Origin: a virus | Lineage: Duplodnaviria > Caudoviricetes | IMG/VR virus record: IMGVR_UViG_3300044259_000056 | Span: 10,261-74,260 of that record | Strand: one strand, 5' to 3' | DNA length: 64,000 nt | Shown here: one piece after another, positions 1 through 64,000 of the stretch | How positions within the stretch are numbered: position 1 is the stretch's first letter | How the letters are laid out: every line of letters begins with the position of its first letter | Notes under the pieces: model-generated | What the model saw: only the letters and a program-made list of their open reading frames with translations | Databases searched by the model: none | What the model was told of the DNA's origin: nothing | Program-made: the position numbers and the translations under genes

Positions 1-558
1 AGGAAGTCACCAAGACTAGCAGATACAAGACTCTTAACTCAAACTTTAACACAAAATGAGATAGGTTCCATAGAAGGTAGACTTTATTTTTATCTTGTTG
101 ATATATCAATTCCTGCCAGCACCACAAGATGGTTGTCTTTTCAATGTCCATCAGATAAAGAATGTGCGATATTATCTATAAATGCTTCACCGTCTTATAC
201 AGGCTTTGAACTACAAATAGTAGAAGGTTCTAGTGGATTAGGTTCAGGAACACAGATATTGCCTAAATCTAGAAATAGGAACTATGGTGTCAATTCTACA
301 GCAAGTATTTCTTTATTAACTAATTCACCAACAACACCCGGAACAATTTATGATATTCCTGTGTTTATCCCATTATCAGGAACTAATCCTGCACAAAGAC
401 AAGCTACTGTAGGTAGTAGAGAAGAAGGTTATCTTGTTTATGGTAAAGGTAGTGGATATCAGTTGAAGATGATTAACACTTCTACAGAAATAAATAGAGT
501 CATCTTAAGAGTTAGTTGGTTAGAGGCCACAGATAATATATTAGATGATGTGTCATAG
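1..558 (+). CDS. Hypothetical protein, 5'-partial (probably virion-associated), directly upstream of terL
   Basis: Frame 1 is open from base 1 (RKSPRLADTRLLTQ...), so the track start at 133 is not the true start; the stop is followed by AGGAG and the terL ATG. Confidence 0.7.
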   Translation, partial: RKSPRLADTRLLTQTLTQNEIGSIEGRLYFYLVDISIPASTTRWLSFQCPSDKECAILSINASPSYTGFELQIVEGSSGLGSGTQILPKSRNRNYGVNSTASISLLTNSPTTPGTIYDIPVFIPLSGTNPAQRQATVGSREEGYLVYGKGSGYQLKMINTSTEINRVILRVSWLEATDNILDDVS

Positions 559-565
559 GAGTAAA

Positions 566-2348
566 ATGTCAGAAAGCATTATAATTGCCCCTCAACCGGG
601 GCCACAAGAACAATTTGTAAACCTAAGAGACAATATTCCATTAGTATTTTATGGGGGTGAAATAACCTGCTCGCCCCGTTGCACAGTAATGTGTAACTAG
701 TTCCTATCTAATTCGGTGAAGTCTTAACACATAACGGTGAAGATAATACCGAGCCAAGCAGCTAAACATCTTTTAAGATATTTAGTGGGCGTGTGTGGAG
801 GTCATTATGTAGTGGTCAAGTGACTGCGAAACGGTAGGCTCCTGTCAATCAGGATGAAGATATGACCCGACACTTCCAGAAATGGAAGAAAAGTTTAACG
901 AACTTTATAACAGAAAGGCAGCAGGCGGCGGAAAAAGTTACTCTATACTAATGGATGTTTTAAAATATGTAGATGATCCGTATTATTATGCAGTATTTTT
1001 TAGAAAGACAGTTAAACAAATAGAAAGGACGTTATGGCCTGAAGCAAAGGATATGTACGATCCATTTTTAAAAGAGCAATCTGGACCTAGAAAAGGTAAG
1101 TTTAAAGGAAAAGCCCAAATAAGGGAAAAAGATAAAGTTATTATCTTCCCGTCAGGAGCAAAGGTTGAGTTTGCCTACCTAGATACAGATAGAGATGCAA
1201 AAGAGAATTTTCAAGGTGCTCAAATAAACGCAGCATATTTTGATGAATTTGGACATTTCTCAGAGTTTGTGTTCAACTATATAAGAACTCGTATGAGGTC
1301 AAAACCAACAGCAAAATATTTACCTTATATTCGTTGTACATTAAACCCAGAACCAAACCATTTTGTTCTTAAATATTTAAGTAGATACATTGGAGAAGAT
1401 GGGCTTCCAATAAAAGAATACTCTGGTAGACCTGCATACTTCTTAAATGTTAAAGGTGAGATAATAACTGCGTGGAGTGAAGAAGAGTTATTAAAACTTC
1501 ACCCAGATAAAAAACCACGTATGTATACCTTTATTCCTTCTTCTTTGAGTGATAACAAAAAACTACTTGAAGTTAACCCTGAGTATGCAGATGATTTACT
1601 TGCAAATGACCCAGCAAATGCTGAATTACTTTTAAGGGGGAATTGGTTATATAAACCAGCAGCTAATGGTGTTTTTGAAAAATCAACTATAAAAGTTGTT
1701 GATAAAGTTCCTCTCGGAAGTAAGTATATTAGAGCATGGGATAAAGCATCCTCTAAACCTGTTAGTGAAGGTGGTGATAGCAAACAGAAAGACCCAGACT
1801 ATACAGCAAGTATCTTGTTTGCAAAAGATAAAGAAGGCTTTATTTATGTGATGGGGAATTATTATAGGGAACAAGACAATTCTCAAAGGTCTAGGTTTAG
1901 AGAAAGACCGGGAACAAGAGATACTTACATTGAACAGCAAGCATATCATGATGGGGATGATGTCACAATAATTCTACCATGTGACCCCGGACAGGCTGGT
2001 ATTGTAGAGCTACAGGAAAGTTCAAAGAAATTACAATCACTTGGTTTTACAGTTAAACCAGACCCATTGCCGGGTAACAAAAGTAAGAGAATAAGATTTG
2101 AACCTTTTTGCACAGCTTGTCATATTGGGAATGTCTTCTGGGTAAAATCTTCCTTTGATCCGAAAGTATGGGATTACTTAATAATGGAACTTGAAAACTT
2201 TGATGGTGATAAAAATAATGGATACCATGATGATTTTGTAGACTGTTTTTCAACAGCTTATGCATCTTGCTTAAAAGAGAAAGTACAAGAACCTGTTGCA
2301 TTCCATGCAATATCTGCACCTACATTAAAATACAAAGCAAGAATTTAA
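566..2348 (+). CDS. terL: Terminase large subunit, spliced; exons 566-658 and 918-2348 (~507 aa)
   Basis: Exon 1 MSESIIIAPQPGPQEQF...VFYGG joins AAGGGKS to rebuild the Walker A motif; Walker B YFDEF, TLNP motif and C-terminal nuclease motif HDDFVD present. Confidence 0.95.
659..917 (+). mobile_element. Group I intron (IA-type), ORF-less, 259 nt, inserted in the terL Walker A coding region
   Basis: Exon GGGGU pairs with IGS GCCCC giving a U-G pair at the splice site; CCUGCU pairs with exon 2 AGCAGG (P10); P3 CCUAUC/GGUAGG; P7 GGUCAU/AUGACC after GAAGAU; P9 CUUCCA-GAAA-UGGAAG; terminal G; removal restores the frame. Confidence 0.93.
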
Positions 2349-2355
2349 TGTCACT

Positions 2356-2384
2356 TTGACTTATTTCAACTTTAAGTGTAGAAT
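2356..2384 (+). promoter_or_regulatory. Sigma70-like promoter for the portal operon
   Basis: TTGACT-17 nt-TAGAAT. Confidence 0.7.
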
Positions 2385-2434
2385 AATCATAGGAACTTAA
2401 ATAAATTGTTCTTATAATTATAAAGTGAGGAAAT

Positions 2435-4970
2435 GTGACAGATGTTAAAACTAAGAGGACTTATAGAAAGAAATCTTCTTATTGGGAGGAGAGAAAATCT
2501 TCAGTAAGTCCTCAGTCTATAGAAAAAGCCAGTAACATGGATATGTCTACCTCAAGGTTAAGGTTGGGTGAAATTGGTTCTACTGCACTTTCAACAATTA
2601 AGTTGTACGCAGATTGGAGAAAACCTTATGATCTAAAATGGCCTGAGTGCATTAGAACCTATAATGAAATGGAGTATGATGACGATGTAGCAACAGCATT
2701 GGATGCAAGTTACACATTCGTAGAAAGGGCATTTGTTGAACCAGAAGTAGTTTATAATAAAGAATCAGAAGTCTCTATTGAGGCAGCAAGATTTTTAAAG
2801 TGGTGCCTTAATAACATGGACGACGGTATGACATTACGCTCTGCTGTTCGTTCAGCTATCACTTTTAAAAAGTATGGTTTTAGTGTCCTAGAGAAGTGTT
2901 ATACTCAAGTTACTTCTGGTGAATATGCTGGGATGTATAAGTTGCAGAAGTTAGCAACTAGGCCACAAGAAACACTGAATAAAGCAAACCCATATGTGTA
3001 TTCAGATGATGGCAGGACAGTTATTGGTATTATTCAGTCTATAAATGCAGTATCATCTACAAATGCAATAATCCCTGCATCTATTGTTGGTGATAGGTTT
3101 TTACCAAGGAAAAAATTACTTATTTTTGGTTATAACTCCACAGATTCAAATCCTTTCGGTGTTTCTCCTTTAGCTAGTATATATCAAGATTGGAAAGAAA
3201 AAGTTCTTATATCAGACTATGAAGTTGTTGGTGTTAGTAAGGACTTGGGTGGTAAACTAAGAGCTGCCTCCCTTTAATAAAACTTCCTTAACTGCTGGAA
3301 ACCCCTAAAGCTTGATTGTTCATTTCATCTATGTTACATTAAGAATGAAATAAAACAATCGAGATGCAACAATGGGCAATCAGCAGCGAAGTTCTGCTGA
3401 TCCTTGGATGAGGATCATATGAAGATAGAAATAGAAAGTAGTGGATATTATATAACAGATTCTGGAGAGGTTTATAGCAGACGTGGTAATAAACTATGTC
3501 CTGTTCTTAACCATAAAGGATATTTGACGGTTAAAATATTTTACGAAAAGGGTAAATATAAGACTAAGTTTGTTCATAGACTAGTTGCAGAAGCTTTTAT
3601 TGAAAATCCTAATAATTTGGAAACAGTCAACCATAAAAATGGTGTAAAAACAGATAATACTAAAGACAATTTAGAATGGATGAGTAGATTAGACAACACC
3701 AAACATGCAGCAAATGTATTACAGGCTCAAAAAGGTGACAAAGCAACTAATTTGACAATAAACTCTGATATAGCTAGGGAAATTTGTAAACTACTAGAGA
3801 AAGATATGCGTAATATTGATATATCTGTTCTATTAAATGTCCCCAAAAATATTGTTAGAGATATCAGAATAAGAAAAACTTGGACTCATTTATCCAAAGA
3901 ATATAAGTTTTCTATTTCAAAACATGCAAGAAATGTTAAAACTTCTAGCAGAAAATGTTCAACGACTATCGAAAGCATAGGTTAAATGAGAGATAAATAG
4001 ATTATCTTTTATTATAACTAAAGAAGCAAGTAGAGTACAGCCAAGTGGTAGGTTGCCATAGTGGAATGGCTATGGTTATAAAACCCTTTAAATGGAAACA
4101 GGAAGCATCTCTTTGAGATGAAGATATAGTCTGATCTGCATGGAAACATGCAGCAGCTTGAATAAAGCGGGGAGGGATTAACGAACCCTCCTGAACATTA
4201 TGATGCCTGTCCTTGGTGTTCCAAAAGATATCATAAATAAAGCAGCAGCAAATCCCGGTGGCGAAGAAGCTAAATCCTTGTATGTATTAGAACAAAATTT
4301 AGCTAATCTTCATGCAGGGGAACAAGCATATATTATGCTACCATCTGATCCATTTGATAATACACAAGTAAAAGAATATTCTATAGAATTTAAAGGAATT
4401 TCAGGTAGCGGTAAACAGTTTGATACTGGAAAACTTATAGAACGTAGAACTAAGGCTATTTATAATAGACTTGGTGCAGGATTCTTAATAACAGGGGATT
4501 CTGGGTCTGGTTCTTATGCATTAAGTGATAATAAACAAACTTTCCATAGTCATACTATTGAACGTGATATTGACATTACTCTAGAAGTCCTTAATAAAGA
4601 ACTAGTTCCACAGTTGCTAGCTTTGAATGGAATATATCTTGAGGATAAAGATATGCCAAAGATAAAAGCTGGAACTGTTGGTGATCCTGATGTAGAAGCT
4701 AATTCTAAGATGATTCAGCGTGTAGTTAGTGTTGGTGCTGTTCCAATGGTTCCAGAAGTTATTAATGAGTTTTTAGAAAAACTTGGATTAAGTTACAGGC
4801 TACCTGTTGATATTATCTCGGATGAGAAAGCTTATCAAGACTTTGTTAGTAAATATCTTCCTGCAAATGTCTCAAGGGCAGGCGATGGGATGAGTAAACC
4901 GGGGAATGGTACATCAAACTCTGTAGCGTCAACAGATAATTCATCTTTAAATTTGGATAATGCCTCTTGA
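2435..4970 (+). CDS. Portal protein, spliced; exons 2435-3253 and 4203-4970 (~528 aa)
   Basis: Position between terL and protease; the join gives VSKDLGG|MPVLGVP; portal-like motifs (NPFGVSPL, GSYALS). Confidence 0.9.
3280..3385 (+). repeat. 106-bp block, 101/106 identical to 15465-15570
   Basis: Direct comparison (portal intron 5' core vs tape-measure intron 2 5' core). Confidence 0.92.
3419..3985 (+). CDS. Intron-encoded HNH homing endonuclease (HNH_3 / I-HmuI-like)
   Basis: VHRLVAEAF..VNHKNGVKTDN..NLEW; SD GAGGA before ATG 3419; C-terminal HTH-like module. Confidence 0.9.
   Translation: MKIEIESSGYYITDSGEVYSRRGNKLCPVLNHKGYLTVKIFYEKGKYKTKFVHRLVAEAFIENPNNLETVNHKNGVKTDNTKDNLEWMSRLDNTKHAANVLQAQKGDKATNLTINSDIAREICKLLEKDMRNIDISVLLNVPKNIVRDIRIRKTWTHLSKEYKFSISKHARNVKTSSRKCSTTIESIG
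3958..4136 (+). repeat. 179-bp block identical to 15181-15359
   Basis: Direct base-by-base comparison (portal intron vs tape-measure intron 1). Confidence 0.95.
4121..4202 (+). repeat. 82-bp block identical to 16439-16520
   Basis: Direct comparison (portal intron 3' end vs tape-measure intron 2 3' end). Confidence 0.95.
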
Positions 4971-5127
4971 TAACTTTTGTTTTATTGTTTTTCATATTAA
5001 AATACTTTAATAAATGTTGTATTAAATAACTACAAATTTATGTTAACTGTTGACTTATATTAAATTTTATTTTAAAATAAGTAATAGGAACCCTGCTAAC
5101 ATAACAGCAGATTATATTGGAGGTCTT

Positions 5128-5583
5128 TTGTTTAACAAAGATAAACTCCTTTCTCTATTCAAAACCTTTCTTGATGAAAACATCTCTGACCAACCTACTG
5201 TTGAAATCATAAAACAATTTGATGAAGAAAAGATGGAGGCAGTTGAGGTATTATACTGCCCACCAGACCAAGCAGACCTTCATCAAGAGGCAATGACAGA
5301 AGATGAAATCGTTAAGATGGTTGATAATCTTAATGCAGCTATTAAGAAAGGTAGAGTTAAAGGAAATATTGCTCATGCTGTAAATACAGATAAGATTTAT
5401 CCTGTAGAAGCTTGGGTAAATAAAGTAGCTTGTGATATTGGTGGTAAAACCATTCCAGCAGGAATGCCACTAATTAAAATGAAGTTTACTGATAGACAGC
5501 TTTGGGAAGAAAGGAAATCAGGAAAATTAAAAGGTGTATCAATGGGTGCTCGTGGAGAAAGAGTTGAGGTAAAGAATGATTAA
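5128..5583 (+). CDS. Prohead maturation protease (XkdF-like)
   Basis: GGAGG then TTG at 5128; DLHQE, NIAH and GVSMGARG motifs; located after portal. Confidence 0.75.
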   Translation: MFNKDKLLSLFKTFLDENISDQPTVEIIKQFDEEKMEAVEVLYCPPDQADLHQEAMTEDEIVKMVDNLNAAIKKGRVKGNIAHAVNTDKIYPVEAWVNKVACDIGGKTIPAGMPLIKMKFTDRQLWEERKSGKLKGVSMGARGERVEVKND

Positions 5584-6868
5584 AAATTACCTTCAAAACG
5601 TATCCTTTGATTTTGAGGAAAATGAAGAGAGCCTTGGCCCACATATTGCATACACACTTGAATTTCAGGGTGGTGCAGCATCTGGATACAATGATCCAAT
5701 TCTCCTAAAATCAAAGAAAACTGTTATTACCAGTGAGGTGATAAAAGGTCTAAAAGAGGTAGGAATAGACACCTCTAGTTTGGAGAAATCAATGTTTCAG
5801 AGTGATCTGCGTGAACAACTACAAAGTGCTATCAGGGAAAAAGCATTTTGTGATGAATATGATTGGTGTTGGGTTTGTGATTTTAACGATGAAATAGTTG
5901 TATTCTGTAGTGATGATGGCTTATATAGTGTTGCTTATGTCATTGAGGATAATTCTGTTAAAGTTGATAATATAGCTAATCCTGTTGTCCGTTTAATTGA
6001 CTATGTTGCTGTTGATGGTGAAGTAAAAGTTAGTGAAGAAATGGAAGACAAGCTAGAACAACAAATGATGGATATGTTGAATAAAGCTAACTCCCAACCA
6101 GACCTAAAAAAATTCATTCTTAAAGCTGTCACTAAGAAAGAAGGGAATGAAAATCTTACTGCTGATAAATATGCATATACTCCAGACAAAGAAAAAGTTT
6201 CTACTTGGAAATTGCGTATTGATACTGCTGCAAACACCAGTGCTGCCGTTGCTGCATTAGGAAAAGGATTCCGTGGAAATAAAGTTAAAATCCCATCAGC
6301 AGATTTACCTGCTGTTAAAAAGAAAGTCTCTACAGCTTATAAGAAATTTTATCCAGACAAAGAATTGCCAGAGATATTGAAATCAAAAACAGAGGTTCCA
6401 GCCTCTGCAAGTAAACTAGAAAAAGGAGCCTCCGTGGATTTACAAGAACTAATGAAGAGTAATGAGTTTGCTGAACTCTTGAAAGCTGAAATTGCAAAAG
6501 CAACTGCAAACGAAGCCAAAGAAAAAGAAGAACTTCAAAAAGCTTTGAATACTGAAAAAGAACGTATTGCTGCACTGGAAGCTAAAGAAGTTGAGCGTGT
6601 TGAGAAATCACATCGTGACATTCTTAAATCTTTCTCATCTTTTATTGCCGAAGATAAAACTGAAGCACTTGTAAAAGCTTTCATGAAAGATGCAGAGACT
6701 GCTCTTGTGGTAATTGAAGTTTTAGAAAAAGCTAACTCTGTCGTTGAACAGGTTAAGAAAGAATTCGGTGCTGAGGTTGGAGTTAACGTTAAAGTTGAAG
6801 ACTCTGCTAGCCTACAAGAGAAAATCATTGCTAAAGCTAAAGCAATGAAAGAAGCCCAATCTAAATAA
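5576..6868 (+). CDS. Capsid scaffolding / head assembly protein
   Basis: Located between protease and capsid genes; acidic N-terminus and long Ala/Lys/Glu coiled-coil C-terminus. Confidence 0.7.
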   Translation: MIKNYLQNVSFDFEENEESLGPHIAYTLEFQGGAASGYNDPILLKSKKTVITSEVIKGLKEVGIDTSSLEKSMFQSDLREQLQSAIREKAFCDEYDWCWVCDFNDEIVVFCSDDGLYSVAYVIEDNSVKVDNIANPVVRLIDYVAVDGEVKVSEEMEDKLEQQMMDMLNKANSQPDLKKFILKAVTKKEGNENLTADKYAYTPDKEKVSTWKLRIDTAANTSAAVAALGKGFRGNKVKIPSADLPAVKKKVSTAYKKFYPDKELPEILKSKTEVPASASKLEKGASVDLQELMKSNEFAELLKAEIAKATANEAKEKEELQKALNTEKERIAALEAKEVERVEKSHRDILKSFSSFIAEDKTEALVKAFMKDAETALVVIEVLEKANSVVEQVKKEFGAEVGVNVKVEDSASLQEKIIAKAKAMKEAQSK

Positions 6869-6886
6869 TAAAAAGGGAAAATAAAA

Positions 6887-7267
6887 ATGGCAATTGCTAC
6901 ATACACTTCTTCTGATCGTTACACCGATCTTGTTCTGGGTCAGGTTGACGCAACTGACTTGGGTTATTCTTTTGAGACTGTAAACGTCACCAAAACAGCC
7001 ACCACTCGTATTGGTTCTTTGCTTGCAGGTGCTACTGAAATTGCAAACGCTGCTGCTGCAACGGCTAATGGTGTGATTGTATGGGTTGACAGTTATAATG
7101 GTCTGGATGATTTTGCAGTCGGCGCAACTGTTCCGTGTGTTGTTGCTAAACGTGCAGTGACTCTTAACCAGAATAAACTTGTATTTACCGATGGTGCAGT
7201 TAACGCAACTGCAATTACCGCTTTGAATGCTTTTGGCATCAAAGTTACTTCTAAAATTGTTAGCTAA
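6887..7267 (+). CDS. Head decoration protein
   Basis: 126 aa, Ala/Thr/Val-rich, immediately before the major capsid gene, highly-expressed codon style. Confidence 0.7.
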   Translation: MAIATYTSSDRYTDLVLGQVDATDLGYSFETVNVTKTATTRIGSLLAGATEIANAAAATANGVIVWVDSYNGLDDFAVGATVPCVVAKRAVTLNQNKLVFTDGAVNATAITALNAFGIKVTSKIVS

Positions 7268-7280
7268 TTGAGGGATTAAG

Positions 7281-8279
7281 ATGCCAGTTGCTTTTACTGA
7301 TAAACTATTGGACTTTACACCACTGTATGAGTTCATGACTACCCCTGTTCCTAAAACTGTCACTAATCTTGACATGTTTGAAAAGAACTATAATATGACT
7401 GATTTGGCCTCTGTTGGTCGTTTGTCACATGCAGTAGGTACTATTCCTGCACAAGCTCGTGGTGGCGAGCGTAATTTCATGATTTCTAATCCAGCTACCA
7501 TGAAAGCATGGCAGATTCCATTCTTCCCACTGGATAAAAATATCAAACCTACTGATGTTCAGAATTTCCTGAACATGATTAATGACCGAGATACCCCAGA
7601 AACTGCCCAAACTCTGGTGACTAAGTTTATGCAGCGTATGCGTAATGCTCATGCAACTACTAAGGAAAAGATTCGTACTTCTGCTATTAAGGGCACAAAC
7701 TTCCTAGGTGGCGGTGTAGGTGTTTCAGTCAACTATTATACTGAGTGGGGCTTGACTCAACAGACAGCTAACTTGGATTTTAGTTCTCCTACTGTAGACC
7801 CAGCAAGTGTTCTAGAAGCTAATGCTCGTGCATATATTATCGATAATAAAGGTGATGATTCTGACTTCACAGAAGTTGTGGCTCTTTGTGGACGTAAATA
7901 CTTCCAAGCACTGATCGATAACGCATATGTTCGCACTGCCTATTCTTATTATATGGATGGTGTTCAGCCTCTGCGTGATCGTGTTTCTGGTAATGTTGAT
8001 GCACGTTCTTTTGAATACAAAGGTATCCGTTATATAGAAGATATCTATGGTAATATTGAGACTAATAAAGCATATATCTTCCCTGTAGGTATTGATGGTA
8101 TGTTCCATGAGTTTTATGCTCCTGCTGATACTATTGCCGAAGCAAATACTGAAGCTAAGGAAGAATATTTCTGGCTTGACTTGGAACGTCGCACTGCATC
8201 TATTCAGTCTGAATTTGGGCTGTTGGCTGTGAACACACGTCCTGAGCTGGTTGTATCTTCTACTGGTACTAACCTGTAA
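7281..8279 (+). CDS. Major capsid protein (lambda gpE-like family)
   Basis: 332 aa; IPFFPLD, FEYKGIRYIE and AVNTRPELVV motifs; followed by a terminator. Confidence 0.88.
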   Translation: MPVAFTDKLLDFTPLYEFMTTPVPKTVTNLDMFEKNYNMTDLASVGRLSHAVGTIPAQARGGERNFMISNPATMKAWQIPFFPLDKNIKPTDVQNFLNMINDRDTPETAQTLVTKFMQRMRNAHATTKEKIRTSAIKGTNFLGGGVGVSVNYYTEWGLTQQTANLDFSSPTVDPASVLEANARAYIIDNKGDDSDFTEVVALCGRKYFQALIDNAYVRTAYSYYMDGVQPLRDRVSGNVDARSFEYKGIRYIEDIYGNIETNKAYIFPVGIDGMFHEFYAPADTIAEANTEAKEEYFWLDLERRTASIQSEFGLLAVNTRPELVVSSTGTNL

Positions 8280-8297
8280 GATTTAAGAGTAGATTAA

Positions 8298-8324
8298 GGG
8301 CTGGGCTTATTGCCCGGCCTTTTT
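8298..8324 (+). terminator. Rho-independent terminator after the capsid gene
   Basis: GGGCTGGGC-TTATT-GCCCGGCC followed by a T-run. Confidence 0.85.
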
Positions 8325-8343
8325 CATATGGAGAAAGCACACA

Positions 8344-8871
8344 ATGTCAGAAAGAAAATATTATCTTAGTTTTGCAGAATTGCTTATTGATATTGATAAA
8401 ATGAATGTAGGATTAGATCTAAAAAAGACATTTACTTTACCAAATTTCTTTTTAGCAACAAAAGATGGAAAGATTCATCAAGCACATGACCTAAATAGCT
8501 TTATCAATATTCTTACCTCTGTCCTAGGTGTTGATATAATCCCTTGGTCTGGTGTAGACGCTGTTCCTCTGAGTCTTGTTTATAATGATTATTCTTCTGA
8601 ATTTAAAATTGAAGAAATTGTAGAGCAAGAGGTTGAAGTTGTCAAGGACAAACCACTGACTGACAGTCTTCCACAAACAGAGACTATTGAAACTCAAGTT
8701 ATTGAGACTGATAAGGTAGAAAAGTCATTAGAGGATATGACAGCAAAAGAGATTATTAAGTTACTAACAGATGCAGGTGAAGTTATCCCTAAGATTATAA
8801 ATAAAACCCAATTAATAAAACTTGTAAAAACAAAATTTGGGGAAAAGTATGGCAACACAGCAACAGATTGA
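8344..8871 (+). CDS. Hypothetical head-module protein with C-terminal HeH/Rho-N-like motif
   Basis: LEDMTAKEIIKLL...NKTQLIKLV; SD GGAG. Confidence 0.6.
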   Translation: MSERKYYLSFAELLIDIDKMNVGLDLKKTFTLPNFFLATKDGKIHQAHDLNSFINILTSVLGVDIIPWSGVDAVPLSLVYNDYSSEFKIEEIVEQEVEVVKDKPLTDSLPQTETIETQVIETDKVEKSLEDMTAKEIIKLLTDAGEVIPKIINKTQLIKLVKTKFGEKYGNTATD

Positions 8872-9364
8872 TAAAGTCAGAGCTTATGCTTTCTATCCCA
8901 CACAACAGAAAGTTTCTGATGCAATAATTGAAGCTAACATTGAGAAATGGGAAGCTGTTATCTCTCCTGATGTAGTGAATAGAGAAGGTATTATCCTTTA
9001 TAATGCAACATTAGATACATTGAGATATCTTGTGTATACTGATCCTTCTGAGTCTGCTGGATATAGATTAAGAGAGAAAGTTAATAAGGTAGAAAGGGAA
9101 GTTGAAACTCAATCTAACTATGTTGGTAAATGGGAAAAAATCTTAGAAGATTATCTCAATGGCACACTCATTATCCCAGAATACTCTGTTTCTGGTAAAA
9201 AAGTATTTGTTGGGGGTGTCAGTGCAGAAGAGATTAACCGTGTAAATAATGATATAGATTCCGTAAATGGATTAGGTAGATATACAGGGATAAATTCAAG
9301 AGTTTCAAGTAATACAAGAGAACGTGTCTTCCGTAGAATGGCTAATAAATATGAATCTTTTTAG
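8849..9364 (+). CDS. Putative head-tail adaptor
   Basis: Synteny; ATG at 8849 overlaps the end of the previous gene. Confidence 0.55.
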   Translation: MATQQQIDKVRAYAFYPTQQKVSDAIIEANIEKWEAVISPDVVNREGIILYNATLDTLRYLVYTDPSESAGYRLREKVNKVEREVETQSNYVGKWEKILEDYLNGTLIIPEYSVSGKKVFVGGVSAEEINRVNNDIDSVNGLGRYTGINSRVSSNTRERVFRRMANKYESF

Positions 9365-9372
9365 AGGTAAAT

Positions 9373-9597
9373 ATGTTACAACCAATTGTTATTGCTAATC
9401 GTGTTATTGCAAAAGAATTTATTGATGAGAAAACAGGAAAAGCTTTCTCTTTTTACAAAGAAGATGAATACAAAGTTAAGGGTAATTTTGAATCAACAGC
9501 CACAAAACTACCTGAACTTGTTGCAGATTATAACAAACTTATTTCAGCGTTGGAAGAAGTAGGGATTATAATCCCTGATGTGAAGGAAGAAGATTAA
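9373..9597 (+). CDS. Small virion protein, head-fibre-like C-terminal motif
   Basis: LPELVADYNKLISALEEVGII; SD GAGG. Confidence 0.5.
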   Translation: MLQPIVIANRVIAKEFIDEKTGKAFSFYKEDEYKVKGNFESTATKLPELVADYNKLISALEEVGIIIPDVKEED

Positions 9598-9609
9598 TCT
9601 AGAGGTGCT

Positions 9610-10077
9610 ATGCTTTCTGTCTCTATGAAAAGTGAAGTGGACTTATCTTTCTATGACAGGTTGATGGAGAGGTCATATAGACTAGAATCAATTGAGGTTG
9701 AATCAGGTTATCTTGACACAAAAATTCATAAAACTTCAGGTTTACCAATAGGGACACTCGCAGCAATACATAACAATGGTAGCATAAAAGCAAATATACC
9801 TTCCAGACCGTTCATGATATTAGCGGCATACTATTGGGCAAGAGAGGCTAATGTTTTCTCAAAAGCCTTTGTAGACTTCTGTTTAAAAAGAAAGTCCATT
9901 AATGAGTCTTTTAATCCTGTAGGGCGAAAAGGGATGAGGTCTGTTCAAACAGCCATCATGAGTCAACAATTTGTTCCATTAGCAACTTCAACAATTGAAA
10001 AGAAAGGCTCATCAACAATCTTGTTTGACACAGGAGAGTTAATAAACTCAGTTAAATGGCGTGTGGGTATGAAGTAA
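9610..10077 (+). CDS. Neck / tail-completion protein
   Basis: IAAIHNNG..IPSRPFM, PLATSTIEKKG..LFDTGELINSV motifs typical of myophage neck proteins. Confidence 0.7.
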   Translation: MLSVSMKSEVDLSFYDRLMERSYRLESIEVESGYLDTKIHKTSGLPIGTLAAIHNNGSIKANIPSRPFMILAAYYWAREANVFSKAFVDFCLKRKSINESFNPVGRKGMRSVQTAIMSQQFVPLATSTIEKKGSSTILFDTGELINSVKWRVGMK

Positions 10078-10083
10078 CAACAG

Positions 10084-10112
10084 TTGCTCTTAAAATAGAA
10101 TTATGTTATCAT
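10084..10112 (+). promoter_or_regulatory. Sigma70-like promoter (extended -10)
   Basis: TTGCTC-17 nt-TATCAT with TG at -15/-14. Confidence 0.55.
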
Positions 10113-10150
10113 ATATTTAGGGAGGTAATATATTACTTTCAGATTTTTCT

Positions 10151-10549
10151 TTGATAAATCTCAAAGAATATGAAGCACGTCATAGAGAGTTTATAAAAAA
10201 TTCTGGAGATATCTTTGAAAATGGATATTCATCTTATGTAGTTTATGAAGCTTTCACAATTCAAGCGTGTTCTCTCCAACCAGAAACAGGTTATACATTA
10301 AACACTATACCGGAAGGGTATAGGACAAAAGGTGTCTACTCTTTCTGGACAACAACACCAGTCAGGACGTTAGAACAAGGAACTGACCAGCTCTCAGATC
10401 AAATAAAAATAAATGGACAATGGTTCTCTATCCTAAGATCACAACCTTGGGTAGAATCTGATTTTTTACCTCACTATGATTGTATAGCAGTAAGAGAAGA
10501 CCAAAATAATTCCCCCACTCAATCACCAGAAGGTGGCAACTTTGGCTAA
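10151..10549 (+). CDS. Head-closure protein
   Basis: SLQP..LNTIPEGYR..YSFWT..DQIKING.WF..W..HY motifs; synteny. Confidence 0.65.
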   Translation: MINLKEYEARHREFIKNSGDIFENGYSSYVVYEAFTIQACSLQPETGYTLNTIPEGYRTKGVYSFWTTTPVRTLEQGTDQLSDQIKINGQWFSILRSQPWVESDFLPHYDCIAVREDQNNSPTQSPEGGNFG

Positions 10550-11123
10550 TCCTACATTTCAAAATATGTTAGCTGCTGAACAATTCTTCATGACTACGAT
10601 AGGGTCTTTTTTAAAAGAATTAACAGGATTAAAAGTCTTTATTACAAATAAACCTTGGCCTTCAGGATCTGAACCTATGATTGGTATCAGAATACTTAGT
10701 TATGATAAATCAGGTTGGGGGAGTAAGTACGGTTATGACGAGACAAATAATCAGCAAATAGTTGAGATGACTTCAATTCCAACAGTTGAATTTCTCGCGG
10801 TAAGAGGGAATCCAGTATCTACTCTTAATTATGTCAATAATGCATTAATGTCTTTTAATGACTATTGTTATAATAAACTAACTTTAAATGGTATTGGATT
10901 TCTTTCAGCAACCTCTGTCTCTGAGGCTGATACAGTATTTGACCAAGCACAGACTGAGTTTAGAGCTAGGATGTTAGGTGACTTTACTTTACGACTTAGA
11001 ATTTTTGACCAAGCTGTGAATCTTAAAGTTGAAAAAGTGAGTTTAACACAAAATTTCATAGAGGAAGGTGCGAACACTCCCTCAATATCTTATCAATCGG
11101 TTTTTGAAAACCTTGTAGAATAG
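10533..11123 (+). CDS. Tail terminator / neck-terminator protein
   Basis: Directly upstream of the sheath gene; size and synteny. Confidence 0.6.
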   Translation: MATLANPTFQNMLAAEQFFMTTIGSFLKELTGLKVFITNKPWPSGSEPMIGIRILSYDKSGWGSKYGYDETNNQQIVEMTSIPTVEFLAVRGNPVSTLNYVNNALMSFNDYCYNKLTLNGIGFLSATSVSEADTVFDQAQTEFRARMLGDFTLRLRIFDQAVNLKVEKVSLTQNFIEEGANTPSISYQSVFENLVE

Positions 11124-11132
11124 GAGTATTAA

Positions 11133-12515
11133 ATGGCAACATTTCGTGATAAGGTAGTTGATGTCACGTTAGTATATGGGAGTGGTATTACAGAAGTCGC
11201 TCGTTTTGACATTCCATTGATTTTAGCTACCCACAATAGTTCAGCAAATCTTGTAGATACTTTTACTTCAGCAGATGCAATTTTACAAGCAGGTTATACA
11301 GAGTCTTCTCCTGTCTATAAGATGGCAACTCTTTTGTTTACAGGCCTAGCTGCACCAGAATATATTTTGGTCGGTAAAAGAACACTTACAGACTACTCAG
11401 TTACATTTACTGCTGTAAATAGTAGCATTTATACAGTAACACTAAAAGATGCATCAAGCTCTAAAACTTTCTCTTACACATCAGATTCAAGTGCTACTGT
11501 AGCAGAGATTGCAGCAGGATTGCAAGGACTTATTTCAGCAGACGGTGTTTGGAGTACTAAAATTACTGCAACAGTTGTTGGTTCTAATACATTAAATCTT
11601 GCACCTGTTAGTGGACAACATGTAGATGTTGCAGTAGGCAGTAATAGTGTCTTGTCTAGAAATACATCCCAGTCTGTTACTGATGCAATAACAGCTATTG
11701 CAACTGCCAATAATACTTTCTTTTGGGTGGTTAGTGATAGCCATACAAATGCTGATATTACTGCATTAGCGGCATATGCAGAAGCTCATGATAAAATTTA
11801 TACCTTCTCTACCCAAGATGTTAATGTCAGAGATAAAGTTTCAGGTAACATTCTTGAAACATTAAATGGATTGTCATATAGAAATACTTGGTGTTCCCTT
11901 TGGAAATCAGATGCAGATATTTCATACCCAGAGGCTTCTGCTGTAGGTCAGATTGCAGCATCCCAGCCGGGAACCACAACTATGCACGGCAAGTCTTTAG
12001 TAGGTATTACACCAGAAAAATTAACAGCAACACAAGAGAGTAATATTGTCTCCCTAAATGGTAATATTTATCGTAGAGAATATGGAATTAATTTCTATCG
12101 TGATGGTAGAACAGTTAGCGGACAGTTTGTAGATGCAATTCATCAGGCACTTTATACAAAAGCAAAAATGGAAGAGTCTATTTATAATCTCTTTAGAGAA
12201 CAAAGCCAACTCCTTTCAGGTGTCCGTAACACTCAAGCAGGCCGTGATCAACTTCGTCAAAGAATTACGGCTGATGTGATTCAACCTCAGATTTCAAATG
12301 GTTCTATTGTTAACGAGATTGATACCTCCTCTGATACTGGTTTGAAGAAAGACTTACGGCCTATGCTGACTATTCCATCTCGTGCTGATGCAACAACTGA
12401 GTCAGTTAATGAACGTCTTATTGATGGTATTGTTCTTGAGTATGTTTATGCAGGTTTCTTGCATTACGCGAAAGTTCGTATCAATGTTTTAACTGACCGT
12501 ACAGCTACAGCATAA
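11133..12515 (+). CDS. Tail sheath protein (DUF3383-like)
   Basis: 460 aa; FDIPLIL, GKSLVGI, DGRTVSGQFVD motifs; C-terminal YVYAGFLHYAKV. Confidence 0.88.
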   Translation: MATFRDKVVDVTLVYGSGITEVARFDIPLILATHNSSANLVDTFTSADAILQAGYTESSPVYKMATLLFTGLAAPEYILVGKRTLTDYSVTFTAVNSSIYTVTLKDASSSKTFSYTSDSSATVAEIAAGLQGLISADGVWSTKITATVVGSNTLNLAPVSGQHVDVAVGSNSVLSRNTSQSVTDAITAIATANNTFFWVVSDSHTNADITALAAYAEAHDKIYTFSTQDVNVRDKVSGNILETLNGLSYRNTWCSLWKSDADISYPEASAVGQIAASQPGTTTMHGKSLVGITPEKLTATQESNIVSLNGNIYRREYGINFYRDGRTVSGQFVDAIHQALYTKAKMEESIYNLFREQSQLLSGVRNTQAGRDQLRQRITADVIQPQISNGSIVNEIDTSSDTGLKKDLRPMLTIPSRADATTESVNERLIDGIVLEYVYAGFLHYAKVRINVLTDRTATA

Positions 12516-12529
12516 TAGGAGTATAAAGA

Positions 12530-13000
12530 ATGGAACAAATGTTAACAGGGTTTAGTGCATTTGACCCTAAAAATGTGCGAGTCTTACTTGGAGGTTATGA
12601 GCCTTCTGGTTATGCAACAGACAGTATGATTAACATTACTCTAGCAAATGACATTGTTCTCCCCTATGGTGGTTTAGATGGTGATGTCTCACTTGCTGTT
12701 AACCGTAACCATTTAGGAACAATGACAATTCATTTACAGAATACAAGCCCAAGTAATAAAGTTTTAAGTACTTTCATTGCACAGAGTTATAGTACTGGTA
12801 TTGTAGCTTTCCCAGTATTGTTCTCAGAACCAAGTTCAGGCAGTGAATTTATGACTATTGGTTGGGTGCAACAGCAACCTGAACATGCCATTACTAATCA
12901 GATTGGTACAATGCCTTGGGTTATTGGCCTGAAAGATGCAAGAGTTAGCTTTGGTACTACTGCTGCATCACTAAATGCCATTCAAGGTTTAGCACTTTAA
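12530..13000 (+). CDS. Tail tube protein (DUF3277-like)
   Basis: FDPKNVRVLLGG, GLDGDVSLAVN, LQNTSPSN motifs; follows the sheath gene. Confidence 0.82.
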   Translation: MEQMLTGFSAFDPKNVRVLLGGYEPSGYATDSMINITLANDIVLPYGGLDGDVSLAVNRNHLGTMTIHLQNTSPSNKVLSTFIAQSYSTGIVAFPVLFSEPSSGSEFMTIGWVQQQPEHAITNQIGTMPWVIGLKDARVSFGTTAASLNAIQGLAL

Positions 13001-13016
13001 ATATCGCTGTGTGCGA

Positions 13017-13039
13017 GGGCAAGGATGCCCAATCTTTTT
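13017..13039 (+). terminator. Hairpin / probable terminator after the tube gene
   Basis: GGGC-AAGGAT-GCCC followed by AATCTTTTT. Confidence 0.55.
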
Positions 13040-13094
13040 AAAAGGAACTAACACACAAGACTTTAATCTCTCATAAACTATAAGGATAGCACAC

Positions 13095-13601
13095 ATGAGC
13101 GAACAGAATCAAAATATTATTTCCAATATTGCACAAAAAATTGCCCCTGAGACTCGTTATAAAACTAAATATAAAGATATTCAAGGTATTGAGAAAGAGG
13201 CTGAGTTTCAGATCATGCATTTGCCGCCTTCTGTCATCTATAAGAAACTTCCAAAGATTGGTCGTTTGATTGGTGTTCCAGCAGGCATGATTATGGCAGC
13301 AGCTAATGAAGGTTTTGCAGAAGCATTACCAGCAGCGATGTTGCAATTATTTAACACCTTTGATGAAGAAAATTTAGAACTGTTTATTAAAGAACTTTTA
13401 GATAGTGTTTATCTTCAGGGGACAAAAGTTACGGCAGACTTTGATGGGATTTTTATGAATGCCCCACACTTACCACTCCAACTTGCTGTAAAAGTCCTAG
13501 AGGTGGCTTATACCCCTTTTTTCAGCCTAGATTTCAAAGAAATGCTACCGACATTGGCGAAAATAAGTCAGGTTCAACAAATGAATTCAGCCCAGCTATA
13601 A
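13095..13601 (+). CDS. Tail assembly chaperone (gpG-like)
   Basis: Located between tube and tape measure genes; contains a slippery site. Confidence 0.8.
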   Translation: MSEQNQNIISNIAQKIAPETRYKTKYKDIQGIEKEAEFQIMHLPPSVIYKKLPKIGRLIGVPAGMIMAAANEGFAEALPAAMLQLFNTFDEENLELFIKELLDSVYLQGTKVTADFDGIFMNAPHLPLQLAVKVLEVAYTPFFSLDFKEMLPTLAKISQVQQMNSAQL

Positions 13602-13858
13602 AATTAGCAATTGAGAAAAGTTGTTCTAGTTCTAGCCTTGATTGGTTTGAATACATGTTATATAGGATTGTCTCAAAAACCTCAGAAACAAGGATATCTC
13701 TTGATCAATATGACTTAAGATATATGTTTTCACTTTATGAGGCAATTGACCTTGAAGACTACATAGAACTTCTTAGAATGAAAGATGCAGAGGCTAAAGC
13801 CCTTGCAGAAAGACAACAAAAAAGTAAAGGGAATGGTATGGGATTTCCTTTAAGGTAA
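13095..13858 (+). CDS. Tail assembly chaperone -1 frameshift product (gpGT-like)
   Basis: CCCTTTTTTC at 13514-13523; the -1 frame is open for 44 codons from 13523 and continues in frame into ORF 13655-13858. Confidence 0.8.
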
Positions 13859-13865
13859 ATAATAA

Positions 13866-13897
13866 GCCCTGCCATTGCGCAGGGCATTTTTGTTTTT
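13866..13897 (+). terminator. Rho-independent terminator
   Basis: GCCCTGC-CATTGC-GCAGGGC followed by ATTTTTGTTTTT. Confidence 0.8.
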
Positions 13898-13933
13898 ATG
13901 GTTAGGTATCAACAAATCTCTACGGAGGGTGTA

Positions 13934-16900
13934 TTGGCAATTAATTTTGATGCTGCCATTATTAAAAATAAAGTGGTATATACAACAGACCTCTCATCAC
14001 TTAAAAAAGTAATGGCGGATATTAGGAAGGTTCAACAGTCAGCATCTAAATCTGTTTTAGCTTCCTCAACAATAAAACAATCAAGACAACAAGCTGAACA
14101 GACAAAACGTTGGGCATCAGAAACAATGGATGCACATGTTAAAGCTATGAACGAAGTAAGAAAATCAAAGGCATCTCAATTTCAGAAGTCATCTCAAGAT
14201 TATTTCAATGACTTATTTGGCATAGGTAAGAAAACAAAATCTGCCAGAGAGTCTGGTTATGCTTTTTTAGAACAGTTTCAGGCACAAGATGCCGCAGCAA
14301 ATGAAATAAGGAAAAGGCAAAAAGAATCTTTGAGAAGACAGACAGCAGACCAGAAGAAAATAGATGAAGCTAATATTAAAGCAACAGAAGATAGACTAAG
14401 AAGAAAAGATGTAGCGAGTTCTAAGCAATCTTTTTTTGGTTTTGAATTAGGAAAAACAAGACTCGGTGTTGATGATATGCGAGCCTATACAACACAAATG
14501 AGAAACTTATCTCAGGAGTATGTATCAGGGAGTATGTCTGTCAGACAATATAATGAATCAACACGACAATTACTTTCTACTGCAAGACAACAGAGTAAAG
14601 AGTCATTAACACTTAAAGAAAGGTTAATGAGTATTCGTGGAGAAATGGTTCTCTTTGGTGTAACTGCTGGATTTGTTATTAAAGATGTTGTAGATACAGG
14701 AAAACAATTTCAACAATTAAATTTATCTTTTGATACAGCATTTGGTAAAGATAAAGGCGAGGCAATGGATTTTGTTCGCTCAGAGGCTGATAGATTAGGT
14801 ATGAGTGTCCTTGGTGTTAGTAAGAACTATGCTCGGTTAGCTTATGGTGCTAAGTTAATGGGCATGTCACAATCAGATGTTCAGATGGGATTCTCTGGGA
14901 TATCTGAAGCAGCAACTGCTTGGGGTCTATCAAATGAGCAAGTTCAAGGGACATTTAAAGCATTTACAGATATGATCTCAAAAGGCACAGTCCAGTTAGA
15001 GGAGCTTAATGTTAGGTTCCTGAAACTTCTTTAATTGTCGGGGAAATCTTGAAAGGTATTGACTACTCTCTCTACATAGTGATATAGTAGAAAAACTCTT
15101 GGTAATGCAAGAGCTATAGTAAAAACGTCAATAATAGAGATAATCCGCAGGTAAGGTTCTTTATTTCATAAAGAACAAACTTCAACGACTATCGAAAGCA
15201 TAGGTTAAATGAGAGATAAATAGATTATCTTTTATTATAACTAAAGAAGCAAGTAGAGTACAGCCAAGTGGTAGGTTGCCATAGTGGAATGGCTATGGTT
15301 ATAAAACCCTTTAAATGGAAACAGGAAGCATCTCTTTGAGATGAAGATATAGTCTGATCCTCATATGAGAATATGAGCAGACACAAGGAAGTGTCTGTTT
15401 GTGTTTAACGAACACAAAAAACATCGGTGAAAACAACAACTCGGTTATACTATTAGCTGAGTATAAACTTCCTTAACTGCTGGAAACCCCTAAAGCTTGA
15501 TTGTTTATTTTCTATATGTTATATTAAGAATGAAATAAAACAATCGAGATGCAACAATGGGCAATCAGCAACTAAGCATCTCTCCAGAAAAGAAAGTAAG
15601 GAGAAAATATGGAATATGAAAATCTAAGCAAAAACTATAAAGTGACATCTTGTGGTTTAGTCTTTTCTTTAAGAAGAAATAAATATCTGAAGCAGTCAAT
15701 ATTTGGTGGGTATAATATAGTAAATATTGGCAAGAAGAACTATTTTGTTCATAGACTAGTTGCTATAACTTATATACCAAATCCAAGTAATCTTCCTTGT
15801 GTTAATCATAAAGATGGAAATAAGCTAAATAACCATGTAGATAACCTTGAGTGGTGCACAAGTGGATACAATCAATGTCATGCATATTTAACTGGACTAA
15901 AAAGGTTACCAAAAGGTGAAATGAATGGAAGAAGCGTTTTAACAGATTCTGAAGTTCTAAGTGTCTACGATGATCTTATGTCTGGGGCAAGAGTTAAAGA
16001 TATTTCAGAGATCTATGGTGTAGGAAAAAGCACTATAATGTCTATTAAGAAAAAAGAGTCATGGCAGCACTTATTAAAAGATAAACCAGATATAAAAATA
16101 AAGAAAAAGACACAAACCTTATCTGAAAATACTGTTATATGGATTTGTAAACAGTTGTCAGAAAATAAGACAGTTAAATGGATTTTTGATAACTGTCATA
16201 AGAATGTTACAATTAATCAAATACAAGATATAAAGAGAAGGCATTGTTTTTGTAAGATAAGTAAAGATTTCATATGGTGATGAAAGCTCAACGACTATCG
16301 AAAGCATAACTTAGGTCTTAGCCTGAGTGAGTAAGCAAGTAGAGTAGCGCCAAGTGGTAGGTGATTAAAGTGGAATGACTTTAATTATAAAACCCTTTAA
16401 AGCAAAATGGGAAGAGGTGTATAACAGATTATGCACTTAAGATATAGTCTGATCTGCATGGAAACATGCAGCAGCTTGAATAAAGCGGGGAGGGATTAAC
16501 GAACCCTCCTGAACATTATGGATCGTATGCCGGATGCAATGGCTGTGTTTGCTAAAGCATTAGACCCAGAGTCTTATGCAAAAAATCCACAGAAAGCCAT
16601 TGAAAAAATGCAAGAGACTATTAAGAAAGGTAATCTCAAGTCTCTTGAAACATTACCTAAAGTATTTAAAGTATTCCATGAAATATATGGCCCACAAGCT
16701 GAAAAAGCTATGTATGGTGTCACTCAACAACAGAACAGATTCAATAATACATTAAATGATTTCAAAAATATAATCTTTCAGTCTGGTTTAGCAAATGCAA
16801 CAGTTAGGTTATTTGGTGCACTAAACAATTTCTTGAAAGGTTCTAAGCCCTTAGCTGCATTTTTAGGTGGTATTGCACAAGGTTTTGCAGATTTACTTTA

Positions 16901-17606
16901 CTATGTAGAACTTGGTGAAGCATATTTCCTAGATTTTGCTGTTGCAATGGGTGTTTTGAATTATGAGACAGGAAAATGGAATAAAGATGTCCTTAATGCA
17001 TTTGCTGAGGTTGGTGAAGCTGCTGGCATCCTTTTTGGTTTGAAATTAATTAAATGGTTAATGGGAACTGTTACAAGTTTTAATAAATTAGGTTCAACTG
17101 TTGGTAAGTTAGGGGCTAAGTTTGGTATAGCAAGTGGTTTTGCTGTGTCACTTTTAGGGGCTATTGAAGGTATTGCTAAATTTGCAGGAAAAACTTTGCT
17201 TATTGGAATTGCATTAGATTTCTTTTCTAAAATTGGTGATCTTGAAAAAGAGGCTCAAGATAAGAATAAAAATCTTGGTGAGCTACTTTATGAGAAATCA
17301 CAACAAAAAGAGAAAGAACGTATTGCAAGAGGTGGCGCGGATGTAAGTAATTGGTGGGAAAATGTAAAAAGCTTTTTTACCCCGAATAGTGGTACTCTAA
17401 CATCTCCATCCCCTTGGGAGAACACTATGTCCTCTAATTTTAATCCCTTCCTAATGGGCATGGCAGGTGTCTCTGCACCAAAAGAAGCTTATCAACCTCC
17501 TGTTGAAATTAATCTTAACTTTAAAGGGGAAGGTCTTAAAGACTTCTGGGATGTTCAGATGAGTAATCAAGCCTCGAGTCTATATGACTTCCAGTTAAAT
17601 AAATAG
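13934..17606 (+). CDS. Tape measure protein, three exons: 13934-15006, 15430-15445, 16521-17606 (~724 aa)
   Basis: Spliced product reads KGTVQLEEL-KQQLG-DRMPDAM, the conserved tape-measure motif; TTG start after GGAGG (track start 13898 is in the same frame). Confidence 0.92.
15007..15429 (+). mobile_element. Group I intron 1 of the tape-measure gene, ORF-less, 423 nt
   Basis: P1: exon GAGCU with IGS GGUUC (U-G at the site); core AAUUGUCGGGGAA...GAUAAUCCGCAG; P7 AACGACUAUC / AAGAUAUAGUC; P9.0 CUGAU/AUCGG then UG end. Confidence 0.92.
15430..15445 (+). other. 16-nt micro-exon of the tape-measure gene (A AAA CAA CAA CTC GGT)
   Basis: Completes the Leu codon CT|A and encodes KQQLG; its last 7 nt pair with the intron 2 IGS. 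Confidence 0.9.
15446..16520 (+). mobile_element. Group I intron 2 of the tape-measure gene, carrying an HNH ORF
   Basis: P1: ACUCGGU with GCUGAGU; IA2-like core; P7 strands at ~16290 and ~16440; ends AUUAUG before GAT CGT ATG. Confidence 0.93.
15609..16280 (+). CDS. Intron-encoded HNH homing endonuclease with two C-terminal HTH-like modules
   Basis: FVHRLVAITYIPNP..VNHKDGNKLNNHVDNLEW; SD AAGGAG. Confidence 0.92.
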   Translation: MEYENLSKNYKVTSCGLVFSLRRNKYLKQSIFGGYNIVNIGKKNYFVHRLVAITYIPNPSNLPCVNHKDGNKLNNHVDNLEWCTSGYNQCHAYLTGLKRLPKGEMNGRSVLTDSEVLSVYDDLMSGARVKDISEIYGVGKSTIMSIKKKESWQHLLKDKPDIKIKKKTQTLSENTVIWICKQLSENKTVKWIFDNCHKNVTINQIQDIKRRHCFCKISKDFIW

Positions 17607-17651
17607 TGTTTAAAAGTTTGACAAGGATGTCAAATTATTTATGAGGATTAA

Positions 17652-18341
17652 ATGGCAAAACAATATGTATTAATAGGCTCTAAAGTTAACGGAGTAAGGT
17701 TTGCTTACAACTCTAAACAAAATAAAAAATCAGGTGGTTCTAATCCACAAAGCAACTCTACATTATACAATGTTGTTGCGTTTGACTCTATTGGAGAAAT
17801 CTCTTTTGATTTAGACGCCTCTGTTACTAAATATCCAATAGAAACTGGTGCAGAAATATCAGATCATGTCACAACACACAATCAAAATTTTAGTTTAACT
17901 GGTTATGTCTCCAATTTCCCAAATGAAAAGTATGGTACCTCAAATGCAATAGCTTATACAAACTTGGGGACACCTTATGACACAGAGAATTTAGATACAA
18001 GAACAAAAGCAGCATATAAACTCCTTAAGAAAATATGGGAAGAAAGACAACCTATTAAACTTGTCAGTGAATTTGAGGTTCATGAGAACATTATTTTAAA
18101 AAATATCTCATTTAGTATGGAAGCATCAACGGCTGATAATATAGCCTTTAAACTGTCATTTGAAAAGGTCAGATTTTCTAGTGTTGGGGCTACCACCATG
18201 AATGTAAAATCAGGCGCTAAGAAAAAAACTGATGGTAACAAGAATACAACTAACAATGGAAAGTCTCAGAAGACAGGAACATTTGTAGGTGATGCCAAGA
18301 AAGCAAGAGCAAATGAGATTAAAATTACAGAAGACATGTAG
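17652..18341 (+). CDS. Baseplate / tail-tube initiator protein (Dit-like)
   Basis: SVTKYPIETGAEISDHV motif; follows the tape-measure gene. Confidence 0.7.
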   Translation: MAKQYVLIGSKVNGVRFAYNSKQNKKSGGSNPQSNSTLYNVVAFDSIGEISFDLDASVTKYPIETGAEISDHVTTHNQNFSLTGYVSNFPNEKYGTSNAIAYTNLGTPYDTENLDTRTKAAYKLLKKIWEERQPIKLVSEFEVHENIILKNISFSMEASTADNIAFKLSFEKVRFSSVGATTMNVKSGAKKKTDGNKNTTNNGKSQKTGTFVGDAKKARANEIKITEDM

Positions 18342-18349
18342 AGGATATT

Positions 18350-18685
18350 ATGGCTTTATGGTCACTTAATTGTGGTGGGGATGTTGATATATCTTATATA
18401 GAGACGTTAGAGGGAGAAGTATATTCATTTAGATTTCGTTGGAATGAAACAGATGAATCTTGGTCTTGTTATGTTGGATTACAAGGTGAAGATCCTGCAA
18501 TAAGATTTAAAATGACAAATGGATTTGATTTATTAAAACCGTATAAATATCTTGATGGAGTACCAAAGGGGTTTTTATTGTTTTTTGATACTGTGAAGGT
18601 TAATGGTAGACCTGATTTTGAAAATACAGGAAATGATAAGAGGTATCAGGTTTATTATGTAGATTCTACAGGTATTGATTCTTAA
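18350..18685 (+). CDS. Baseplate plug-like protein
   Basis: YSFRFRWNE..W motif; 111 aa; synteny. Confidence 0.65.
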   Translation: MALWSLNCGGDVDISYIETLEGEVYSFRFRWNETDESWSCYVGLQGEDPAIRFKMTNGFDLLKPYKYLDGVPKGFLLFFDTVKVNGRPDFENTGNDKRYQVYYVDSTGIDS

Positions 18686-18714
18686 TTGACTGTGTTTTAT
18701 CAACATGTTATAAT
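18686..18714 (+). promoter_or_regulatory. Sigma70-like promoter (extended -10)
   Basis: TTGACT-17 nt-TATAAT with TG. Confidence 0.8.
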
Positions 18715-18741
18715 AAAGAAAGACGGTAAATAGGGGATATT

Positions 18742-19698
18742 ATGGCAAGATGGTTACATGCTTACAGTTTGAAATTTGGAACAGGGGTGCCACTATCTAA
18801 GCTAATGGGAGAGAATGGTTCATTTATAAACCCCATAGATATTTCTTATAATATACAAAAATCAAATGCCAAACCAAATGCTTATGAATTAACTGAACAT
18901 CACATAACGTTCAACATAAAAAAAGATAATAATAAAGAACCTAATGAAAGTGAGATAGTAATATATAATGCATCAGATAACTTAGTTAATTATATTTCAA
19001 ATAATATAAAAAACAATTTAGCTATCACTTTAGATGCAGGATATATAGGGGAAGTAAAGAGATTATTTTCAGGTACGGTTGCAAAGATATCTGATAAAAA
19101 GCAAGGTGAAGATAGGATGACGACGTTGATGTGCAAGGATGGTGCTGTCAATGTAAAGGAGTCTATTACAAGCCGGTCCTATCCAAAAGGGACACCAATA
19201 AAAAACATCTTTAAAGACCTCTCTTCTGATTTAGGGACAACAGTAGGAAGGATAGCCATAGATGCACAACAGTCTGTTCTCCCCGGACCTATAGCTTTTG
19301 TAGGCTCTACTGCAAAAAATATCCATCGAATTGCTTCAAGTATAAATCATAATTTTTCTATTCAAGATGGTGCTTTATATATAACACCTGCTGATAAGAG
19401 ATTAAAGAACTTTGTTACAGCAATTACACCAGAAACTGGTTTAATAGGTTCTCCGGAGACTTTATCTATGCATGAAACAAAAAATAAAAAGAATAAAAAT
19501 CCCGGAGATGGTATTAAGTTCTCTTGCCAACTTGATGGTGCTATTACACCAGAAACCACTATTTATGTTAAGTCAAAAAATTATGATAATTATTTCAAGG
19601 TAACAAAAGTTACTCATAGTGGCTCTTATGAAGATGGTGAATGGAAAACAGATGTTGAATGTGTTTATGTTTCCCAAGTTGCAGAGGAAAATAAATAA
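18742..19698 (+). CDS. Baseplate hub protein
   Basis: ITLDAGY..LFSG, FSIQDG, TGLIGSP, HSGSY..W motifs. Confidence 0.78.
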   Translation: MARWLHAYSLKFGTGVPLSKLMGENGSFINPIDISYNIQKSNAKPNAYELTEHHITFNIKKDNNKEPNESEIVIYNASDNLVNYISNNIKNNLAITLDAGYIGEVKRLFSGTVAKISDKKQGEDRMTTLMCKDGAVNVKESITSRSYPKGTPIKNIFKDLSSDLGTTVGRIAIDAQQSVLPGPIAFVGSTAKNIHRIASSINHNFSIQDGALYITPADKRLKNFVTAITPETGLIGSPETLSMHETKNKKNKNPGDGIKFSCQLDGAITPETTIYVKSKNYDNYFKVTKVTHSGSYEDGEWKTDVECVYVSQVAEENK

Positions 19699-20348
19699 TG
19701 AATCCTAATAAATTTAGTACAGCACTGAATGACTTGATTATAGATAACCTTGCTGATGTTCATACAATAATTCCAGCAAAAATCTCATCAGTTGATTATG
19801 GGTCTGGTAGAGCTTCTGTACAGCCACTAATCCAGAATTATGTTGGTGTAAATAAGATTCAAAACTATCCCCCATTGTCGGATGTCCCTTTGATGATTTT
19901 ATCAGGAAATGCAGGTAAGTCAAGCATAACATTCCCTGTCTCTGCTGGGGATACTGTTCTTGTTTTATGCTCAGAAAGAGATCCAACTAATATTTTATCA
20001 GGCACAGGGGATACGCCACAGGCACCAATAGTCACGTCACCACTTGGATTATATCCTGTAGGTATAATCCCATGTATTTATACATCAGGGTCTGCTAAAG
20101 CTATAGACAAGACTAAAGTGGTTCTTTCAAATGAGAAGGGAACTATTTCACTTTCACCAGATGGAACAATGGAATTAAAGAATAATGGTGGTAGATTAGT
20201 ATTTAATTCAGATGGTTCTTTTAATATCAATGGTCTTATTATAACACCTGATGGCCTTATTAAAGATTCTGCTGGAATACAGTTAAATACACATAAACAT
20301 TCTGGTGTCAATCCGGGTGGCAGTGAAACACAGGGGCCAGTAGCATAA
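19698..20348 (+). CDS. Baseplate central spike (gpV/gp45-like)
   Basis: OB-fold N-terminus, FPVSAGDTVLV, C-terminal HKH iron-binding motif (LNTHKHSGV). Confidence 0.85.
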   Translation: MNPNKFSTALNDLIIDNLADVHTIIPAKISSVDYGSGRASVQPLIQNYVGVNKIQNYPPLSDVPLMILSGNAGKSSITFPVSAGDTVLVLCSERDPTNILSGTGDTPQAPIVTSPLGLYPVGIIPCIYTSGSAKAIDKTKVVLSNEKGTISLSPDGTMELKNNGGRLVFNSDGSFNINGLIITPDGLIKDSAGIQLNTHKHSGVNPGGSETQGPVA

Positions 20349-20360
20349 TAAAGGGGTAAT

Positions 20361-20903
20361 ATGCCTTTTGATTTATTAATAGACCAGACAACTAATGATT
20401 TAGCTCTAGTAAATGGAGATTTAATTTTTACACAGAGCAATCCTGTTGAGGTTGGGCAGCGTGTGGCAATGAAATTGAGAACTTTCGAGGGAGAATGGTT
20501 CCTCGATACAGATTATGGCATTCCGTTTCTAGACCAGATTATTAATGCAAGAACAAAGAAAGAAGTGGATGCAATATATATTGGAGAAATAAGAGACGAG
20601 GATGGTGTAGAAAGTATCATTTCTTATTCTTCTAACCTTGATAAGAACACAAGGTCTTATGAGGCGAATGTTACTATCAGCACAGCAGATGGCATTATTG
20701 AAATACCTATATATGATTCTCCAGCGACTCAGTGGCAATATCCAATACCTTTAGTCACGGACCCATCTGCTGATTGTGGTTTCAATGCTGGCGTAGATTC
20801 AGTAGATCAACTAATAAATCTGACCAACAGACTCTTTCAGTTCATAAACATTAATGGCTTACCAGAGAGTGGAAATTCTACATGGATAAACACTTGGGCA
20901 TAA
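20361..20903 (+). CDS. Baseplate wedge / sheath initiator protein
   Basis: QRVAMKLRTFEGEWFLDTDYGIP motif. Confidence 0.75.
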   Translation: MPFDLLIDQTTNDLALVNGDLIFTQSNPVEVGQRVAMKLRTFEGEWFLDTDYGIPFLDQIINARTKKEVDAIYIGEIRDEDGVESIISYSSNLDKNTRSYEANVTISTADGIIEIPIYDSPATQWQYPIPLVTDPSADCGFNAGVDSVDQLINLTNRLFQFININGLPESGNSTWINTWA

Positions 20904-20914
20904 AGAGGAAATAA

Positions 20915-22408
20915 ATGGCAGTTACAGATTATGGTGTTTTTTCATATGGATTACAAATACCGACATTTGAGGCATGGCAACAAGAGTACTTTTCCTTAGC
21001 CAAAACCACTTTTGGCCCGGATGTTAATGTTAATACAACTTCTGCAATAGGTCAACTTCTAAGTATTCCTTGTTATCAAGACATAACTATCTGGCAAATG
21101 TTACAGTCAGTTTATGATAGTCAAACATTAAATGGTGCAGAAGGTATCTTTCTTGATGATATTCTAAGTAGACGTGGTGTCTTTAGAAAACCTGCTAGTG
21201 CGGGAACAGGCTTTGCTTTTATACAGACAAATTCAGAAGCTGCATGGACATCTTCAATTGACACAAATTATTATTTTAGTGCAAGGAATGAAAAGAATTA
21301 CAAAGTAACAACGACTTCACAGTACCGAGATAGGATTGGTGCTTATAAACTTTCTTTAACAGAATTACAAAATTCTCCTGTTTCACCTATTATATTTTAT
21401 ATGACGAATTTCACTACAGGTGAAACAAGAAGTCAAAGTATATCTAATAACTCTGCTGGGTTGATATCTCTCCGTGATTTTATTATAGAAAATATTAGAA
21501 CAGAAGACCAACCAAAAGTATTTATAAGTGCAGATATACTGTATGTAGGTTTTTCAACCAGTAATTTAGAAGATCCGAAAGGTTTAGTTTCAAGTATTTA
21601 TTTTTATGCTTCAAGGAACATTGGGAATAAATGGTCATTGTTTCCTGTTGAATGTCAAGTTACGGGTGTTTTTGATTTATTTGTTGGAGATATTATAGGC
21701 ATTACTCCAACACCTCCAATTGGATATGTATCTGTAGGAAATTTTGAAGATTTTTATTCTGGAGCATCTGTGGAAACTGATGCAGAGTATAGGGCCAGAT
21801 ATAATGCCACTGCCGATGAATCTATTTCTGCAACAAGGCCTGCTGTATATAAAGCTGTGAGTGATTTAGATGGAGTGATGAAAGTAAGGATATATGATAA
21901 TCCTACAACAACTGACCAGATTTATGCACCAAAACTTACTTTTAATACAGTAGTTTTGGGTGGTGTATCTGCTGAGATTGCTCAGACTATTTATAATAAA
22001 AAGCCTATTAATTCTCTTACATCAGGAACAGTTAGTACTACGATAAATACAGAGGATGGTGGTACAGAGGTTATTAAATACACACCAGCAGAAACTGTTT
22101 CTTATGATATAAAATTCAGATACAAAAAGGTAAATGGTCTCGCATTAACTTCAGCAGAGATATCTTCAATAAGAAAATCTATTGATGAATTAGAAGCACT
22201 ATTCCTAATAGGATCTGCAATATTTAATGCTCAGATTGAAGCAGTTATTTATAACAATACTAAATTTGGGGATATAATTTATCTTGAAACATTAACGAAG
22301 TTATCTTCTGATCCGGATACAAACTTCTCCACATCTAATATAGAGCCACAATATTTCCAAGTCGTAAATATAAACTCAGATAATATTGTATTTGAGCAGG
22401 TGGTATAA
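20915..22408 (+). CDS. Baseplate J-like wedge protein
   Basis: AEGIFLD, GASVETDAEYRAR, EIAQTIYNKKP motifs. Confidence 0.85.
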   Translation: MAVTDYGVFSYGLQIPTFEAWQQEYFSLAKTTFGPDVNVNTTSAIGQLLSIPCYQDITIWQMLQSVYDSQTLNGAEGIFLDDILSRRGVFRKPASAGTGFAFIQTNSEAAWTSSIDTNYYFSARNEKNYKVTTTSQYRDRIGAYKLSLTELQNSPVSPIIFYMTNFTTGETRSQSISNNSAGLISLRDFIIENIRTEDQPKVFISADILYVGFSTSNLEDPKGLVSSIYFYASRNIGNKWSLFPVECQVTGVFDLFVGDIIGITPTPPIGYVSVGNFEDFYSGASVETDAEYRARYNATADESISATRPAVYKAVSDLDGVMKVRIYDNPTTTDQIYAPKLTFNTVVLGGVSAEIAQTIYNKKPINSLTSGTVSTTINTEDGGTEVIKYTPAETVSYDIKFRYKKVNGLALTSAEISSIRKSIDELEALFLIGSAIFNAQIEAVIYNNTKFGDIIYLETLTKLSSDPDTNFSTSNIEPQYFQVVNINSDNIVFEQVV

Positions 22409-23043
22409 TGAACGATGTTAACCATATTAAGACTAGAGATGATCTAATTAGTGAAGCAACAGATTTACTATTAGAGCAATTTAAAAACAAAGAGATTTTT
22501 TTTAAACTTACTTATGTCATAGCTACAATGAAGCAGTATCTTTATAATGTGACAGCTTCACTTGGTTTGATAAGAACTATAGACAATGCAACAGGGGTTT
22601 TTCTTGATAATATTGGAGAAGAACTTGGTGTCCCAAGATTAACAGAAGATGATGACTCCTATAGACTTCTATTAAAAATAAGAGCATACAGAGTTAGGTC
22701 TTCTGCAACTAGACCTGAAATAATTGATCTGTTAGCTCGATTTACAGGAACTCCCTCTAATACAGTAAGAACTTATGTTGGAGATTATAAGACAGTTGAT
22801 TTAGCTTTTTACCCAAACTGTATAGACCCTTATGCTTCAGTTGAAGAACTCATAAAGATACTACCACTTGTTACTAATTACAGATTGATAGCACTTGAAG
22901 GAAGACCATTAGGTTTTTCCTCTATACATGACTCACCTAATAAAGAATATAATTTCTCCCCAATAGTAGGCTCTATTTATGATGTTTATGGAGCCAATGG
23001 ACAGGCAGGACATGTATCAAGTTTAATATCTTCTTCAATTTAA
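22408..23043 (+). CDS. Baseplate wedge protein (DUF2612-like)
   Basis: IDNATGVFLDNIGEELGVPR..DDSYRLLLK motif. Confidence 0.75.
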   Translation: MNDVNHIKTRDDLISEATDLLLEQFKNKEIFFKLTYVIATMKQYLYNVTASLGLIRTIDNATGVFLDNIGEELGVPRLTEDDDSYRLLLKIRAYRVRSSATRPEIIDLLARFTGTPSNTVRTYVGDYKTVDLAFYPNCIDPYASVEELIKILPLVTNYRLIALEGRPLGFSSIHDSPNKEYNFSPIVGSIYDVYGANGQAGHVSSLISSSI

Positions 23044-23049
23044 GAGGAA

Positions 23050-23922
23050 TTGATGTCACAACCTACTTTTTACCCAGAATGGGCAATTAATTCAGTAAAT
23101 TTACCCAGCACTGGACAGTCTAATAAATCACGCCCAAAAGAGTCCTTAAGACTTACAGGATGGGATCCGGGACAACTATTAACTGCCGAAGAATGGAATT
23201 GGCAATTTAAAAACATTTATGATTGGATTTATCATTTTAACACAGACTATTTTTTAAATGCAACAAGTTCTCCTACACCTTCAACATTAATGGAAAGAGA
23301 TAGTTATGGATCAACTAATGTTGGAAAATCTTTGGGAATTAAGCAATCTGAAGATGAATCAAAAATAGATTTTATTAACTCTAGTGATGTGTCACAAGGA
23401 AATATAACTTTCAATTTTATCTCATCCTCTACCAATATAACAAAACCAAGGTCTAATTCTTTACAAGAAACTGTCGGCAATGCTCTAGTAAGATATGATA
23501 CACTTACAACAACAGTACAAAATCAAATTTACAATACACTCGTTGGTGTTCCTATCCCTTGGCCCACAAATTCAATTCCAACAAATTTTCTAAAAATGAA
23601 TGGACAGAGTTTTAACACTTCCACATACCCTCTGTTAGCACAAAGATATCCTTCTGGTGTGCTACCAGACTTAAGAGGTGAGTTTATTAGAGGTTGGGAT
23701 GATTCCAGAGGTGTTGATTCAGGGAGAGGTTTGTTAAGTTGGCAAAACTTTGCTGTGGAAAATCACTCTCATTCTGTAGATTTGGTCAGAGGACAACTAC
23801 AATCAAATGCTGACACAAACACAAATGAGGGTGTGTGGGGGACAGGTTCTACAGGGAGTTATGGTGGAAATGAGACTAGACCTCGCAACGTTGCTTTTTG
23901 TTATGTCACACTAATAGGATAA
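23050..23922 (+). CDS. Tail fibre protein with collar domain
   Basis: N-terminal WA..P..GW..EEWNW attachment motif; collar VGVPIPWP..LPDLRGEFIRGWD; C-terminal ETRPRNVAF. Confidence 0.88.
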   Translation: MMSQPTFYPEWAINSVNLPSTGQSNKSRPKESLRLTGWDPGQLLTAEEWNWQFKNIYDWIYHFNTDYFLNATSSPTPSTLMERDSYGSTNVGKSLGIKQSEDESKIDFINSSDVSQGNITFNFISSSTNITKPRSNSLQETVGNALVRYDTLTTTVQNQIYNTLVGVPIPWPTNSIPTNFLKMNGQSFNTSTYPLLAQRYPSGVLPDLRGEFIRGWDDSRGVDSGRGLLSWQNFAVENHSHSVDLVRGQLQSNADTNTNEGVWGTGSTGSYGGNETRPRNVAFCYVTLIG

Positions 23923-23925
23923 TAT

Positions 23926-24519
23926 ATGAAATATGTTGAGTTGAAAAATGGGTTTGCTGTTGAAAATGGTTTTGTTAAAATATATCAATATCATACAGTC
24001 ACTAAAGAATTCCTAGGTAGTACAGATGAATATTTAATGATTGGAACAGGCATTCCTGCAAGCAGCACTGTTATTGCAACACCAAAATTTGAAAAAGGTT
24101 TTATTCCTATTTTTAATGAGACGGAGAAGTGTTGGAATTTATTGGAAGACCATCGTGGTGAGAAGGTTTATAATAAAACCACAGGTAAAGAAGAAATAGT
24201 AGTTAATATGGGTAAAATTGACGGTTATACAAAAATACAACCTACTACCCCTTTTGATGAGTGGAATACTGAAAGTAATACTTGGGTAACTAATACTGAA
24301 AAACAATCAATTTCAAAACAAGCTGAATTAGAAAAAACAAAACAAAATTTAAAGAATATTGCATTATCTAAAATAACTGAACTTAATTTTGCAGTAGAAT
24401 TAAATATTGCAACTAAATCTGAACTTCTCCTACTGTCTAAATTAAAAGCTTATGTTGTGGCGTTAAATAGACTAGACTTAACCTTAGAAAATATAGAGTG
24501 GCCTGACCTACCACAATAA
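23926..24519 (+). CDS. Tail fibre assembly chaperone (Tfa-like)
   Basis: TKEFLG..GIPASST..EDHRGEKVY..WP.LP motifs. Confidence 0.88.
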   Translation: MKYVELKNGFAVENGFVKIYQYHTVTKEFLGSTDEYLMIGTGIPASSTVIATPKFEKGFIPIFNETEKCWNLLEDHRGEKVYNKTTGKEEIVVNMGKIDGYTKIQPTTPFDEWNTESNTWVTNTEKQSISKQAELEKTKQNLKNIALSKITELNFAVELNIATKSELLLLSKLKAYVVALNRLDLTLENIEWPDLPQ

Positions 24520-24528
24520 TGGGGAAAT

Positions 24529-24828
24529 ATGTTATCTTATGCAATTATATGGGATGTACTAAAGGTAGCTTTTTTTCCCCTTGTTGGTGCAATTTGGGTA
24601 AGTATTACAAGGAAAATAAGCAACCTAGAAAATGGTATTGCTAGAGTAAAAGAAGAATCAACTTTATTAAAACAAGACCTCATTAGACTGGAAGAAAGAG
24701 CAGTTACTAAAGAGGAACTGCAAAAGTTATTAAATGAGTTTGAGGTGAGAATAGATAAGACAATTGCACAGAACCTAAAACCTCTAGAAGTATTGATCAA
24801 ACAAGCTATCACAAAGGATGGGGAGTAG
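24529..24828 (+). CDS. Single-TM coiled-coil protein, holin-like
   Basis: One N-terminal hydrophobic helix followed by a coiled coil; located after the fibre genes. Confidence 0.45.
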   Translation: MLSYAIIWDVLKVAFFPLVGAIWVSITRKISNLENGIARVKEESTLLKQDLIRLEERAVTKEELQKLLNEFEVRIDKTIAQNLKPLEVLIKQAITKDGE

Positions 24829-24829
24829 G

Positions 24830-25309
24830 ATGCTACTCCCAGAACAATATTTAGTAATATATTTTATAACATACTTTTTGTCAAAAGATAAAAAAGTAAG
24901 ATATCTATGTTCTTATATAACTATATGTTTTTTATTAGATGAGATAGTAAGAATTATATTTAAATCCTCATATGAATTTATAATTATTTCCTACTTAATG
25001 GAGATTATAATCGGTGTAGTGTTTATTTCTTACTGTAAAAGTGTTATGGTCAGATCCATATTATTTTTAATAGTAATTGGATACCTCTTTCATCTCTCTG
25101 TATTAACATCTATTAATTTTTTACTTTATCGTGATGATATTATATCTTACTTTTTATATGAAGTCAGTAGTAATTTAGGATATTTTTTGAATGAGATTAT
25201 TATCTCATTCTTACTTATAATTCTATCTCATTCTTATAAATATGATGCAAGGTCTTTAAGCATTTACCTTGTAATAATAACAAATTACATAAGTCTAATA
25301 TTACTTTAA
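24830..25309 (+). CDS. Multi-pass membrane protein
   Basis: About 4-5 hydrophobic segments; GGAG SD before ATG 24830. Confidence 0.6.
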   Translation: MLLPEQYLVIYFITYFLSKDKKVRYLCSYITICFLLDEIVRIIFKSSYEFIIISYLMEIIIGVVFISYCKSVMVRSILFLIVIGYLFHLSVLTSINFLLYRDDIISYFLYEVSSNLGYFLNEIIISFLLIILSHSYKYDARSLSIYLVIITNYISLILL

Positions 25310-25318
25310 GGGGGAAGT

Positions 25319-26320
25319 TTGGCTATTACTTATCCAGCCACCACCTATGAACAAGCAATAGAAATGATATTGTTTGAATCTAATCAGTTATCTAAAATTG
25401 TTAATGGAACATCTAATGAGGAGATAACACTAAATGATGAAAGTTTGATCCCATCTTTAAGAAAAATGTTCTTGGATAATTTTCATTTTAAGTCTCCAAT
25501 AGATTGGCAGGCTGGGCAAACTGCAACAATCTTTAATCAACTTTATCGCTATAATGATAGTGGTAATTATCTATTGTATTATGCACCTTTTGCTTCATCT
25601 AGTAACCCAATTACATTAGGAGTTACCCCAAGTCAGGATTTTGTTATATTTCCAAGAGAAGACTTAAGTCTTTATGCCCCATTAATGAGTCCAACATTTA
25701 CTGGTGTACCTACAGCATTAACCGCCACAAATGAAACTAATACGACACAACTAGCCACCACAGCTTTTGTGCAAAATGTAATAAATAGTACTTTTGTTGG
25801 TATACCTCTCCCTTGGCCACTATCCTCCGTACCTTCTGGGTGGCTCAGATGCAATGGGCAATCATTTAATACAATAACATACCCGCTACTTGCAATGGCA
25901 TACCCATCTGGGACACTCCCAGATCTCCGTGGAGAATTTATTCGTGGCTGGGATGATTCAAGGGGTGTTGATGGAGTCTCAGGAAGGTCATTATTATCAT
26001 GGGAACCAGCCTCATTACTTTGTACAGCGGTTGGTCCGGATGCATTACATCAAATTGTTATTGAGGGGATTACACCCAATAGCGCTACTGTAGCAGACTT
26101 TAACTCTGGGGTAGGCACAGATTTTGTTAGTGACTCAGACTATTCTAGTACATTAAAAGGGATCTCAGCAGCTTCCTCAGATTTATCATATACAGGCAAC
26201 TCCGCAGGTGTTCCTACTAGTATAGAAATGAATAGACCATTAAACTCTAACACAGGGGTACTGGTTGGTGGTATGCGTCCCCGCAACATTGCCTTTAACT
26301 ACATTGTCAGAGCAGCATAA
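25319..26320 (+). CDS. Second tail fibre (tailspike-type N-terminal head-binding region plus collar domain)
   Basis: SNQLSKIVNG..IPSLRK; APLMSPTFTGVPTA repeat; collar; C-terminal RPRNIAFNYIVRAA. Confidence 0.85.
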   Translation: MAITYPATTYEQAIEMILFESNQLSKIVNGTSNEEITLNDESLIPSLRKMFLDNFHFKSPIDWQAGQTATIFNQLYRYNDSGNYLLYYAPFASSSNPITLGVTPSQDFVIFPREDLSLYAPLMSPTFTGVPTALTATNETNTTQLATTAFVQNVINSTFVGIPLPWPLSSVPSGWLRCNGQSFNTITYPLLAMAYPSGTLPDLRGEFIRGWDDSRGVDGVSGRSLLSWEPASLLCTAVGPDALHQIVIEGITPNSATVADFNSGVGTDFVSDSDYSSTLKGISAASSDLSYTGNSAGVPTSIEMNRPLNSNTGVLVGGMRPRNIAFNYIVRAA

Positions 26321-26322
26321 AG

Positions 26323-26350
26323 AAAGCCCCTAATCTTAGGGGCTTTTATT
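26323..26350. terminator. Bidirectional terminator between convergent late and replication modules
   Basis: AAAGCCCCT-AATCTT-AGGGGCTTT with A/T tracts on both sides. Confidence 0.88.
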
Positions 26351-26357
26351 TTAACAA

Positions 26358-27110
26358 TCAGAACGGGATGTCATCATCCCAATCTCCTCTAGGTTCATCT
26401 GGTAGAGAAGAGACTTCATTTTCTTTTTTAGGAGTATCGTCTTTCTTAATTTCCCCTTTTACAGCTTTAATACTGAAAGGGACAACATTATCTAGGTAAT
26501 TATTAACAAAGTCTTCCACTTCTTGAAGGTCTTTCACATACATTGCCGCTACAGCCAGAGATTGCCCCACTGTTTGACCAATTTCATACTCTGTAAGTTC
26601 TTGGTGTTTATTTGTAAAGTTCTCCTTAACTTTTTTAGCAAGAGCTGCAAAAAACACCATTGTACCTTCAATTGTTTTTTGATCAGGCAGTTTCCCCTTA
26701 AAGAAATTAAATGCGCATGTTCGCACATTTCCTGCTTCTACCCCTGTTGTATCTTTCTTCCCACCAGATTTTTGACCCTGTTGTTGAACACTCTGATTAG
26801 CTGTTCTATTTGGCTGAGGGTGAGACTCCTGTTCTGGTGATTTCTCAATAACTGTTAAATCACTTTTCTTGGCATTTTTATATTTACCATCATCCTCATA
26901 TTTCAAGAAAATACTATCCCCCACTTTCACATCATAATACCCTTTACCTTCCTTAATAGTAAATGTTTCTCGTTTACCTCCACCAAATCCTACCCATGAA
27001 TCATCATCTAATTGAAGACTCAGACGAAAAAGATTCTGAAATTTGTCTGGTTCTGGCAATGCTTTTGCAAAGACACGTTTTACCTTACCTTGAAATGTTT
27101 TAATAGTCAT
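26358..27110 (-). CDS. Single-stranded DNA-binding protein
   Basis: OB-fold-like N-terminus and acidic C-terminal tail WDDDIPF; GGAG SD before ATG 27110. Confidence 0.7.
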   Translation of the reverse strand: MTIKTFQGKVKRVFAKALPEPDKFQNLFRLSLQLDDDSWVGFGGGKRETFTIKEGKGYYDVKVGDSIFLKYEDDGKYKNAKKSDLTVIEKSPEQESHPQPNRTANQSVQQQGQKSGGKKDTTGVEAGNVRTCAFNFFKGKLPDQKTIEGTMVFFAALAKKVKENFTNKHQELTEYEIGQTVGQSLAVAAMYVKDLQEVEDFVNNYLDNVVPFSIKAVKGEIKKDDTPKKENEVSSLPDEPRGDWDDDIPF

Positions 27111-27126
27111 ATTTATACTCTCCTGT

Positions 27127-28752
27127 TTAGTGAATCTCTGAATATTTTTTACCAAATTGTACGTCTACATCTAATTTACGTCTTAAATTGAATTCTTTAT
27201 TTACATCTTCTACTGCCCCTTTTATCAATGATTTAAATTCAGATTTAAATTTTTCTGTATCTTTAAAACTAAACATTACTTCATCATGCATCTGCAATTG
27301 TATTTTATTTACCCCGAATTTCTCTTTTTGTCTCCGTAGGATGTGTTTCAACCACATATCAAAGAAATAACTTCCTGAACCCTGACAGAGTGTTGAGAAC
27401 ACATCTTTTTTAGCTCTGATTGCATACATAAAACCATTGATAGGGTTAACTAACCAGAGTTTGTGTAAATTATTATAACCTTCTTCAGAAGGGAATTCAA
27501 CTAAAAATTGTTCTTCTGCAATTGCCTGAACAGACCAGTTAAGTTTCCAATATGATTCATGTAATAACTTACCTGTCGTTAAATCTACCCCAGCAGTCTG
27601 AGAGATTTTAGGTGCCCCGGCCCCGTACACAGCACTGTAGTTGCAATTACCAGTAATTGTTAGAACATTCCCTTGTCTAATAAGGAAATTGCCATTTTCT
27701 GTTATAAGGCAAAAAACATCTGTATCTCTAGTATATTGTTTTCTTAGACGCTGACAAGTAATATGTGGCCTACCCTGTGCACTAATTTGCATATTACTTT
27801 TACTCTTATAGCTAACAGTAGTGTTTTTCCCTGTTAAGTGTAAAGCCAATTGAATGGCATCATAAACCCTACCAAGATTTTGATAAATAATTAAAGATTT
27901 TTTACTCTTACCTTTTTCACTAGTCAATCCATCTGCTTTCCAAAAAGCATCAATAAAAGAGTGAAGAGATTCTGTATTTAGACTACAAATCCATTGGGTA
28001 TAATCAATCTCATGTTTACTCTTTAAAGGAAGTCCAACAGATTTAATAAAATTTCTTGCGTCTACTGAAGGTATTGTTAAAGAAAGAACACCATTGCTTG
28101 CCGTTATTTTATCTTCACGATAAGTTAGGTTTAGTTTTTCTAATAATTCTTTTATTTCATTTAAATATTTTTTTGGTGACTGAGCTATTGACATTCTAAC
28201 ATACTGCCGTTGTCCCATTTTGCCTTGAGAAGTTTTCTTAGTCAACTTTGAAACATGCAGATACCCATCAGATAAAATCCAACCTAATAAACGTGCTTGA
28301 TCTGGTGAAACAGAACTATCACCACCAATATACTCTCCTGTTGTAATAATATTCATATCAGAATTAACTTTATCAGTTTCTTCATAAAAAGTTTTTACCC
28401 AAGGATTAGACTTAGTTCTTACACGTTTATCCACCAACCATTTATGATTACCAGTTGACTCTACACACCATGAACGGTGTGAAAGTGTCTTTACAGGTTG
28501 ACATTCATAAAAAACTTTATCTAAGACTTTACACCAAACTTGTTTACGTTCCTTATTCAAGGACATAACATATTCACCAGACTTGATCTCATTAAAACTC
28601 TTCCAGCCATCTTGGGTTAAGACTTCAGTGTTATCAACAGGCAAACAAGATTTACCTAATTTTCTTGCTGAAGATATTCTTTCAATTATCTTCTTTTGTT
28701 CTTCTGGTGGCAATGCTTTCATTTCTTCAAAACTTAAACCTCTTTTATTCAT
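27127..28752 (-). CDS. DNA polymerase family A, C-terminal part (motifs B and C), intein-containing
   Basis: RKLGKS|intein|CNYSAVYGAG; QMHDEV; start ATG 28752 or GTG 28758. Confidence 0.92.
   Translation of the reverse strand: MNKRGLSFEEMKALPPEEQKKIIERISSARKLGKSCLPVDNTEVLTQDGWKSFNEIKSGEYVMSLNKERKQVWCKVLDKVFYECQPVKTLSHRSWCVESTGNHKWLVDKRVRTKSNPWVKTFYEETDKVNSDMNIITTGEYIGGDSSVSPDQARLLGWILSDGYLHVSKLTKKTSQGKMGQRQYVRMSIAQSPKKYLNEIKELLEKLNLTYREDKITASNGVLSLTIPSVDARNFIKSVGLPLKSKHEIDYTQWICSLNTESLHSFIDAFWKADGLTSEKGKSKKSLIIYQNLGRVYDAIQLALHLTGKNTTVSYKSKSNMQISAQGRPHITCQRLRKQYTRDTDVFCLITENGNFLIRQGNVLTITGNCNYSAVYGAGAPKISQTAGVDLTTGKLLHESYWKLNWSVQAIAEEQFLVEFPSEEGYNNLHKLWLVNPINGFMYAIRAKKDVFSTLCQGSGSYFFDMWLKHILRRQKEKFGVNKIQLQMHDEVMFSFKDTEKFKSEFKSLIKGAVEDVNKEFNLRRKLDVDVQFGKKYSEIH
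27646..28647 (-). mobile_element. Intein (334 aa) with LAGLIDADG-type endonuclease in polymerase motif B
   Basis: Starts CLPVDNTEVLT, ends ITGN, Cys at +1; LLGWILSDG and FWKADG blocks. Confidence 0.93.
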
Positions 28753-28786
28753 ATGCACTCTTCTCTATAAATAGACCAAGAAACTG

Positions 28787-30451
28787 TTAATGGTTCTTCT
28801 TATACCATTTATAAAACATCTCTTCATCCTCTGTAATAAATTCAGCAGTAACAGCCATTTTAGTGTGAGGATCATAGTCATCAGCCATCATGGTTTCAAC
28901 ATATTTTGGATCATGTGCTAACATAAAATGGTGTTTAGTCCTGTCTTCAAGTGAGGACATGTCAGAACCACATAATGTATAACCCTTTTCTGAAATAAAT
29001 GACCCACGAATTTCTTCCCCACCTATTTTATCAACACCAACAAGGTTTACAACATTTCGATGTTTTACCCTTAAGGTGTTGGTTAACCCACCAATAGAAG
29101 CTTTAATTCTACCTTTATCATCCATATCCCTTAGTAAGCCTTTAATCACACCTAGGCGATGTTTATAAAGGTTTAAGTTAGAATAGAGGGCAATCTCTGG
29201 AACATCTTCAGCAAGCTTTTCTACACTCTGACAGAGGACTTTGCCGTCTTCTCCACTTATAGTAACTTGTGGGACTTGTCTGGCAATTGGCCTTTCAGGT
29301 TTTGTTCCCCTTCTGCACCCAAGTGCCTTCCATCTTTTCATGTCATCTTGCCAAGCTTGTTCAGCCTCTTTATCTTTTACCTCTTTAAAAGTCTCAGGAA
29401 TCCAACCATGTGAATATAAGAAATTTTTTATTTGTTCTGGTGAGTTTGCATTTGGGTCTTCATAGTTAGTCAGAACTAAAAACTCTTCAATTTCGTCAAC
29501 CTCACGACAGCGCATTTCACCATTAATCTCAACTAGAGGTTCACTCTTTCCTAGTAAAACTCTGGCTGTTCCAACATCATCTTTTGTTGATGACTGATAT
29601 TGTTGTTTAAGTAGCTCCCAAGTTTTACCAGCTTCTGTATACTCACCATTTTGTTTAAAATACTTTTTAGGTTTAGTCTTCTTAGAGTATTTTGGTATTT
29701 TTGGCATAACAGATTCTAATTTATCTTTTAATTCTTTAACTTTATCAGCAAAAAATTTCTCACTGTTATCTAAATGTTCTTTATCCAAAAGGATACCAAT
29801 ATCTTCCTGAATTCTATATGTATCTAACTTAAACATTAAGAAAGATAAAAATCTTTCAATATGTTGGTCTACAGACAAACCTTTTAAAGAGTCTATATAG
29901 AGTTCTTCATTTGGGCTAATTCTTTTTCCACCAACTAATCCAGCATCTATTGCTTCCTTAGATTGGGTGTACATTAAGGTAAGTCTATTCTTGAAGTCTT
30001 CCCAAAGAGCTTTATTTATCTTTACATCTTCTTGACAACGATGTTTATATTCTTCATAGGAAAGATTTTTCCAGTCCTCCACCTTTGGTTTTTCAATACC
30101 ATAATCTTCATGAAAAGAGTCTAAACCATGTTGACTTCTTGTTGTATTAAGGTACCAACTTAAAGCTAATGTATCTATCACCATTAAGTTTGACAAATTC
30201 ATAGAAGTTATTTTTTCTAAGGCCGGAACATCAAACAGAATAAAATTATGACCAACAATAGGGATTTCATTCTCTATGTGCCAACTTAACATATTTTTTA
30301 TTCTTTCAATATCCGCACCATCAATAGAGGAAGGGGAAGATTTCCCTTCCATTTGAAAACTCACAACATGGCATTTTGTCAGTTCATTTAGGAGGCCGTC
30401 TGTTTCAATATCTGAGACAGTCCCCTTCCTCCAATTTTTTATTAACTTCAT
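28787..30451 (-). CDS. DNA polymerase family A, N-terminal part (3'-5' exonuclease through motif A)
   Basis: DIETDG, GHNFILFD, CQEDV exonuclease motifs; TNTLRVKH; GSDMSSLEDR motif A; ends YDPH...KKNH then stop. Confidence 0.92.
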   Translation of the reverse strand: MKLIKNWRKGTVSDIETDGLLNELTKCHVVSFQMEGKSSPSSIDGADIERIKNMLSWHIENEIPIVGHNFILFDVPALEKITSMNLSNLMVIDTLALSWYLNTTRSQHGLDSFHEDYGIEKPKVEDWKNLSYEEYKHRCQEDVKINKALWEDFKNRLTLMYTQSKEAIDAGLVGGKRISPNEELYIDSLKGLSVDQHIERFLSFLMFKLDTYRIQEDIGILLDKEHLDNSEKFFADKVKELKDKLESVMPKIPKYSKKTKPKKYFKQNGEYTEAGKTWELLKQQYQSSTKDDVGTARVLLGKSEPLVEINGEMRCREVDEIEEFLVLTNYEDPNANSPEQIKNFLYSHGWIPETFKEVKDKEAEQAWQDDMKRWKALGCRRGTKPERPIARQVPQVTISGEDGKVLCQSVEKLAEDVPEIALYSNLNLYKHRLGVIKGLLRDMDDKGRIKASIGGLTNTLRVKHRNVVNLVGVDKIGGEEIRGSFISEKGYTLCGSDMSSLEDRTKHHFMLAHDPKYVETMMADDYDPHTKMAVTAEFITEDEEMFYKWYKKNH

Positions 30452-30481
30452 TTGTCCTCCTTAAAGGTGCAACCACAGTAT

Positions 30482-33214
30482 TTAATTAGGCTGTGGTTTT
30501 CCTGAAAAGTAATCATCTAAATCATGACATTTAGCTTTATCAAACTCATAATACCACTTACCCGCAGGGCCAGTCTTACCACCACGACATTTTGGCAAAT
30601 CAACTTCAGTTGTGTTCTTCTCAATCAGGTCATCAGAAAGTTTATCCCGGTTAAGAACAATGTTGTAAGCAGCAGATTGAACAAAACTCCCTGTGCCTAG
30701 GGTATCATACTCAGTAACTTTACGGGGCTTACCTTCAGCGTTCTGAGGTGGTTTACGGGTATGTTGTACATTTACTGTTGTCACACCATTTTTAGCCATA
30801 TTTCTTTGAAAATTCATATGGTCTTCCGCATGTTCTTCACTGCTGCCACGCAATAAATCAGATAATACATCAATAACAAAGAGGCGGCTATCATGTTTTC
30901 TAAACAACATTTCCAACTCTTTTTCTAGATCTTTGATATTACCAGATCGTTCATCAAGAATATAAAATCTTGGTTGCCCATTCTCTTTATAACATAAACT
31001 CTGTTTAATTCTTTGTCCTTCTTCTGTCTTGAGGAAATCTTTAATTTCTTCACTAGACATTTTCCATAGCATATTCATTTCAAGATGGATAGATAACATC
31101 TCTAACATATATTGAGCAGCAGTTGCTTCAAGGCTAACAATAGTAGGAGTAACAGGACTGTTAAATATCCAATGATAAACCATTCTATTCACATGTGTAC
31201 TTTTGCCACAAGAAGTGTCAGCAATAATATTTAGGATTCTGCCTTGGATAATTCCACCACCCATCATATCTTGCATTTTATGCATATAAGCCGGTAATGT
31301 GATACGGGGTTTAGAGAGTTCTTCCTCAATCTCATCAAAACCATCAGCAGCACTTTTCACACCTTCTGGAACATAAGGCTTTGCTGCCCAGAAATCATTT
31401 ATAAATTCTTGCTCTTTATGCAATAATTTCTTTGTGTCATTATCATAGATATATGCATTTGGGTCTTTATAGCGCATTTTCATGACAAAAACTTTTCCTT
31501 TCGGAAGAACTTCATAAATCTTTTCAGCAGCCTCACGTCCTGCTGCATCACTATCCATTGCAACTACAATTTTTTTAAATTGATTAATAAAATCATAGTT
31601 ATTTTGAAGCTGTTTGTATACAGAAGTCTCCCCTGTTGTCCCACTCACAACAGCAATAGGGTCATAGTTTTTGTTTCTCTGTGCATCAGAAAGCATTTGA
31701 TATGCTGCTAGTTGATCTGAGTTACCACAAACTACAACCTTATTATTACGACGAACTAGTAGTTGTCCGTTGGGAACGGTAGCGCAATAAACAAACCCTG
31801 AATAATTTTCTGTTGTTATCTCTACACTCTGAAATGAGGCTGTTTTCTTTGCAAAGGAGATTTTTACTGCGTACCATTCACCTAGGTCATTATTTCTTTT
31901 TCTAACAGAAGCATGGTATCCACTGAGAACAGCAATAGATTGCACTAGGTCTGCTTCATTTTTAAGTTTAGAGTTGAACTCAATACTGTTGCGATCTTTT
32001 ACTAAATTTCCATCCCAATGAACAATCTCTTTCAAAAAGAGGTCTCTTTGCCTAGAATTAAAATCTTTTAACCAAGAATCTGGCAATCCTTTTTTAGTAC
32101 ACCAAGGTTCTAAAGTTACATTGAAAGTATGATAAGAACCTTTAATCCAGTGTTGGTGGTCTTCCTTACTGTATTCAGTGTAATTCATTTTTAAATCATC
32201 TAAAATATTTTTTAGACGTTTAATTTTTCTTTCTTTTTTGAAAGAAAAATGTGCAACTGCTTTACCACTCACCTTATAATCTACTTTAGCATCAGCAGAG
32301 AGTGCAATAATAAACTTAATCTGGTCATCTGTTAAATTAGAGCCTGCAAAAGTATCCTCAAGTTCTGTTGTTTTCCTGAATAGATTAGCTTTAGAAGTTC
32401 CTTCTCCCGCATTGAAGTAAAAATCTTTATTAGTTTTTGGTCTTACTCCTACCATCTTATGATTTGGTGTTACTAACAAAGAGATTTGATTACTCTTAAA
32501 ACTAACCAGATCACCAGAATATTCTTTTTTAATAAGACGGCTAGGTTTCACCCAAGAGGATTTACCCTCTTTCACTTGAAGCACTAAGGTTTTATTATCT
32601 AACTCTGAAAATAATTTAAAACCTTCTTGCGTCATCACCTCTGTTTGATCATCATAACATTCCCCACCAACTAGTAACAAAGTGTTGGTGAAAGTTTTAA
32701 ATCGAAATTGACCAAATAAATCACAATCTTTGCCAGTCTCTCCAATTGGGCCGGGGCTTTTAAAATTCTTTGGATGTGTTCGCTGCTTATAGCCTGAAAT
32801 CTCATAATTCTTAGTTGTTGGATAAAGAGTCCCACAGACTTCTCCGTCTGTTTCATTATACTTATATCTTACACCAAAAAACTTGGAAATTTCTTGTTTA
32901 ATCCCACGATAACCTTTTGGGTCAAGTCCCGTTTGTTCCTTTAATTTCTTATGCACCTCTTCATTAAATTCTGAACCCACAATTTCCTCTTCTTCAAAAT
33001 CTTTATTGTTATCAATAATCCATTGTTCGTCAGGATAGGTATAACCACAGGAGAAACAATATGCTCCTTTATGCAAACCATCTGAATCTAAACCATAGAC
33101 CATGAGATTATCATTGTTTTGGTCAAGACCTTTTGACTGGCATTTAGGGCAACCAATATGCCCTTCTACTGATAGGTCTACCATAGTCCCAAAAAGATTC
33201 TTTGTCTTACCCAA
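30482..33214 (-). CDS. Primase-helicase (T7 gp4-like), intein-containing
   Basis: CPKC/CFSC zinc finger; Toprim MDSDAAG; helicase ADTSCGKST, VIDVLS, GSFVQSA. Confidence 0.92.
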   Translation of the reverse strand: MGKTKNLFGTMVDLSVEGHIGCPKCQSKGLDQNNDNLMVYGLDSDGLHKGAYCFSCGYTYPDEQWIIDNNKDFEEEEIVGSEFNEEVHKKLKEQTGLDPKGYRGIKQEISKFFGVRYKYNETDGEVCGTLYPTTKNYEISGYKQRTHPKNFKSPGPIGETGKDCDLFGQFRFKTFTNTLLLVGGECYDDQTEVMTQEGFKLFSELDNKTLVLQVKEGKSSWVKPSRLIKKEYSGDLVSFKSNQISLLVTPNHKMVGVRPKTNKDFYFNAGEGTSKANLFRKTTELEDTFAGSNLTDDQIKFIIALSADAKVDYKVSGKAVAHFSFKKERKIKRLKNILDDLKMNYTEYSKEDHQHWIKGSYHTFNVTLEPWCTKKGLPDSWLKDFNSRQRDLFLKEIVHWDGNLVKDRNSIEFNSKLKNEADLVQSIAVLSGYHASVRKRNNDLGEWYAVKISFAKKTASFQSVEITTENYSGFVYCATVPNGQLLVRRNNKVVVCGNSDQLAAYQMLSDAQRNKNYDPIAVVSGTTGETSVYKQLQNNYDFINQFKKIVVAMDSDAAGREAAEKIYEVLPKGKVFVMKMRYKDPNAYIYDNDTKKLLHKEQEFINDFWAAKPYVPEGVKSAADGFDEIEEELSKPRITLPAYMHKMQDMMGGGIIQGRILNIIADTSCGKSTHVNRMVYHWIFNSPVTPTIVSLEATAAQYMLEMLSIHLEMNMLWKMSSEEIKDFLKTEEGQRIKQSLCYKENGQPRFYILDERSGNIKDLEKELEMLFRKHDSRLFVIDVLSDLLRGSSEEHAEDHMNFQRNMAKNGVTTVNVQHTRKPPQNAEGKPRKVTEYDTLGTGSFVQSAAYNIVLNRDKLSDDLIEKNTTEVDLPKCRGGKTGPAGKWYYEFDKAKCHDLDDYFSGKPQPN
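31721..32659 (-). mobile_element. Intein (313 aa) with degenerate LAGLIDADG-type endonuclease in the Toprim domain
   Basis: LVGGE|CYDDQTEV ... VVCGN|SDQLAAYQ; EIVHWDG block. Confidence 0.92.
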
Positions 33215-33222
33215 ACAACCTC

Positions 33223-33732
33223 CTAATCCTTAAGTTTATACAAAAAGTTCACATCAATATTTTGTAGAGTAGAAACCATACATTTATTAGATTTATTATA
33301 CTGCAATCCTACTTTAGATAGAATTTTAGTGTCATGAGCAAAGTCTAGATCCCACTTATAGAATCTTAAAGGTAAAATACTTACTGATTCACATATCTTA
33401 AGATACATGCTGTATTTAGGACTAAAGTAAATATTGTTATTGTGAAGTGCTACAGCATCTTCTAGCGAGACTTCCCTCGTTGTGCCAAGAATGTTATCAT
33501 AAGGGTATTTTAAGACAAACCCATGTGCACACAAGGAAGAGAGTTCATTCACGTAGTAAGGTATGTATCCTAATTCTAGCATGAATCGTTTAAGAGATTC
33601 AACCTCAATCTGTAATGACTTAATTGAACCATGTTTTTCTTGCTCAAGCAAGACTTGCTTGGCAATATCATGATTTGTCATCTCAACAATCAAGTCATTC
33701 TCAATATTAAATTGCAAATCTTGTTTCAACAT
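33223..33732 (-). CDS. Hypothetical protein
   Basis: ORF with GGAG SD, coupled to the primase-helicase gene. Confidence 0.65.
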   Translation of the reverse strand: MLKQDLQFNIENDLIVEMTNHDIAKQVLLEQEKHGSIKSLQIEVESLKRFMLELGYIPYYVNELSSLCAHGFVLKYPYDNILGTTREVSLEDAVALHNNNIYFSPKYSMYLKICESVSILPLRFYKWDLDFAHDTKILSKVGLQYNKSNKCMVSTLQNIDVNFLYKLKD

Positions 33733-33844
33733 TTAATCTCCAAATTATTTATGAAATGTTTTTAAATTAATTATAACAAAATTCATTCTCGAGATACCAA
33801 GAATCGTGCTAATTAAAAATTTTCTTAAGTTTCTTGGTGGTTTG

Positions 33845-34009
33845 TCATTTACTAAATAAGGCAGTACCATCAAGAAGAAATTCAACTGAATGTTTACCAA
33901 GTTCTTTACTCATTTTAGAGTGAACATACTCTTGCGTCCTATAAGCATTTGTTCCTTTGCATCCTAACTCTTTAGAAAACTTAATTACTTCAAACACCGC
34001 TGTTTTCAT
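33845..34009 (-). CDS. Small hypothetical protein (54 aa, absent from the track)
   Basis: GAGGT SD then MKTAVFEVIKFSKELG... Confidence 0.55.
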   Translation of the reverse strand: MKTAVFEVIKFSKELGCKGTNAYRTQEYVHSKMSKELGKHSVEFLLDGTALFSK

Positions 34010-34016
34010 TTTAACC

Positions 34017-34394
34017 TCAAACAATATAAGGATAGAATAATACTGGTAAACTACTTAGACCTTTCTCCTTTAGTTGCATTGCTAGCTCATTAGCAAAAGA
34101 CTTCTCAAGTCCCTGATTATAGTGTGCAGCTTGAATAGGTCTTCTTTTTGGAATATTCCACTTCACAATATAACCTGTTCCATAAATATTTACTGGGTCA
34201 TCAATTAATTTCAACTCTTTAAATATATTTTTAAGCTTTCTATGACGTCCAAAGTAAATAATTGTCCAAGCATTACCAATATATCCTTCATCAGGTTGAT
34301 TGTAAGTATCGTTAAATAGTTTGGCAGCAGTTTTTGCTGCTTCATAAGCATCTTTGATATCAGATGTAAGTTTAGTGTTCATTGATTTAGACAT
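34017..34394 (-). CDS. Hypothetical protein
   Basis: Tightly packed minus-strand ORF. Confidence 0.6.
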   Translation of the reverse strand: MSKSMNTKLTSDIKDAYEAAKTAAKLFNDTYNQPDEGYIGNAWTIIYFGRHRKLKNIFKELKLIDDPVNIYGTGYIVKWNIPKRRPIQAAHYNQGLEKSFANELAMQLKEKGLSSLPVLFYPYIV

Positions 34395-34406
34395 AAAGTT
34401 AATTCC

Positions 34407-34793
34407 TTACAATAATGCTCTTTTAAGAAACTTACCATAACCAAGACTTTCTTCTGAATTTGATTCTGTAAGTGAAAAAGTGTCATGACCTTTCTCAACA
34501 AGCAATTTCAAAAAGAAAAATTGTGAATCTTGCCGATAAACACGCTTATCTGGTGTTGTGGAGGAAATAGAAACAGATTCTCCTACTGTATAATAAACTG
34601 TATAATCGTTATAATCATAGATATGGATGTGAATCTCTCCATCTTTTGCATAACAGTGGAATGTGTTTCTTTCACAAGTATATCCGTAGACTAATGTCCC
34701 TTCATATCCTTCTGGAAGTTCATGGTAAGATATTGAATTACCTTTAAATCTAATATCTTGAAGTTCTTTATATTCTTGTTCTGTCATGGTCAT
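34407..34793 (-). CDS. Hypothetical protein
   Basis: GGAGG SD; ATGA-type overlap. Confidence 0.65.
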   Translation of the reverse strand: MTMTEQEYKELQDIRFKGNSISYHELPEGYEGTLVYGYTCERNTFHCYAKDGEIHIHIYDYNDYTVYYTVGESVSISSTTPDKRVYRQDSQFFFLKLLVEKGHDTFSLTESNSEESLGYGKFLKRALL

Positions 34794-35047
34794 TCCTCCC
34801 TTACAGTTATACCCGCATCTTGAAGCCTCTCATTCACTTCGTAGAGGACTTGTTTTGTCGTGTCATAATTGCTCCATGAAGGCAACTCAATAACCAATGA
34901 TGCCCGTCCTGATAGCCACCCTATCCACGCTCCTTGCACCCAGACATCAAGAAACACTTCATCGCCCTCATCATCAATGGTTGTCTCTCTGTTCCATGTA
35001 GGATTTAGCCAATTCAAAAACTCATTTCGCATCCGTTCTGTATTCAT
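34790..35047 (-). CDS. Hypothetical protein, temperate-phage-like (W..W..RASLVIELP)
   Basis: Higher GC than neighbours; motif recalled from lambdoid early proteins. Confidence 0.55.
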   Translation of the reverse strand: MNTERMRNEFLNWLNPTWNRETTIDDEGDEVFLDVWVQGAWIGWLSGRASLVIELPSWSNYDTTKQVLYEVNERLQDAGITVREE

Positions 35048-35050
35048 AAT

Positions 35051-35374
35051 TTAGACCTTAATTTTAACCTGATTTTCTTTTAGGAATAACATAGCATAAG
35101 TATCGCAGTCATCAACCACAGAAGCTAAGAGGAAATCACTATCCTCATAGATTATTCTATATAGTTTCGCAGTATATGTCTCACCATCACCGTTAAATAA
35201 GTCAGTTTGATTATTCTGCAAATTGTAAGAAATATCATACTTATGGTCAGACCAAATATTTTCACACAGTATAAAGTCTAGACCAAATTCTTGATTAAGT
35301 CCGTTAAATTTTTTGTGCATCTTAACAGCAATCTTTAAAGCTTCATTAGGTGTAACTTTACGAGGTATATTCAT
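35051..35374 (-). CDS. Hypothetical protein
   Basis: GAGGAGG SD before ATG 35374. Confidence 0.6.
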   Translation of the reverse strand: MNIPRKVTPNEALKIAVKMHKKFNGLNQEFGLDFILCENIWSDHKYDISYNLQNNQTDLFNGDGETYTAKLYRIIYEDSDFLLASVVDDCDTYAMLFLKENQVKIKV

Positions 35375-35786
35375 TTTTAACCTCCTCTTCAATACGTTGA
35401 TTAATAATATCTTTTACAAGATGAAATCCAAATTTTATAAAAAGACAACAAAAGAAATAAGCAATCCCTGTAATAATTAAACCATTATAAGCTGACAGCA
35501 GAGTTACTACCACTACTTTAACCCAATTAATAACACTATGAATATATGACTTATTATCCAAATTAAAATTTTCTTTAACTCTATTCAGTGAATCCCTATC
35601 AATAGAGACAGAACCAATAAGTGCAAACATTACAACTCCAAGCCCAAGTAAAGCTATTACCCACAACATTACTAAAGAGATCTTCAACAATTCACTTAAA
35701 TTAGGATAAATGAGCGGTAATACCAGAGTTGCAAGAGTTGTCGTATAATAAATATGACCTAAAATGGGATTCAACTTTTTATTCAT
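35358..35786 (-). CDS. Membrane protein
   Basis: 3-4 hydrophobic segments; GAGGAG SD. Confidence 0.6.
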   Translation of the reverse strand: MNKKLNPILGHIYYTTTLATLVLPLIYPNLSELLKISLVMLWVIALLGLGVVMFALIGSVSIDRDSLNRVKENFNLDNKSYIHSVINWVKVVVVTLLSAYNGLIITGIAYFFCCLFIKFGFHLVKDIINQRIEEEVKNEYTS

Positions 35787-36180
35787 GTTTATTCTCCTCA
35801 ATTTGTTGCTTAAATATAGTCAATTGTTTATTTGCATCTTCTTCTGTTTCATAATATGCAAGAATAACACCTTCATCATAATCTTTTGCAAAAATTGCAT
35901 ACCGACACAAATCTCCATAGAAAGGAAGTGCATGAAGACTGCCTTCAAAATCTTCTATTACAACCTCTAATTCTGTATAATCTGCATCTTTACCCATTGG
36001 TAGCATATTGTTCCCATATCTACGTAAAGGAAAGACATCATCTTCACAAGACAAACGAATAGCTTGGCCTTCAATAATACTTAAGCATGTCTTAAGTTCA
36101 GGACAGAAGCCATATCGGCGGACAAAACTACCTAGTTTGTAAATGAGATGACAGTCTAAATTGATTTTTAATTCATCCAT
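35779..36180 (-). CDS. Hypothetical protein
   Basis: Packed ORF downstream of rIIB. Confidence 0.6.
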   Translation of the reverse strand: MDELKINLDCHLIYKLGSFVRRYGFCPELKTCLSIIEGQAIRLSCEDDVFPLRRYGNNMLPMGKDADYTELEVVIEDFEGSLHALPFYGDLCRYAIFAKDYDEGVILAYYETEEDANKQLTIFKQQIEENKHE

Positions 36181-36182
36181 AA

Positions 36183-37241
36183 TTAATTCTCAATAATTTC
36201 TTTAGACAAGATTTTACCCATTTTGCCAACTGTAACTTTAATATTGAGTTGACCATAAATTTCTTTAGGTGCATCAATACTTCCAGATTTAATTTTATAT
36301 TCACAGCAACGACATTTCATATCATCGTGATCTTTTGGAATAGAAACTAAATCCTTTGGATTTAAGACAACTTTCATAATATTCTGCTCACCTTTTACAT
36401 AACCATAAGAGGCAACATGAAGGCCATCTGAACATGTTTGTGTTGGGTCTTCTGTTACTAGTTCTCGTGGCATAGCAATAGTCCAGTTGTTATATTGTGG
36501 GATATTTTCAGTATAACTGTCAACAGGAACACCATCTTTATAAGAAAAATACTTCCAAGCTTCAATATCACCATCTTCTGTAATTTCTAAATCATTGTGT
36601 GTGAGAAAATCATAAGTCATCTCAATAGCATCTTTAGAAGGATTTTGATGAAGTTTTCTAAAGAAATTAATGAACTTAATTACTTTGCCACCTTTCTTCT
36701 GAGACTCTTCAATAATCCTCTCTGTCAGACTGCTTCGAATTTCTTCACCATTATAATAAAGAATGCCATTAGCTATGGTGATATCTGTTCCAAAAGTTAA
36801 AGATTTAACAGCATTTGAAACTTCAACCCACTTCATCATTTCTTCAAAATCACCTTTAATAGCAAGGTCAGCAACTTTACTAAACTCTTCCTTGTTATTA
36901 GGAACAACATGTTGTCGTCCATCACTCAGACAGATAAGCACTTGGTCTTTTGTGATAGTATATTTTGTTTTGCTATAGTCAATATCAGTTGTGATTTTCT
37001 TGTTAACTGCATATGTAAAATCTTTTGAAAACATATCAACAAAATATTTATTTGTTGTAAAGAGAATCCAGTTTTTAGTGTTAGGTGATGAGACATTAGC
37101 ACCATATTTCCAACTCACTTCAATATAATTTTTCTTAAAAGCCCTTGCTGCTTGTCTTGTTTCAAAACAGAAATCCCATCCTGACTGTTCATTACCAACC
37201 AAGACAATTTTACCATAATAATTACTGTTATAGACTTTCAT
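36183..37241 (-). CDS. rIIB: rIIB-like protein
   Basis: FLTHNDLEITEDG, CSDGLHV, KCRCCEY motifs; directly follows rIIA. Confidence 0.85.
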   Translation of the reverse strand: MKVYNSNYYGKIVLVGNEQSGWDFCFETRQAARAFKKNYIEVSWKYGANVSSPNTKNWILFTTNKYFVDMFSKDFTYAVNKKITTDIDYSKTKYTITKDQVLICLSDGRQHVVPNNKEEFSKVADLAIKGDFEEMMKWVEVSNAVKSLTFGTDITIANGILYYNGEEIRSSLTERIIEESQKKGGKVIKFINFFRKLHQNPSKDAIEMTYDFLTHNDLEITEDGDIEAWKYFSYKDGVPVDSYTENIPQYNNWTIAMPRELVTEDPTQTCSDGLHVASYGYVKGEQNIMKVVLNPKDLVSIPKDHDDMKCRCCEYKIKSGSIDAPKEIYGQLNIKVTVGKMGKILSKEIIEN

Positions 37242-39221
37242 TTAGACACTCTCCTGCTTGTTTAAGTGTTCAATATCCATAATATATTGCTTTACATGTT
37301 TGTTGTCAACAAGTTCTTCCAGAGATTTATTTACCAATGAAATCATTGGATACTTAGCCATGAATTTATTATATAGGTCATTATATTCATCCTTCAATGG
37401 GCTAACTTCTTTTTCAACCTTAGTGTTTAATTTAAAATATGTCACAACACCTGAAGACAGATTCGTTACCTTGACACTGGGAGGCTTCTTAATCATCTTC
37501 TTTCTTCCATGACACCCCATAAGTTTATACAGGTAGTTAATCTCCTCTACGTATTCATTATATTTTGAATTATACAGCAAATTGTAGTATACATTTTTGA
37601 CAAAGCTATTATCTTTAGTCAAAGTTAATTTATTACCTTTACACCATTTAGCTTGCTTTTCGCTTAGGATATAAAAATCTGTTACATTGAAAACATTCAA
37701 CCAATCCTTATTATAACTGTTACGCTTAATAAGACTATAGCATGTCTTTATATAAGAATCTTGCTTACCTTCATAAACTAAAAAGTCACTAATTAACTCA
37801 ATTTCTTGTTTTGATAACCATTTTGAATCTAAGATTCCTTCTGAATTAACATGATAAATTTTGTGACCTTTATTTCTTGTAATAACTCTTTTCTCTTTTG
37901 GTTGTTTTACCTCAAAATCTTTATCAATTTTTATGTCACTAGCATAAATAACAGCATCTGCTAGTGCTGGACATTGTAGATATTCCTCAACCTCTTCTGG
38001 CTGAACAATAACAAGAATATCATTAAACCCTTGAATTACCTCTTTTGCACGTAACTTACAGTCTTTAGCATTTGAGATAAAAATTTTAATATTAGAGGTT
38101 GTAAGAAGTTTTATCCTAGCTGAATGGACAGACTTACCAATTGTCCTTATGCCAACAGAACACGAATTACGTTTAAAGTAGCCTTTTCTGCCAAATAGAA
38201 ACCTGTCTACATCTAACTCTTTAATCTTCTCTGTTACTTCTCGGTAAACAACACTTTTAAGTTCTTGTGGAAGCCCACAAATTAATTGTGAGACCTCTTT
38301 AAGTGTCTTACATTCAACCAGTCTACTGTTAAGATCTTGAACATAAGTATTAATTGCTTTTGTATAAAAACTTTTAAGATTTTCTTTAAAACCTCCATCT
38401 GATTCCCCTTCAATAGTTTTCTCTCTTCCGGGATTGATTTTACAACTGCCAATGGGAAGAGTAACTAATGCATAAACATCTTTACTATTGAGGTAATTAG
38501 ACTGATAAATTACCCCTCCCATTAAAACCCCACAATCTCGTTGTGAAGAAACAAGTTCCACTTTTACATTATCTTCTTGATAAGTAAACAGGATATTAGG
38601 GTATTCAGACTTTAGATTCTCATCATTGATTTCAAAAGGGAAATCAAAGAATTTTAAAAAGTATTTTAGATTATTATTAAAACTCTTAATCAGTTCTGAA
38701 TGAACAGAGAACTTAACTTCAGTGCCATTGCCTTCAGAAGTCTCAGACTCAAACATCACAGAAATATCAGGTAAACCACGATTCTTGTAAATATGGTAAG
38801 TTGTTTTCACACCATTAAAAACAGATGTTACCTGAAAAGCATCTGTCAAAGCAAAAGGTGCTTTAGAACCAATACCAAACGCACCAATAGCTTGATTATT
38901 ATTCCTTTTAGTAGATTCACCTAAACACATATAGAGTTTAGTAACAGTTTCTTTACTCATACCTAGACCACGGTCAGTAACACTAAAATAGGGTTCTAAT
39001 AGTGTTGGAGCGTGAATAAGTATTGGCAGGTCTGTCTTTCCTGCTTCTACATGTGAATCTCTTGCATTACAGATAAGTTCGCGGGATGGAGCAAGAACTT
39101 TGTTTTCATAGATACCACTCATCATAAGGTCAAATGTTACCTCATTCATAGCAATAGATGCTTGATAGGTTTCAGTGGTACCTGAAGTGATAGCTGGTGT
39201 TGCTTGGCTTGTAACAATCAT
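37242..39221 (-). CDS. rIIA: rIIA-like protein (GHKL ATPase N-terminus)
   Basis: IYENKVLAPSRELICNARDSH, DRGLGMS, STKR..IGAFGIGSK. Confidence 0.88.
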   Translation of the reverse strand: MIVTSQATPAITSGTTETYQASIAMNEVTFDLMMSGIYENKVLAPSRELICNARDSHVEAGKTDLPILIHAPTLLEPYFSVTDRGLGMSKETVTKLYMCLGESTKRNNNQAIGAFGIGSKAPFALTDAFQVTSVFNGVKTTYHIYKNRGLPDISVMFESETSEGNGTEVKFSVHSELIKSFNNNLKYFLKFFDFPFEINDENLKSEYPNILFTYQEDNVKVELVSSQRDCGVLMGGVIYQSNYLNSKDVYALVTLPIGSCKINPGREKTIEGESDGGFKENLKSFYTKAINTYVQDLNSRLVECKTLKEVSQLICGLPQELKSVVYREVTEKIKELDVDRFLFGRKGYFKRNSCSVGIRTIGKSVHSARIKLLTTSNIKIFISNAKDCKLRAKEVIQGFNDILVIVQPEEVEEYLQCPALADAVIYASDIKIDKDFEVKQPKEKRVITRNKGHKIYHVNSEGILDSKWLSKQEIELISDFLVYEGKQDSYIKTCYSLIKRNSYNKDWLNVFNVTDFYILSEKQAKWCKGNKLTLTKDNSFVKNVYYNLLYNSKYNEYVEEINYLYKLMGCHGRKKMIKKPPSVKVTNLSSGVVTYFKLNTKVEKEVSPLKDEYNDLYNKFMAKYPMISLVNKSLEELVDNKHVKQYIMDIEHLNKQESV

Positions 39222-39424
39222 TCAAAAATTCCTTTGCTTGTAGCTAATGCCTCAGAGTAAGTCATCTCAGGACTAATAGCAAACAATACTGATTTGAAAT
39301 TAAACTCAACAAGAATCTTAAAGGTTTGACTAAGCAACCAAGCCTCCTCTACCACATCAGCAAAACACTCCTCCATTGGTTCACTCATAACAAGCTTATC
39401 AGTAGTTCTTAATGTACTCTTCAT
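39218..39424 (-). CDS. Hypothetical protein
   Basis: Overlapping stop/start with both neighbours. Confidence 0.55.
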   Translation of the reverse strand: MKSTLRTTDKLVMSEPMEECFADVVEEAWLLSQTFKILVEFNFKSVLFAISPEMTYSEALATSKGIFE

Positions 39425-40047
39425 TTCAATTCCTCATAGAAAGAGTGGTTCTTGTAGCTTAATGTTTTAACAAAACCTTTTTCAGAAGAAACCCACTTAG
39501 GTTCTGTCCCTGTTTTGAAGTAAAATACTACACTCTCATTCATCTTACAAGCATTATTTTTAATAAAAGACACCTGACACAAAGTATTTTTGAATTGTGG
39601 TATAAATGGTGAAACTAAGATTTTAGATATAATTTGTGCTTGTTCCCAAGCCTGTTTATCATAGACTTTTATAGATTTTCTTGCTAAGTAACTGAATTGA
39701 TTCTTTTGGTAGATGACATTCTTTACAGATGTTGGGTAACGTTTGTGTGCTTTTCTGTTAAGAATAACATTCCCCACCAACCACATTCCAAACAATCCTT
39801 CACTTCTAGCCTCATGGTATAATGCGCAGGATAACATATTAATCTTATTATCTTTTACTGTACAGTTATGAATTACGTGTTTTTTAGGTACCTTTGGTTG
39901 ATCAATTTTTGCTTTTTGGTGTAGATGTGTATTTTTAATGTTAATTGATTTAGCATTAACATATCCACAACACAAAGCACAAGATAAAATAAATGAAGTT
40001 GAAATAAAATTGCCCCATGAAGGGGCATTACTTTTGTTAGAAATCAA
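39421..40047 (-). CDS. Cell wall hydrolase (SleB / Hydrolase_2 family) with N-terminal signal-like segment
   Basis: LSCALYHEARSE..VGNVILNR..YP.SV..VIYQKNQFS; C-terminal HSFY. Confidence 0.88.
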   Translation of the reverse strand: MISNKSNAPSWGNFISTSFILSCALCCGYVNAKSINIKNTHLHQKAKIDQPKVPKKHVIHNCTVKDNKINMLSCALYHEARSEGLFGMWLVGNVILNRKAHKRYPTSVKNVIYQKNQFSYLARKSIKVYDKQAWEQAQIISKILVSPFIPQFKNTLCQVSFIKNNACKMNESVVFYFKTGTEPKWVSSEKGFVKTLSYKNHSFYEELK

Positions 40048-40252
40048 TATTTTCTCCTTAGTTTATCATTTTCCTTGTTTTAGACTAATCTGAATATTAA
40101 TTTCTGTCAACCTTTGTTGCATAGCTTGATATTCATCAAACAATTCTTTGATATCATCTAATGCAACATCACGAAGTTTAATCAACTTATCCAGAGAAAT
40201 TTCTGATAAGTTTTCATAAGAATTAAGATTCATAATTACCCCATTTTAATCA

Positions 40253-40651
40253 TCAATGCCATTCATCAGAATATCCACCTTTTGGTTCCCAGCCTATTGG
40301 CATTTCATAAATTTCAGGCCCACATTCATTGCCACAATAACTTTCGTCATTATCACAAAGCTGCTTAGCCAGATTGATATCACGATACCAGCGAACTCCG
40401 GCAGAACCATCACCATGATCAACTACACACAAAGCTACTTTAATTTTAGACTCTTTATAGTCAGATGGTTCGGAATATCCCTCTCGTGGAACCCAATCAT
40501 CAAACACTTCCACATATTCTGGATTACCTCTATTAATATATTCAAAGCGAGGGTCTTCATCACATAATAACCCTGCAAATGCAAGATCTTTGAACCATCT
40601 AATAGAATAAAACCCATCCTGTTCATCTTCAATACAAACGGCCACTTTCAT
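40253..40651 (-). CDS. Hypothetical protein made of two tandem ~65-aa repeats
   Basis: KVAVC..D..DG...RW..D....LC..WVPREGYS repeated as KVALC..D.GDG...RW..D....LC..WEPKGGYS. Confidence 0.65.
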   Translation of the reverse strand: MKVAVCIEDEQDGFYSIRWFKDLAFAGLLCDEDPRFEYINRGNPEYVEVFDDWVPREGYSEPSDYKESKIKVALCVVDHGDGSAGVRWYRDINLAKQLCDNDESYCGNECGPEIYEMPIGWEPKGGYSDEWH

Positions 40652-40652
40652 A

Positions 40653-41138
40653 TTACACCCCTAAAATTTGTTTATTAATTTCATCAATATTCAACAAGCA
40701 GTAAATAGCACACTCAATATCCCATTCAGATAAATTCACTTTTCTGTATTTTGGAGTTAGTGCCACTTTAAACACAATACTTCCATGTGTTGGGCCCCAA
40801 CCATAAGGTGTATCGTAGCGTTGGTCTGTCCAATGTGCATAATCTTTAGTGCCGAAATACTCTTTCTTTAATTTTTCTCCACCATAAGCTAAATCTGAGA
40901 TAGCATCTTTCACACACTGCTTACGTTCAGGTACACCTTTAGTCTCACCAAAGTTAATAACATTCATACCGTGAGTTACTTTTTCTAAGTCTAATCCTGC
41001 TTTGCTAAAATTAATCTTTCGTTCTAATCGTGTAATTTCCTGTTGAAGATAAATTAGATTGTTTTTATAAGCCTGATGTAATTCTTGCTCTTTCCCCTTG
41101 ACCACATTGAGTTCTTTAATTAACTTTGTCAATTGCAT
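40653..41138 (-). CDS. Conserved phage hypothetical protein
   Basis: KDYAHW.DQR.D.PYG.GP.HGSIVF motif. Confidence 0.65.
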   Translation of the reverse strand: MQLTKLIKELNVVKGKEQELHQAYKNNLIYLQQEITRLERKINFSKAGLDLEKVTHGMNVINFGETKGVPERKQCVKDAISDLAYGGEKLKKEYFGTKDYAHWTDQRYDTPYGWGPTHGSIVFKVALTPKYRKVNLSEWDIECAIYCLLNIDEINKQILGV

Positions 41139-41139
41139 A

Positions 41140-41331
41140 TTACAGTTTCTCCTCTAAGTATTCTTCTGCTTTAAGAATAAGTGTTAAGTAATCTGGTTGT
41201 TTGTTATCTTCAAAACCTACATCATCTTTAACAAGAACATCATACAACAGTTGTGCTAGTAAGTCACGTTGTATTTCAAAAATATCTTCTTGCTTATTTA
41301 ACATTTCCTGAAAGAAATCATTTATTTTCAT
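41140..41331 (-). CDS. Hypothetical protein
   Basis: GGAG SD before ATG 41331. Confidence 0.55.
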   Translation of the reverse strand: MKINDFFQEMLNKQEDIFEIQRDLLAQLLYDVLVKDDVGFEDNKQPDYLTLILKAEEYLEEKL

Positions 41332-41584
41332 AGTTAATCTCCCAATTTGGTAGATTGATGTAATCCTCTGAGATACACTCATCACCAAGAGATAAGTAGA
41401 CGCTTACCTGATTATCATAATACTCACTGTACAATACCTCAACTTTAAGATTCTCTTTGAGATAATTCACCATATCTTGTTTAGTCAAGAAACTGTTTGA
41501 AATCTTTGGTGGTGATACTGGCACTCCAATACACTCTTTCAGTTCGTTAATTTCTTTACTTGTGTAAGGACAAGGTCGTGACAT
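41318..41584 (-). CDS. Hypothetical protein
   Basis: GAGGAG SD. Confidence 0.6.
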   Translation of the reverse strand: MSRPCPYTSKEINELKECIGVPVSPPKISNSFLTKQDMVNYLKENLKVEVLYSEYYDNQVSVYLSLGDECISEDYINLPNWEINYENK

Positions 41585-41614
41585 TTAATTCTCCTCTTTA
41601 AACAAAAATTATAA

Positions 41615-42346
41615 TTACTTCACAACAGCCCATCTTAACTCTTTTGGTTTTCCTAAGTCAACAACTTTTCCTCCATTTGTACGTGACCAAAGTCTAGCTA
41701 GTTGTCTACTTTTAAAAAGTTGTTGGTTAGACTTATCTACAAGACAATGCATTTCATCTGTAGAGTATGTTTGTTTTGTCAAAGTAATACTAAATGGCTT
41801 AATATTATTGCCTGAATCATCTAGGTGAGTCTTATTTAACCATTTATTACGCATATCTCCTTCCATCCACTGTTTATATTCTAATTCACCAACCATGTTA
41901 ATCTTGGTATACCAACTCCATATTGGGAATTGTCTTTGAGTTAACGGGCGGTTGATCCAATCTTCTACCAGAGAAAGATCATTGCCGTAATACTGAATTA
42001 TGGCGGAAAGGGGAGGATGATGAATCCTCGAATATCTTTTGTTAATTGATTCCGCGAAAGTCTTCTGTTTATTGAGGATTTTATATTGCTCTTTTTGCCA
42101 TGCCTCACGTTCTGAAACGCTAGAGAATACGCGATGATTTGGATGAAATGATTCTTCAATCTCCATTTTCGCATAGCGAATTTCACGAGCTATGTGCGCT
42201 CGCATTTCTCTTTCAGCATTACGCCTTTCTTCGTTCGCCGTCTGGACATGCAGTTCATGCAGTCTCCTCCTTTCCCATTCTTCACTAGAACATCTTCTAT
42301 CAAGGAAATCGAACGATGTGTCACGCCCACAGCCAAAAATATTCAT
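41615..42346 (-). CDS. Hypothetical protein (GC-richer 5' half)
   Basis: GGAGG SD before ATG 42346. Confidence 0.6.
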   Translation of the reverse strand: MNIFGCGRDTSFDFLDRRCSSEEWERRRLHELHVQTANEERRNAEREMRAHIAREIRYAKMEIEESFHPNHRVFSSVSEREAWQKEQYKILNKQKTFAESINKRYSRIHHPPLSAIIQYYGNDLSLVEDWINRPLTQRQFPIWSWYTKINMVGELEYKQWMEGDMRNKWLNKTHLDDSGNNIKPFSITLTKQTYSTDEMHCLVDKSNQQLFKSRQLARLWSRTNGGKVVDLGKPKELRWAVVK

Positions 42347-42726
42347 TTTATAACCTCCAACACTCATATGAACTGCGCGTTTATTTAACTCCCTAGATCT
42401 AACACTTTATTGATACAGACCAACTTCCCTTGTAGTCACTTAGATGTAATAGTTTGTTAGTTTAAAAGAACATCTTATCTAAATCCTCTTTTAGATTAAA
42501 AATTCATATTGGTAGTTTTAAGTAATTTCTTTATTTCAACCTTAATTCTGTTTGCCTCATCTAAAACCTTAGTGTGGTCAACAACAATAAAGTTGGATAA
42601 ATCTTCAATAGACCATTCACTAAGAGAAATCATATCTTACAATCTCGTCTTTAGTAAGAGATGTGCTGTGATACCCAGCAACTACATTTGAATCTGATGA
42701 TTCATAAAATACAGAGATACCTAACA

Positions 42727-42957
42727 TTACCAACTCTCCTGAACAACAAAGTCATGAACAGTTTTTGCACAATCTTTACAGATACCTTGTTCACATTTTT
42801 GTTTGGTTGCCAACTGCACTGAAATATAAGGTACATTATCCAACCGTGATACATCATAGTGAAAAATCTTCTTACAAACAAGACATATCCACTTACGTGT
42901 TGAAGTAGTATCAACGATTTGTTTTATCTTGAAATCCACATAGATAATCTTATTCAT
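42727..42957 (-). CDS. Small zinc-finger protein
   Basis: CLVC ... ICKDC. Confidence 0.55.
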   Translation of the reverse strand: MNKIIYVDFKIKQIVDTTSTRKWICLVCKKIFHYDVSRLDNVPYISVQLATKQKCEQGICKDCAKTVHDFVVQESW

Positions 42958-43135
42958 CTTTCTTCCCCATTAAAGTTCTATCTGTAAGAACAAGACCCTC
43001 ACAAAGATGTTTAAGTCTTCGTCTCTTACATTCAGGTGTTGTATAATAAGTCTGGTCTTTATGCCAATAATCAAAAACTTTCATCCAAGTGTCTAAGAAA
43101 GACCTTGAATAAATCTGCCGTTCAATGTGATTCAT
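42950..43135 (-). CDS. Hypothetical protein
   Basis: Packed ORF. Confidence 0.5.
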   Translation of the reverse strand: MNHIERQIYSRSFLDTWMKVFDYWHKDQTYYTTPECKRRRLKHLCEGLVLTDRTLMGKKDE

Positions 43136-43150
43136 TAGAAAGACTCCAGT

Positions 43151-43381
43151 TCAGATATAAATTACATTAACTATAACAGTTTTTGGGTGTACCTTCAAGA
43201 AAATCTTCTCAGCTTTGTTATGCTGGCATTTTTCCTTTGCAGGGTTTGTAATAGGAACACAAACAACAGTTGTTGCACCATATACCCAAAATCCATCCTC
43301 TTTTTGAAAATTATACTTAATCTGATATTGCTCAGTCTGTTCTTTCATGTTTGGTTGTCTCTCAAGTAAATATGTTGACAT
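43151..43381 (-). CDS. Hypothetical protein
   Basis: Packed ORF. Confidence 0.5.
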   Translation of the reverse strand: MSTYLLERQPNMKEQTEQYQIKYNFQKEDGFWVYGATTVVCVPITNPAKEKCQHNKAEKIFLKVHPKTVIVNVIYI

Positions 43382-43614
43382 AAGTAATTATTTCCATTTG
43401 AATGTAGTTCATCTTTTGTCCAAATAACTACGGTTGTTGGGTTCCCTATTACGACAAAAGGATAACCCACCTGACCACAAAGGTCAAGTGAGTAGTTTAC
43501 AATAGAAGAAGTTTCTTCTATAAATTTCAACCTGTTACTTAAATCACCTGAATCTGTTTTAAACTTTACATATAAAAGGTTTAACTCAGTTTCAAGTGTT
43601 GCAGTATTAATCAC
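43345..43614 (-). CDS. Hypothetical protein
   Basis: Packed ORF. Confidence 0.5.
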   Translation of the reverse strand: MINTATLETELNLLYVKFKTDSGDLSNRLKFIEETSSIVNYSLDLCGQVGYPFVVIGNPTTVVIWTKDELHSNGNNYLCQHIYLRDNQT

Positions 43615-44191
43615 CTTCTTTCTCCAACTGCAAAGCTAGTTTCATCAGGTCAGAAGAAAGTGCTTTTAGTCCTGTAATAGATAAACAGATTTGTTGATAA
43701 TCTGGGCCATCTTCACTATTTCCGGTAAGAGTAATCCAAATTTTCTTCTTTCCATCATCATCTGACCAGAGTGCTTCTCTAACAGTTAAAACAGGTTTTT
43801 GACAATCAGTATAATCAAATTCACAAATATAATGAATATCTTCAATATTAATTTTATCAATTTCATATTTTTTGGTTGGTTTACTGTGTTCAATACCAAT
43901 AAGGCCTAACCATTCTGCCGGTGTGACTTGATATCTACAGTGTATCTTCTTAATCATATCATCTTCTGCAATATGTTTATCAACATAAGACAATTGATTT
44001 GCTTGGGTAATAAAGTAGACTACATCATTCTCTAGAACTTTTTTCAAATCTTTATGAGAATTCGGATACATGTTAAAAATTTCTGGTAGGACTAAAAGAA
44101 AATCATCTTCAAGATATTTAATAAGTTCTTCTTTGTTTACATAAGTGTTGTATTTATTCAAATCTTTTACATCATTTTCTAATATATTCAT
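43607..44191 (-). CDS. Hypothetical protein
   Basis: GAGGG SD; 194 aa. Confidence 0.6.
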   Translation of the reverse strand: MNILENDVKDLNKYNTYVNKEELIKYLEDDFLLVLPEIFNMYPNSHKDLKKVLENDVVYFITQANQLSYVDKHIAEDDMIKKIHCRYQVTPAEWLGLIGIEHSKPTKKYEIDKINIEDIHYICEFDYTDCQKPVLTVREALWSDDDGKKKIWITLTGNSEDGPDYQQICLSITGLKALSSDLMKLALQLEKEGD

Positions 44192-44276
44192 AATACCCTC
44201 TACAAGTTATTAAGCGCCGTGTATACGGCCTCTTTGGTCAAAATCATCACTGACATCTAAGGAAACTTAGATTTAT

Positions 44277-44651
44277 TCATATCTCACTCAGAACACTTAA
44301 AGCAGTTTTTACTTGTTGTGGTGGAACGCAAGTAATTTCTTTTAAAAAATTATTGATATCTTTTTTAGAACACCAAATCTTCCCAGATTTTTCCACCCAA
44401 ATACCTCCTGCGAAAAACGTATCATCACAGTAAACTCTTGTATCTTCACCATCAATATCCACCAAAAAGCCGTTGATCTCGTAAGTACTATCAAAAAACC
44501 TATACCCTTTCTCTTGCAGTTCCTTTAATTTTAAACAGCAATCAATAGCATATTTAAAAGCTGAGAAAGAATGTTCAGAATCAAACCACTCCTTGTTAAG
44601 TCTATCAAGATATATTTGGCTTAAGAGTAACGAATCTTGGTTCAGGTGCAT
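44277..44651 (-). CDS. Hypothetical protein
   Basis: GAGG SD; abuts the upstream gene. Confidence 0.6.
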   Translation of the reverse strand: MHLNQDSLLLSQIYLDRLNKEWFDSEHSFSAFKYAIDCCLKLKELQEKGYRFFDSTYEINGFLVDIDGEDTRVYCDDTFFAGGIWVEKSGKIWCSKKDINNFLKEITCVPPQQVKTALSVLSEI

Positions 44652-45449
44652 TTATAACCTCTTCAATTTATCTGCTAGTTGTTTCAGTGTCATCTTGTTC
44701 TTAACAAGGGCCACCATTATATCTTTTCCAACAACCTTGTCAACAAGGCAAATATTATTTTTTGAAACTGGAAGATTTGTATCAATAATAACGATATCTT
44801 TCTCTTCTGTTTGTAAAGTTCTCCCAGATAAAACACAAGTCTTTCTAGTCCAAATACGTTTGAAATCATTGAATGTTAGTTCGACAGTCAACCCATTGTT
44901 CTGCATAGATTTACACCAAGATGCATAACAAGAAGCAATATGCACATCACATGGAAGTTCATTTACCATGACACTGGTTGCAGATTCACTTGTTACACTC
45001 CCCATCTTAACCCTTTCTTGATTTGTATTGGTGGACAGCTTATACTTTTCTTTCAGATTTTGCAAGAGTTCAACAGAAAGATTCTTTAAAAGAAGTTCTG
45101 CAACTGCGGCATTGTCTGATTTAAGTGTTGAAAAATCTTTTGTGTGCTTGTCAAACAAGCAATCTTTTAATGAGTTAGCACGGCGGGAAACAATGCAACA
45201 GTTTCCTTCAACATACCCTACTTTATCATTGATTCTCTCAATAGAGTAGTAATTCTGTGTACATGGGTCACTTAAGTCAAATGGCAAACCTGTATAATCA
45301 CAAGTCCCATTATTAATAATATATAAATTTCTAAACTGTTCTAAAGTGAGTTCGAAGGTAACTCCCCTTTCCTTAGACCTTTGTTTCTTTGATGCATACT
45401 TAGTTTTAACTTTAACTTCATTTAAGTCTAACAAGTCAAATAAACACAT
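44652..45449 (-). CDS. T4 Srd-like (putative anti-sigma) protein with a duplicated domain
   Basis: KKQRSKERGVTFELT..CDYTG..SIERINDKVGYVEGNC; a degenerate second copy in the C-terminal third. Confidence 0.55.
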   Translation of the reverse strand: MCLFDLLDLNEVKVKTKYASKKQRSKERGVTFELTLEQFRNLYIINNGTCDYTGLPFDLSDPCTQNYYSIERINDKVGYVEGNCCIVSRRANSLKDCLFDKHTKDFSTLKSDNAAVAELLLKNLSVELLQNLKEKYKLSTNTNQERVKMGSVTSESATSVMVNELPCDVHIASCYASWCKSMQNNGLTVELTFNDFKRIWTRKTCVLSGRTLQTEEKDIVIIDTNLPVSKNNICLVDKVVGKDIMVALVKNKMTLKQLADKLKRL

Positions 45450-45475
45450 AAGTCACTCCTCTTTAAGTTGTACCT

Positions 45476-45504
45476 ATCTTAGCTGTTACTAACCACACTG
45501 TCAA
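45476..45504 (-). promoter_or_regulatory. Sigma70-like promoter for the leftward operon
   Basis: TTGACA-17 nt-TAAGAT on the minus strand. Confidence 0.8.
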
Positions 45505-45529
45505 CAACAATCTTAAAGTTGTTCAGTAA

Positions 45530-45558
45530 TTGATAAATAGTCATATTTATGCTAAAAT
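45530..45558 (+). promoter_or_regulatory. Sigma70-like promoter (extended -10) for the displaced fibre operon
   Basis: TTGATA-17 nt-TAAAAT with TG; divergent from 45476-45504. Confidence 0.7.
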
Positions 45559-45602
45559 AATAGATAGGATATAAGTTTTATAACACAGATAAGAGGATTA
45601 CT

Positions 45603-45869
45603 ATGTCAGACACTTTGCCTGATGTATCATTAGTTATGACGCAATACAAGAATGTTTATACAGAAACGGGAATTTCACCCGGTACTGCTGTAGTAGTTCA
45701 AAATAAATCAGCACATAGTTGTTGGTTACAAATCTCAACAAATCAACCTGCTGCGGAATCAGAAGATGGAACTCTACTTTTTACAGGTGAGTTTGTTCTA
45801 ATTACTGGGTCAATCAGTGGTTTATGGGCAAAAGGTAACGGTAAAATTTCTGTTCAACTAAATTCTTAA
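45603..45869 (+). CDS. Small virion-type protein
   Basis: GAGGA SD; first gene of the fibre operon. Confidence 0.6.
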   Translation: MSDTLPDVSLVMTQYKNVYTETGISPGTAVVVQNKSAHSCWLQISTNQPAAESEDGTLLFTGEFVLITGSISGLWAKGNGKISVQLNS

Positions 45870-45880
45870 GGGAGAGTCTT

Positions 45881-48367
45881 ATGCCAATTATTCCAATCAC
45901 ACCGGGCTTTACCGGTGGAGGTTCTGGCGGAGGAGCTGTAAATTCTGTAAATGGTAAAACAGGAACGGTTGTACTTACAGCAACTGATGTAGGGGCATTG
46001 ACCACCACTACTGGTGATAGTAGATATATCTTACAAGGCTCTCTACCTAGTAGTGGTGCGGTTTATTCTGTCAACTCAAAAACAGGTACTGTTGTTTTAA
46101 CTTCCTCAGATGTAGGGGCAGAGCAAGTAGGTGTTGCACAATCTTTATTAACCGCACATATCTCAGCAGATGATCACACACAATACTTTAACCAGACACG
46201 TGGTGATGCACGATATGTCCAAAACAGTTTTGCTAATGTTGCTAATGGTTATGCTCAATTAGATGCAACTGGAAAGATACCAGCATCACTCCTAAATACA
46301 CAAACTATCAGGTATGTAATTGTTGCAGACCAGACGGCAAGATTAGCACTTTCTACAGTAAGTACATTGACTGTTGCATCACAAGTAGATACTAGCACAA
46401 TATGGTATTTAAATGCAAACACCAGTGCAGCAACATCTTCAAATTGGATACTTGGTGGTTCTTCTGTTGTAACAGGTGTTTCTAGTTTTAATAGTAGAAC
46501 AGGTTCTGTTGTAAGTCAAACTGGTGATTACACAGCAGATCAGATTAATGAAACAACCACAAGAAAATTTACTTCCCCAACAGAAAAAACAACTTGGGGA
46601 AACAAACAAGATGCACTGGTTTCAGGAACTAACATAAAATCCTTATTCGGTGTATCTATACTAGGGTCAGGCAATTTTTCACCAACACCGGCAACAATGG
46701 GTGCTGCTGCTGCTGTACATACTCATACAACTAACGATATCACGGATTTCTCTTCTGCTACACAGCTAAAAATCGGGCAAAGTTTACAATCTGGAAATGG
46801 TATTACCATTAGTTATGATAATTCATCAGGTAAGACCACTATTGCTTCTACAGGGTCTAGCGGAGGTGTTAGTGGGTATACCTCAGTAACAAGAATTGGT
46901 GCTACTGCCGGTCAAGTTCATAGTTTTAATATAACACCTCAGTACACCTTTAATTATAATGCCTTTGCATTAAAAGAGGAGGTTGGAGCTACTAACCAGA
47001 CCGCACTGATTGATGACTTTCTTGCTGGTACCCTTAGTAACTACAATGGTACTAATGCGGTTGTTTTTGATGGACAAATGAAGGCATATACAGGTGAAAC
47101 ATATGCTGTGGCCGCTGATTCAGGATTCTATTCTACTACAGTAAAAGCTGATGGTAAAATTATCAATATCTCTGGTAGTAGTTCATCTTCTCTAGTACCT
47201 GCAATGACTTCTAACACTGCACCAGCAGGTTATGTGGCGAGTGCTTCTAGTAGTTTTTCTTCAAGTTATTTACCCTTTCAGGCATTTGATAAATCAACAA
47301 CATCTGGTGGATGGATTAGCTCAACTACTCCCACAACTGCTTCTCCACAATGGATTAGAATAGATTTACCATCTGCACAAACTGTTGGCGGATATGCTAT
47401 AACAAATAGGATAAATGCTGCTTTTGATATGGTCAACCCAAATACATGGACTTTTGAGGGGTCTAATGATGGTACAAATTGGACAATACTCCAGACAGTA
47501 ACTAATGATACAAACAACAATGTCGGAGCAGTAAGACCTTTTACTTTAAGTTCTCCTGCAACCTTTTCTAAGTATAGATTGAACATTACTGCAAGAAATG
47601 GGACTACTGCTGCCTTTGTTACTTTACATGAGTTAGACATTTTTCCTTTTGTCCCACTTTTGATAAAAGATAGCTCTGGTAATTTCTACAGTTCTAATGG
47701 TGGAAATTTGTCACCTGTTACTACACCAACAGACGTAAATGATTTTACATCAAAATCTTTTTCTATATCTGGCAACATTACGTCTGCGTCTTTGCTAGGT
47801 AAATTACCTATAAAAGTTTACACTACCAATAGCTCTTTTAGTATAAAAACTCTTTATACTGCAAATACACAGATTATTATTCCTAAAAATTTAACATCTG
47901 GCTCTTCTTGGCAACAAATTAACAGTGCAAGTCTATTAAATCCAACCACAACAGGTAGTGCAGTTATACGCTGTGCTGTTTCAAGGGATTTAACTAATTG
48001 GTTTATTTGGAATGGCTCAACTTGGACTGCTATCTCATCATTAACACCTGATAATGCTGGTGCACAAAGTTTAATTTCAAATGGTATGTCAGCCAGCACT
48101 TTTAATAGTATAACTACTGCACAATGGACTAGTTTCTATACAACCACAAGTGGTATGCCAGACAATGTAGCAGTAGCTATTGCAATAGATTTAAGCAATG
48201 CTGCTTCTGATAGTGCTAGTATTGATTCTCTATCATTTAATTATAATAGTGTGTCTTCTTGGAAGTTACAAACACCTGCTGAAGTAGAAATTAGGTGGCA
48301 AGTAGATAATGTTAAATTCAGAACAATAGCATCAGGTAATTATAAATTAGTCTATCAGGCACCATAA
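45881..48367 (+). CDS. Tail fibre / receptor-binding protein with F5/8 type C (discoidin-like) domain
   Basis: VNSVNGKTGTVVL.A.DVGA repeats; PAMTSNTAP..QAFD..W..QWIRIDL..WTFEGSNDGTNWT..YRLNIT. Confidence 0.85.
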   Translation: MPIIPITPGFTGGGSGGGAVNSVNGKTGTVVLTATDVGALTTTTGDSRYILQGSLPSSGAVYSVNSKTGTVVLTSSDVGAEQVGVAQSLLTAHISADDHTQYFNQTRGDARYVQNSFANVANGYAQLDATGKIPASLLNTQTIRYVIVADQTARLALSTVSTLTVASQVDTSTIWYLNANTSAATSSNWILGGSSVVTGVSSFNSRTGSVVSQTGDYTADQINETTTRKFTSPTEKTTWGNKQDALVSGTNIKSLFGVSILGSGNFSPTPATMGAAAAVHTHTTNDITDFSSATQLKIGQSLQSGNGITISYDNSSGKTTIASTGSSGGVSGYTSVTRIGATAGQVHSFNITPQYTFNYNAFALKEEVGATNQTALIDDFLAGTLSNYNGTNAVVFDGQMKAYTGETYAVAADSGFYSTTVKADGKIINISGSSSSSLVPAMTSNTAPAGYVASASSSFSSSYLPFQAFDKSTTSGGWISSTTPTTASPQWIRIDLPSAQTVGGYAITNRINAAFDMVNPNTWTFEGSNDGTNWTILQTVTNDTNNNVGAVRPFTLSSPATFSKYRLNITARNGTTAAFVTLHELDIFPFVPLLIKDSSGNFYSSNGGNLSPVTTPTDVNDFTSKSFSISGNITSASLLGKLPIKVYTTNSSFSIKTLYTANTQIIIPKNLTSGSSWQQINSASLLNPTTTGSAVIRCAVSRDLTNWFIWNGSTWTAISSLTPDNAGAQSLISNGMSASTFNSITTAQWTSFYTTTSGMPDNVAVAIAIDLSNAASDSASIDSLSFNYNSVSSWKLQTPAEVEIRWQVDNVKFRTIASGNYKLVYQAP

Positions 48368-48397
48368 CTGTAAAACTCACACATAAAGGAGTATTAA

Positions 48398-48910
48398 ATG
48401 TCTTATCGATATTGGGTAAGGTTAGATCAAAATACCGGAGAAGTAATAGAATATAGTCTGACAGATGGAGAATATCTGTCTGGCTATATTGAAACAACAA
48501 AAAGACCTGATGATTACCCAGATATGTATACATGGAGTGTATCACAAAATGCTTGGGTATTTATTTTAGAAAAAGTAAAACTAGCAATTGCTACAAGACG
48601 TTATCAGGCTGAAACACAACCAATAACTGTCGGTGGGCACTTGTTTCAAACTGGAGATAGGGATAAAACACTCTTGAATGGGGCTGTCTTAAAGTGTTTA
48701 AGAAATCCTGCTTATAGCTTTAACTGGAAAACTCTTGATGGTTCATTTGTCACAATGAATGAGACAAATATTATAGCATTACATGATGCTGTAATTGAAT
48801 ATACAGAAGGTTGTTTTGAACGAGAATACTATCTCTTACAAGAGCTAGATAATGGGACTTTTACAGCTAGTGTGTTAGATATTGGTTGGCCTAACACATT
48901 GATTAGTTAA
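48398..48910 (+). CDS. DUF4376-like fibre-associated chaperone
   Basis: IATRRYQAET..FQTGDRDKTLL..WKTLDG.FV..CFERE motif. Confidence 0.75.
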   Translation: MSYRYWVRLDQNTGEVIEYSLTDGEYLSGYIETTKRPDDYPDMYTWSVSQNAWVFILEKVKLAIATRRYQAETQPITVGGHLFQTGDRDKTLLNGAVLKCLRNPAYSFNWKTLDGSFVTMNETNIIALHDAVIEYTEGCFEREYYLLQELDNGTFTASVLDIGWPNTLIS

Positions 48911-48917
48911 TAAATAT

Positions 48918-48947
48918 AAAGGGAGCCAGATGGCTCCCTTTTCTTTT
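48918..48947 (+). terminator. Rho-independent terminator
   Basis: AAAGGGAGCC-AGAT-GGCTCCCTTTTCTTTT. Confidence 0.88.
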
Positions 48948-48959
48948 GTCTAAAATTTA

Positions 48960-48987
48960 TTGACACAGTACAAAATATCAGCATAAT
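48960..48987 (+). promoter_or_regulatory. Early sigma70-like promoter
   Basis: TTGACA-16 nt-CATAAT. Confidence 0.65.
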
Positions 48988-49017
48988 GAGTAAGATGTAA
49001 CCAACTGAGGATTTGTT

Positions 49018-49338
49018 ATGAAAGACATCTATGATTACACAGAAGGGGGAAGGTATACAGTCAATGAAGTGTTTGGCTCACTTGCAAAGAGGATAAAGAT
49101 AGTTGATTATTACCTTGATAAGTTTACACAAGAATACTATGTTGATGTAGATTTTATTAAAAGTCAAGGACTTGGTTTACCTGAAGAAGTTGTCTACAGT
49201 ATTCGGCGTGGACAGGTATACATTGATAACACTAGAACAAAAGATAAATTTTACTTTATAACCCCTTGGGGATTTTATTACTTTACAAGTAAGGACAGAG
49301 ATAAGATAGAAATCATCAGGAAGAAATTTAGTGCTTGA
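49018..49338 (+). CDS. Hypothetical early protein
   Basis: GAGGA SD. Confidence 0.6.
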   Translation: MKDIYDYTEGGRYTVNEVFGSLAKRIKIVDYYLDKFTQEYYVDVDFIKSQGLGLPEEVVYSIRRGQVYIDNTRTKDKFYFITPWGFYYFTSKDRDKIEIIRKKFSA

Positions 49339-49362
49339 CAGGTCATTATGTAGTGATAGAAT
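49335..49362 (+). promoter_or_regulatory. Early sigma70-like promoter
   Basis: TTGACA-16 nt-TAGAAT. Confidence 0.7.
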
Positions 49363-49439
49363 TATTTCCAACAAGTCTTCAAGAGGAAGTTTATATTGTG
49401 ATTAAACTTCTTTAAATCGGTTCACAAAAAGGAAAAACT

Positions 49440-49874
49440 ATGACAGCTATCCATTCCCAATATTTTGTAACTGAAAATGGTCAGGTTCATACTTTTTATC
49501 GTGATAGCCAAACTTCCACAACAGGAAAAGATATCAGTACTACAGGAGGGCCTATAATCAGTTTTAAAGATGGTTCGCATTATGAGTTATATAACAGTGT
49601 AAAAGCTGCTATGATTAGTGTTGAAGGCCTTTTTGATGAAAAGTATGCTTTTGTTGATGAGGATGGTGTTATTCACAGTCTAAATAAAGATTTAAGCAAA
49701 AGTACCTATGGCACCGAGAGTCATCATATGAAAATCCGGGTAGAAAAAGTAAAAAGAGTAAATGGATTAGACTTCGAAATGTTTTCTCTCGTTGATCCAG
49801 ACGGAGAGTATCCAGACGACGCTGGATTTGTGATTTGGGAGCCGTATTTACTTGCCAAAGAACTTGATGCTTAG
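49440..49874 (+). CDS. Hypothetical early protein
   Basis: AAGGA SD. Confidence 0.65.
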   Translation: MTAIHSQYFVTENGQVHTFYRDSQTSTTGKDISTTGGPIISFKDGSHYELYNSVKAAMISVEGLFDEKYAFVDEDGVIHSLNKDLSKSTYGTESHHMKIRVEKVKRVNGLDFEMFSLVDPDGEYPDDAGFVIWEPYLLAKELDA

Positions 49875-50011
49875 ATAGAAGTTTGTCTAAATGGAGGCCA
49901 TATGTAGGGGAGAAAACCCCTCAAGCAGATTATCTTTACGATGAAGATGATATCAAAATGGTTCTTTGTTGCAGTATTTATTCTATTAAATAATTTTTGA
50001 AGAGGTGAGAT

Positions 50012-50350
50012 ATGGGGTATTATACAAATTTTACTATTGAAATCAAAGATGCACCGTGTTCACCAGTAACAAGGTACGACTTAGACCTAATCGCAGTTAG
50101 ATTTAAAGAAGTGTCTCATCAATCCTTTTATGTTGAAGGTTCAAGCCTTGGATTAGATGAATCTAAGTGGTATAGACATGAAGAGGACTTAAAGAGAATT
50201 AGTTTAGAGTACCCTAGTTACTTGTTCACTGTTTACGGTGAAGGGGAGGACACAGAAGATTTATGGGTAAAGTATTTCTTAAATGGAAAGATGCAATCTG
50301 AGAAAGCAGAAATAACGTATAAAGAATTTGACGCAAGTAAACTAGTATAA
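50012..50350 (+). CDS. Conserved phage hypothetical protein
   Basis: MGYYTNF..KWY.HEEDL..IS..YP..LF.V.GEGE..DLW..YF.NGK motif. Confidence 0.7.
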   Translation: MGYYTNFTIEIKDAPCSPVTRYDLDLIAVRFKEVSHQSFYVEGSSLGLDESKWYRHEEDLKRISLEYPSYLFTVYGEGEDTEDLWVKYFLNGKMQSEKAEITYKEFDASKLV

Positions 50351-50359
50351 GGGTTTCTC

Positions 50360-50599
50360 ATGGGTAGGTCTTTTAAAGATGCTGAGTTGAAAACACTTCC
50401 TGACCCACATCATAATGGATTTTGGCATTGGGGTTGGGACGGTGAAAAGTTATGGATAAAATCTCGTATAGCAAAGAAATATTGGACTCAAGTTAAAAAG
50501 ATAAAAGCAACCCCAGATAGGGTTGGAGCTATCATGAAGTTAACTGATGGGAAAGGTCTAAAGAACCTTAAATTTAGAAACAGGAGTCAATTCTTTTAA
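50360..50599 (+). CDS. Hypothetical protein
   Basis: Packed ORF. Confidence 0.55.
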   Translation: MGRSFKDAELKTLPDPHHNGFWHWGWDGEKLWIKSRIAKKYWTQVKKIKATPDRVGAIMKLTDGKGLKNLKFRNRSQFF

Positions 50600-50802
50600 A
50601 ATGAAAAAAATTTAAAAGTTCTGTGGTCTTTTCAAAAGAAGACTCTTATGGTGTGAAGAGTAATCTTATGAAAAACTATGATAATCAAGTAAAGGTGTTA
50701 TCTAATGGGTATCGTAAGGGACTTCTTCCGAGAGGAAAGGCTTTTATGAATCTCTGGCGTATACAGTTAGACCTATTTAAATAAATCAGGAGTAAAGTAA
50801 AA

Positions 50803-51048
50803 ATGAATTATAAAAATCAAGTAACAAATTATGATGAATTTGAAGATGGTAAGTTATATTGGGTTAAGGAGAAAGACTTAGATCGGAATTGGGAGTTCTT
50901 GCACACAACCGACCACCGGGACACGTTACCCGACGCGTTCAAAAGCGAACGCATTTGGTTGATCGTTTCTCCGATAAACCCGAATCTGCTCCTGTTGTTT
51001 ATACCATTTAAGGAAACAGAATCTGAAAAGGAAACGGTATCATCATGA
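50803..51048 (+). CDS. Hypothetical protein (GC-rich segment)
   Basis: AGGAG SD. Confidence 0.55.
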   Translation: MNYKNQVTNYDEFEDGKLYWVKEKDLDRNWEFLHTTDHRDTLPDAFKSERIWLIVSPINPNLLLLFIPFKETESEKETVSS

Positions 51049-51245
51049 GCCCATGGCAAGCATACCTCTTATTTTATTTCACCCTGACATTCATCGTCTG
51101 GTTTATTGCCTGGAAAGATGTACGAAGCATACGTCGACGTAGATGGAAAGTCTGGACACTGTTTGTTCTGGCTGGGATTTTTTGGCCAGTTACTATCGTG
51201 GTGTTAATCGTGTTAACCAAAACCTGTCCTCGGTGGAATCCCTGA
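51045..51245 (+). CDS. Small two-TM membrane protein
   Basis: Two hydrophobic helices around a basic loop; ATGA overlap. Confidence 0.6.
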   Translation: MSPWQAYLLFYFTLTFIVWFIAWKDVRSIRRRRWKVWTLFVLAGIFWPVTIVVLIVLTKTCPRWNP

Positions 51246-51556
51246 TGCCTAAATTTCAACGCAGCCACGGCCCGCATAAATCAGACCACGGCATTGAGTG
51301 CGAGATACTGAAGTTACGGATACTTGCTCAGGCCGATTCATTACGAGGATGTGCGGCTAAAATCCGAAAACAGAAAGGGTTGTTAAAACATTTTCAATCA
51401 CTTTATCAAATCAGTAAAAGTCATCAAGATAAAGCCAAGATAGAAAATACCCAACTGACATTAGACCGCCTTGTCAGCATTCATCAAATGCAAGTGAAAG
51501 AACAAGTTAAGATGAAAGCCGAATATACTAAATTGTATCAAAAAGTTTATAAGTAA
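51245..51556 (+). CDS. Basic coiled-coil hypothetical protein
   Basis: TGATG overlap with the previous gene gives a start at 51245. Confidence 0.55.
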   Translation: MPKFQRSHGPHKSDHGIECEILKLRILAQADSLRGCAAKIRKQKGLLKHFQSLYQISKSHQDKAKIENTQLTLDRLVSIHQMQVKEQVKMKAEYTKLYQKVYK

Positions 51557-51767
51557 GAAAAGTTTTATTATTATGAGGACTTGAGAAAAAGTTTGATAAA
51601 AGATTATAGAGAGAAAGAATATCAACTCAGAAGTCAACTCTTAGATGCTGCTGGTGTATCTTTTCATAAGATCGCCTCGAAGGAAGATGAGGATATTTAT
51701 CGTGGAATTATAAATAAGTATTATAAATCAATAACTTGATTACTTTAGTTTATGAGAGAAAACTTTT

Positions 51768-52073
51768 ATGGCAGATATTTTTAAAATCTTTCTTATTTTC
51801 ATGCCTATTTTGTTAGGTATATGGTATTATGATAGAAAGTTAAAGCAGGAAAATAAGATTCTTGTTCTGTCTGGTTACCCTAAAGGATGTAAGACATTTC
51901 TTAAGATTTATCATCAAAGAGATATTGACAAGTGGGTGTTTGAGTGGGATAATTGTAGATTTTGTGAATTAGCTAAAACTCAATACAGGTGTGGAATGGA
52001 ATCTGGTAAATTAGCAAATACTAAGGAAATACAATATGCTTTTAAGCTTTTACAAGAAAGAGGATTAATGTGA
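51768..52073 (+). CDS. Hypothetical protein with N-terminal TM helix
   Basis: IFKIFLIFMPILLGIWYY. Confidence 0.55.
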   Translation: MADIFKIFLIFMPILLGIWYYDRKLKQENKILVLSGYPKGCKTFLKIYHQRDIDKWVFEWDNCRFCELAKTQYRCGMESGKLANTKEIQYAFKLLQERGLM

Positions 52074-52444
52074 TGGATATCAAAGATTTTGTAGTAGGTA
52101 AAACAATTTATGCTATCCCAACAGGAAATAATGTACGTATTGAAAAGGGCATTGTTACTTTCAAAGTCATATCTGTTAAACGGAAGTATGTTGAACTCCA
52201 ACACCAATTTTATAGTGTAACAGCACTGTATGATCCTAAAACTGGTGCAACACAATCGGAGATGCAAGCTGGTTATGGTTCTGATGCAGGGTATATTTTC
52301 TTTAAGACTGAAAATAGTTATAAAGAGTATATTAAAATGTGTTCTTTCATTAGCAGATATATAGGTTATAATTTCAGTAAAATGAAACCTGAAACTATCA
52401 AGTTAATAGCTAAAGATTTAGGATATGAATCTGATGAACAATAG
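52070..52444 (+). CDS. Conserved phage hypothetical protein
   Basis: VGKTIY..GN..V.SVKRKY motif; GAGGA SD. Confidence 0.6.
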   Translation: MMDIKDFVVGKTIYAIPTGNNVRIEKGIVTFKVISVKRKYVELQHQFYSVTALYDPKTGATQSEMQAGYGSDAGYIFFKTENSYKEYIKMCSFISRYIGYNFSKMKPETIKLIAKDLGYESDEQ

Positions 52445-52892
52445 GCAATTTCTTAAAACAATCAACTTCTTTAACAATTATAGTTCAGTACCAGTAGAAG
52501 GTATTTATAAGTCAACACCTTCAGACTTAAATAAACATAACTTTACTGGTATTTATGAAGAATCAAGACAAAAACGTTACAGGTCTATTCAGACTATTAG
52601 GGATTGTACAGAAATTTTAGAAGAATTTAAAAGTTATAATTTACCTTATACTATTCAGGTTCGAAGGTTGACAGTGAGAACAGAGAAAAATTCTCAACAC
52701 TTTGTTATTACACTAAAAGAGACAATCATCGGTGATTGTTGTTCTGTTAAACCTCTTGGGGAAGGTAGAGTGATAAGAGATATGTTTAGATTCACAGTGA
52801 AACCCAATAAACAATATCCTGAAATTACTTTACCGCAACAGGACTTGGATAAGATTATTAGCGTCATAAAAGATTTCTTATCTAAATTCTAA
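52425..52892 (+). CDS. Hypothetical protein
   Basis: Packed ORF. Confidence 0.55.
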   Translation: MNLMNNRQFLKTINFFNNYSSVPVEGIYKSTPSDLNKHNFTGIYEESRQKRYRSIQTIRDCTEILEEFKSYNLPYTIQVRRLTVRTEKNSQHFVITLKETIIGDCCSVKPLGEGRVIRDMFRFTVKPNKQYPEITLPQQDLDKIISVIKDFLSKF

Positions 52893-52955
52893 TCTTGATA
52901 AACCTTCTACTGTATGGTGTAGTCAATCAACTTAAACAAGAAATGAGAGGAACAA

Positions 52956-53162
52956 ATGAAAATTGTATTTGATAAAACAACATGTATTTTTAGTAATATT
53001 GAAGAAAATACAACTTTCCTATATAAAGATGATTTATACCTTAAGGTTATTAGCACAAAAGATGAACCTTGTAATGCTGTTAACTTGGGCTTGGGGTATA
53101 AAACTGAATTCATTTATGATACTTTGGTGGTTCCTGTTGAATGTGAGGTAATCGTTAAATGA
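52956..53162 (+). CDS. Small beta-barrel paralog family member 1
   Basis: GAGGA SD; F..I....F..LY.K..NAV.L..G pattern. Confidence 0.6.
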   Translation: MKIVFDKTTCIFSNIEENTTFLYKDDLYLKVISTKDEPCNAVNLGLGYKTEFIYDTLVVPVECEVIVK

Positions 53163-53482
53163 AAGGTTCAATCATTATAAACAATGTAGATTTTGAGTTA
53201 ACAGAGTCTGAGAAAGATAAAATTTTCAAAGAGAAACTTGAAAAGTATGAAATTGACATACTCCTATTAGAGGTTGAAAAGAAATGGAAGCAGTCTAGAG
53301 GTGTTCCTGTGGATGCAGACGTTTTTGTCAGAGAGAAGTATTGGCAGGTTTGGGAAGATCATGGAAATCACTACTCAGGTTGGGCAACACCAAACAATCC
53401 TGTTGAAGTCACAGAGCATGATAAGGTTGTAATGAAACTTTTCAAAACTTTGAAAAATGAAATTAACAAACTCCCATTTTAG
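53159..53482 (+). CDS. Hypothetical protein
   Basis: ATGA overlap. Confidence 0.6.
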   Translation: MKGSIIINNVDFELTESEKDKIFKEKLEKYEIDILLLEVEKKWKQSRGVPVDADVFVREKYWQVWEDHGNHYSGWATPNNPVEVTEHDKVVMKLFKTLKNEINKLPF

Positions 53483-53544
53483 GGTGTATATCATAAGATA
53501 AAACATGAATCAAAAATAAGGTGTCTAAACAAGATTACAAGGCA

Positions 53545-53593
53545 TTTTAATATGTAGACATAGGGTAGCTTGGGTGTGTAGTAGAAAACCTTA
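53545..53593 (+). repeat. Dispersed intergenic repeat, copy A
   Basis: 39/49 identity to the reverse complement of 61538-61586. Confidence 0.8.
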
Positions 53594-54114
53594 CACAGTT
53601 GATTTTAAGTGGGTTAAAATTGACTAAAGTTTTATCTGCAAGGTTATGGGTGACAGTGAAATAATTTATCAAAAGACTGGACTCTAACTCTCCAATATCA
53701 ACAATTGAAACCTTAGACCATTTGATTAGTTTGTGTGATGAGAATTATCACACAATGCCATCTGGTCTAAGTCGGGAGCAGAGGAGATTACATGCAAAGA
53801 TGGTTAAGGAAGAATTTATTAAAATCCTTTTAAAGTCTGGTTTTAAATAATAGATATTCATTTTAACTGAATAATTATTCACATAATGCAGGTATAAAAT
53901 CCTGCATTTTTGCTTACTAGAGAGAATTTTTAAGTGATTGATTATAAAGTAAAATAAAAAAGGTTCCCTCATGCGGAGCATGCGGTGTTAATGCCCTTGA
54001 CTTTTATCCCTTAACTGTAGTAATTAAATATGCATATTTATAATTATGTGTAATAGGATAAAACTAAAATGGTTAACAAAATCTAAATAACTAAGATTAA
54101 GGAGTAAACTATGT

Positions 54115-55422
54115 ATGAAAGAGTTTGAGAACAACCTGTGGTTTTCAACAATAAGGAAATCCAACAAGAATATTAATAAACTAACACTCTCTATTCTAAC
54201 CCTATCAGATAGTGGTTACTTCAAGAAGGCAAGTAGTATCTCACAGTTCGAGTGCTACATTGCAAATCTAGCCTATGCTTACTGTTCAGGTGTAAGAAGA
54301 TTGTATGTTAACAGAAAGAAATCATTTTATAGTGAAAAGAAAATTTTTAATACACAGATTGTTAAGACTAAAATTGGTTATGCTTGTGCAAGAAAAGCTG
54401 AAGAGTTGCTTTGTTACTTAGAATTGATTACTTCACACAAAGGGGCTAGAGTACAAGGAAAGAGAAAGGTTCTTCATGAAGACCATGGTTACATAGAAAT
54501 AACTGATAAACTAGTTGACTTAATCAATAAACACAAAGCATTTATAAAGTTTGAGGATAGTGTGATTGAAGTGACAGATAAGACTGGAAAACGGTTAACA
54601 ACAGAAGGTGTAAATATGATTATTTGTTTCAGCACGATTAAGAAAATGTTATCTTACAATAACTTTATAGATACATTTGAAATTATTGATGAAGAAGGTG
54701 TTCCATTGAATGCTTGGTTGTGTCGGAAATTCAGAGATAACCTTGAACTTCATGGTAGAGTGTATAATATTCATCCCGGAAAGAATTATCAACAACAAAG
54801 TCCTGTCTCAAGAAAGAAAATACTAATTGATGGTGAACCTACTGTTGAATTAGACTACTCTTCTCTTCATTGTTCTCTTCTTTATGAATCAAAAGGATTA
54901 GCTTGTCTGGATAAATCAGACCTTTACACAATAAATCTTAACCATTTATTTGATGTTGTAGAAGAAACTGTTAACAATTCCTTTTACTTGACAATGAGCA
55001 GGAAGTTGGTCAAAGCTGCTTTCGTTCGTGCAATCAACTGTGACTCAAAAGAGGATGCTGTTAAATCTCTCATGTTACTGATTCAAGAGGATTTACAGAA
55101 AGATTTCATGGAGAAAGAATTTAAGTTCCTAAAAGTGTTGACTCAAGATGATGTTTGGGGTATCTTTGTTGCATTGGAAGACAAACATAGTCTAATTTGT
55201 GAAATGTTCTATCAGAAGATTGGTTTATTCTTAATGAATCTTGATAGCAATATCCTGATGAAAGTCTTAGAGTCTTGTGAAGAACAAGGGATATGTGCAT
55301 TACCTATTCATGATAGTGTTATTGTTCCTGAAAGTCTGAAAGAACAAGCAATGGATATTATGATGAAGTGTTACTGTGATGTTATGGGAAGTAATAATAA
55401 CTGTGTTGTTAAACAAAAATGA
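54115..55422 (+). CDS. PolA / T7-RNAP-fold polymerase without exonuclease (TV-Pol-like)
   Basis: HGRVY; ELDYSSLH (motif A); K-x-A-x4-IN (motif B-like); LPIHDSVIV (motif C). Confidence 0.75.
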   Translation: MKEFENNLWFSTIRKSNKNINKLTLSILTLSDSGYFKKASSISQFECYIANLAYAYCSGVRRLYVNRKKSFYSEKKIFNTQIVKTKIGYACARKAEELLCYLELITSHKGARVQGKRKVLHEDHGYIEITDKLVDLINKHKAFIKFEDSVIEVTDKTGKRLTTEGVNMIICFSTIKKMLSYNNFIDTFEIIDEEGVPLNAWLCRKFRDNLELHGRVYNIHPGKNYQQQSPVSRKKILIDGEPTVELDYSSLHCSLLYESKGLACLDKSDLYTINLNHLFDVVEETVNNSFYLTMSRKLVKAAFVRAINCDSKEDAVKSLMLLIQEDLQKDFMEKEFKFLKVLTQDDVWGIFVALEDKHSLICEMFYQKIGLFLMNLDSNILMKVLESCEEQGICALPIHDSVIVPESLKEQAMDIMMKCYCDVMGSNNNCVVKQK

Positions 55423-55435
55423 TGAGGAGAAAACG

Positions 55436-55738
55436 ATGTCTATATATAGAGAAGTCATGAAACAGGGAAAGACCAAGTATCTCGCTGAAGTTCAAATGGG
55501 ATCTACAGAGGCAGCAGTCAAGGTCAGTAACTTCATATCCTGTTGCCCGTTACGGCTAGAATGGATCGCTTCCAACTGGCCCGACCCTAACACAGTTATT
55601 ATTACTGAGTCATCTTCAGATTACAAAGGCGCGGTAATTACCGAGCAAGAAGTCACTCGAATCATAGAGTGGTGCTATCATTGTGACGGTCAAGAGCCTC
55701 CAGCAAATTACTCTATAGAGATTAAAACTGAAAAATGA
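55436..55738 (+). CDS. Hypothetical protein
   Basis: GAGGAG SD before ATG 55436. Confidence 0.6.
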   Translation: MSIYREVMKQGKTKYLAEVQMGSTEAAVKVSNFISCCPLRLEWIASNWPDPNTVIITESSSDYKGAVITEQEVTRIIEWCYHCDGQEPPANYSIEIKTEK

Positions 55739-56054
55739 GTTACTTTAATTCACAAAAAGTTGTTTATAAAGATGATACATTTATTTGCACAGAGTCTTAT
55801 GGAAGGCTCTATATGTTTTGGGCGAAAAGTATAGATTATACTACTAACCCACCAACAGCGCACCGCTGTGGAGAAATCATAAATGGTTAGTGTGGCCTTG
55901 AAAAGACTTATAAGGGAGATTTACAACGGTGGATTAAGAAAATCCGTAACAGAGACTATGACACAATGAAAAGTTATATTCGGCAAGCCAATGAGCTTTT
56001 ACAACAGGCTGAGTCTATTCGTAAAACATATGGATTTAATGAGGGGAAGAAATT

Positions 56055-56264
56055 ATGATTATTGAAGTTAAAGAACCAAAACCACTGACATTTGCTGAAC
56101 TCAAAGCGGGAGATGCTTTCAAATTAAATACTTATAATGATATCTTCATGAAAACTACTACAATGAATATGTATAACGCTGTTAGACTTGATGATGGTGA
56201 AATGTTCGTTATAGCAAGATTAGAACCTGTAACTCTCTTCAAATGCAAGGTGGTGGAAGAATGA
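56055..56264 (+). CDS. Small beta-barrel paralog family member 2
   Basis: FAELKAGDAF..FMK..NAVRLDDG. Confidence 0.6.
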   Translation: MIIEVKEPKPLTFAELKAGDAFKLNTYNDIFMKTTTMNMYNAVRLDDGEMFVIARLEPVTLFKCKVVEE

Positions 56265-56503
56265 AAGTTAAATTGAAAGAAAAGGTCGATCGCGAATTTT
56301 CTGATGTAGAACCGGGGAATGTATTCACTTTTGCCACTAGCGATAGGCGAGACTATTCATATATAAAAATTAGTGAGATAGACGCAGTAGGCTCGCTACG
56401 CCCAATTAATGCTATTTGTTTGGTTAATGGCTCTCACCTGTATCTTGAAAACAACGCTATAGTTACCATTATCTCTGGTGCGTTTGTAGAAGGTGAACAA
56501 TGA
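56261..56503 (+). CDS. Small beta-barrel paralog family member 3
   Basis: FSDVEPGNVF..YIK..NAICLVNG; ATGA overlap. Confidence 0.6.
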   Translation: MKVKLKEKVDREFSDVEPGNVFTFATSDRRDYSYIKISEIDAVGSLRPINAICLVNGSHLYLENNAIVTIISGAFVEGEQ

Positions 56504-56666
56504 AGATAGCAGAAACAGAATGGTGGAAGGGGTTCGAATTACAGGAAACTGAAGATGGTGTAGTGCTGTTTTGCCATGAGGAAAATATTGAGATTGGTTT
56601 TGACAAAGAACAAGCAAAACAGATAGTTAAATGTCTTCTACATTGGATAGAGATAGGAGAAGTATT

Positions 56667-56843
56667 ATGAAACATAAATACAGGGTAGTTAAGGATGATT
56701 ACCTTGGGTATGAAGCACAGGTAAAATATTGGTGGTTTCCTTTTAAATGGTATCAGTTAGAATACACCAATACAAGTGCTACTCTAGAAAAAGCCTTAGA
56801 AATCATAGAAAGACACAAGACTTACGTTGTTTACGAGGAATAA
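56667..56843 (+). CDS. Conserved small phage protein
   Basis: KYRVVKD.YLGYEAQVKYWWFP.KW. Confidence 0.55.
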   Translation: MKHKYRVVKDDYLGYEAQVKYWWFPFKWYQLEYTNTSATLEKALEIIERHKTYVVYEE

Positions 56844-56859
56844 ATAGAGGTAAACTAGT

Positions 56860-57042
56860 ATGACACCAAAGCAGAAGATTAAGCTAAATTCAATGATCCA
56901 AAAAGTGTCAGCAGCAGAGGTAAAAGCAAGCTTGGCTGAATCTAAACCAGAGTACAAAGTCTTAAGAGATATAGTAAGAAAAGAGCGAGAACGTCTGCTT
57001 GACTATATTGATAGAATCTTGATTGGAAGGAATGTGGGCTAA
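56860..57042 (+). CDS. Hypothetical protein
   Basis: GAGG SD. Confidence 0.55.
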   Translation: MTPKQKIKLNSMIQKVSAAEVKASLAESKPEYKVLRDIVRKERERLLDYIDRILIGRNVG

Positions 57043-57192
57043 ATTCGTTTTAAAACTTTAAATAACAACAAATTTAACATTGATAAAGAAGAGGATAAAT
57101 CTTTCTATAAATACAAAAAACATTATTTAGATGAGACATTTAATAAGAATTATATTAGATGTAATTATGTTGTTCTTAAAGACAACCTTAAG

Positions 57193-57480
57193 ATGCTTTC
57201 AAAAACCATTGAGACTCTAGTAGACATATACCCTTGGGTGGCAATAAAAATTATTGATTCAAATAATAAATTTATAGAAGAATTTGCTGTTGGTTACGAA
57301 GTAGTCCCAGACATTGTTGAAGATATTAATTCAACCCTTTACACAAAGAGTCCTGCTGTATATAATGGGTGTGAAGGACATTATGAGTGGGAAACTAATA
57401 ATGGTGCAAAGTTAACAATGTCCTATGGAAAGAAGAAGGGTCATGACAGAATACTTATAGAGGAAATAACATATGTATGA
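57193..57480 (+). CDS. Hypothetical protein
   Basis: Overlaps the start of the next gene. Confidence 0.5.
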   Translation: MLSKTIETLVDIYPWVAIKIIDSNNKFIEEFAVGYEVVPDIVEDINSTLYTKSPAVYNGCEGHYEWETNNGAKLTMSYGKKKGHDRILIEEITYV

Positions 57481-58171
57481 GTTTAGTCAAATAGATATGG
57501 GATTGATGTTAAAAGCAATAAACTTCTATACTGAAGTTGGTTATGAATTACTTGCTGTACCTATGGTTGTAGATAAAGAGTGTTCAGATAAGACTAAGCC
57601 TAGTGGTGTATATAATATCCATCATAATGATACAGGTGTATATGTTGCTAGTGCAGAACAGAGTTTTCTACAACTTCATAAAGAAGGTAAACTAAAAAAT
57701 AATCATAAATACATGGCTGTTACACCCTGTATTAGACCTGATGAACTGGACACAACACATTTGCATGTTTTTCTTAAGTTAGAGTTAATTCATACTGGAA
57801 AATATGATGAATATCTCTCTATTATTAAAGATGCTTTTAATTTTTTCTCTACGGAGACAAATAATCTTCAGGTAATAGATACTGAGATAGGAACGGATAT
57901 TTATCTTAATAATATAGAAATAGGTTCTTATGGAACAAGAGAATTTTTAGATGGAACTCCTTATGAATATGGGACTGGATTAGCTTTACCAAGATTTTCT
58001 TATGCAAAATCTCTACCTAGGGATAATGTTGTCATTCAGGTTAGAGGGAATGGTGAAGTTGTTAAATCTGTAAATGGCTCTACGCTTAAAGAGATTGTAG
58101 GTCGTTCTTTAAGAGCGTCTTTTGCATTGGCTGAGATTAATGTCAGTGACGTTTCTTGGGGGGAAAATTAA
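57473..58171 (+). CDS. Stand-alone class II aminoacyl-tRNA-synthetase-like catalytic domain
   Basis: Motif 1-like FYTEVGYELLAVPMVV; ASAEQSFL; motif 2-like PCIRPDE..HLHVFLKLEL; EIGSYG; motif 3-like YGTGLALPRF; no anticodon-binding domain. Confidence 0.72.
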   Translation: MYEFSQIDMGLMLKAINFYTEVGYELLAVPMVVDKECSDKTKPSGVYNIHHNDTGVYVASAEQSFLQLHKEGKLKNNHKYMAVTPCIRPDELDTTHLHVFLKLELIHTGKYDEYLSIIKDAFNFFSTETNNLQVIDTEIGTDIYLNNIEIGSYGTREFLDGTPYEYGTGLALPRFSYAKSLPRDNVVIQVRGNGEVVKSVNGSTLKEIVGRSLRASFALAEINVSDVSWGEN

Positions 58172-58203
58172 ATCTTCTTGTAATTGTTTATCAGGGTCTA
58201 ATA

Positions 58204-58485
58204 ATGAATAAGAAAGCTAAGAACCGTATCTTTGATGCTGTAATGGCAGCTTCAGGTGAACATATTCGCAATAATCCACGATACCGTAATATGGTAAAGA
58301 AACTTATCTTGATGCGTTCTCGTGGGCAAGGTCGTCGTAAGTATAAGGGGGATTTGTGGACTGAAGCTGAGATCATAGAAACAATGACTTGGAGATATAA
58401 AGAAAATTATCCCAAATGGAATGCTGAAGAATCTGCACGGTTAGAAAGTAGTGTTGGGTTGATGTGTGGGAATAAGAATACATAA
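58204..58485 (+). CDS. Basic hypothetical protein
   Basis: Arg/Lys-rich ORF. Confidence 0.5.
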   Translation: MNKKAKNRIFDAVMAASGEHIRNNPRYRNMVKKLILMRSRGQGRRKYKGDLWTEAEIIETMTWRYKENYPKWNAEESARLESSVGLMCGNKNT

Positions 58486-58754
58486 AGCAATAGTAATTTT
58501 TGAATATCCTTGAGAGGAGGATGGTAAATCTTCATGAGAAGGTGTAGTGGTACTATAAGTTAATTCAGAGGCAGGACTTAATTCCCCCATTGAAAAGAAT
58601 AACTAGAAGAAATTTTACAGGTAGAGAAAATGGCGTTATTATGTGGTAAATGATTATGGAGAACTTACGAAGAGGATGTTATGATAGCATTAAATAGTGC
58701 TGGTGTTAACTTTACTGTAGAAGGTTTATAAAATCAACAAAACAAAGAGACTCT

Positions 58755-58982
58755 ATGGCATTTTATAATTTTACTTTGAAATTCTCAGGTATAACGCATC
58801 AGGTTGAAGGGCTGGAAGATGTGCTGTACGAAAGCAGCTGTGATGATGCATTGATCTACACATATGGAAACTCTATCTACGTTGAATTTGACCGCGAAGC
58901 TGATTCCCTAGATGATGCTATCACATCAGCGATTGAAAATATCGAATCAGCCATTCTAGGTGTTATTCTTGAGTTTAAATAA
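58755..58982 (+). CDS. Host-like HicB/antitoxin-type N-terminal domain lacking the HTH
   Basis: YNFTL..SG....EGLED.LYE..CDDALI..YGNS.YVEFDREA.SLD.AI.SA.ENIESA, recalled from enterobacterial ~150-aa DNA-binding proteins; host-like codons. Confidence 0.55.
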   Translation: MAFYNFTLKFSGITHQVEGLEDVLYESSCDDALIYTYGNSIYVEFDREADSLDDAITSAIENIESAILGVILEFK

Positions 58983-59053
58983 ATAGTAAAGGTGTAAATA
59001 TTATGAAAACGAAAGAGACTTCAATTCGTCTCCAAACTACAGCTTATCCATAG

Positions 59054-59082
59054 TTGACAACAAATTAGTAATAGACTATGAT
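59054..59082 (+). promoter_or_regulatory. Sigma70-like promoter
   Basis: TTGACA-17 nt-TATGAT. Confidence 0.8.
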
Positions 59083-59182
59083 GCATACAGTTGTGATTCA
59101 TCATTTTATGATGAGATTGAAATAAAATTTTGCCCTATGTGCGGGAAGGAATTAAACGAAGTTATCTAAGAGGAGATAAATT

Positions 59183-59416
59183 ATGGCAGTAACAGTTAAA
59201 AAGATAGATACAGATTTACCAAAACTTGTTGTTTTTGAGAAAATTAAAATGTATGATTTCTTTATTGCATATGATACTAAAGGTGAAGAAATGCTTTATC
59301 AAAAAGTGGATTTTAATAAAGCTGTTGATTTAAGGGATGGAAGTTTTACATACTTCACCACCGGGGATACCTTTTATTTAGCTGATGTTTTTATTCAGTA
59401 TCATCCTCAAAGTTAA
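59183..59416 (+). CDS. Small beta-barrel paralog family member 4
   Basis: FEKIKMYDFF..LYQK..KAVDLRDG; GAGGAG SD. Confidence 0.55.
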   Translation: MAVTVKKIDTDLPKLVVFEKIKMYDFFIAYDTKGEEMLYQKVDFNKAVDLRDGSFTYFTTGDTFYLADVFIQYHPQS

Positions 59417-59435
59417 ATATAATTTAGGAAGACAA

Positions 59436-59654
59436 ATGAAAAGTCTAGATGAACTTTTTAAATTAACACAAGAATTGGCAAATGAAGTTGATTTTCTTGA
59501 ACATGATATTCCTGTAGGTATTACTGTCACAGTCTCTGGCAATTTTTACTTAAACTTCACATTAAATTCAACACCTGTGAGATTTAAAGATTTAGAGAGT
59601 CTTACAGAGTTTTGGTTTAAATCATTAACACCTTACATTATCCATGGTGGTTGA
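59436..59654 (+). CDS. Hypothetical protein
   Basis: AGGA SD before ATG 59436. Confidence 0.5.
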   Translation: MKSLDELFKLTQELANEVDFLEHDIPVGITVTVSGNFYLNFTLNSTPVRFKDLESLTEFWFKSLTPYIIHGG

Positions 59655-59681
59655 TACAAATTTCTATTGGAGAGGTGATTT

Positions 59682-59903
59682 ATGTTTATCAGTGTTTTAA
59701 AATTTAAACAAGAGAGTTATGATTGCTATGGTGACTCTACAACAACTGAGACAGTTACATTAGAAGCTAACACAAAAAAGCAGTTAGACCTTAAAATAAA
59801 ACAAACCTTAGATAAATATGTTTATAAACAATATGGGGATTTTAATTTACTAATGAGTGAAAGTAAATTACTCGATATTAAAACTTACAAGTCAAAAGAT
59901 TAG
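59682..59903 (+). CDS. Hypothetical protein
   Basis: GGAGAGGTG SD. Confidence 0.6.
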   Translation: MFISVLKFKQESYDCYGDSTTTETVTLEANTKKQLDLKIKQTLDKYVYKQYGDFNLLMSESKLLDIKTYKSKD

Positions 59904-60011
59904 CAAGCTATATAATAGCATCATGAGTATAGACCTATATCAACATTGTTTTAAAGAATTGCTCGGTAATTTTTGTTCAGTAATACAAGATGAAGGGGAC
60001 TGAGAGATAAA

Positions 60012-60212
60012 ATGTTAACAGATTATCAGAGGAGTCTTTATAGTGGAGATTGGGTAGAGAAGCAGGATAAAGCAAATAAAACTGTTATTTGCATAAAATG
60101 TTTAACTCCCTATAATTTATTAGATGTACCAAGGAATGTACCTAAAGCAAGTGGTTACTACATAAAGGAACCACACTGCCCAAAGTGTAAATGCAGAGTT
60201 TATTACAATTAA
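60012..60212 (+). CDS. Small zinc-ribbon protein
   Basis: CIKC ... CPKC. Confidence 0.6.
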   Translation: MLTDYQRSLYSGDWVEKQDKANKTVICIKCLTPYNLLDVPRNVPKASGYYIKEPHCPKCKCRVYYN

Positions 60213-60224
60213 GCGCGAGGAATA

Positions 60225-60704
60225 ATGAAAGAAGATAAATATGCCGTAAAAGCAGATCTTAGTGGTGGACTAAAGCCTATGTTTGTAGATTTTTCAGATG
60301 AATTTTCTAACCTATTAAAAGAAAAACTAGAATTATCATTTAAGTTAACACCACTAAATTTTGTTAGTGAATATGGTAAAAAGTGTTATTACACTGTTGA
60401 TGAAACACTACGTGGAGAAGACCTAACCGAGAAAGTGAACACTTTACTCCTAACTAAAGATCTAAGTATTTTTAAAAAAGAAATAAATAGACTCCTTAGA
60501 ATTTTTAATGACACTTACCAATACAATATTAATACAAGTTCTCTTATAATCAAGCATATGAACTGTTACTTGCCAGACCATGAGATAGAGACTACTCCAA
60601 AACTAGGATATCTATTTCTTGTTGTAAAAGAGGATGGTAGGGTTGTCCTTGAAAGTGAAATGGCTTATGATTTTCAAAGATATGAAGATGACTATGAGGA
60701 TTAA
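60225..60704 (+). CDS. Hypothetical protein
   Basis: GAGGA SD. Confidence 0.6.
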   Translation: MKEDKYAVKADLSGGLKPMFVDFSDEFSNLLKEKLELSFKLTPLNFVSEYGKKCYYTVDETLRGEDLTEKVNTLLLTKDLSIFKKEINRLLRIFNDTYQYNINTSSLIIKHMNCYLPDHEIETTPKLGYLFLVVKEDGRVVLESEMAYDFQRYEDDYED

Positions 60705-60707
60705 TAT

Positions 60708-61025
60708 ATGAAAATGTCAATGTTCTTTAAAAGAGTGTTTTCTAAGAAACAACTGAACAAGGAAGGTACAGACTCCTTTGTTGTAGATAAAGATATCAAT
60801 AAGTTAGAGGAGTTTAAAGAGGCTCAGAAAACTGTAGAAGATTTTAAAGGTACTTGTGATCACTCTGATGCAACTGCTTCTTGGATAGATACTTGCTCTT
60901 TCTTTTATGTTAGGTGTAATATATGTGGTTCTTATGGCTATATCAAAAATTCTTATTATTTGAAAGGTACATTTAAGAAGGTTGATTGGCAACATAAAGA
61001 GAACAATACTAATGAAAGAGGTTGA
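60708..61025 (+). CDS. Hypothetical protein with Cys/His motif
   Basis: CDH ... CNIC. Confidence 0.55.
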   Translation: MKMSMFFKRVFSKKQLNKEGTDSFVVDKDINKLEEFKEAQKTVEDFKGTCDHSDATASWIDTCSFFYVRCNICGSYGYIKNSYYLKGTFKKVDWQHKENNTNERG

Positions 61026-61419
61026 CTATCTTCTTGAGAGATATTGGGATGGGTTACTTCCTGTAAGGTCTGATATAATTGCACACAAACTTGGACTCAA
61101 TATTCAAGAAGTGGGAGAAGATGAATGTCTTCTCCCAATAGGTAGAGTAGTTTATTATAAACAAGGAGACAACCATTCCAAGATAAGGTTTGCACTTGCA
61201 ATGGGTATAGCTTATCATATTCTTGGTTTACAAATAAAACAAGAGGCGGCTAATGAATTTGCAGCAAATCTGCTTATACCTGAGTTTGCTCTTAGGGTAA
61301 TGATTACTAGAGGAAGAAAGACAAAGATTAAAGATCTTGCATTAACTTTTGATGTAACAGAATCAGTCATGTATTGGCGACTTTACACACTAGGGTATTT
61401 TGACAAAACCATTATATGA
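61012..61419 (+). CDS. ImmA/IrrE (peptidase M78)-like protein with a degenerate active site
   Basis: LPV..D.IA.KLG; RFALAMGIAYHIL where RFTLAHELGH is expected; EAANEFAANLLIP; LA..FDVTESVMYWRL. Confidence 0.7.
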   Translation: MKEVDYLLERYWDGLLPVRSDIIAHKLGLNIQEVGEDECLLPIGRVVYYKQGDNHSKIRFALAMGIAYHILGLQIKQEAANEFAANLLIPEFALRVMITRGRKTKIKDLALTFDVTESVMYWRLYTLGYFDKTII

Positions 61420-61469
61420 TATTTTAATGAAAACTTGTATTTTATTGGAGACAAAAACTGCTAAATCTC

Positions 61470-61502
61470 AAGCCTGTCTGATTCTAAGACAGGCTTTATT
61501 TT
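61470..61502 (+). terminator. Rho-independent terminator ending the early (+) block
   Basis: AAGCCTGTCT-GATTCTA-AGACAGGCTT followed by TATTTT. Confidence 0.85.
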
Positions 61503-61509
61503 AGAAATC

Positions 61510-61611
61510 AACTATACCACACCTAAAACCTGCCAGATAACGTTTTCCACCATATACCTAAGCTACCCTATATCTTAGTATTAAAACCTCTCAAAATGTC
61601 ATTTATGTGTT
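61510..61611 (-). repeat. Dispersed intergenic repeat, copy B
   Basis: Core TAGGGTAGCTTAGGT on the minus strand; matches copies A and C. Confidence 0.75.
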
Positions 61612-61660
61612 ATTATTGTCTACCAGTTAATAATAGAATAAATCTAAAGTAAGCATGGTG

Positions 61661-61828
61661 AAATTTTGGAACCAGATAGGGAAATCATTACAAAAACCAA
61701 AATTTTCTTGAAAGGAAACCAGAGTCAAAAATGAATTGGATATTCAAAATATCTCCACATAAAGATAAGGTATTTTCTAAAAATTTTGGGAACTAGAGCG
61801 GTTTTTCATTTGAAAATCCAAAATTTTC
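61661..61828. repeat. Two direct copies (period 120 bp) of an inverted-repeat module AAATTTTGG...CCAAAATTTTC
   Basis: AAATTTTGG at 61661 and 61781; CCAAAATTTTC at 61697 and 61818. Confidence 0.8.
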
Positions 61829-62091
61829 CTAGAGAAATTTCCTAATTTATTTCAACCTAAGTTTACCTGAGAACAAAAGTTTTTGAAAAATATTTTTCAT
61901 TAGATGTTAATGAGAATTATTATCATTTGTAGAATAACGGGCAGGGGTGGTGACTTGATTTTCCTCATTGGCATTAGCCTTTGTAGTCTAGAGTTTAGAG
62001 TCGTCCTCGACTTTGTTAGAGTCTAAATAGAAAAGACTACTAAGTCAACAAGTTTAATTACTAATTCCTGTCTTATTATTTATCTTATCTA

Positions 62092-62120
62092 TTGTGTAAA
62101 CTTATATTCTCTGGTAGCAT
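62092..62120 (+). promoter_or_regulatory. Sigma70-like promoter for denV
   Basis: TTGTGT-17 nt-TAGCAT. Confidence 0.5.
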
Positions 62121-62148
62121 ACTGTGATTACTTACCAGAGGTATCACT

Positions 62149-62595
62149 ATGACACGTATTAATCTGATTGACCCAAAATTATTAACTAATGAATGGCTGA
62201 TTGCAGAGCACAGGGAAATCACACGCATCCCTAACAATGTTTTATCAGGAAAGAAAATTACTAATATCCCTAATGAATACACATTAGGACAAGGTCATGA
62301 AATGTTTTTCCGCAACAAGTTGGGTTTTATCAAAACTCGTTATGAACTTCTCTATAAAGAGTGTGTGCGGCGTGGTATTAATGTTGAATACAAAAATATT
62401 TCTTGGAATAAAATTCCATCTTTCCTGATGAATGATTATATACCAACAAAACAGGCGATCGATATCAATATTGAACGTCTCTGTGAACGTTTTGACCTTC
62501 GCAAACGTGCCTATCATTTTCACCGCGCTAAAATAAACTGTGATTATTCATTTAACAGGTACCTGAAGATATTAGAGAAACGATTATACTTCTAA
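62149..62595 (+). CDS. denV: Pyrimidine-dimer DNA glycosylase (T4 endonuclease V-like)
   Basis: MTRINL..L.AEHREITRIPN..YTLGQGHEMFF.NKL..RY..L..EC..RG. Confidence 0.92.
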   Translation: MTRINLIDPKLLTNEWLIAEHREITRIPNNVLSGKKITNIPNEYTLGQGHEMFFRNKLGFIKTRYELLYKECVRRGINVEYKNISWNKIPSFLMNDYIPTKQAIDINIERLCERFDLRKRAYHFHRAKINCDYSFNRYLKILEKRLYF

Positions 62596-62608
62596 TATCT
62601 TAGAGATA

Positions 62609-62637
62609 AATAAAGCCCACTCAATGCGGGCTTTATT
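62609..62637. terminator. Bidirectional terminator
   Basis: AATAAAGCCC-ACTCAATGC-GGGCTTTATT. Confidence 0.82.
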
Positions 62638-62667
62638 ATTTGTGAAGTTGTGAATAAAATAATGTTT

Positions 62668-62850
62668 TCAGTTACATCCTATTGACAAGCCGTGATCTAA
62701 TGACGGCCAACCGTGACGGGTAAGAATTCCTACCAACTCAATATATTCACCTTGCTCGTTCTGCCAACGAATAGAATACCAACGATCAGCGGGCTTCCTA
62801 CCCCTCAATGACAGAAAACATTCCGGCATCATGCAGACGTTGACCTGCAT
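62668..62850 (-). CDS. Hypothetical protein (GC-richer)
   Basis: Short ORF ending at the bidirectional terminator. Confidence 0.4.
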   Translation of the reverse strand: MQVNVCMMPECFLSLRGRKPADRWYSIRWQNEQGEYIELVGILTRHGWPSLDHGLSIGCN

Positions 62851-63010
62851 ATTTGTGTAGTCTTGCTGCTAAACCTTTAGTAATACTTTCATCCATGATG
62901 TGTAAATCTTGGTGTAGAGACTGCCATACCAAAGCGTTGTCAACCTTTCCTGTACACCTCAGTCTTCATAAGAATCCATTCTTGTTAAATTCTGTATATC
63001 AATTTTAAGG

Positions 63011-63087
63011 CACATAAACAGCATTCTGAGGTTTTTATCTTTGAGGTAATAGGGTAACTCAAATATCTGAATTAAATTGAATCTGGC
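63011..63087 (+). repeat. Dispersed intergenic repeat, copy C (more diverged)
   Basis: CACATAAA-31 nt-TAGGGTA-24 nt-ATCTGGC, compared with 31 and 25 nt spacers in copy B. Confidence 0.65.
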
Positions 63088-63115
63088 GTGTTCTACGAAT
63101 GCTATTTTCTTGATG

Positions 63116-63147
63116 GCAAAGAAAAGCCAGCTAATCATAGCTGGCTT
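63116..63147 (-). terminator. Rho-independent terminator for the rightmost minus-strand genes
   Basis: AAGCCAGCTA-ATCA-TAGCTGGCTT with a U-tract on the minus strand. Confidence 0.8.
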
Positions 63148-63174
63148 ATATTTATTAGGTGGTGTTCTAAGGTA

Positions 63175-63432
63175 TTAATCTTCTTCTGGATAGTATTTAA
63201 GTGTTTCTTTCCAATCAAGCCCTTTTAGATCAACTTTGGCTAAAAGGCTGGGAGGACTCTTTTCTTTGTAATGTTTGGGTTGCCAAGTGGCAATACCAAT
63301 GTAAGGCTCTTCATAAAAAGCCCACACTTCACCATCTTGATCAGTAGCAAGGTAAGAGAAACCATCTGGCAAAAGGAGTTTTATTCCAAAATAATCAACT
63401 TCTCCAGTATAGAACTTTTCAATTAATTTCAT
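63175..63432 (-). CDS. Conserved phage hypothetical protein
   Basis: DYFGIKL..P....LATDQDGEVWAFY..P motif; start at ATG 63432. Confidence 0.65.
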   Translation of the reverse strand: MKLIEKFYTGEVDYFGIKLLLPDGFSYLATDQDGEVWAFYEEPYIGIATWQPKHYKEKSPPSLLAKVDLKGLDWKETLKYYPEED

Positions 63433-63463
63433 AATTATTCCTCTCTTCAAGTCTATATGTGCT

Positions 63464-63682
63464 TTAACCTTTGAAAATCTCTTCCCAATCGGCACCGGGT
63501 TTGCGGCGACTTAGAGCTCTTCCATAATCTGTTTGAATAGTCAAGACAGATGTTAAGTCCTTCTTATAACGCTGTGCAACCATTTTAGTTGCAAGGAGAG
63601 TCCCTACAGATTCAAACTCATTTACAACTTTATATTGTCCTGTAAGAGTATCTTTAACAGACTCTTTAATAATATATAACAT
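63464..63682 (-). CDS. Hypothetical protein
   Basis: AAGGTG SD before ATG 63682. Confidence 0.55.
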   Translation of the reverse strand: MLYIIKESVKDTLTGQYKVVNEFESVGTLLATKMVAQRYKKDLTSVLTIQTDYGRALSRRKPGADWEEIFKG

Positions 63683-63900
63683 AGTAATCACCTTATTAGA
63701 TACTACAACCCTTCACCAGAATCACAATACAAAGAACAAAAAGTGAAAAGAAGATACACTTACAGATAAGATTAATTACATCCTTCTTACTCCACCAAAC
63801 AAAAAGAAATCCATAAACAACCATACTTAGCCAAAGAAGAATATTAATCATAGTCATTTTACAGCCTCACTCGTTCATTGCATCATTTACAATACAACCT

Positions 63901-63928
63901 ATGATACTACACAGGTGTTTAATGTCAA
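63901..63928 (-). promoter_or_regulatory. Early sigma70-like promoter
   Basis: TTGACA-16 nt-TATCAT on the minus strand. Confidence 0.65.
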
Positions 63929-64000
63929 ACGGTTTAGACATTTCATTAGAACATATCACATTACTTACCTGATAAAGATAGTTTAGCTGACAAGTTTTGT

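Follow-up and report, generated by a model that had tools for sequence, protein, structure and literature searches.

The window, i.e., the whole stretch of 64,000 nucleotides that was analyzed, is part of a 74-kb IMG/VR contig of a myovirus of the lytic type. The contig is metagenomic with a completeness estimate of about 50%, and the elements described here are known from sequence alone. Its replication and portal genes are similar to those of Klebsiella phage FBKp34, and its terL gene to that of Vibrio phage ICP1. A first-pass annotation of this DNA had claimed six intervening elements in five essential genes, and all six were found in these genes by RF00028 matches and homologue alignments: four group I introns, one in terL, one in the portal gene and two in the tape measure gene (TMP), and two LAGLIDADG inteins, one in the primase-helicase and one in the DNA polymerase PolA. 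In silico excision, element by element, regained in each case the motif of the uninterrupted homologues. The terL and portal genes are organized as follows:

566..658, plus strand: terL exon 1, 31 aa, starting with ATG, with AGGAG upstream, and ending ...FYGG
659..917, plus strand: terL group I intron (RF00028), without ORF, interrupting the Walker A motif
918..2348, plus strand: terL exon 2 (AAGGGKS...), Terminase_6N and Terminase_6C
2435..3253, plus strand: portal exon 1, ending ...KDLGG, 58% identity to FBKp34 portal residues 5-270
3254..4202, plus strand: portal group I intron, RF00028 pieces at 3293-3439 and 3908-4153
3404..3985, plus strand: HNH homing endonuclease gene in the portal intron, Pfam HNH_3, phrog_59 (E = 5e-41)
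4203..4970, plus strand: portal exon 2 (MPVLGVP...), 57% identity to FBKp34 portal residues 272-526

The first exon of terL shows 52% identity to the corresponding terL exon of ICP1 (ORF129), and the second exon shows 66% identity to ICP1 terL. Joining of the exons yields YGG/AAGGGKS (the slash marks the point of insertion), compared to YGGAAGSGKS in FBKp34. In a narrow search the intron scored 38.2 bits with RF00028 (E = 1.9e-8). It has homologues in the ICP1 terL intron and in six further terL introns from IMG/VR, and these eight sequences share a consensus fold of 54 pairs with compensatory changes in 36 of them; in P7, GGUCAU/AUGACC changes to GAUCAU/AUGAUC (alignment A3). As an orphan without a nuclease, this intron would spread only via flanking recombination. 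An ORF called at position 882 has its start inside the intron.

In the portal gene, the join KDLGG/MPVLGVP was compared with FBKp34 KDLGGTPVLKVP. RF00028 matches the intron with 39.3 and 22.6 bits, one match per half on either side of the HNH ORF, for which the ATG at 3419 is the likely start. L061 has an intron without ORF at this portal site, and it reaches 80.7 bits. The tape measure gene is interrupted twice:

13898..15006, plus strand: tape measure exon 1, ending ...VQLEE + CU, Pfam TMP_3 at positions 2-112, with U15006 in the P1 U.G pair
15007..15429, plus strand: TMP group I intron 1, without ORF, RF00028 60.9 bits
15430..15445, plus strand: TMP micro-exon of 16 nt between the two introns, joined in frame as judged against the uninterrupted Ppu-503 TMP
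15446..16520, plus strand: TMP group I intron 2, RF00028 34.2 bits in its 3' part
15609..16280, plus strand: HNH homing endonuclease gene in TMP intron 2, I-HmuI-like, Pfam HNH_3, PDB 1U3E
16521..17606, plus strand: TMP exon 3 (DRMPDAM...), 26% identity to ICP1 ORF79, colinear with Ppu-503

The micro-exon together with the CU of exon 1 codes for L-KQQLG, equivalent to the KGQLG micro-exon of ICP1, and the complete join VQLEEL-KQQLG-DRMPDA was compared with Pseudomonas phage Ppu-503 VSMEELRQQLGERLYGA; ICP1 ORF79, which exon 3 matches, is the last TMP exon in ICP1. Intron 1 carries a 3' extension of two hairpins followed by the terminal G15429. Lying only 16 nt from intron 2, it would undergo co-conversion with the latter. 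In mosaic fashion the portal intron combines segments of both TMP introns; the repeats lie 11-12 kb apart and measure 184 nt at 99% identity and 82 nt at 100% identity. TMP intron 2 shows 94% identity to the portal intron in its 5' part and 100% in its 3' 82 nt. Domain shuffling between introns of phage T4 was reportedly described by Bryk and Belfort in 1990. As in that case, near-identical blocks appear exchanged between different group I introns within one phage genome, whereas here this is a sequence pattern only and no recombination event was observed.

Only TMP intron 1 scores above the RF00028 gathering score of 50 bits, while the terL intron, the portal intron and TMP intron 2 remain below it with E values from 1e-5 to 1e-8, because of ORF insertions and divergence; for the TMP introns of ICP1 the values are 77.9 and 38.9 bits. 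All four introns have a U.G pair in P1 at the 5' splice site, formed by U658, U3253, U15006 and U15445 with a G of the internal guide sequence, and all four are closed by a terminal G (G917, G4202, G15429 and G16520). The portal intron and both TMP introns moreover have the canonical P7 strand GAAGAUAUAGUC in common. The junctions in terL, portal and TMP match the uninterrupted homologues and the reading frame is intact after removal of the introns.

Two of the four introns, the terL intron and TMP intron 1, are free of a nuclease gene. The other two each contain an HNH ORF upstream of the intron's own P7 strand, and these ORFs score 29.7 and 26.3 bits with Pfam HNH_3 (cut-off 24.8) and both match phrog_59. 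I-HmuI, an HNH nicking endonuclease from the DNA polymerase intron of Bacillus phage SPO1, is the enzyme, or represents the family, that they match. The TMP ORF aligns to the I-HmuI structure (PDB 1U3E, E = 6.7e-10) and retains the conserved catalytic His and Asn motif (HKDGNK..NN..NL). In contrast, the identity amounts to approximately 30% over the N-terminal half only, and the C-terminal DNA-binding parts as well as the target genes differ.

The inteins reside in the replication genes on the opposite strand:

27127..28752, minus strand: PolA C-terminal ORF with motifs B and C, intein-bearing, DNA_pol_A and LAGLIDADG_3
27646..28647, minus strand: PolA motif-B intein, 334 aa, LAGLIDADG type, insertion relative to FBKp34
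30482..33214, minus strand: primase-helicase gene, 910 aa precursor, Toprim_2 and DnaB_C, 72-85% identity to FBKp34
31721..32659, minus strand: Toprim-site intein, 313 aa, LAGLIDADG type, inserted after the Toprim Glu

The primase-helicase reads LLLVGGE/C...VVVCGN/SDQLAAYQ against LLIVGGEHDQLAAYQ in FBKp34, and the PolA C-terminal ORF, which shows 70% identity to FBKp34 polymerase residues 565-738, reads RKLGKS/CLPVD...TITGN/CNYSAVYG against RKLGKSTNYSAVYG. Both insertions are absent from FBKp34 and from many IMG/VR homologues while the sites are conserved. The Toprim intein has the signature C1, block B TPNH, a terminal ...GN and a +1 Ser; the PolA intein has C1, block B TGNH, ...GN and a +1 Cys. 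In an alignment of 40 sequences C1, H67, D216, G312 and N313 of the Toprim intein are invariant and D123 is nearly invariant. In both inteins the penultimate residue is Gly, replacing the usual His, and since this Gly is conserved family-wide in the alignment it is probably tolerated.

The LAGLIDADG helices of the PolA intein end in ...ILSDGY and ...WKADGL and are recognized by Pfam LAGLIDADG_3 (E = 3.4e-7). Those of the Toprim intein end in ...ALSADAK and ...VHWDGN with an atypical first motif (SADAK), and Pfam LAGLIDADG alone gives a match below threshold (E = 0.16). The two inteins align with each other over the full length (E = 6e-8). Furthermore, an AlphaFold model of the Toprim intein (pLDDT 96) has TliVMA, PI-SceI and PI-PfuI, i.e., HEG-containing inteins, as its best folds, the predicted match reaching a Foldseek probability of 1.00 and E values down to 6.6e-16, and the central domain of the model matches I-DmoI. 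Shared with these inteins are the order Hint-N, LAGLIDADG, Hint-C as well as C1, the block B His and the terminal Asn. The window inteins differ from them in sequence (11-15% identity), in being shorter (313-334 aa), in the penultimate Gly in place of His and in their hosts, a phage primase-helicase and PolA. The four nuclease genes announced by the first-pass annotation correspond to two predicted I-HmuI-like HNH enzymes and two predicted LAGLIDADG enzymes, all full length and with the catalytic residues intact. In agreement with that annotation, both inteins, the pair of TMP introns and the terL intron lie within conserved motifs.

The first-pass annotation overlooked that PolA is also broken into two ORFs in different frames, separated by a short gap:

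28753..28786, minus strand: gap between the PolA ORFs, with stop, frame change and restart
28787..30451, minus strand: PolA N-terminal ORF, exonuclease domain to motif A, 74% identity to FBKp34 polymerase residues 1-548

Both halves are colinear with the single ORF of FBKp34, and many homologues with a length of about 536 aa share the conserved tail ...FYKWYKKNH-stop of the first half. Between the halves, L055 and L056 contain an HNH_3-AP2 gene of ~160 codons and L057 a 188-codon ORF with a faint AP2 match only; neither L058 nor the window has a nuclease gene at this place. This resembles genes-in-pieces, where a free-standing HNH-family gene has inserted into the gene of an essential enzyme and left it as two ORFs; L055 and L056 have this arrangement intact. 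An example is nrdA of Aeromonas phage Aeh1, with mobE as the splitting gene (PMC10448857, ref. 8 therein). Unlike in Aeh1, the nuclease gene is lost from the window while the split and the conserved junction peptides remain, and the gene is that of PolA, whose C-terminal piece is in addition intein-bearing. Very probably, a free-standing HNH-AP2 nuclease gene once split PolA and was later lost, and PolA would now be made as two polypeptides.

For ICP1, splicing of the terL and TMP introns was demonstrated in vivo by RNA-seq and RT-PCR (Barth, Seed et al., NAR Genom Bioinform, 2023, PMC10448857). Its terL intron has the identical Walker A position, is homologous in sequence and is likewise ORF-less, and its TMP gene is also broken at EEL/K-QLG and at QLG/(D/E)xMP, with a micro-exon in between, one intron containing an HNH_3 gene. 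In ICP1, however, the HNH gene lies in the intron at the EEL/K-QLG site, corresponding to intron 1 of the window, whereas the window has it in the intron after QLG. Two further features of ICP1, a third intron of TMP situated before EEL and a T5orf172 nuclease adjoining terL exon 1, have no counterpart in the window and on its contig, respectively, and the portal, PolA and primase-helicase genes of ICP1 are free of interruptions.

Among relatives, occupancy of the sites is patchy. FBKp34 has no element at any of the four sites in terL, portal, primase-helicase and PolA, nor has G001 at those in terL and portal. In contrast, the portal site is filled in L060, L061 and L062 and the motif-B site in L017, whose intein shows 46% identity. 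At the Toprim site, 18 of 18 IMG/VR relatives have no intein, but at least 15 metagenomic homologues have one. The elements are therefore not carried by all relatives, whereas carriage by all of them was what the first-pass annotation had named as speaking against its own proposal. Judged from these sequences, such patchiness is what would be expected if the elements are mobile now or were so recently.

Very probably, five essential genes of this phage harbor six independent self-splicing selfish elements and, in addition, a scar left by a seventh insertion. Taken singly, the elements are mobile inserts of an ordinary kind, and other phages are already known to have them at the same sites. The sequences show where the elements begin and end and to which families they belong, that their catalytic motifs are intact and that their distribution is patchy, whereas splicing, nuclease activity, homing and any effect on competing phages are inferred. 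The four group I introns would be removed from late mRNAs by RNA-catalyzed splicing, giving the terL, portal and tape measure proteins. In a co-infecting relative, the allele lacking the intron would, by analogy to I-HmuI, be nicked or cut by the HNH enzyme of each large intron, and its repair would then copy the intron in. The two LAGLIDADG inteins would be translated within primase-helicase and PolA and then splice from the protein, their nuclease domains homing likewise. The "arsenal" against related phages suggested in the first-pass annotation is standard homing-endonuclease biology and not new; that homing endonucleases would exclude co-infecting relatives is an established idea (Goodrich-Blair and Shub, 1996, cited in PMC10448857).

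It is also conceivable, but rather unlikely, that the introns and inteins are fixed relics which still splice while their nucleases are inactive, homing has ended and no competitive "arsenal" exists. Two introns have lost a nuclease gene or never had one, the HNH-AP2 gene is gone from the PolA split, and the ICP1 terL intron is fixed across all isolates (PMC10448857), which would all fit such a state. Against it stand the retained catalytic residues of all four nuclease ORFs, and the 99% and 100% identical blocks of the intron copies, which point to recent exchange. Moreover, the sites are empty in the nearest relatives and gain or loss was therefore recent.

Splicing might also serve as a regulatory gate, with virion assembly under the control of RNA folding, as the first-pass annotation had proposed, and replication under that of protein splicing. 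The sole support for this very improbable reading is the layout of this genome, in which the late genes have the introns and the replication genes the inteins; with six cases, we regard this division as coincidental and not as a rule. In other phages the same intron core is found in genes for PolA (as in L041 and L043), capsid and TMP and in probable terminase genes, and inteins are on record in prophage terminases and portals (PMC4760082). Close relatives lack the terL, portal, primase-helicase and PolA elements, and this patchiness suits parasitism and not a conserved regulation.

Short-read assemblers can cross over at repeats such as those of 184 nt and 82 nt, so that the mosaic portal intron with its TMP-identical blocks might be an artefact of the metagenome assembly. 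This is scarcely credible, as every intron is flanked by its correct exon partners in frame, the portal exon 1 and N-terminal polymerase proteins of the window are on record in two contigs, the longer one of 76.5 kb, and introns occur at the portal site in relatives too.

Finally, next to no credence is given to a ribosomal bypassing of the PolA break as in T4 gene 60, by which a two-polypeptide PolA would not be made: CAT codons do match across the 34-nt gap, offering take-off before the stop and landing 37 nt on, but the identical split is kept in many homologues, the genes between the halves in L055, L056 and L057 are too long to hop, L058 has a gap without matching codons and a strong AAGGAG ahead of the ATG, and the C-terminal half opens with a conserved Met-led segment.

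Four group I introns, in terL, the portal gene and (two of them) the tape measure protein (TMP) gene, and two LAGLIDADG inteins, in the primase-helicase and in PolA, account for ~4.6 kb of 32.6 kb, in addition to a split polymerase. Every element is ordinary in kind, with same-site relatives elsewhere, and no new mechanism emerges from the finding. The first-pass annotation, which read the homing nucleases as an arsenal, had named the presence of the elements in all close relatives as an observation against it; the elements of terL, portal, primase-helicase and PolA are absent from the nearest relatives and present in more distant phages, which is the signature of mobile elements and speaks against that refuting case.

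The window covers bases 10261-74260 of a viral IMG/VR contig (74,260 bp; estimated completeness ~50%); its plus strand encodes a structural module of myovirus type and its minus strand a replication module. No near relative turned up at the DNA level among 50,697 phage records, where a megablast with 19.5 kb returned only short HNH matches, and the proteins show the genome to be a mosaic. PolA (74% identity), the primase-helicase (72-85%) and the portal protein (58%) are closest to those of Klebsiella phage vB_KpM_FBKp34 (FBKp34; Stephanstirmvirinae), whereas TerL is 66% identical to that of Vibrio phage ICP1 and only 35% to that of FBKp34. By tblastn, PolA and primase-helicase of ICP1 matched nothing in the window, and FBKp34 replaced ICP1 as reference for the replication genes. 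IMG/VR scans with the single proteins portal exon 2 and TMP exon 3 gave no matches; relatives were obtained via whole-record searches and the protein database. The ICP1-like terL with its intron (566-2348) adjoins the FBKp34-like portal gene (2435-4970), placing a module boundary between the two genes.

The introns and the features associated with them are as follows.
659-917, plus strand: terL group I intron (Rfam group I intron model RF00028, 38.2 bits, E = 1.9e-8, narrow search)
3254-4202, plus strand: portal group I intron, RF00028 matching both halves that flank the ORF
3404/3419-3985, plus strand: HNH_3 endonuclease ORF in the portal intron
15007-15429, plus strand: TMP intron 1 (RF00028 60.9 bits, above the Rfam threshold)
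15430-15445, plus strand: TMP exon of 16 nt between introns 1 and 2
15446-16520, plus strand: TMP intron 2, containing an I-HmuI-like HNH gene
15609-16280, plus strand: the I-HmuI-like HNH gene (match to I-HmuI, PDB 1U3E, E = 6.7e-10; catalytic motif kept)

For terL, exon 1 (566-658) terminates in FYGG and exon 2 opens with AAGGGKS, and joining them rebuilds a Walker A motif matching YGGAAGSGKS of FBKp34. U658 is paired with a G in the guide sequence, and the last base of the intron is G917. In alignment, the intron falls on the gap that separates ORF129 from ORF128 in ICP1, whose terL transcript was shown to be spliced by RNA-seq and RT-PCR (Barth et al., PMC10448857). A search of IMG/VR with a 17-nt core pattern retrieved, besides ICP1, six further distinct terL genes (at seven loci, since L073 and L074 are identical), each of them, ICP1 included, broken at the same P-loop position. 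The alignment of eight terL introns supports a group I-like fold of 54 pairs with compensatory changes at 36, and P7 likewise covaries. The intron contains no ORF, and no T5orf172 or GIY-YIG gene was found beside it on the contig, unlike in ICP1, which has a T5orf172 nuclease gene next to terL exon 1.

The portal gene is uninterrupted in FBKp34 and in G001, a complete IMG/VR relative of 153 kb. Exon 1 ends in KDLGG and exon 2 continues with MPVLGVP, compared with KDLGGTPVLKVP in FBKp34, and the intron ends are consistent with the U3253.G pair and the terminal G4202. Other phages share the site, and N-terminal portal fragments of 270-292 aa are present in metagenomic phages. Among metagenomic relatives, L062 has the same exon-HNH-exon arrangement, L061 has an intron without ORF (RF00028 80.7 bits), and L060 has an intron at the same site plus a second one further on. 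In L060 (2301-8503) both portal introns carry HNH genes, and an HNH gene breaks terL at another position.

The three TMP exons joined in silico read ...SKGTVQLEELKQQLGDRMPDAMAVF, colinear with ...SKGTVSMEELRQQLGERLYGAF of Pseudomonas phage Ppu-503, whose TMP is uninterrupted. ICP1 has TMP introns at the same two sites, but it has an additional third one and houses the HNH gene in a different intron; its four-exon TMP transcript was confirmed experimentally (PMC10448857). The TMP gene is also interrupted here in Vibrio phage 193E37-1 and in the IMG/VR contig L037. The TMP (13898-17606) is itself chimeric, residues 12-247 being FBKp34-like (36% identity) while the TMP_3 domain and the remainder resemble the types seen in ICP1 and in further Vibrio and Pseudomonas phages. 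FBKp34 and G001 were dropped as TMP references as they match residues 12-247 only; their empty TMP site is uninformative, because they have a different type of TMP_3 domain at the C-terminus.

The inteins both lie in the replication module.
31721-32659, minus strand: primase-helicase intein of 313 aa, inserted after the Toprim Glu
27646-28647, minus strand: PolA intein of 334 aa, splitting motif B

The primase-helicase intein has the junctions VGGE|C...CGN|SDQLAAYQ, compared with ...VGGEHDQLAAYQ in FBKp34. Its site is empty in 18 of the 18 IMG/VR relatives found, and at least 15 metagenomic primase-helicases have a homologous same-site intein, which in two cases is 74% identical. The family comprises 9,517 members (E <= 0.001); among 40 sequences C1, H67, D216, G312 and N313 are invariant, T64 and D123 nearly so. 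Sequence-only PDB searches with both inteins returned chance matches only and a fold search was needed: the AlphaFold model of the Toprim intein (pLDDT 96) matches TliVMA, PI-SceI and PI-PfuI, all inteins with an endonuclease, and its predicted middle domain matches I-DmoI. The PolA intein contains a LAGLIDADG_3 domain and has the junctions RKLGKS|C...GN|CNYSAVYG, compared with RKLGKSTNYSAVYG in FBKp34; it has a same-site counterpart in the relative L017 (46% identical), other relatives being empty. The two inteins are distant paralogues of each other (22% identity across the full length). One relative has, in another gene (L021:7707-8654), an intein that shares 25% identity with the Toprim intein, and in the relative L022 (8995-10001) a ~1 kb insertion interrupts the primase-helicase elsewhere, at residue 174 of its C-terminal part.

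Moreover, PolA is broken between motifs A and B into two ORFs in different frames, which the first-pass annotation had missed.
28787-30451, minus strand: PolA N-terminal ORF, terminating in FYKWYKKNH-stop
28753-28786, minus strand: gap of 34 nt
27127-28752, minus strand: PolA C-terminal ORF, beginning 34 nt on with MNKRGLSFEEMKALPPEEQ...

The break is not a single-base error, because the tail (FYKWYKKNH-stop) and the restart peptide (M..EEMKALPPE..) are conserved in many split homologues of ~50-57% identity. Between the PolA halves, two homologous contigs (L055, L056) carry an HNH_3-AP2 gene and L057 a 188-codon ORF with a faint AP2 match only, while L058 and the window have nothing. The break is therefore a scar left where a free-standing homing endonuclease had inserted ("genes in pieces"). 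The junction peptides belong to the type of a distant split-polymerase clade and the rest of the polymerase is FBKp34-like, which suggests that co-conversion may have occurred in an old homing event. Ribosomal bypass, prompted by a CAT...CAT match, was rejected since the match is not conserved among homologues. The closest intein-bearing relative (L035:12765-15356) has a PolA of 863 aa compared with 738 aa, i.e., ~125 aa extra.

The three larger introns (portal and both TMP introns) are paralogues with exchanged blocks: 3958-4141 and 15181-15364 are 99% identical, 3280-3391 and 15465-15576 are 94% identical, and 4121-4202 and 16439-16520 are 100% identical. This points to within-genome recombination between intron copies, the portal intron being a mosaic of blocks 94-100% identical to the two TMP introns. 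An exact 33-nt core piece is present in 19 IMG/VR contigs, within genes for capsid, PolA (motif A and B regions), TMP and probable terminase; late genes are thus not favoured by the intron family. The proposed partition of introns into late and inteins into replication genes is coincidental, as the same core lies in PolA genes and inteins are recorded in prophage terminases and portals (PMC4760082).

The arsenal reading is how nucleases of this kind are generally understood, and by analogy those of the window may act in this way; GIY-YIG, T5orf172 and classical HNH genes were not found on the whole 74-kb contig. Nothing supports the suggested regulation by splicing. A wider reading, in which the load exceeds passive parasitism and combines intron module exchange, a forced TMP splicing order and splicing-dependent supply, is very improbable. 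The three portal and TMP paralogues would swap modules within the genome (concerted evolution), and the 16-nt TMP exon would serve both as 3' exon of intron 1 and as P1 substrate of intron 2, a double role that would force the splicing order. If this were true, the supply of late proteins and of the replisome could hinge on splicing efficiency, inteins included, providing the built-in timing or condition sensor that had been proposed initially.

The introns and inteins make the contig a compact natural case of dense selfish splicing elements in essential phage genes, at a density comparable to that of ICP1 with its four introns, NrdA intein and many free-standing nucleases (PMC10448857). The ICP1-like terL and intron beside Klebsiella-phage-like genes, the PolA junction peptides and the shared intron blocks bear on phage evolution, and all three patterns agree with the published idea of nuclease-associated elements as markers of the borders at which phages exchange genetic material. 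Finally, all these genes are mis-annotated by gene callers: terL is given a false start, the portal and TMP genes are called in pieces and the primase-helicase comes out too long. The called terL start, ATG 882 (MEEKFNELYNRK; 882-917), falls inside the intron, the real start being ATG 566.

Follow-up and report, generated by a model that had tools for sequence, protein, structure and literature searches.

A group I intron in a phage portal gene is a mosaic of the two introns of the tape-measure gene

Recombination between the group I introns of td, nrdB and sunY in bacteriophage T4 has reportedly been observed. The DNA-polymerase introns of the HMU-phages (SPO1 family) are said to have similar ribozymes and highly divergent ORFs. 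The orf142 gene of phage Twort is reported to carry three group I introns; we know of no mosaic of identical intron tracts in its description. Mosaic omega (21S rRNA) introns together with their endonuclease genes have been described in yeast mitochondria (Wu and Hao, 2014, G3, PMC4059233). Here, we describe a phage locus with three related, predicted group I introns of the phage type: the portal gene contains one and the tape-measure (TMP) gene the other two.

The source phage contig (IMG/VR record, linear, short-read metagenome assembly) has a length of 74 kb and is about 50% complete, which suggests a genome of approximately 150 kb. A stretch of 64 kb, referred to as the window, was analysed. 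Closest matches of the portal protein were found in Stephanstirmvirinae-like myoviruses. A 16-nt exon parts TMP intron 1 (T1) from TMP intron 2 (T2). In the gene calls of the source contig, the portal and tape-measure genes are entered as separate ORFs. The terL gene contains a fourth intron (659-917), which shares 73% identity with the orthologous intron of contig L111. As the direct-repeat listing of the window contained no long identical block between the terL intron and the other three, high identity is specific to the three exchanging introns.

When the portal exons were joined, their product aligned with the portal protein of Klebsiella phage KP13-16 (58% identity over 524 aa) without a gap at the junction. 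Likewise, the product of the joined TMP exons aligned ungapped at both junctions with the tape-measure protein of Pseudomonas phage Ppu-503; the micro-exon is retained, with ...VQLEELKQQLGDRMP... in the joined translation facing ...VSMEELRQQLGERL... in Ppu-503 without a gap. Removal of all three introns hence restores intact conserved reading frames, and since the homologues used are intron-less, these alignments prove the splice junctions (Table 1). Both the portal 5′ exon and the 5′ exon of TMP intron 2 end in GGU.

Table 1. Exons, introns, identity blocks and associated elements of the portal and tape-measure (TMP) genes (positions in the window).
Feature	Positions	Strand	Basis or assignment
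Portal exon 1, ends ...KDLGG	2435..3253	+	Pfam Portal_Mu, profile positions 2-150
Portal group I intron, 949 nt, mosaic	3254..4202	+	Junctions from protein alignment
Block A: P3 5′ strand, P4, P5 extension, P4 3′ strand	3280..3385	+	T2-like
Portal-specific P6 stem, 7 bp (3392-3398 with 3947-3953), closes HNH loop	3392..3953	+	Read from sequence
Portal-intron HNH homing-endonuclease gene, 188 aa	3419..3985	+	Pfam HNH_3 (PF13392)
Block B: J6/7, P7 5′ strand, P7.1, P7.2, P3 3′ strand, P8, J8/7-P7 3′ strand	3958..4136	+	
Block C: J8/7-P7 3′ strand, P9, P9.1, P9.2, 3′ tail to terminal G	4121..4202	+	
Portal exon 2, starts MPVLGVPKD	4203..4970	+	Pfam Portal_Mu, profile positions 177-324; alignment
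TMP exon 1, ends ...GTVQLEE + CT of Leu codon	13898..15006	+	Pfam TMP_3
TMP intron 1, 423 nt, no ORF	15007..15429	+	RF00028 match; junctions from protein alignment
Micro-exon, 16 nt, third base of Leu codon + KQQLG	15430..15445	+	Protein alignment
TMP intron 2, 1075 nt, contains HNH gene 15609-16280	15446..16520	+	RF00028 partial; HNH_3
TMP exon 3, starts DRMPDAMAVF	16521..17606	+	Protein alignment

Folding of the introns was assessed with the Rfam model RF00028. TMP intron 1 matched with 60.9 bits (gathering score 50), and partial matches under this cut-off were obtained for the portal intron (3293-3439 at 22.6 bits and 3908-4153 at 39.3 bits) and for TMP intron 2 (34.2 bits), both of which are split by an HNH gene of 550-670 nt. 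Each intron has a P1 pairing of its own: (i) in the portal intron, 3247-3253 pairs with the guide 3266-3272, placing U3253-G3266 at the 5′ splice site; (ii) in TMP intron 1, 15001-15007 pairs with 15014-20, with the wobble U15006-G15015; (iii) in TMP intron 2, 15440-15446 pairs with 15455-15461 at all seven positions, with the wobble U15445-G15456. The terminal intron base is G in all three (4202, 15429 and 16520), and the J8/7-P7′ sequence GAAGAUAUAGUC agrees with the Rfam consensus. P1, P3, P4, P7 and P8 of the portal chimera were found to be paired in a script check, the last four of them fully; pairings in P6, P9 and P9.2 were derived by hand from the sequence. Because the helices that bridge the blocks, P3 and P7, are fully paired, splicing would be expected, and the chimeric portal intron should accordingly be proficient in it as far as can be predicted from its fold.

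The HNH gene product of the portal intron scored 29.7 bits and that of TMP intron 2 26.3 bits with Pfam PF13392 (HNH_3; cut-off 24.8), and the two proteins are only 36% identical to each other. The last 28 nt and the stop codon of the portal HNH gene fall within block B. Over 68 nt at its 3′ end, this gene shares 84% identity with the HNH gene in the portal intron of contig L110. The portal P6 region (3392-3953) had no identity block in common with T1 or T2.

Comparison of the introns with each other revealed three identity blocks. Block A matches TMP intron 2 (15465-15570) at 101 of 106 positions (95.3%), and the five mismatches (3321, 3326, 3327, 3329 and 3337) all lie in the distal P5 hairpin. 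This identity with TMP intron 2 begins just past the P1 3′ strand; in the P1 loop, 11 of 14 nt are alike. Block B is identical to TMP intron 1 (15181-15359) at all 179 positions, as compared to only 73% identity with TMP intron 2 in its 109-nt core and indels elsewhere in the block. Block C is identical to TMP intron 2 (16439-16520) at all 82 positions, and the last identical base is the terminal G, right at the 3′ splice site. The exact blocks B and C overlap in the J8/7-P7′ 16-mer AAGATATAGTCTGATC, of which there are exactly three copies in the window (at 4121, 15344 and 16439). The 20-nt J6/7-P7 element CAACGACTATCGAAAGCATA is exact in all three introns and the P4 3′ strand mostly so; the block junctions fall on motifs identical in the three introns. 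Selection was considered as a source of the identity and was rejected, given that loops and hairpin tips are also identical and that the functional equivalent in T2 differs by 27%.

When the 3′ halves of all three introns were aligned, 61 consecutive informative sites within the intron were T1-like and the next 32 were T2-like, a partition that cannot be due to chance. In the 5′ half, 71 informative sites are T2-like vs 8 T1-like, the latter located mostly outside block A. The order of segments in the portal intron is thus: (i) a site-specific P1; (ii) T2-like P3-P5; (iii) P6 and an HNH gene of its own; (iv) T1-like J6/7-P8; (v) T2-like P7′-P9.2. An initial annotation of this DNA had recognised the three blocks and the mosaic assembled from both TMP introns, the switch point in the common P7 3′ strand, the individual guide sequences and the divergence of the two HNH ORFs, all of which was borne out. 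Its attribution of the pattern to recombination or gene conversion also stands, there being no other reasonable cause. Position 3280, at which its coordinates begin, is the start of the repeat but not of the intron, whose P1 and guide lie upstream of the shared block.

Related introns were searched for in viral contigs and phage genomes. The portal gene of the distant relative L111 is interrupted by an intron at the identical codon junction (KDMGG|), and this intron likewise has the guide sequence GCCUCCCUUUAA; in L110, the 3′ splice junction of the portal intron is shared and an orthologous HNH gene is present. An intron at the portal site is therefore older than the exchange, and the portal intron appears from these orthologues to be an old resident of which core segments were overwritten or exchanged. 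[quoted passage not shown] In this phiR1-37 intron, a T2-type block B is contiguous with a C-type 3′ end; as these form a natural unit there, the junction between T1-type block B and block C in the portal intron is derived. Seven other viral contigs contain the block C module at 85-95% identity; a 34-mer of this block is exact in seven other viral contigs, and the J6/7 20-mer in more than 89. Outside the phage genome, no block had a match better than 86-95%, as compared to 100% within it. Block B of contig L123 is a mixture of T1-type and phiR1-37-type features. A pattern search for the block B subfamily yielded only phiR1-37, one of its relatives and a 1.6-kb metagenome contig. The halves of the portal intron, T1 and T2 were all about 60-75% globally identical to the portal introns of L110, L111 and L113 (the latter compared without the 5′ half), values which do not discriminate between them. 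Close sister phages were not detected by megablast against 50,697 phage records, which returned short intron-core matches only. A search for related loci with portal exon 2 and TMP exon 3 gave no match in viral contigs, and TMP exon 3 had no near-length homologue besides its own sequence. Similarly, a T1/portal-specific 25-mer had no further exact match in viral contigs, nor was an orthologue of TMP intron 1 found there in pattern and exon searches.

A second, independent assembly (Logan, k=31, SRR35908198), in which repeats are left unresolved and which may share its sample with JGI 3300044475, bears on whether the repeats are real. Its contigs cover positions 4173-15210, 15541-16468 and 16491 onward of the window, and five contig ends reach into the repeats by exactly 30 nt, counted from the boundaries at 4202, 15181, 15570, 16439 and 16520, as true exact repeats would give. 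The repeats are therefore present in the reads, which contradicts the assembly collapse that the initial annotation had named as refuting its reading. This comparison covers 30 nt at the edges of the blocks, and 100% identity derived from short reads could mask one or two interior differences (e.g. by bubble popping). That the assembler collapsed or mis-joined intron copies and that the true portal intron is not mosaic is in our view extremely improbable. The contig is indeed linear, about 50% complete and derived from short metagenome reads, the repeats of 82-179 nt are close in size to the k-mers and reads from which assemblies of this kind are built, and in an exact look-up the portal HNH protein was found on JGI contigs only and on no Logan contig, which is likely due to a different gene call on a short repeat-bounded contig. 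However, a collapse may erase a few SNPs but cannot make a T1-like tract that is 27% plus indels away from T2, and the artefact requires two to three mis-joins at overlaps of 16-21 nt, each returning to the correct exon. Every other linkage of the blocks disrupts both essential genes; the sole one available puts the TMP micro-exon into the portal gene.

Non-allelic gene conversion between the resident introns, with crossovers in the core motifs common to all three, is probably the origin of the mosaic. During recombination-dependent replication or repair, the shared core motifs would let non-allelic introns pair, and tracts would be copied from intron to intron, either through gene conversion or when synthesis-dependent repair switches its template. 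The portal intron would thereby have kept its own P1/guide and P6/HNH, while its P3-P5 and P7′-P9.2 came to match T2 (95% and 100%) and its J6/7-P8 came to match T1 (100%). Such an exchange would be recent, and for block B a transfer from T1 to the portal intron is slightly favoured. The initial annotation had gone further and suggested that the portal intron was newly made from ribozyme modules of the TMP introns, a new guide and a new nuclease. A T2 identity that starts right past P1 and stops at the 3′ splice site, like that of a copied ribozyme, the similar P1 loop and the shared GGU at the end of the 5′ exons are in line with this suggestion. It did not hold up against the insertion site and guide present in L111 and the 3′ junction and HNH gene present in L110, and we regard it as very unlikely. 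Somewhat less improbable, yet still unlikely, is an exchange between genomes, in which the tracts were acquired in a co-infection, either through homing accompanied by co-conversion or through recombination with the introns of a related phage. The partner could have been such a co-infecting relative instead of copies in the same genome: the intron family is widespread in phages, as judged from the occurrence of the block C 34-mer and the J6/7 20-mer; the phiR1-37 intron resembles the 3′ half of TMP intron 2; the HNH 3′ end of L110 (84% nt) is better conserved than the portal exon (60% aa); and block B of L123 combines features of two types. On the other hand, the partners of each identical tract reside in one genome at 100%, above any external match, and an outside donor would have had to supply the same sequence to two loci.

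Conversion between resident introns may even be a continuing process. We tentatively propose, as a possibility rather than an expectation, that the three introns form a standing concerted-evolution network in which templates are repeatedly switched between non-allelic cores at shared motifs of 16-21 nt, either when HNH cuts or nicks are repaired or in the course of recombination-dependent replication. This would homogenise ribozyme domains between genes and leave P1 and the P6/nuclease module specific to each locus. A decaying ribozyme in an essential gene could be rescued from a paralogue, and the introns would be built-in recombination hot spots flanking the head/tail-tube gene block. Judging by T4, deletion of the DNA between the repeats would be a plausible risk. 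Intron repeats of this kind can also fragment or mislead phage assemblies and gene calls.

Group I introns of one phage genome may trade ribozyme domains at conserved core motifs while a coherent fold is kept. The parts that travel are P3-P5, J6/7-P8 and P7′-P9.2, and those bound to the site are P1/guide and P6 with the nuclease gene. This has a bearing on the persistence of mobile introns and on the separate evolution of ribozyme and endonuclease.

As in T4, non-allelic group I introns of one genome probably recombine here at short core elements. In T4, hybrid ribozymes are reported to be still able to splice, and the DNA lying between the introns can be lost in such events. The T4 hybrids are laboratory deletion or exon-shuffling mutants, whereas the mosaic described here is found in sequence assembled from an environmental sample; it also differs from the T4 cases in being a non-reciprocal exchange among three introns that has left every exon intact. 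In addition, the introns reside in late structural genes and not, as in T4, in genes of nucleotide metabolism. The yeast omega intron is similar in that regions of one intron differ in origin, which is attributed to gene conversion, and in that intron and endonuclease gene have separate histories. There, however, conversion is allelic, at one site, and occurs between strains or species after horizontal transfer, whereas different sites of one genome are concerned here. Like in the SPO1 family, the ribozyme parts are far more similar than the embedded HNH genes; those introns are orthologous across phages, whereas the ones studied here are paralogous, occupy different sites in one phage and share tracts of 100% identity. 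With Twort, this phage has in common several group I introns per gene and in several genes, while two of its introns are only 16 nt apart. The portal intron is thus a well-founded case from nature of a type of event that is already known, the swapping of intron parts by recombination, which had earlier been demonstrated mainly with laboratory mutants of T4.

The window comprises bases 10261-74260 of a linear 74,260-nt IMG/VR viral contig with a completeness of about 50% (CheckV). At the protein level its portal shares 58% identity with the counterpart in Klebsiella phage KP13-16 (Stephanstirmvirinae, 137 kb); this kinship, taken together with the completeness value, indicates that the source phage is an uncultured myovirus with a genome of roughly 140-150 kb.

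Splice sites of the introns in the portal and tape-measure (TMP) genes were set by scripted exon joining and alignment to intron-less homologues. The joined portal sequence (...VVGVSKDLGG/MPVLGVPKD...) aligned without a gap to KP13-16, as did the joined tape-measure protein (...GTVQLEEL/KQQLG/DRMPDAMAVF...) to Pseudomonas phage Ppu-503. In all three introns a U-G wobble in P1 marks the 5' splice site, and the last base is G. Rfam matched one group I intron in full, at 14997-15377 (60.9 bits), and only parts of the portal intron and of TMP intron 2, each of which is split by an HNH gene. The two HNH_3 proteins are only 36% identical, in agreement with the divergence claimed in the initial annotation. 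The micro-exon lies directly 3' of the terminal G of TMP intron 1 and supplies the 5' exon half of P1 for TMP intron 2; with its residues joined, the tape-measure protein is gapless against intron-less tape-measure proteins.

Coordinates of introns, exons and portal-intron domains in the window (T1, T2: TMP introns 1 and 2)
Feature	Position	Description	Affinity or basis
Portal intron	3254-4202	949 nt	exon-joining alignment
P1/guide sequence	3247-3253 paired with 3266-3272		site-specific
Block A	3280-3385	P3 5' strand, P4, P5 extension, P4 3' strand	T2-like
P6 stem	3392-3398 paired with 3947-3953	encloses HNH gene	portal-specific
Block B	3958-4136	J6/7, P7 5' strand, P7.1, P7.2, P3 3' strand, P8, J8/7-P7'	T1-like
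Block C	4121-4202	P7', P9, P9.1, P9.2, tail to terminal G	T2-like
HNH_3 gene, portal intron	3419-3985
TMP intron 1	15007-15429	423 nt, no ORF	exon-joining alignment
Micro-exon	15430-15445	16 nt, AAAACAACAACTCGGT	between the two group I introns of the tape-measure gene
TMP intron 2	15446-16520	1075 nt	exon-joining alignment
HNH_3 gene, TMP intron 2	15609-16280
terL exon 1	566-658	ends ...FYGG
terL intron	659-917	group I, no ORF	just before Walker A motif of large terminase
terL exon 2	from 918	begins AAGGGKS...
P9.2 hairpins	4166-4191; 15397-15419; about 893-909	stems seemingly compensatory	by eye

Repeat search and BLAST reproduced exactly the coordinates and counts of the three identity blocks described in the initial annotation. 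Block A matches TMP intron 2 (15465-15570) at 101 of 106 positions, the five mismatches being clustered at 3321-3337 in the distal P5 hairpin, while block B is identical to TMP intron 1 (15181-15359; 179/179) and block C to TMP intron 2 (16439-16520; 82/82). The exact blocks B and C overlap in the 16-mer AAGATATAGTCTGATC, which occurs in the window only at 4121, 15344 and 16439; a second motif common to all three introns, CAACGACTATCGAAAGCATA, is found only at 3960, 15183 and 16289. When the 3' halves were aligned three-way, 61 consecutive informative sites were T1-like and the following 32 T2-like. The block junctions coincide with motifs identical in all three introns; identity to TMP intron 2 does not pass the intron ends and leaves out P1, and the nuclease modules are untouched. 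Both helices that bridge blocks of the chimera, P3 (A to B) and P7 (B to C), are entirely Watson-Crick paired.

Assembly collapse, which according to the initial annotation would refute the mosaic, was checked by locating the same genes on contigs of the Logan assembly of run SRR35908198. This k=31 graph without repeat resolution is independent of the JGI assembly; the samples behind the two may be the same. Logan contigs map at 100% to 4173-15210 (11,038 nt), 15541-16468 (928 nt) and 16491 onward, and all their mapped ends lie exactly 30 nt inside the repeat boundaries 4202, 15181, 15570, 16439 and 16520. As exact repeats produce such ends in a k=31 graph, the reads hold a second sequence entering block B at 15181 and likewise a second one, differing in the base just before the block, that enters block C at 16439. 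If the blocks were linked in the sole alternative way, the portal gene would contain the TMP micro-exon and the tape-measure protein would lack KQQLG. These results make collapse or mis-joining very unlikely, and the repeats are present in the reads, although a rare SNP within the fully identical block interiors could have been erased by the assembler.

Relatives with a split portal gene were found by length-restricted protein searches. A 91-kb contig of SRR6996007 (L111) carries a 309-nt intron without ORF at the same portal junction (KDMGG/LPLLEVP), with the same guide sequence, GCCUCCCUUUAA. Locus GCA_013565635.1 shares the portal 3' junction G/ATGCCTGT and is 84% identical over 68 nt at the HNH 3' end; the 3' half of its ribozyme is short and unlike the one here. 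In a third locus (L113), the portal intron apparently lies one codon upstream (sequence read by eye). Because L111 keeps site and guide and the second locus keeps 3' junction and HNH, the site, guide sequence and nuclease of the portal intron are old. What is unusual in this genome is a ribozyme core that matches both tape-measure introns at 95-100%. The mosaic is confirmed and its recombinational reading well supported, but the proposal of a new intron assembled from modules is not supported.

The terL intron served as internal control. It has no long identical block in common with the other three, sharing only the P9.2 loop motif UUAACGAA, and is 73% identical over 302 nt to its L111 orthologue; extreme identity is limited to the three exchanging introns. 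Rfam did not report the terL intron at E<=1 and scored the orthologue at 54.8 bits. The loop UUAACGA(A/C) is kept in all four introns and in many related ones (loci L114-L120); it may make a tertiary contact that is conserved in this subfamily of phage introns.

Over 217 nt, TMP intron 2 is 84% identical to the DNA-polymerase intron of Yersinia phage phiR1-37, in which a T2-type block B is contiguous with a C-type 3' end. Because of this arrangement TMP intron 2 seems to represent a coherent lineage, and the joining of T1-type B to C in the portal intron is derived, which slightly favours conversion from TMP intron 1 into the portal intron. Since the searches yielded no TMP intron 1 orthologue, the reverse direction is possible. 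The block C module recurs widely: seven other viral contigs contain exact copies of its 34-nt P9-P9.1 core, and the changes in its P9.2 stem look compensatory by eye. Outside the genome no block has a match better than 86-95%, compared with 100% within it. An intron fragment in OGVK01007896.1 combines T1/portal-type P7.1-P7.2 flanks with a phiR1-37-type hairpin, which hints that patchwise exchange in this region may be common in the subfamily.

The mosaic is best explained by non-allelic gene conversion between resident introns, or by template switching between them in repair synthesis, with heteroduplex or switch points that would fall within the J6/7-P7 and J8/7-P7' core motifs; exchange via a co-infecting relative is possible. 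Since blocks of 82 and 179 nt show no differences and block A shows five in 106 nt, more than one event is suggested, the latest probably very recent.

Other phage structural genes contain introns too, and there are further tape-measure genes that HNH introns split. At the EEL site occupied here by TMP intron 1, Vibrio phage vB_VpaM_R16F (OP793884.1, 2906-4036) also carries an HNH intron; its tape-measure gene, annotated as two CDS with an HNH gene between, is interrupted after ...AEEL by a group I-like intron, which seems to have gone unannotated in the deposited genome. The annotation of phiR1-37 (AJ972879.2, about 2385-2716) divides the family B DNA polymerase into g167 and g164, with the tiny ORFs g166 and g165 between them, and a relative has the same intron with an endonuclease-like ORF.

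The mosaic is a natural and well-supported example of a process already known, and no new kind of element. T4 introns reportedly recombine at conserved core elements, yielding hybrid introns and deletions (Hall, Liu and Shub 1989; Bryk and Belfort 1990). The SPO1-family phages likewise combine similar ribozymes with divergent ORFs. A further parallel is found in yeast mitochondria, where gene conversion gave rise to mosaic group I introns and endonuclease genes (PMC4059233).

Follow-up and report, generated by a model that had tools for sequence, protein, structure and literature searches.

Barth et al. (2023, NAR Genom Bioinform, PMC10448857) established with RNA-seq, RT-PCR and Sanger sequencing that the tape-measure protein (TMP) transcript of the Vibrio phage ICP1 comprises four exons and three introns. 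The text of that study gives neither exon sizes nor ribozyme structures, and the ICP1 intron sites and exon sizes used here are our own reading of ICP1 DNA. Short exons between neighbouring introns are also described in other systems. As summarised in PMC10136302, orf142 of Staphylococcus phage Twort contains several group I introns, with a 23-nt exon between similar IA2-type introns (Landthaler & Shub 1999). The same summary describes two group I introns around a short exon (34 nt) in the 23S rRNA of Coxiella burnetii, where the exon is skipped in some products (Hicks et al. 2011); these introns, unlike the ones analysed below, belong to different subgroups, and the exon is under no reading-frame constraint because the gene encodes a bacterial rRNA. 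Adjacent self-splicing organellar introns with an exon or pseudo-exon of a few to 18 nt between them are likewise known, for example in Ophiostoma cob-201 (18 nt; PMC12308204), although such cases come from fungal mitochondria and involve LAGLIDADG endonucleases and protein-assisted splicing. The Bacillus phage SPO1 DNA-polymerase intron, which encodes I-HmuI (PDB 1U3E), interrupts a conserved motif of an essential gene and carries an endonuclease of the HNH family that we also find here, but it stands alone in a replication gene, whereas the present locus has two introns in a tape-measure gene.

The locus lies in a 64,000-nt window (positions 10,261 to 74,260 of IMG/VR record IMGVR_UViG_3300044259_000056) from a phage related to ICP1, with a large terminase (terL) 65.6% identical to that of ICP1 and a TMP gene of the same family. 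All features are on the plus strand. TMP exon 1 (13898..15006; 369 codons plus the first two nt of a Leu codon) ends ...GAG GAG CT and is followed by intron 1 (15007..15429), an ORF-less group I intron of 423 nt at 'site 1' (GAG GAG CT|), whose 3′ end is AUCGGUG. The micro-exon AAAACAACAACTCGGT (15430..15445) spans 16 nt, finishing the Leu codon and then encoding KQQLG. Intron 2 (15446..16520), a group I intron of 1075 nt at 'site 2' (after ...CTC GGT|), contains an HNH homing-endonuclease gene (15609..16280; 672 nt, 223 aa). Exon 3 (16521..17606; 361 codons plus stop) opens with GAT CGT ATG. Re-checking of the letters found every coordinate and sequence given in an earlier note on this DNA to be correct. 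The central claim of that note, two group I introns around a 16-nt coding exon, is supported at the sequence level, where covariance-model matches, covariation and profile continuity agree.

With exon 1, the micro-exon and exon 3 joined, the frame is open over 2211 nt and encodes 736 aa with no internal stop. The spliced junction reads MISKGTVQLEEL-KQQLG-DRMP and shows a gap-free alignment with TMPs that are uninterrupted, those of Vibrio phage 1.101.O, phiTE, PVP-SE1, BcepGomr and Ppu-503, the micro-exon product matching their conserved EEL+QQLG motif, and this alignment bears out the proposal that splicing restores the motif. Exon 1 matches PF20155 (TMP_3) at 45.3 bits, above the Pfam cut-off of 41, over profile positions 2-110 of 192, and the gene sits in the tail module, 3′ of the sheath, tube and chaperone genes; both findings place it among TMP genes. 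The profile phrog_2335 matches exon 1 (1.7e-21) up to position 597 and exon 3 (2.8e-13) from position 604, leaving a gap of exactly six residues, LKQQLG, which the micro-exon supplies; a gap of six positions between exons 1 and 3 is seen in three PHROG tape-measure profiles. Exon 3 also matches phrog_5255 (5.1e-15), and its identity to the phiTE and PVP-SE1 TMPs is about 32%. When the micro-exon is omitted, the frame shifts and a stop follows 14 codons past the junction, as had been anticipated for skipping of these 16 nt, and this frame shift rules out a single composite intron that would join exon 1 straight to exon 3. Moving the intron 2 junction by +1 on both sides keeps the frame (GYRMP), but at the cost of both the U·G pair and the acidic residue that is conserved. 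A related-locus search among viral contigs found no relatives of exon 1. A degenerate search of viral contigs for the intron-less junction returned three uninterrupted TMP genes, 31-39% identical over the aligned part, and no near-identical intron-less allele of the kind that would indicate recent homing.

Intron 1 matches the full Rfam RF00028 model (1-253) with 60.9 bits (gathering score 50; E 5.5e-13), and its core is complete. The last 7 nt of exon 1 pair with the guide sequence of this intron, with U15006·G15015 present in both the minimum-energy fold and the Rfam alignment, and its terminal G is 15429. Across phages, the exon and guide strands of the site 1 P1 change together, from CU/GG in the window, ICP1, 277E43-1 and Shewanella phage 1/40 to UU/GA in R16F. 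The hairpins P9, P9.1 and P9.2 have a folding z of -4.96. An in-frame TAA at 15032-15034 halts ribosomes nine codons inside the intron.

The 3′ core of intron 2 (16303-16471) matches RF00028 at 34.2 bits (E 1e-6), under the gathering score of 50 because the 672-nt ORF splits the intron. As the Rfam match mis-assigns P1 of this intron, P1 was taken from folding and from exon/guide covariation. The minimum-energy fold (-10.9 kcal/mol, z = -3.5) contains U15445·G15456, and at site 2 the Leu codon CTC, CTG or CTT accompanies G, C or A in the guide in the window, ICP1 and 1.084.O, respectively. Both P1 helices are thus found with their U·G pairs at the frame-preserving sites, as originally described. 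The terminal G of intron 2 is 16520, and only 15429 and 16520 as terminal-G positions restore both the frame and the conserved residues. Among nine related introns P7 is invariant or compensated, and 18 of the 27 predicted pairs in P7, P8, P9 and P9.2 are compensatory; the P3 and P4 strands were picked out by eye in the alignments. The covariation noticed earlier in a peripheral hairpin (CCATAG/CTATGG in intron 1, ATTAAAG/CTTTAAT in intron 2) is real, and Yersinia phage phiR1-37 adds a third version, ATTGAAG/CTTCAAT; six of the seven pairs are altered on both sides. Inspection by eye for a P10 yielded none that was convincing in either intron. These sequence features are best explained if both introns belong to the phage type of group I intron, with its P7.1/P7.2 extensions.

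The gene within intron 2 was correctly recognised at the outset as an HNH gene. Its product scores 26.3 bits against PF13392 (HNH_3; cut-off 24.8) and 5.7e-45 against phrog_59, and residues 7-102 match I-HmuI (E 6.7e-10), including the motif VNHKDGNKLNN...NLEW. The closest relatives are HNH proteins that are likewise encoded in introns at site 2, in ICP1 M4 (44.5%) and Vibrio phage 1.084.O (42%). The HNH genes cluster by insertion site, those of the window, ICP1 M4 and 1.084.O at site 2 and those of R16F and 277E43-1 at site 1. A hairpin 5′ of the HNH start that might sequester the Shine-Dalgarno sequence was no better than in shuffled sequence (z = -0.43).

The earlier note had taken this arrangement to be unfamiliar, a view that gives way to the same two sites and 16-nt exon in ICP1 (PMC10448857) and to the 23-nt exon of Twort orf142 (PMC10136302). 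With ICP1 as precedent, a tandem-intron TMP gene with a micro-exon is not new in kind, and what group I introns are known to be capable of is unchanged. Site 1 (past the second base of the Leu codon; GAA GAA CT| in ICP1) and site 2 (past the Gly codon; …GGT|) are identical in the window and in ICP1 isolates 2019_Dha_H and 1992_Ind_M4. The ICP1 16-nt exon AAAAGGTCAACTGGGT matches that of the window at 12 of 16 positions, and the spliced ICP1 ORF is open. Isolate 1992_Ind_M4 also shares the order of an empty site-1 intron followed by an HNH-bearing site-2 intron. Unlike the window, ICP1 carries a third intron at site B, 8 nt upstream, and with it an 8-nt exon. The intron RNAs are alike only in patches (about 65-87% over short blocks), and identity between the TMPs is only about 36% across the part of the N-terminal segment that aligns. 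The window contributes a further independent, diverged example of the ICP1 arrangement.

The overall explanation, which we consider highly probable, is a single pre-mRNA with two independent self-splicing group I introns whose spread would be driven by the HNH enzyme. The TMP gene of this ICP1-related myovirus would be transcribed as one pre-mRNA carrying both introns. The intron 1 guide AGGUUCCU is predicted to pair with exon AGGAGCU, and the intron 2 guide UAGCUGAGU with ACUCGGUUA, in which micro-exon nt 15439-15445 are followed by the first two nt of intron 2. Both introns would then be freed, each after its own terminal G, leaving the predicted ligated product ...GAGGAGCT-AAAACAACAACTCGGT-GATCGTATG, a 736-aa TMP with the conserved motif SKGTVQLEELKQQLGDRMP restored. 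The sequence shows ribozyme homology and covariation, the geometry of the splice sites, a restored frame and insertion sites identical to those of ICP1; self-splicing of these two copies is inferred. It had been suggested that the 16 nt serve both ribozymes and so may force an order of splicing. The first part stands in that 15439-15445, the last 7 nt of the micro-exon, form the 5′ strand of intron 2 P1. The second part is not supported, as nothing in the sequence compels an order: any intron 1 P10, which appears weak, would take the first few micro-exon nt, and no plausible one overlaps intron 2 P1.

In a rival reading, the two introns often behave as a single unit: through a hybrid ribozyme, or through use of a distal 5′ splice site, exon 1 is joined straight to exon 3 and the 16 nt are skipped. 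The outcome would be a frame-shifted, truncated N-terminal TMP fragment, whether as a by-product or under regulation. Skipping is reported for the 23-nt exon between the similar IA2 introns of Twort orf142 and for the 34-nt exon of Coxiella 23S rRNA, and has been reproduced with engineered tandem Tetrahymena introns, all as given in PMC10136302. In the window, the P7 strands of introns 1 and 2 are identical (21 and 16 nt), their P3 strands are compatible, and the two share a 69-nt block that is 84% identical. A hybrid ribozyme and a degree of exon skipping, like that reported for Twort, may occur. Twort, where skipping has been demonstrated according to the same summary, has a Gram-positive host and a different interrupted gene, and its exon is longer (23 vs 16 nt). 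The skipped product would lose the entire C-terminal half of the TMP. Moreover, the two guide sequences are each specific to their own 5′ exon, a specificity reported to favour exon inclusion (PMC10136302), and the ICP1 homologue makes a four-exon product (PMC10448857). We therefore regard habitual skipping as improbable and independent splicing of the two introns as the preferred reading. How closely spaced ribozymes escape exon skipping is a question for which this locus offers a good natural system.

Less probable still is a truly split gene, in which 13898-15034 and 16518-17606 encode separate proteins, the HNH gene is free-standing and no splicing is needed. Both halves are indeed open frames with ATG starts, and in public annotations of related phages they appear as two genes; but the ATG at 16518 has no Shine-Dalgarno sequence upstream, the break falls within the most conserved motif of the TMP_3 domain with covarying ribozyme cores on both sides of it, and the homologous ICP1 transcript is spliced (PMC10448857). 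The least credible alternative, a tandem layout created by metagenome assembly across repeats or an intron 1 that is a dead relic in a pseudogene, can appeal to an uncultivated-virus contig with blocks of 179, 106 and about 66 nt common to its introns, but ICP1 1992_Ind_M4, an isolate genome, has the same order of empty site-1 intron, 16-nt exon and HNH site-2 intron, a mis-join over the 179-nt repeat would put exons of the tape-measure and portal genes together and no such fusion is seen, and the intron 1 core is complete and over the Rfam gathering score.

Under the reading with two spliced introns, gene callers break this TMP gene into two or three 'genes', a split also present in public records for related Vibrio and Shewanella phages, and the real virion protein is predictable only once the 16-nt exon is recognised. 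The length of the TMP determines the length of the tail.

Mapping of the window and 20 relatives placed six insertion sites within 69 nt of the TMP gene, so that one short conserved motif is colonised at six positions, with exons down to 8 nt. All eight ORF-less introns mapped in this hot spot share their gene with an HNH intron. The distance to the nearest one is 8-33 nt in seven cases and 53 nt at site Y of Shewanella phage 1/40, and the single-intron genes carry HNH in 3/3 cases; the sample is ten intron-bearing genes, small and non-random, two of them ICP1 isolates. This pattern of ORF-less introns beside HNH introns fits the earlier suggestion that the ORF-less intron hitch-hikes, which gains comparative support short of a demonstration. 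In mixed infection the HNH enzyme presumably cleaves or nicks alleles that lack the intron, close to site 2, and repair off the intron-bearing genome would then copy intron 2. Intron 1 would be copied along with it, because co-conversion tracts span flanking exon and intron 1 is only 16 nt off. The activity and target of the endonuclease, like co-conversion itself, are presumed in this scheme. More tentatively, and with our judgement slightly against it, the 69-nt stretch (RA..QQM.SKG...EEL..QLG) may be a multi-site intron landing pad, with six sites in ICP1-like and rV5-like marine phages and with ORF-less introns persisting solely as obligate hitch-hikers, carried along when a neighbouring HNH intron is co-converted. 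If so, the spread of the window's empty site-1 intron would hang on the site-2 nuclease 16 nt away. The locus suits the question of whether ORF-less introns spread via co-conversion with a neighbour's nuclease.

It equally suits the question of intron-module recombination inside one genome. The blocks of 179, 106 and about 66 nt are common to introns of this record: positions 15181-15359 of intron 1 are 100% identical to the core of the portal intron, and the 5′ part of intron 2 is 95% identical to that intron. Sharing extends to another genome, in that the 3′ half of intron 2 is 82% identical to an intron in the phiR1-37 DNA polymerase gene, which was the sole Megablast match of the locus.

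Two group I introns flanking a coding 16-nt exon in the tape-measure protein (TMP) gene are supported by several lines of evidence, and the coordinates that the earlier note assigned to introns, micro-exon and exons proved exact when the sequence was re-read. Exon 1 (13898-15006) opens in frame at 13898 and ends ...GAG GAG CT; unspliced, its frame runs on into a TAA at 15032-15034. Intron 1 (15007-15429, 423 nt, 3' end AUCGGUG) is followed by the micro-exon AAAACAACAACTCGGT (15430-15445, 16 nt), intron 2 (15446-16520, 1075 nt) and exon 3, from 16521, with GAT CGT ATG CCG as its first codons. The Rfam group I model (RF00028, gathering score 50) is fully covered by a match at 14997-15377 (60.9 bits, E 5.5e-13). 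When 15380-16600 was searched with an E-value threshold, a second group I 3' core was found at 16303-16471 (34.2 bits, E 1e-6), a match that lies below the curated cut-off because, as expected, a 672-nt ORF (15609-16280) splits intron 2. This ORF encodes an HNH endonuclease (PF13392, 26.3 bits against a cut-off of 24.8; phrog_59, 5.7e-45) similar to I-HmuI of phage SPO1 (PDB 1U3E, E 6.7e-10). The AAGGAG Shine-Dalgarno sequence of the HNH gene (15596-15611) can pair with CUCUCC at 15580-15585; its sequestration is unsupported, the hairpin being no more stable than shuffled sequence (z = -0.43).

Splicing was claimed to restore a conserved TMP motif, and the spliced product bears this out. Joined by script, 13898-15006, 15430-15445 and 16521-17606 give 2211 nt encoding 736 aa, free of internal stops. 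Removal of intron 1 alone leads to a stop 5 codons into intron 2, removal of intron 2 alone to a stop inside intron 1, and omission of the micro-exon to the frameshift that had been foreseen, with a stop 14 codons past the junction. Three PHROG tape-measure profiles, phrog_2335 (where exon 1 ends at position 597 and exon 3 starts at 604), phrog_5255 and phrog_9807, have exactly six positions unmatched between the two exons, a gap that equals the length of LKQQLG. The spliced junction MISKGTVQLEELKQQLGDRMP aligns gap-free with the uninterrupted TMPs of Vibrio phage 1.101.O (matching junction MLSKTKIQAEELRQQLGDRMP), phiTE, PVP-SE1, BcepGomr and Ppu-503.

The splice sites agree with the predicted RNA structure. 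P1 is the minimum-energy structure at both 5' junction regions, each folded alone: A15000-A15008 pairs with U15013-U15021 in intron 1 (-12.9 kcal/mol) and A15439-A15447 with U15454-U15462 in intron 2 (-10.9 kcal/mol, z = -3.5). These helices hold the U-G pairs expected at the frame-preserving positions, U15006·G15015, which is also present in the Rfam alignment of intron 1, and U15445·G15456. Both introns have a terminal G, and stable folds are predicted for their 3' terminal domains (z = -4.96 and -4.68). Moving the intron 2 junction by +1 on both sides was rejected, as it keeps the frame but loses the U·G and turns a conserved acidic residue into Tyr.

We aligned nine intron 3' halves: three from the window, that of the phiR1-37 DNA polymerase intron, three from Vibrio phage 1.084.O and those of R16F and 277E43-1. 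J6/7-P7 and P7' are invariant, and RNAalifold returned 27 pairs in P7, P8, P9 and P9.2, 18 of which keep pairing through two-sided changes. The reported hairpin covariation, CCATAG/CTATGG in intron 1 versus ATTAAAG/CTTTAAT in intron 2, is real, and phiR1-37 carries a third version, ATTGAAG/CTTCAAT, with two-sided changes in six of seven pairs. The guide sequences, which pair with the 5' exon in P1, also covary from phage to phage with the exons. The Leu codon at the intron 2 insertion point (site 2) is CTC in the window, CTG in ICP1 and CTT in 1.084.O, and it pairs with the G of GCUGAG, the C of GCUCAG and the A of GCCAAG, respectively; at that of intron 1 (site 1), GG is the partner of exon ...CU and GA that of exon ...UU.

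Most likely, the two ribozymes would self-splice independently with the 16-nt exon included. In Twort orf142, which has three group I introns, splicing sometimes skips a 23-nt exon flanked by two IA2 introns that resemble each other (Landthaler & Shub 1999, as summarised in PMC10136302). A comparable hybrid ribozyme, with some exon skipping, is conceivable here, given that the P7 strands of introns 1 and 2 are identical and their P3 strands compatible; their guide sequences differ, however, each by eye being specific for its own 5' exon and unable to pair with the other's, and a difference of this kind favours exon inclusion (PMC10136302). For the forced order of splicing put forward in the earlier note we see no basis, since intron 2 P1 takes the 7 nt at the 3' end of the micro-exon and a P10 for intron 1 would at best be AACA/UGUU with a 2-nt offset.

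The arrangement was thought unfamiliar in a virion gene of a phage with a Gram-negative host, but this overstates its novelty. Homing-endonuclease genes often interrupt the tape-measure gene, and RNA-seq, RT-PCR and Sanger sequencing showed that three introns split the TMP transcript of Vibrio phage ICP1 into four exons (Barth et al. 2023, PMC10448857). The HNH-3 gene usually lies in the middle intron, whereas in isolate 1992_Ind_M4 (M4) that intron is empty and the first and third hold HNH genes instead (PMC10448857). Exon sizes and ribozyme structure are absent from the text of that paper; the coordinates here are our own reading of ICP1 DNA. In isolate 2019_Dha_H (locus L014), exon 1 ends at 3740, followed by intron 1 (3741-4070, 330 nt, ORF-less), exon 2 (GAAGAACT, 4071-4078), intron 2 (4079-5190, 1112 nt, HNH), exon 3 (AAAAGGTCAACTGGGT, 5191-5206, 16 nt), intron 3 (5207-5534, 328 nt, ORF-less) and exon 4 from 5535; RF00028 matches all three introns and the joined ORF is open. 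Exon 2, between two group I introns and also found in M4 (locus L015, 2027-2034), measures 8 nt; no other internal exon examined is as short. ICP1 introns 2 and 3 occupy exactly sites 1 and 2 of the window. In M4 the site 1 intron is empty (372 nt), exon 3 is 16 nt and an HNH gene lies in the site 2 intron; its product heads the database matches of the window HNH protein (44.5%). In Coxiella 23S rRNA, two group I introns flank a 34-nt exon (as summarised in PMC10136302). Given ICP1, Twort and Coxiella, the arrangement is therefore already known in kind, and has a precedent in the same gene family in a phage that infects a Gram-negative bacterium; with the window, the ICP1-type multi-intron tape-measure locus gains a new, diverged member.

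We reconstructed the TMP gene of every intron-bearing relative fetched; all joined ORFs are open and keep the motif, and ten relatives have an uninterrupted gene. A 69-nt stretch of coding sequence contains six intron insertion sites: RA / LLAIQQ-AT / G-x-S / KGKIQA / EE-CT / x-KQQLG / DRMP (slashes, sites). Site Y, after RA, holds an ORF-less intron in Shewanella phage 1/40 (193 nt), and site M, after QQ-AT, ORF-less introns in Vibrio phage K470 (284 nt) and Shewanella 1/40 (267 nt). Site A, after the Ser codon, holds HNH introns in 1.084.O and qdvp001; site B, before EEL, is ORF-less in 1.084.O (316 nt) and ICP1 (330 nt) and HNH-bearing in M4. Site 1, after EE-CT, is ORF-less in the window and M4 and HNH-bearing in ICP1, R16F, 277E43-1, K470 and Shewanella 1/40, and site 2, after QLG, HNH-bearing in the window, M4 and 1.084.O and ORF-less in ICP1. 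Internal exons measure 8, 16, 18, 20, 24 and 33 nt. HNH proteins cluster by insertion site. All eight ORF-less introns have an HNH intron in the same gene, the nearest 8-33 nt away for seven and 53 nt away for that at site Y of Shewanella 1/40, and all three single-intron genes carry an HNH gene. Such a pattern, in a small and non-random sample, is what hitch-hiking by co-conversion would predict. From family membership and this comparative pattern we infer that the intron 2 HNH protein may be an active endonuclease, with a target whose cleavage could co-convert both introns.

Among these relatives, 1.084.O (MG592459, locus L007, 2777-5178) has three unannotated group I introns in its TMP gene (1036 nt, HNH; 316 nt, empty; 1008 nt, HNH) around micro-exons of 18 nt (3813-3830) and 24 nt (4147-4170), and the record lists the TMP pieces as separate genes. 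Shewanella 1/40 (locus L022, 4193-5748; introns of 193, 267 and 1043 nt, internal exons of 20 and 33 nt) and K470 (locus L021, 4243-5697; introns of 284 and 1138 nt, a 33-nt exon) both give an open joined ORF and extend the set by two intron positions, upstream of the EEL motif.

The source is a 74-kb uncultivated-virus record, an estimated ~50% complete, with the gene order terL, portal, head, sheath, tube, chaperone, tape measure; its large terminase finds its best match among phage records in that of ICP1 (65.6% identity). The portal gene holds a group I intron of the same family as the TMP introns (3254-4202, HNH ORF 3419-3985); phrog_113 is continuous over the 3253/4203 junction, position 243 following 242. 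This intron is a mosaic: 3958-4136 is 100% identical to the intron 1 core (179 nt), 3280-3385 is 95% identical to the 5' part of intron 2, and its last ~66 nt are by eye identical to intron 2, a block that alignment gave only within 189 nt at 83%. Such a mosaic suggests that intron copies in one genome recombined recently. A small, ORF-less intron unrelated to this family lies in terL (659-917; RF00028, 38.2 bits, E 2.9e-8), between exon 1 (566-658, 31 codons, ending ...YGG) and exon 2, which starts at 918 with AAGGGKS (Walker A); terL of ICP1 is likewise reported to be spliced (PMC10448857). In the Yersinia jumbo phage phiR1-37 (locus L005, ~2860-3240), the B-family DNA polymerase gene g167/g164 is interrupted by an intron with a 3' half that shares 82-84% identity with window intron 2, and the annotated small ORFs g165 and g166 fall within its ribozyme.

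Follow-up and report, generated by a model that had tools for sequence, protein, structure and literature searches.

A phage family-A DNA polymerase gene in two pieces, probably split by a MobA-like mobile cassette that later lost its endonuclease

The window, by which we mean the whole 64,000-nucleotide stretch of phage DNA analysed here, carries a DNA polymerase gene that runs into a stop codon and resumes a short distance further on in another frame, and the question is whether the phage makes of it one protein joined by a ribosomal hop, two subunits, or no functional enzyme. On the minus strand, the upstream piece ends with TTT TAT AAA TGG TAT AAG AAG AAC CAT (the last codon at 28792-28790) and the stop TAA (28789-28787); after 31 nt (cagtttcttggtctatttatagagaagagtg, by direct reading) come a second CAT (28755-28753), ATG (28752-28750), AAT and AAA. 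An earlier note had placed this break between motifs A and B, at a stop plus 34 nt, and had pointed out that the CAT before the stop recurs 37 nt on, just before a downstream frame in +1; direct reading and Pfam bear out the position, and both CAT codons are present. The parts concerned are as follows.

28787..30451, minus strand: N half of PolA, 554 aa, with 3'-5' exonuclease, thumb and palm motif A; C-terminus ..ITEDEEMFYKWYKKNH before the stop (ORF list, Pfam).
28753..28786, minus strand: spacer of 34 nt from the N-half stop to the C-half ATG, with a weak hairpin and the purine tract AGAGAAGAG (sequence).
27127..28752, minus strand: precursor of the PolA C half, 541 aa, with an N-terminal extension, an intein-interrupted motif B, and motif C (ORF list, Pfam).

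Taken together, the two pieces present the features of a family A DNA polymerase, i.e. a 3'-5' exonuclease domain and motifs A, B and C in order (DMSSLEDR, RKLGKS..NYSAVYG and QMHDE). The N half has motif A (CGSDMSSLEDR) at residue 494, the C half has the other two, and the Pfam DNA_pol_A profile is divided accordingly, with positions 74-194 matched by the N half and 212-380 by the C half. Each half is an open frame, of 554 codons in the N half and 541 in the C half, the latter being in +1 relative to the former. A single +1 or -1 frameshift is out: the C frame has a TAG five codons before ATG 28752, and is open for only 4 codons 5' of it, and the third frame has both TAA and TGA. This third frame, which the earlier note had described as a -1 frame open across the gap, can indeed be read as EEPLTVSWSIYREECI and is open over most of the gap, but a TAA interrupts it at codon 3 and it finds no match in any contiguous polymerase.

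The break is not an assembly error, since an independent strain diverged by about 3% bridges it without any indel. This strain is represented by a 411-nt contig of another study (run X3), which covers 28612-29018 and differs from the window by 14 substitutions, none of them between 28676 and 28864; of the 14 codons changed, 12 are synonymous (3/3 in the C half). Two contigs of 45.9 kb, with depths of 44x and 52x and possibly from the source samples, are identical to the window over 27000-30600. The split is therefore real, the gene being naturally in two pieces, and both halves are intact and under selection.

Alignment with contiguous homologues, a check that the earlier note had suggested, reveals what is peculiar to the window: the polymerases most similar to its own (71-74% identity, 738 aa) are uninterrupted, with neither the tail of its N half nor the head of its C half. 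Against the unsplit Pol I of Klebsiella phage FBKp34, identity is 74% for residues 1-548 of the N half and 69.5% for residues 369-541 of the C half. Unsplit polymerases include those of FBKp34, 05F01, L004 and L130 plus dozens of proteins of 712-738 aa; contiguous forms read ..EEFKKGNK.. or ..QDYKAGIK.. at the break site, and the homology of the N half to them stops at ..FYK. On the contiguous polymerase of Pseudomonas phage KIL2, the tblastn matches of the two halves overlap by 17 codons. Relative to the contiguous, intein-free FBKp34 polymerase, the additions are as follows.

28787..28807, minus strand: C-terminal extension WYKKNH and TAA on the N half, probably cassette-encoded (recurs in about 25 N halves).
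28666..28752, minus strand: N-terminal extension MNKRGLSFEEMKALPPEEQKKIIERISSA on the C half, probably cassette-encoded (conserved in all split C halves).
27646..28647, minus strand: LAGLIDADG intein of 334 aa inside motif B, ..RKLGKS / C..ITGN / CNYSAVYG (comparison with the intein-free FBKp34).

The ITxEEMxx helix that precedes the break recurs in the head as a diverged second copy.

We found the same break in other phage polymerases. In about 25 other N halves, 524-549 aa long and overall only about 50% identical to that of the window (only 36% for L192), the stop follows the same residue and stands directly after EFYKW[YF]Kxx[HQKN]. The C halves of split alleles start M..LTLEEMKxLPPEEQKK.., the head following the pattern M..L[ST][LF]EEMKxLPxxxQK; the window head is identical to that of L211 at 23/35 positions, and the position of ATG 28752 is that of the C-half start in L008 and L211. 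Such recurrence of break, tail and C-half start speaks for a natural two-subunit PolA with initiation at ATG 28752, which the earlier note had listed as an alternative.

These relatives also reveal a likely agent. An ORF of 158-190 aa lies between the halves in 11/11 split loci examined, and in five of the 11 hmmscan confirmed it as an HNH_3 plus AP2 endonuclease. The endonuclease gene makes up the 429-549 nt between N-half stop and C-half start and, at the loci with ORF coordinates at which overlap was scored, extends out of frame into the N half by 19-22 nt and into the C half by -4 to 56 nt. Its start, ATG or GTG, lies within the codons of the tail, and its product begins MVQ(E/S/D)E... The two halves are in the same frame in 6/6 endonuclease-bearing alleles scored, and in +1 in the window. 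Rfam gave no group I intron at the split at gathering threshold in the window and seven relatives. As a whole endonuclease gene stands between stop and start and no group I intron was found at the split, the halves in these relatives must be separate proteins. Rejoining at the break itself, by a group I intron or by a split intein, was considered too and rejected: there is no Rfam match, 34 nt is too short for an intron, and neither tail nor head has a Hint/intein domain, the only intein being internal to the C half.

Among 80 related IMG/VR loci, the split occurs only in L165, L192 and L200 (the last on the same contig as L009), all with the endonuclease. A pattern search of IMG/VR for other endonuclease-free split alleles gave no true match among the loci examined, and a stricter pattern had 0 hits; the first 40 C-half residues, compared by words with shorter proteins, returned nothing. 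The backbone of the window polymerase groups with the unsplit polymerases (71-74%), the other split alleles being at most 55% identical to it. Because this backbone is nearest to unsplit polymerases and the tail and head are common with distant split alleles, the junction appears to have moved horizontally.

In the window, there is no endonuclease gene at the split; tail and head are kept, with 34 nt between the halves. Two short stretches may be what is left of it.

28800..28808, minus strand: dead endonuclease start, ATG GTA TAA, within the K-W-Y-K codons (the HNH-AP2 genes of relatives start here).
28745..28780, minus strand: probable 3' remnant of the endonuclease (AP2 tail), overlapping the C-half start (alignment to type-1 endonucleases).

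The third codon of the dead start is TAA in the window versus CAA in L128, a change that is synonymous (TAC to TAT) in the polymerase frame. The putative remnant, CTT GGT CTA TTT ATA GAG AAG AGT GCA TAT GAA TAA, encodes LGLFIEKSAYE and a stop, and aligns with HLGLFEDIEEARLVYE (L211) and HLGLFDTAEEASKAYE (L008); in all four type-1 endonucleases the aligned region falls at residues 138-153, shortly before the C-half start or overlapping it. The alignment score alone gives p of about 0.04-0.16; position and frame add support to LGLF-IEKS-AYE as an AP2-tail remnant, and this similarity is suggestive only, as is the descent of the spacer from the endonuclease. A profile HMM built from five endonucleases and run on six-frame fragments missed the 13-aa remnant, colinear DNA similarity of the spacer ranks first in only 1 (L008) of 10 relatives tested, and gap-tolerant global DNA alignment of the junction with endonuclease-bearing loci yielded meaningless fragments. 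The AP2-tail reading was preferred to one that likened the third-frame SWSIYREEC to YGFTKEEF at the N terminus of the endonuclease. The second CAT sits in GCA TAT GAA, identical in L008; since these three codons probably encoded AYE in the lost endonuclease, inheritance would seem to account for the CAT better than selection.

We consider the locus best explained, with a probability of roughly 0.87, as a natural two-subunit family-A polymerase split by a MobA-like mobile cassette whose endonuclease was later lost. An ancestor would have gained, in the fingers loop that immediately precedes the O-helix (motif B), a cassette made of a free-standing HNH plus AP2 homing endonuclease, a flanking tail with its stop (WYKKNH and stop), and a new start with an extension (MNKRGLSFEEMKALPPEEQKKIIERISSA). 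We infer that a later deletion in the window's lineage removed about 400-500 nt of the endonuclease gene, leaving behind the dead start ATG GTA TAA, probably its last ~11 codons, and the 34-nt spacer, and shifting the C half to +1. Both halves are probably on one transcript; there is no terminator-like site between them, and promoter-like sites are at chance level. The phage would make two separate polypeptides, the N half ending at TAA 28787-28789 and the C half initiating on its own at ATG 28752 via AGAGAAGAG, perhaps aided by ribosomes that have just terminated 34 nt upstream. Shine-Dalgarno sites in this genome are of the GGAG/GAGG type, 5-9 nt before ATG; the C-half tract, which includes a GAG and lies 5 nt before ATG 28752, has this normal spacing, but is without a GG core and weaker than most. 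Splicing out its intein would then turn the C half into a 207-aa subunit, and the two polypeptides would assemble a single active site to which the N half brings motif A, and the C half the other two motifs. Judging from the sequence, the two ORFs should be annotated as subunits of one polymerase, and not as a pseudogene, a frameshift or a bypass.

It is very unlikely, in our view, that the split is ancestral and short-gapped. The spacer resembles the endonuclease only weakly by score, and the same question is open for gp43 of phages 25 and 44RR (PMC2988022). However, the tail and head are nearly identical in split alleles that are otherwise at most 55% identical to the window, the endonuclease is the only mobile agent seen and is present in 11/11 other split alleles, its start lies inside the tail codons and meets a stop at its codon 3 in the window, and LGLF..AYE stands at the expected place and frame. 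A split that came first, with invasion by the endonuclease later, keeps a small probability.

Slightly less credible still is a dead gene, in which the deletion would have shifted the frame and left the C half untranslated or poorly translated, another polymerase replicating the phage. The frame relation has indeed changed (same frame in 6/6 scored endonuclease-bearing alleles versus +1), sequence lost in the deletion may have driven translation of the C half, the Shine-Dalgarno tract is weak, and only about half of the genome is covered. Against this, the two halves remain open over 554 and 541 codons, the ~3% diverged strain keeps the arrangement with 12/14 codon changes synonymous, the phage reaches 44-52x depth in two samples, a possible second polymerase ORF at 54115-55422 gives no Pfam match, and the intein as well as motifs B and C are intact.

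Programmed bypass, the headline of the earlier note, would have peptidyl-tRNA-His leave CAU 28792-28790 at the UAA and re-pair with CAU 28755-28753, 37 nt on, to give a fused ..KKNH-MNKRG... Since no single frameshift can join the halves, such a hop would be the only route to a fused protein. The take-off and landing codons match (CAT/CAT), the stop directly follows the first, a GAG is present 7 nt 5' of the second as had been noted, gene-60-type bypass using GAG, GGG, GGA or AGG at 5-7 nt before landing, and the gap is AU-rich; all are listed in the T4 gene 60 literature, and bypass cassettes are known to travel with gene-splitting endonuclease elements. However, the signals are not conserved in homologous cassettes, where 429-549 nt and an endonuclease ORF separate stop from start and the two codons do not match. 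Across 8 endonuclease-bearing alleles, the N half has CAC, CAG, CAA, AAT or CAT as its last sense codon, and the C start is preceded by CAT, CAA, AAA, TGC, TTT, TAA, TAT or TGA; a His-His pair occurs only in L008, its codons 432 nt apart. We estimate that base composition by itself would put a CAT into the 4 open codons before ATG in about 2-7% of cases, so that the match is not beyond chance, and the second CAT falls on the probable AYE codons of the lost endonuclease.

The gap hairpin proposed in the earlier note is its minimum-free-energy fold, but a weak one (-4.4 kcal/mol) that does no better than shuffles (z = -0.3; 68/200 fold as well; z +0.1 for the 76-nt context). It begins after the stop, leaving the take-off CAU outside, and no stable conserved stem-loop (usually with a tetraloop) encloses that codon. 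The GAG also lies in the putative Shine-Dalgarno tract of ATG 28752, the landing codon abuts a conserved start codon from which the C half would be translated on its own, and a fused product would have a loop 25 aa longer than in any contiguous relative. We therefore find bypass unsupported and highly improbable. Just as improbable is a newborn version of it, in which the scar would have put a His codon next to the C start and some ribosomes would hop CAU-CAU, making a fused polymerase beside the two-subunit form; if true, this hopping would be a new bypass site born from an endonuclease scar, outside the gene 60 family.

Two indel errors in a contiguous gene, which the window contig being a metagenome assembly and the largely open third frame might suggest, have next to no probability, since the independent strain contig crosses the break without an indel, the stop coincides exactly with that of about 25 homologues, and the third frame, with TAA at its codon 3, resembles no contiguous polymerase. 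From the earlier note, the two-subunit reading is thus supported, the bypass reading is not and the indel reading is refuted, and the origin of the gap in a deleted HNH-AP2 endonuclease, as we propose it, had been missed.

The natural split by a mobile cassette that we favour has a close parallel in T4 MobA, which splits the large subunit of topoisomerase II into genes 39 and 60 (bioRxiv 10.1101/2022.08.31.505936; PMC2988022), with element-encoded extensions and an out-of-frame endonuclease that some clades have lost while keeping the split (bioRxiv 10.1101/2022.08.31.505936). In both cases a free-standing homing endonuclease of the HNH family sits in an essential replication gene of diverged hosts and overlaps both halves out of frame; the element gives the upstream half an in-frame C-terminal extension and stop, and the downstream half a start and an N-terminal extension in which host sequence from close by is repeated in diverged form; and the endonuclease is lost with the split kept in some lineages ('hit and run'). 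The likeness is drawn from arrangement, and there are differences: the host gene here is a family-A DNA polymerase, cut in the loop before motif B, the HNH_3 plus AP2 endonuclease of the relatives has 158-190 aa versus 269-279 aa in MobA, the extensions are of 6 and about 29 aa versus about 44 each, and no bypass cassette lies inside the downstream ORF. T4 gene 60 itself, with its 50-nt hop, is likewise a phage replication gene invaded by an endonuclease element, and shares with the window matched codons, a stop after the first, a GAG purine tract before the second and an AU-rich gap. However, in the window these features are unconserved in homologous alleles, the gap separates two halves of a split instead of lying within one ORF, and the landing codon adjoins a conserved independent start codon. 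Upstream of take-off, where a gene-60-type bypass would have a nascent-peptide signal, the last 30 N-half residues (..AEFITEDEEMFYKWYKKNH) bear no relation by sequence to the published gp60 extension.

Split phage enzymes that function as two polypeptides are known. In Aeromonas phages 25 and 44RR, the family-B polymerase gp43 is encoded by two ORFs (43A/43B) whose polypeptides co-purify and are active, with a homing endonuclease gene in the gap of phage 25 and a short untranslated intercistronic spacer in 44RR (PMC2988022). As here, a phage replicative DNA polymerase is encoded by two adjacent ORFs, but it is of family B, with a seg-type (GIY-YIG) endonuclease and another break point, and the endonuclease as cause was left open there, whereas it is favoured by distribution here. 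In Aeromonas phage Aeh1, nrdA is split by mobE and the two polypeptides reassemble into an active enzyme (PMC2988022, PMC7344957); again an HNH endonuclease inserted without splicing yields two polypeptides, but the host gene is another one and the endonuclease is still there.

What was an attractive recoding candidate would thus be the footprint of a selfish element: a widespread cassette in which an HNH-AP2 homing endonuclease splits family-A phage DNA polymerases just before the O-helix, carrying its own stop, start and short terminal extensions. We found no description in the searchable literature of an HNH-AP2 cassette cutting these polymerases. As the window is the only endonuclease-free allele seen, it suggests that a split polymerase persists under selection after its causative agent is gone. 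The short tail and head are candidate contacts holding a split Pol I-type enzyme together.

Concerning cultured phages, the best matches listed to a split-type C half are annotated as single polymerase features, and most of the matches begin 3' of the split-specific head; no split polymerase was seen among the matches listed, and tblastn of a 24-aa tail peptide against cultured phages gave no match, which is uninformative with so short a query. The C half has a Pfam LAGLIDADG_3 match, and the contiguous polymerase of KIL2 carries the same intein at the same site (47% identity). In the window, this intein, not seen by the earlier note, lies 35 codons downstream of the break.

The family-A DNA polymerase (PolA) gene of this genome is divided into an upstream ORF (the N half) and a downstream ORF (the C half), separated by a 34-nt spacer.

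28787..30451, minus strand: upstream ORF of 554 aa, matching DNA_pol_A profile positions 74-194 (Pfam)
27127..28752, minus strand: downstream ORF of 541 aa from its ATG, in the +1 frame, matching DNA_pol_A positions 212-380 and carrying a LAGLIDADG domain (Pfam)
Minus strand, end of the N half: ...GAG ATG TTT TAT AAA TGG TAT AAG AAG AAC CAT TAA
Minus strand, spacer after the TAA: cagtttcttggtctatttatagagaagagtg, then CAT ATG AAT AAA AGA GGT..
Minus strand, predicted N-terminal peptide of the C half from ATG 28752: MNKRGLSFEEMK

The two Pfam matches therefore place the break between motifs A and B and, with motif A (DMSSLEDR) at residue 494 of the upstream ORF, they confirm the position claimed in the earlier note. 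The source is a viral contig of 74 kb in IMG/VR, with an estimated completeness of 50%. Region 27000-30600 is matched exactly by two 45.9-kb contigs from two sediment runs (44x and 52x depth), but these possibly represent the source samples, and so are not independent. A 411-nt contig from another study (aquatic metagenome, run X3) covers 28612-29018 with 14 substitutions and no indels, and is unchanged between 28676 and 28864. Because this contig crosses the break without an indel and 12 of its 14 altered codons are synonymous (C half 3/3, N half 9/11), these alignments indicate that the split arrangement is inherited and that purifying selection acts on both halves. The suspicion that indel errors had broken the gene is thereby set aside.

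Contiguous homologues, against which the earlier note had proposed to align the break, are in fact the closest relatives. They are intein-free polymerases of 738 aa, among them that of Klebsiella phage FBKp34 (74% identity) and several metagenome proteins (71-74%), and read ..FITEQEMQDYKAGIKLPHVVKGRKLGKSTNYSAVYG across the break region. A group of about 25 of the 120 best homologues (524-549 aa, about 50% identical) spans the whole N half, and all its members end at one place (..ITEDEMEFYKWYK[KTSA][NQ][HQKN], then a stop). An IMG/VR scan adds the split loci L165 and L192, the latter with only 36% identity overall and the same C-terminal extension, or tail. We inspected eleven such loci (L008, L009, which is the contig of L200, L010, L128, L129, the P0029 contig, L165, L192, L210, L211 and L212). 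The tail is followed in 11/11 by an ORF of 158-190 aa, for which gene tables list HNH_3 and/or AP2 in 9/11; in five of them an hmmscan run found the two domains together. This endonuclease ORF starts within the K-W codons with which the tail ends (AA ATG GTA CAA.. = MVQ..). At the 8 loci with ORF coordinates it shares 19-22 nt with the N half, and usually overlaps the C half too. The separate C half of these relatives has 190-200 aa and begins M..L[ST][LF]EEMKxLPxxxQKxII..ARKxGK[ST], with motif B next. No group I intron was detected at the split in the seven relative loci scanned, nor at the break in the window. With an endonuclease ORF between the halves, a separate C half and no such intron, the polymerase of the endonuclease-bearing relatives must therefore, on its gene arrangement, be two polypeptides. 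In all six scorable endonuclease-bearing alleles (L008, L009, L128, L129, L192 and L200) the C half lies in the N-half frame: motif B follows the stop of the N half after 519-609 nt, a length divisible by 3 in each case. The window, which lacks the endonuclease, is the only one with the halves out of frame.

The reading that we favour is that the window also encodes a two-protein polymerase, and that its gap is the scar of a deleted homing endonuclease. Of the cassette parts (tail, HNH+AP2 endonuclease, and head, the N-terminal extension of the C half), only the endonuclease is absent. The tail (MFYKWYKKNH, then a stop) is that of the relatives, the head (MNKRGLSFEEMKALPPEEQKKIIERISSARKLGKS) is identical to that of L211 at 23/35 positions, and the C-half ATG stands where the C halves of L008 and L211 start. 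The endonuclease start itself remains as ATG GTA TAA, codon 3 being TAA versus CAA in L128; this C-to-T substitution is silent for the polymerase (TAC to TAT). Read past the polymerase stop in the N-half frame, the spacer gives Q F L G L F I E K S A Y E and a stop, and the final stretch of the AP2 domain of type-1 endonucleases is HLGLFEDIEEARLVYE (L211) or HLGLFDTAEEASKAYE (L008), with the C-half ATG falling in (V/A)YE codons in both. The best local alignment of this 13-residue peptide is to residues 138-153 in 4/4 type-1 endonucleases (in L128 the LGLF core only, 139-142), which is the colinear position and agrees in frame relation with the relatives. Compared with the whole 7.6-kb L008 locus, the 34-nt spacer DNA matches best at that same AP2-tail place. 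By score alone the similarity has a p of about 0.02-0.16, and a profile HMM of the endonucleases did not pick out the spacer remnant. The evidence is thus suggestive, not conclusive, that the spacer descends from the AP2-domain tail of a lost endonuclease. L008 also carries GCATATGAA unchanged, preceded by 432 nt of endonuclease gene, and the second CAT would then be part of the ..A-Y.. (GCA TAT) of the lost endonuclease.

The junction and its surroundings have different affinities: the polymerase backbone groups with the unsplit FBKp34-like enzymes (71-74% identity), whereas tail and head group with split alleles whose backbones are at most 55% identical. From this combination we infer that the split junction was transferred horizontally, the endonuclease being the sole mobile agent seen. 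When the two halves are placed by tblastn on the polymerase of Pseudomonas phage KIL2, which is contiguous, their matches share 17 codons; the helix preceding the break (ITEDEEMFY) thus recurs in the head as a diverged copy (LSFEEMKAL). This copy corresponds to the 'homR' of the MobA element, which encodes C- and N-terminal extensions, has out-of-frame overlaps, and in some clades has lost the endonuclease with the split kept (Manning and Atkins, bioRxiv 10.1101/2022.08.31.505936). The endonuclease would have been lost later by a deletion whose length was not a multiple of three, and the +1 offset of the C half fits such an event.

No terminator-like site lies between the halves and promoter-like matches there are at chance level; one transcript is therefore likely to carry both. 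Tracts of the GGAG/GAGG/AGAGG type stand 5-9 nt upstream of the start codons of this genome's genes. The tract of the C half, AGAGAAGAG, stops 5 nt short of ATG 28752; it is weaker yet ordinary, and the C half is probably initiated there separately. The upstream GTG 28758 has no Shine-Dalgarno tract at such spacing. The hairpin proposed earlier for the gap (UUCUUGG UCUA UUUA UAGA G AAGAG) is indeed the minimum-free-energy fold, but it is weak (-4.4 kcal/mol, z -0.3) and no better than shuffles. In this fold the Shine-Dalgarno tract would be base-paired to a stretch 7 nt beyond the stop, and we speculate that ribosomes ending at the UAA could unfold the hairpin, coupling the two halves. The 334-aa intein (28647..27646) would have to leave motif B by splicing, giving a 207-aa subunit. 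The N half would contribute motif A to the active site, and the C half motifs B and C.

A rival reading, put forward in the earlier note, is that ribosomes bypass the gap from CAT to CAT, fusing the halves. According to the literature, gene 60 cassettes have matched codons: the take-off codon belongs to a conserved stem-loop and is followed by a stop or a rare codon, and the landing codon has a mini Shine-Dalgarno 5-7 nt upstream. The gap is AU-rich, and the nascent peptide supplies a further signal. The matched codons, the stop right after the first and a GAG 7 nt before the second are all present in the window. Yet the take-off codon lies outside any stem-loop, the gap hairpin being the sole one, and the GAG doubles as part of a Shine-Dalgarno tract for the ATG right after the 'landing' codon. 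The codon pairs are unmatched in eight homologous alleles, except for a His/His pair 432 nt apart in L008. In the C frame no more than four open codons precede the ATG, so that a CAT among them is expected by chance at about 2-7% (estimated from base composition). Bypass is accordingly very improbable. Joining of the halves by a single frameshift is ruled out by a TAG five codons before the ATG in the C frame, and a TAA and a TGA in the third frame.

Two-protein polymerases of this kind have known parallels. The MobA element of T4 genes 39/60 is closest in design. Closest in host function is gp43 of phages 25 and 44RR, a family-B polymerase in two pieces that co-purify and show activity (PMC2988022), and a further parallel is NrdA of Aeh1, which mobE splits (PMC2988022; PMC7344957). 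The cassette of the window differs in endonuclease architecture (HNH_3 + AP2), in host gene and site (family-A polymerase, in the loop that precedes the O-helix) and in extensions that are much shorter; in the window the endonuclease has probably been lost. We found no description of an HNH-AP2 polymerase-splitting cassette in the searchable literature. The window split is a further example of endonuclease-split phage genes, with a different endonuclease architecture, host gene and site.

The replication module is heavily parasitised, and other mobile elements lie elsewhere in the window.

27646-28647, minus strand: PolA LAGLIDADG intein, 334 aa, interrupting motif B (O-helix) 35 codons past the split
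31721-32659, minus strand: intein-like insert in the primase-helicase (30482..33214), 313 aa, ..GGE|CYDDQ...VVCGN|SDQ
14997-15377, plus strand: group I intron RF00028 (Rfam, 60.9 bits, E 1e-12, full model), at the end of ORF 13898..15034
15609-16280 and 3404-3985, plus strand: two HNH ORFs, matching the HNH part of the PolA-cassette endonuclease profile (E 5e-7 and 2e-3)

The PolA intein also occurs at the same site in the contiguous KIL2 polymerase (47% identity); its penultimate residue in the window is G (..TGN|C), not the usual H. The primase-helicase insert is absent in the 599-aa FBKp34 homologue, and the KIL2 primase-helicase is also annotated as a two-piece join. ORF 54115-55422 (plus strand) matched no Pfam family at an E-value of 0.01 or lower. 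Judged by the two HNH-profile matches, intact HNH endonucleases of related type persist elsewhere in the genome. An identical 25-nt stretch, ggattaacgaaccctcctgaacatt, occurs at 4175-4199 and 16493-16517 (plus strand), directly before the ATGs at 4200 and 16518.
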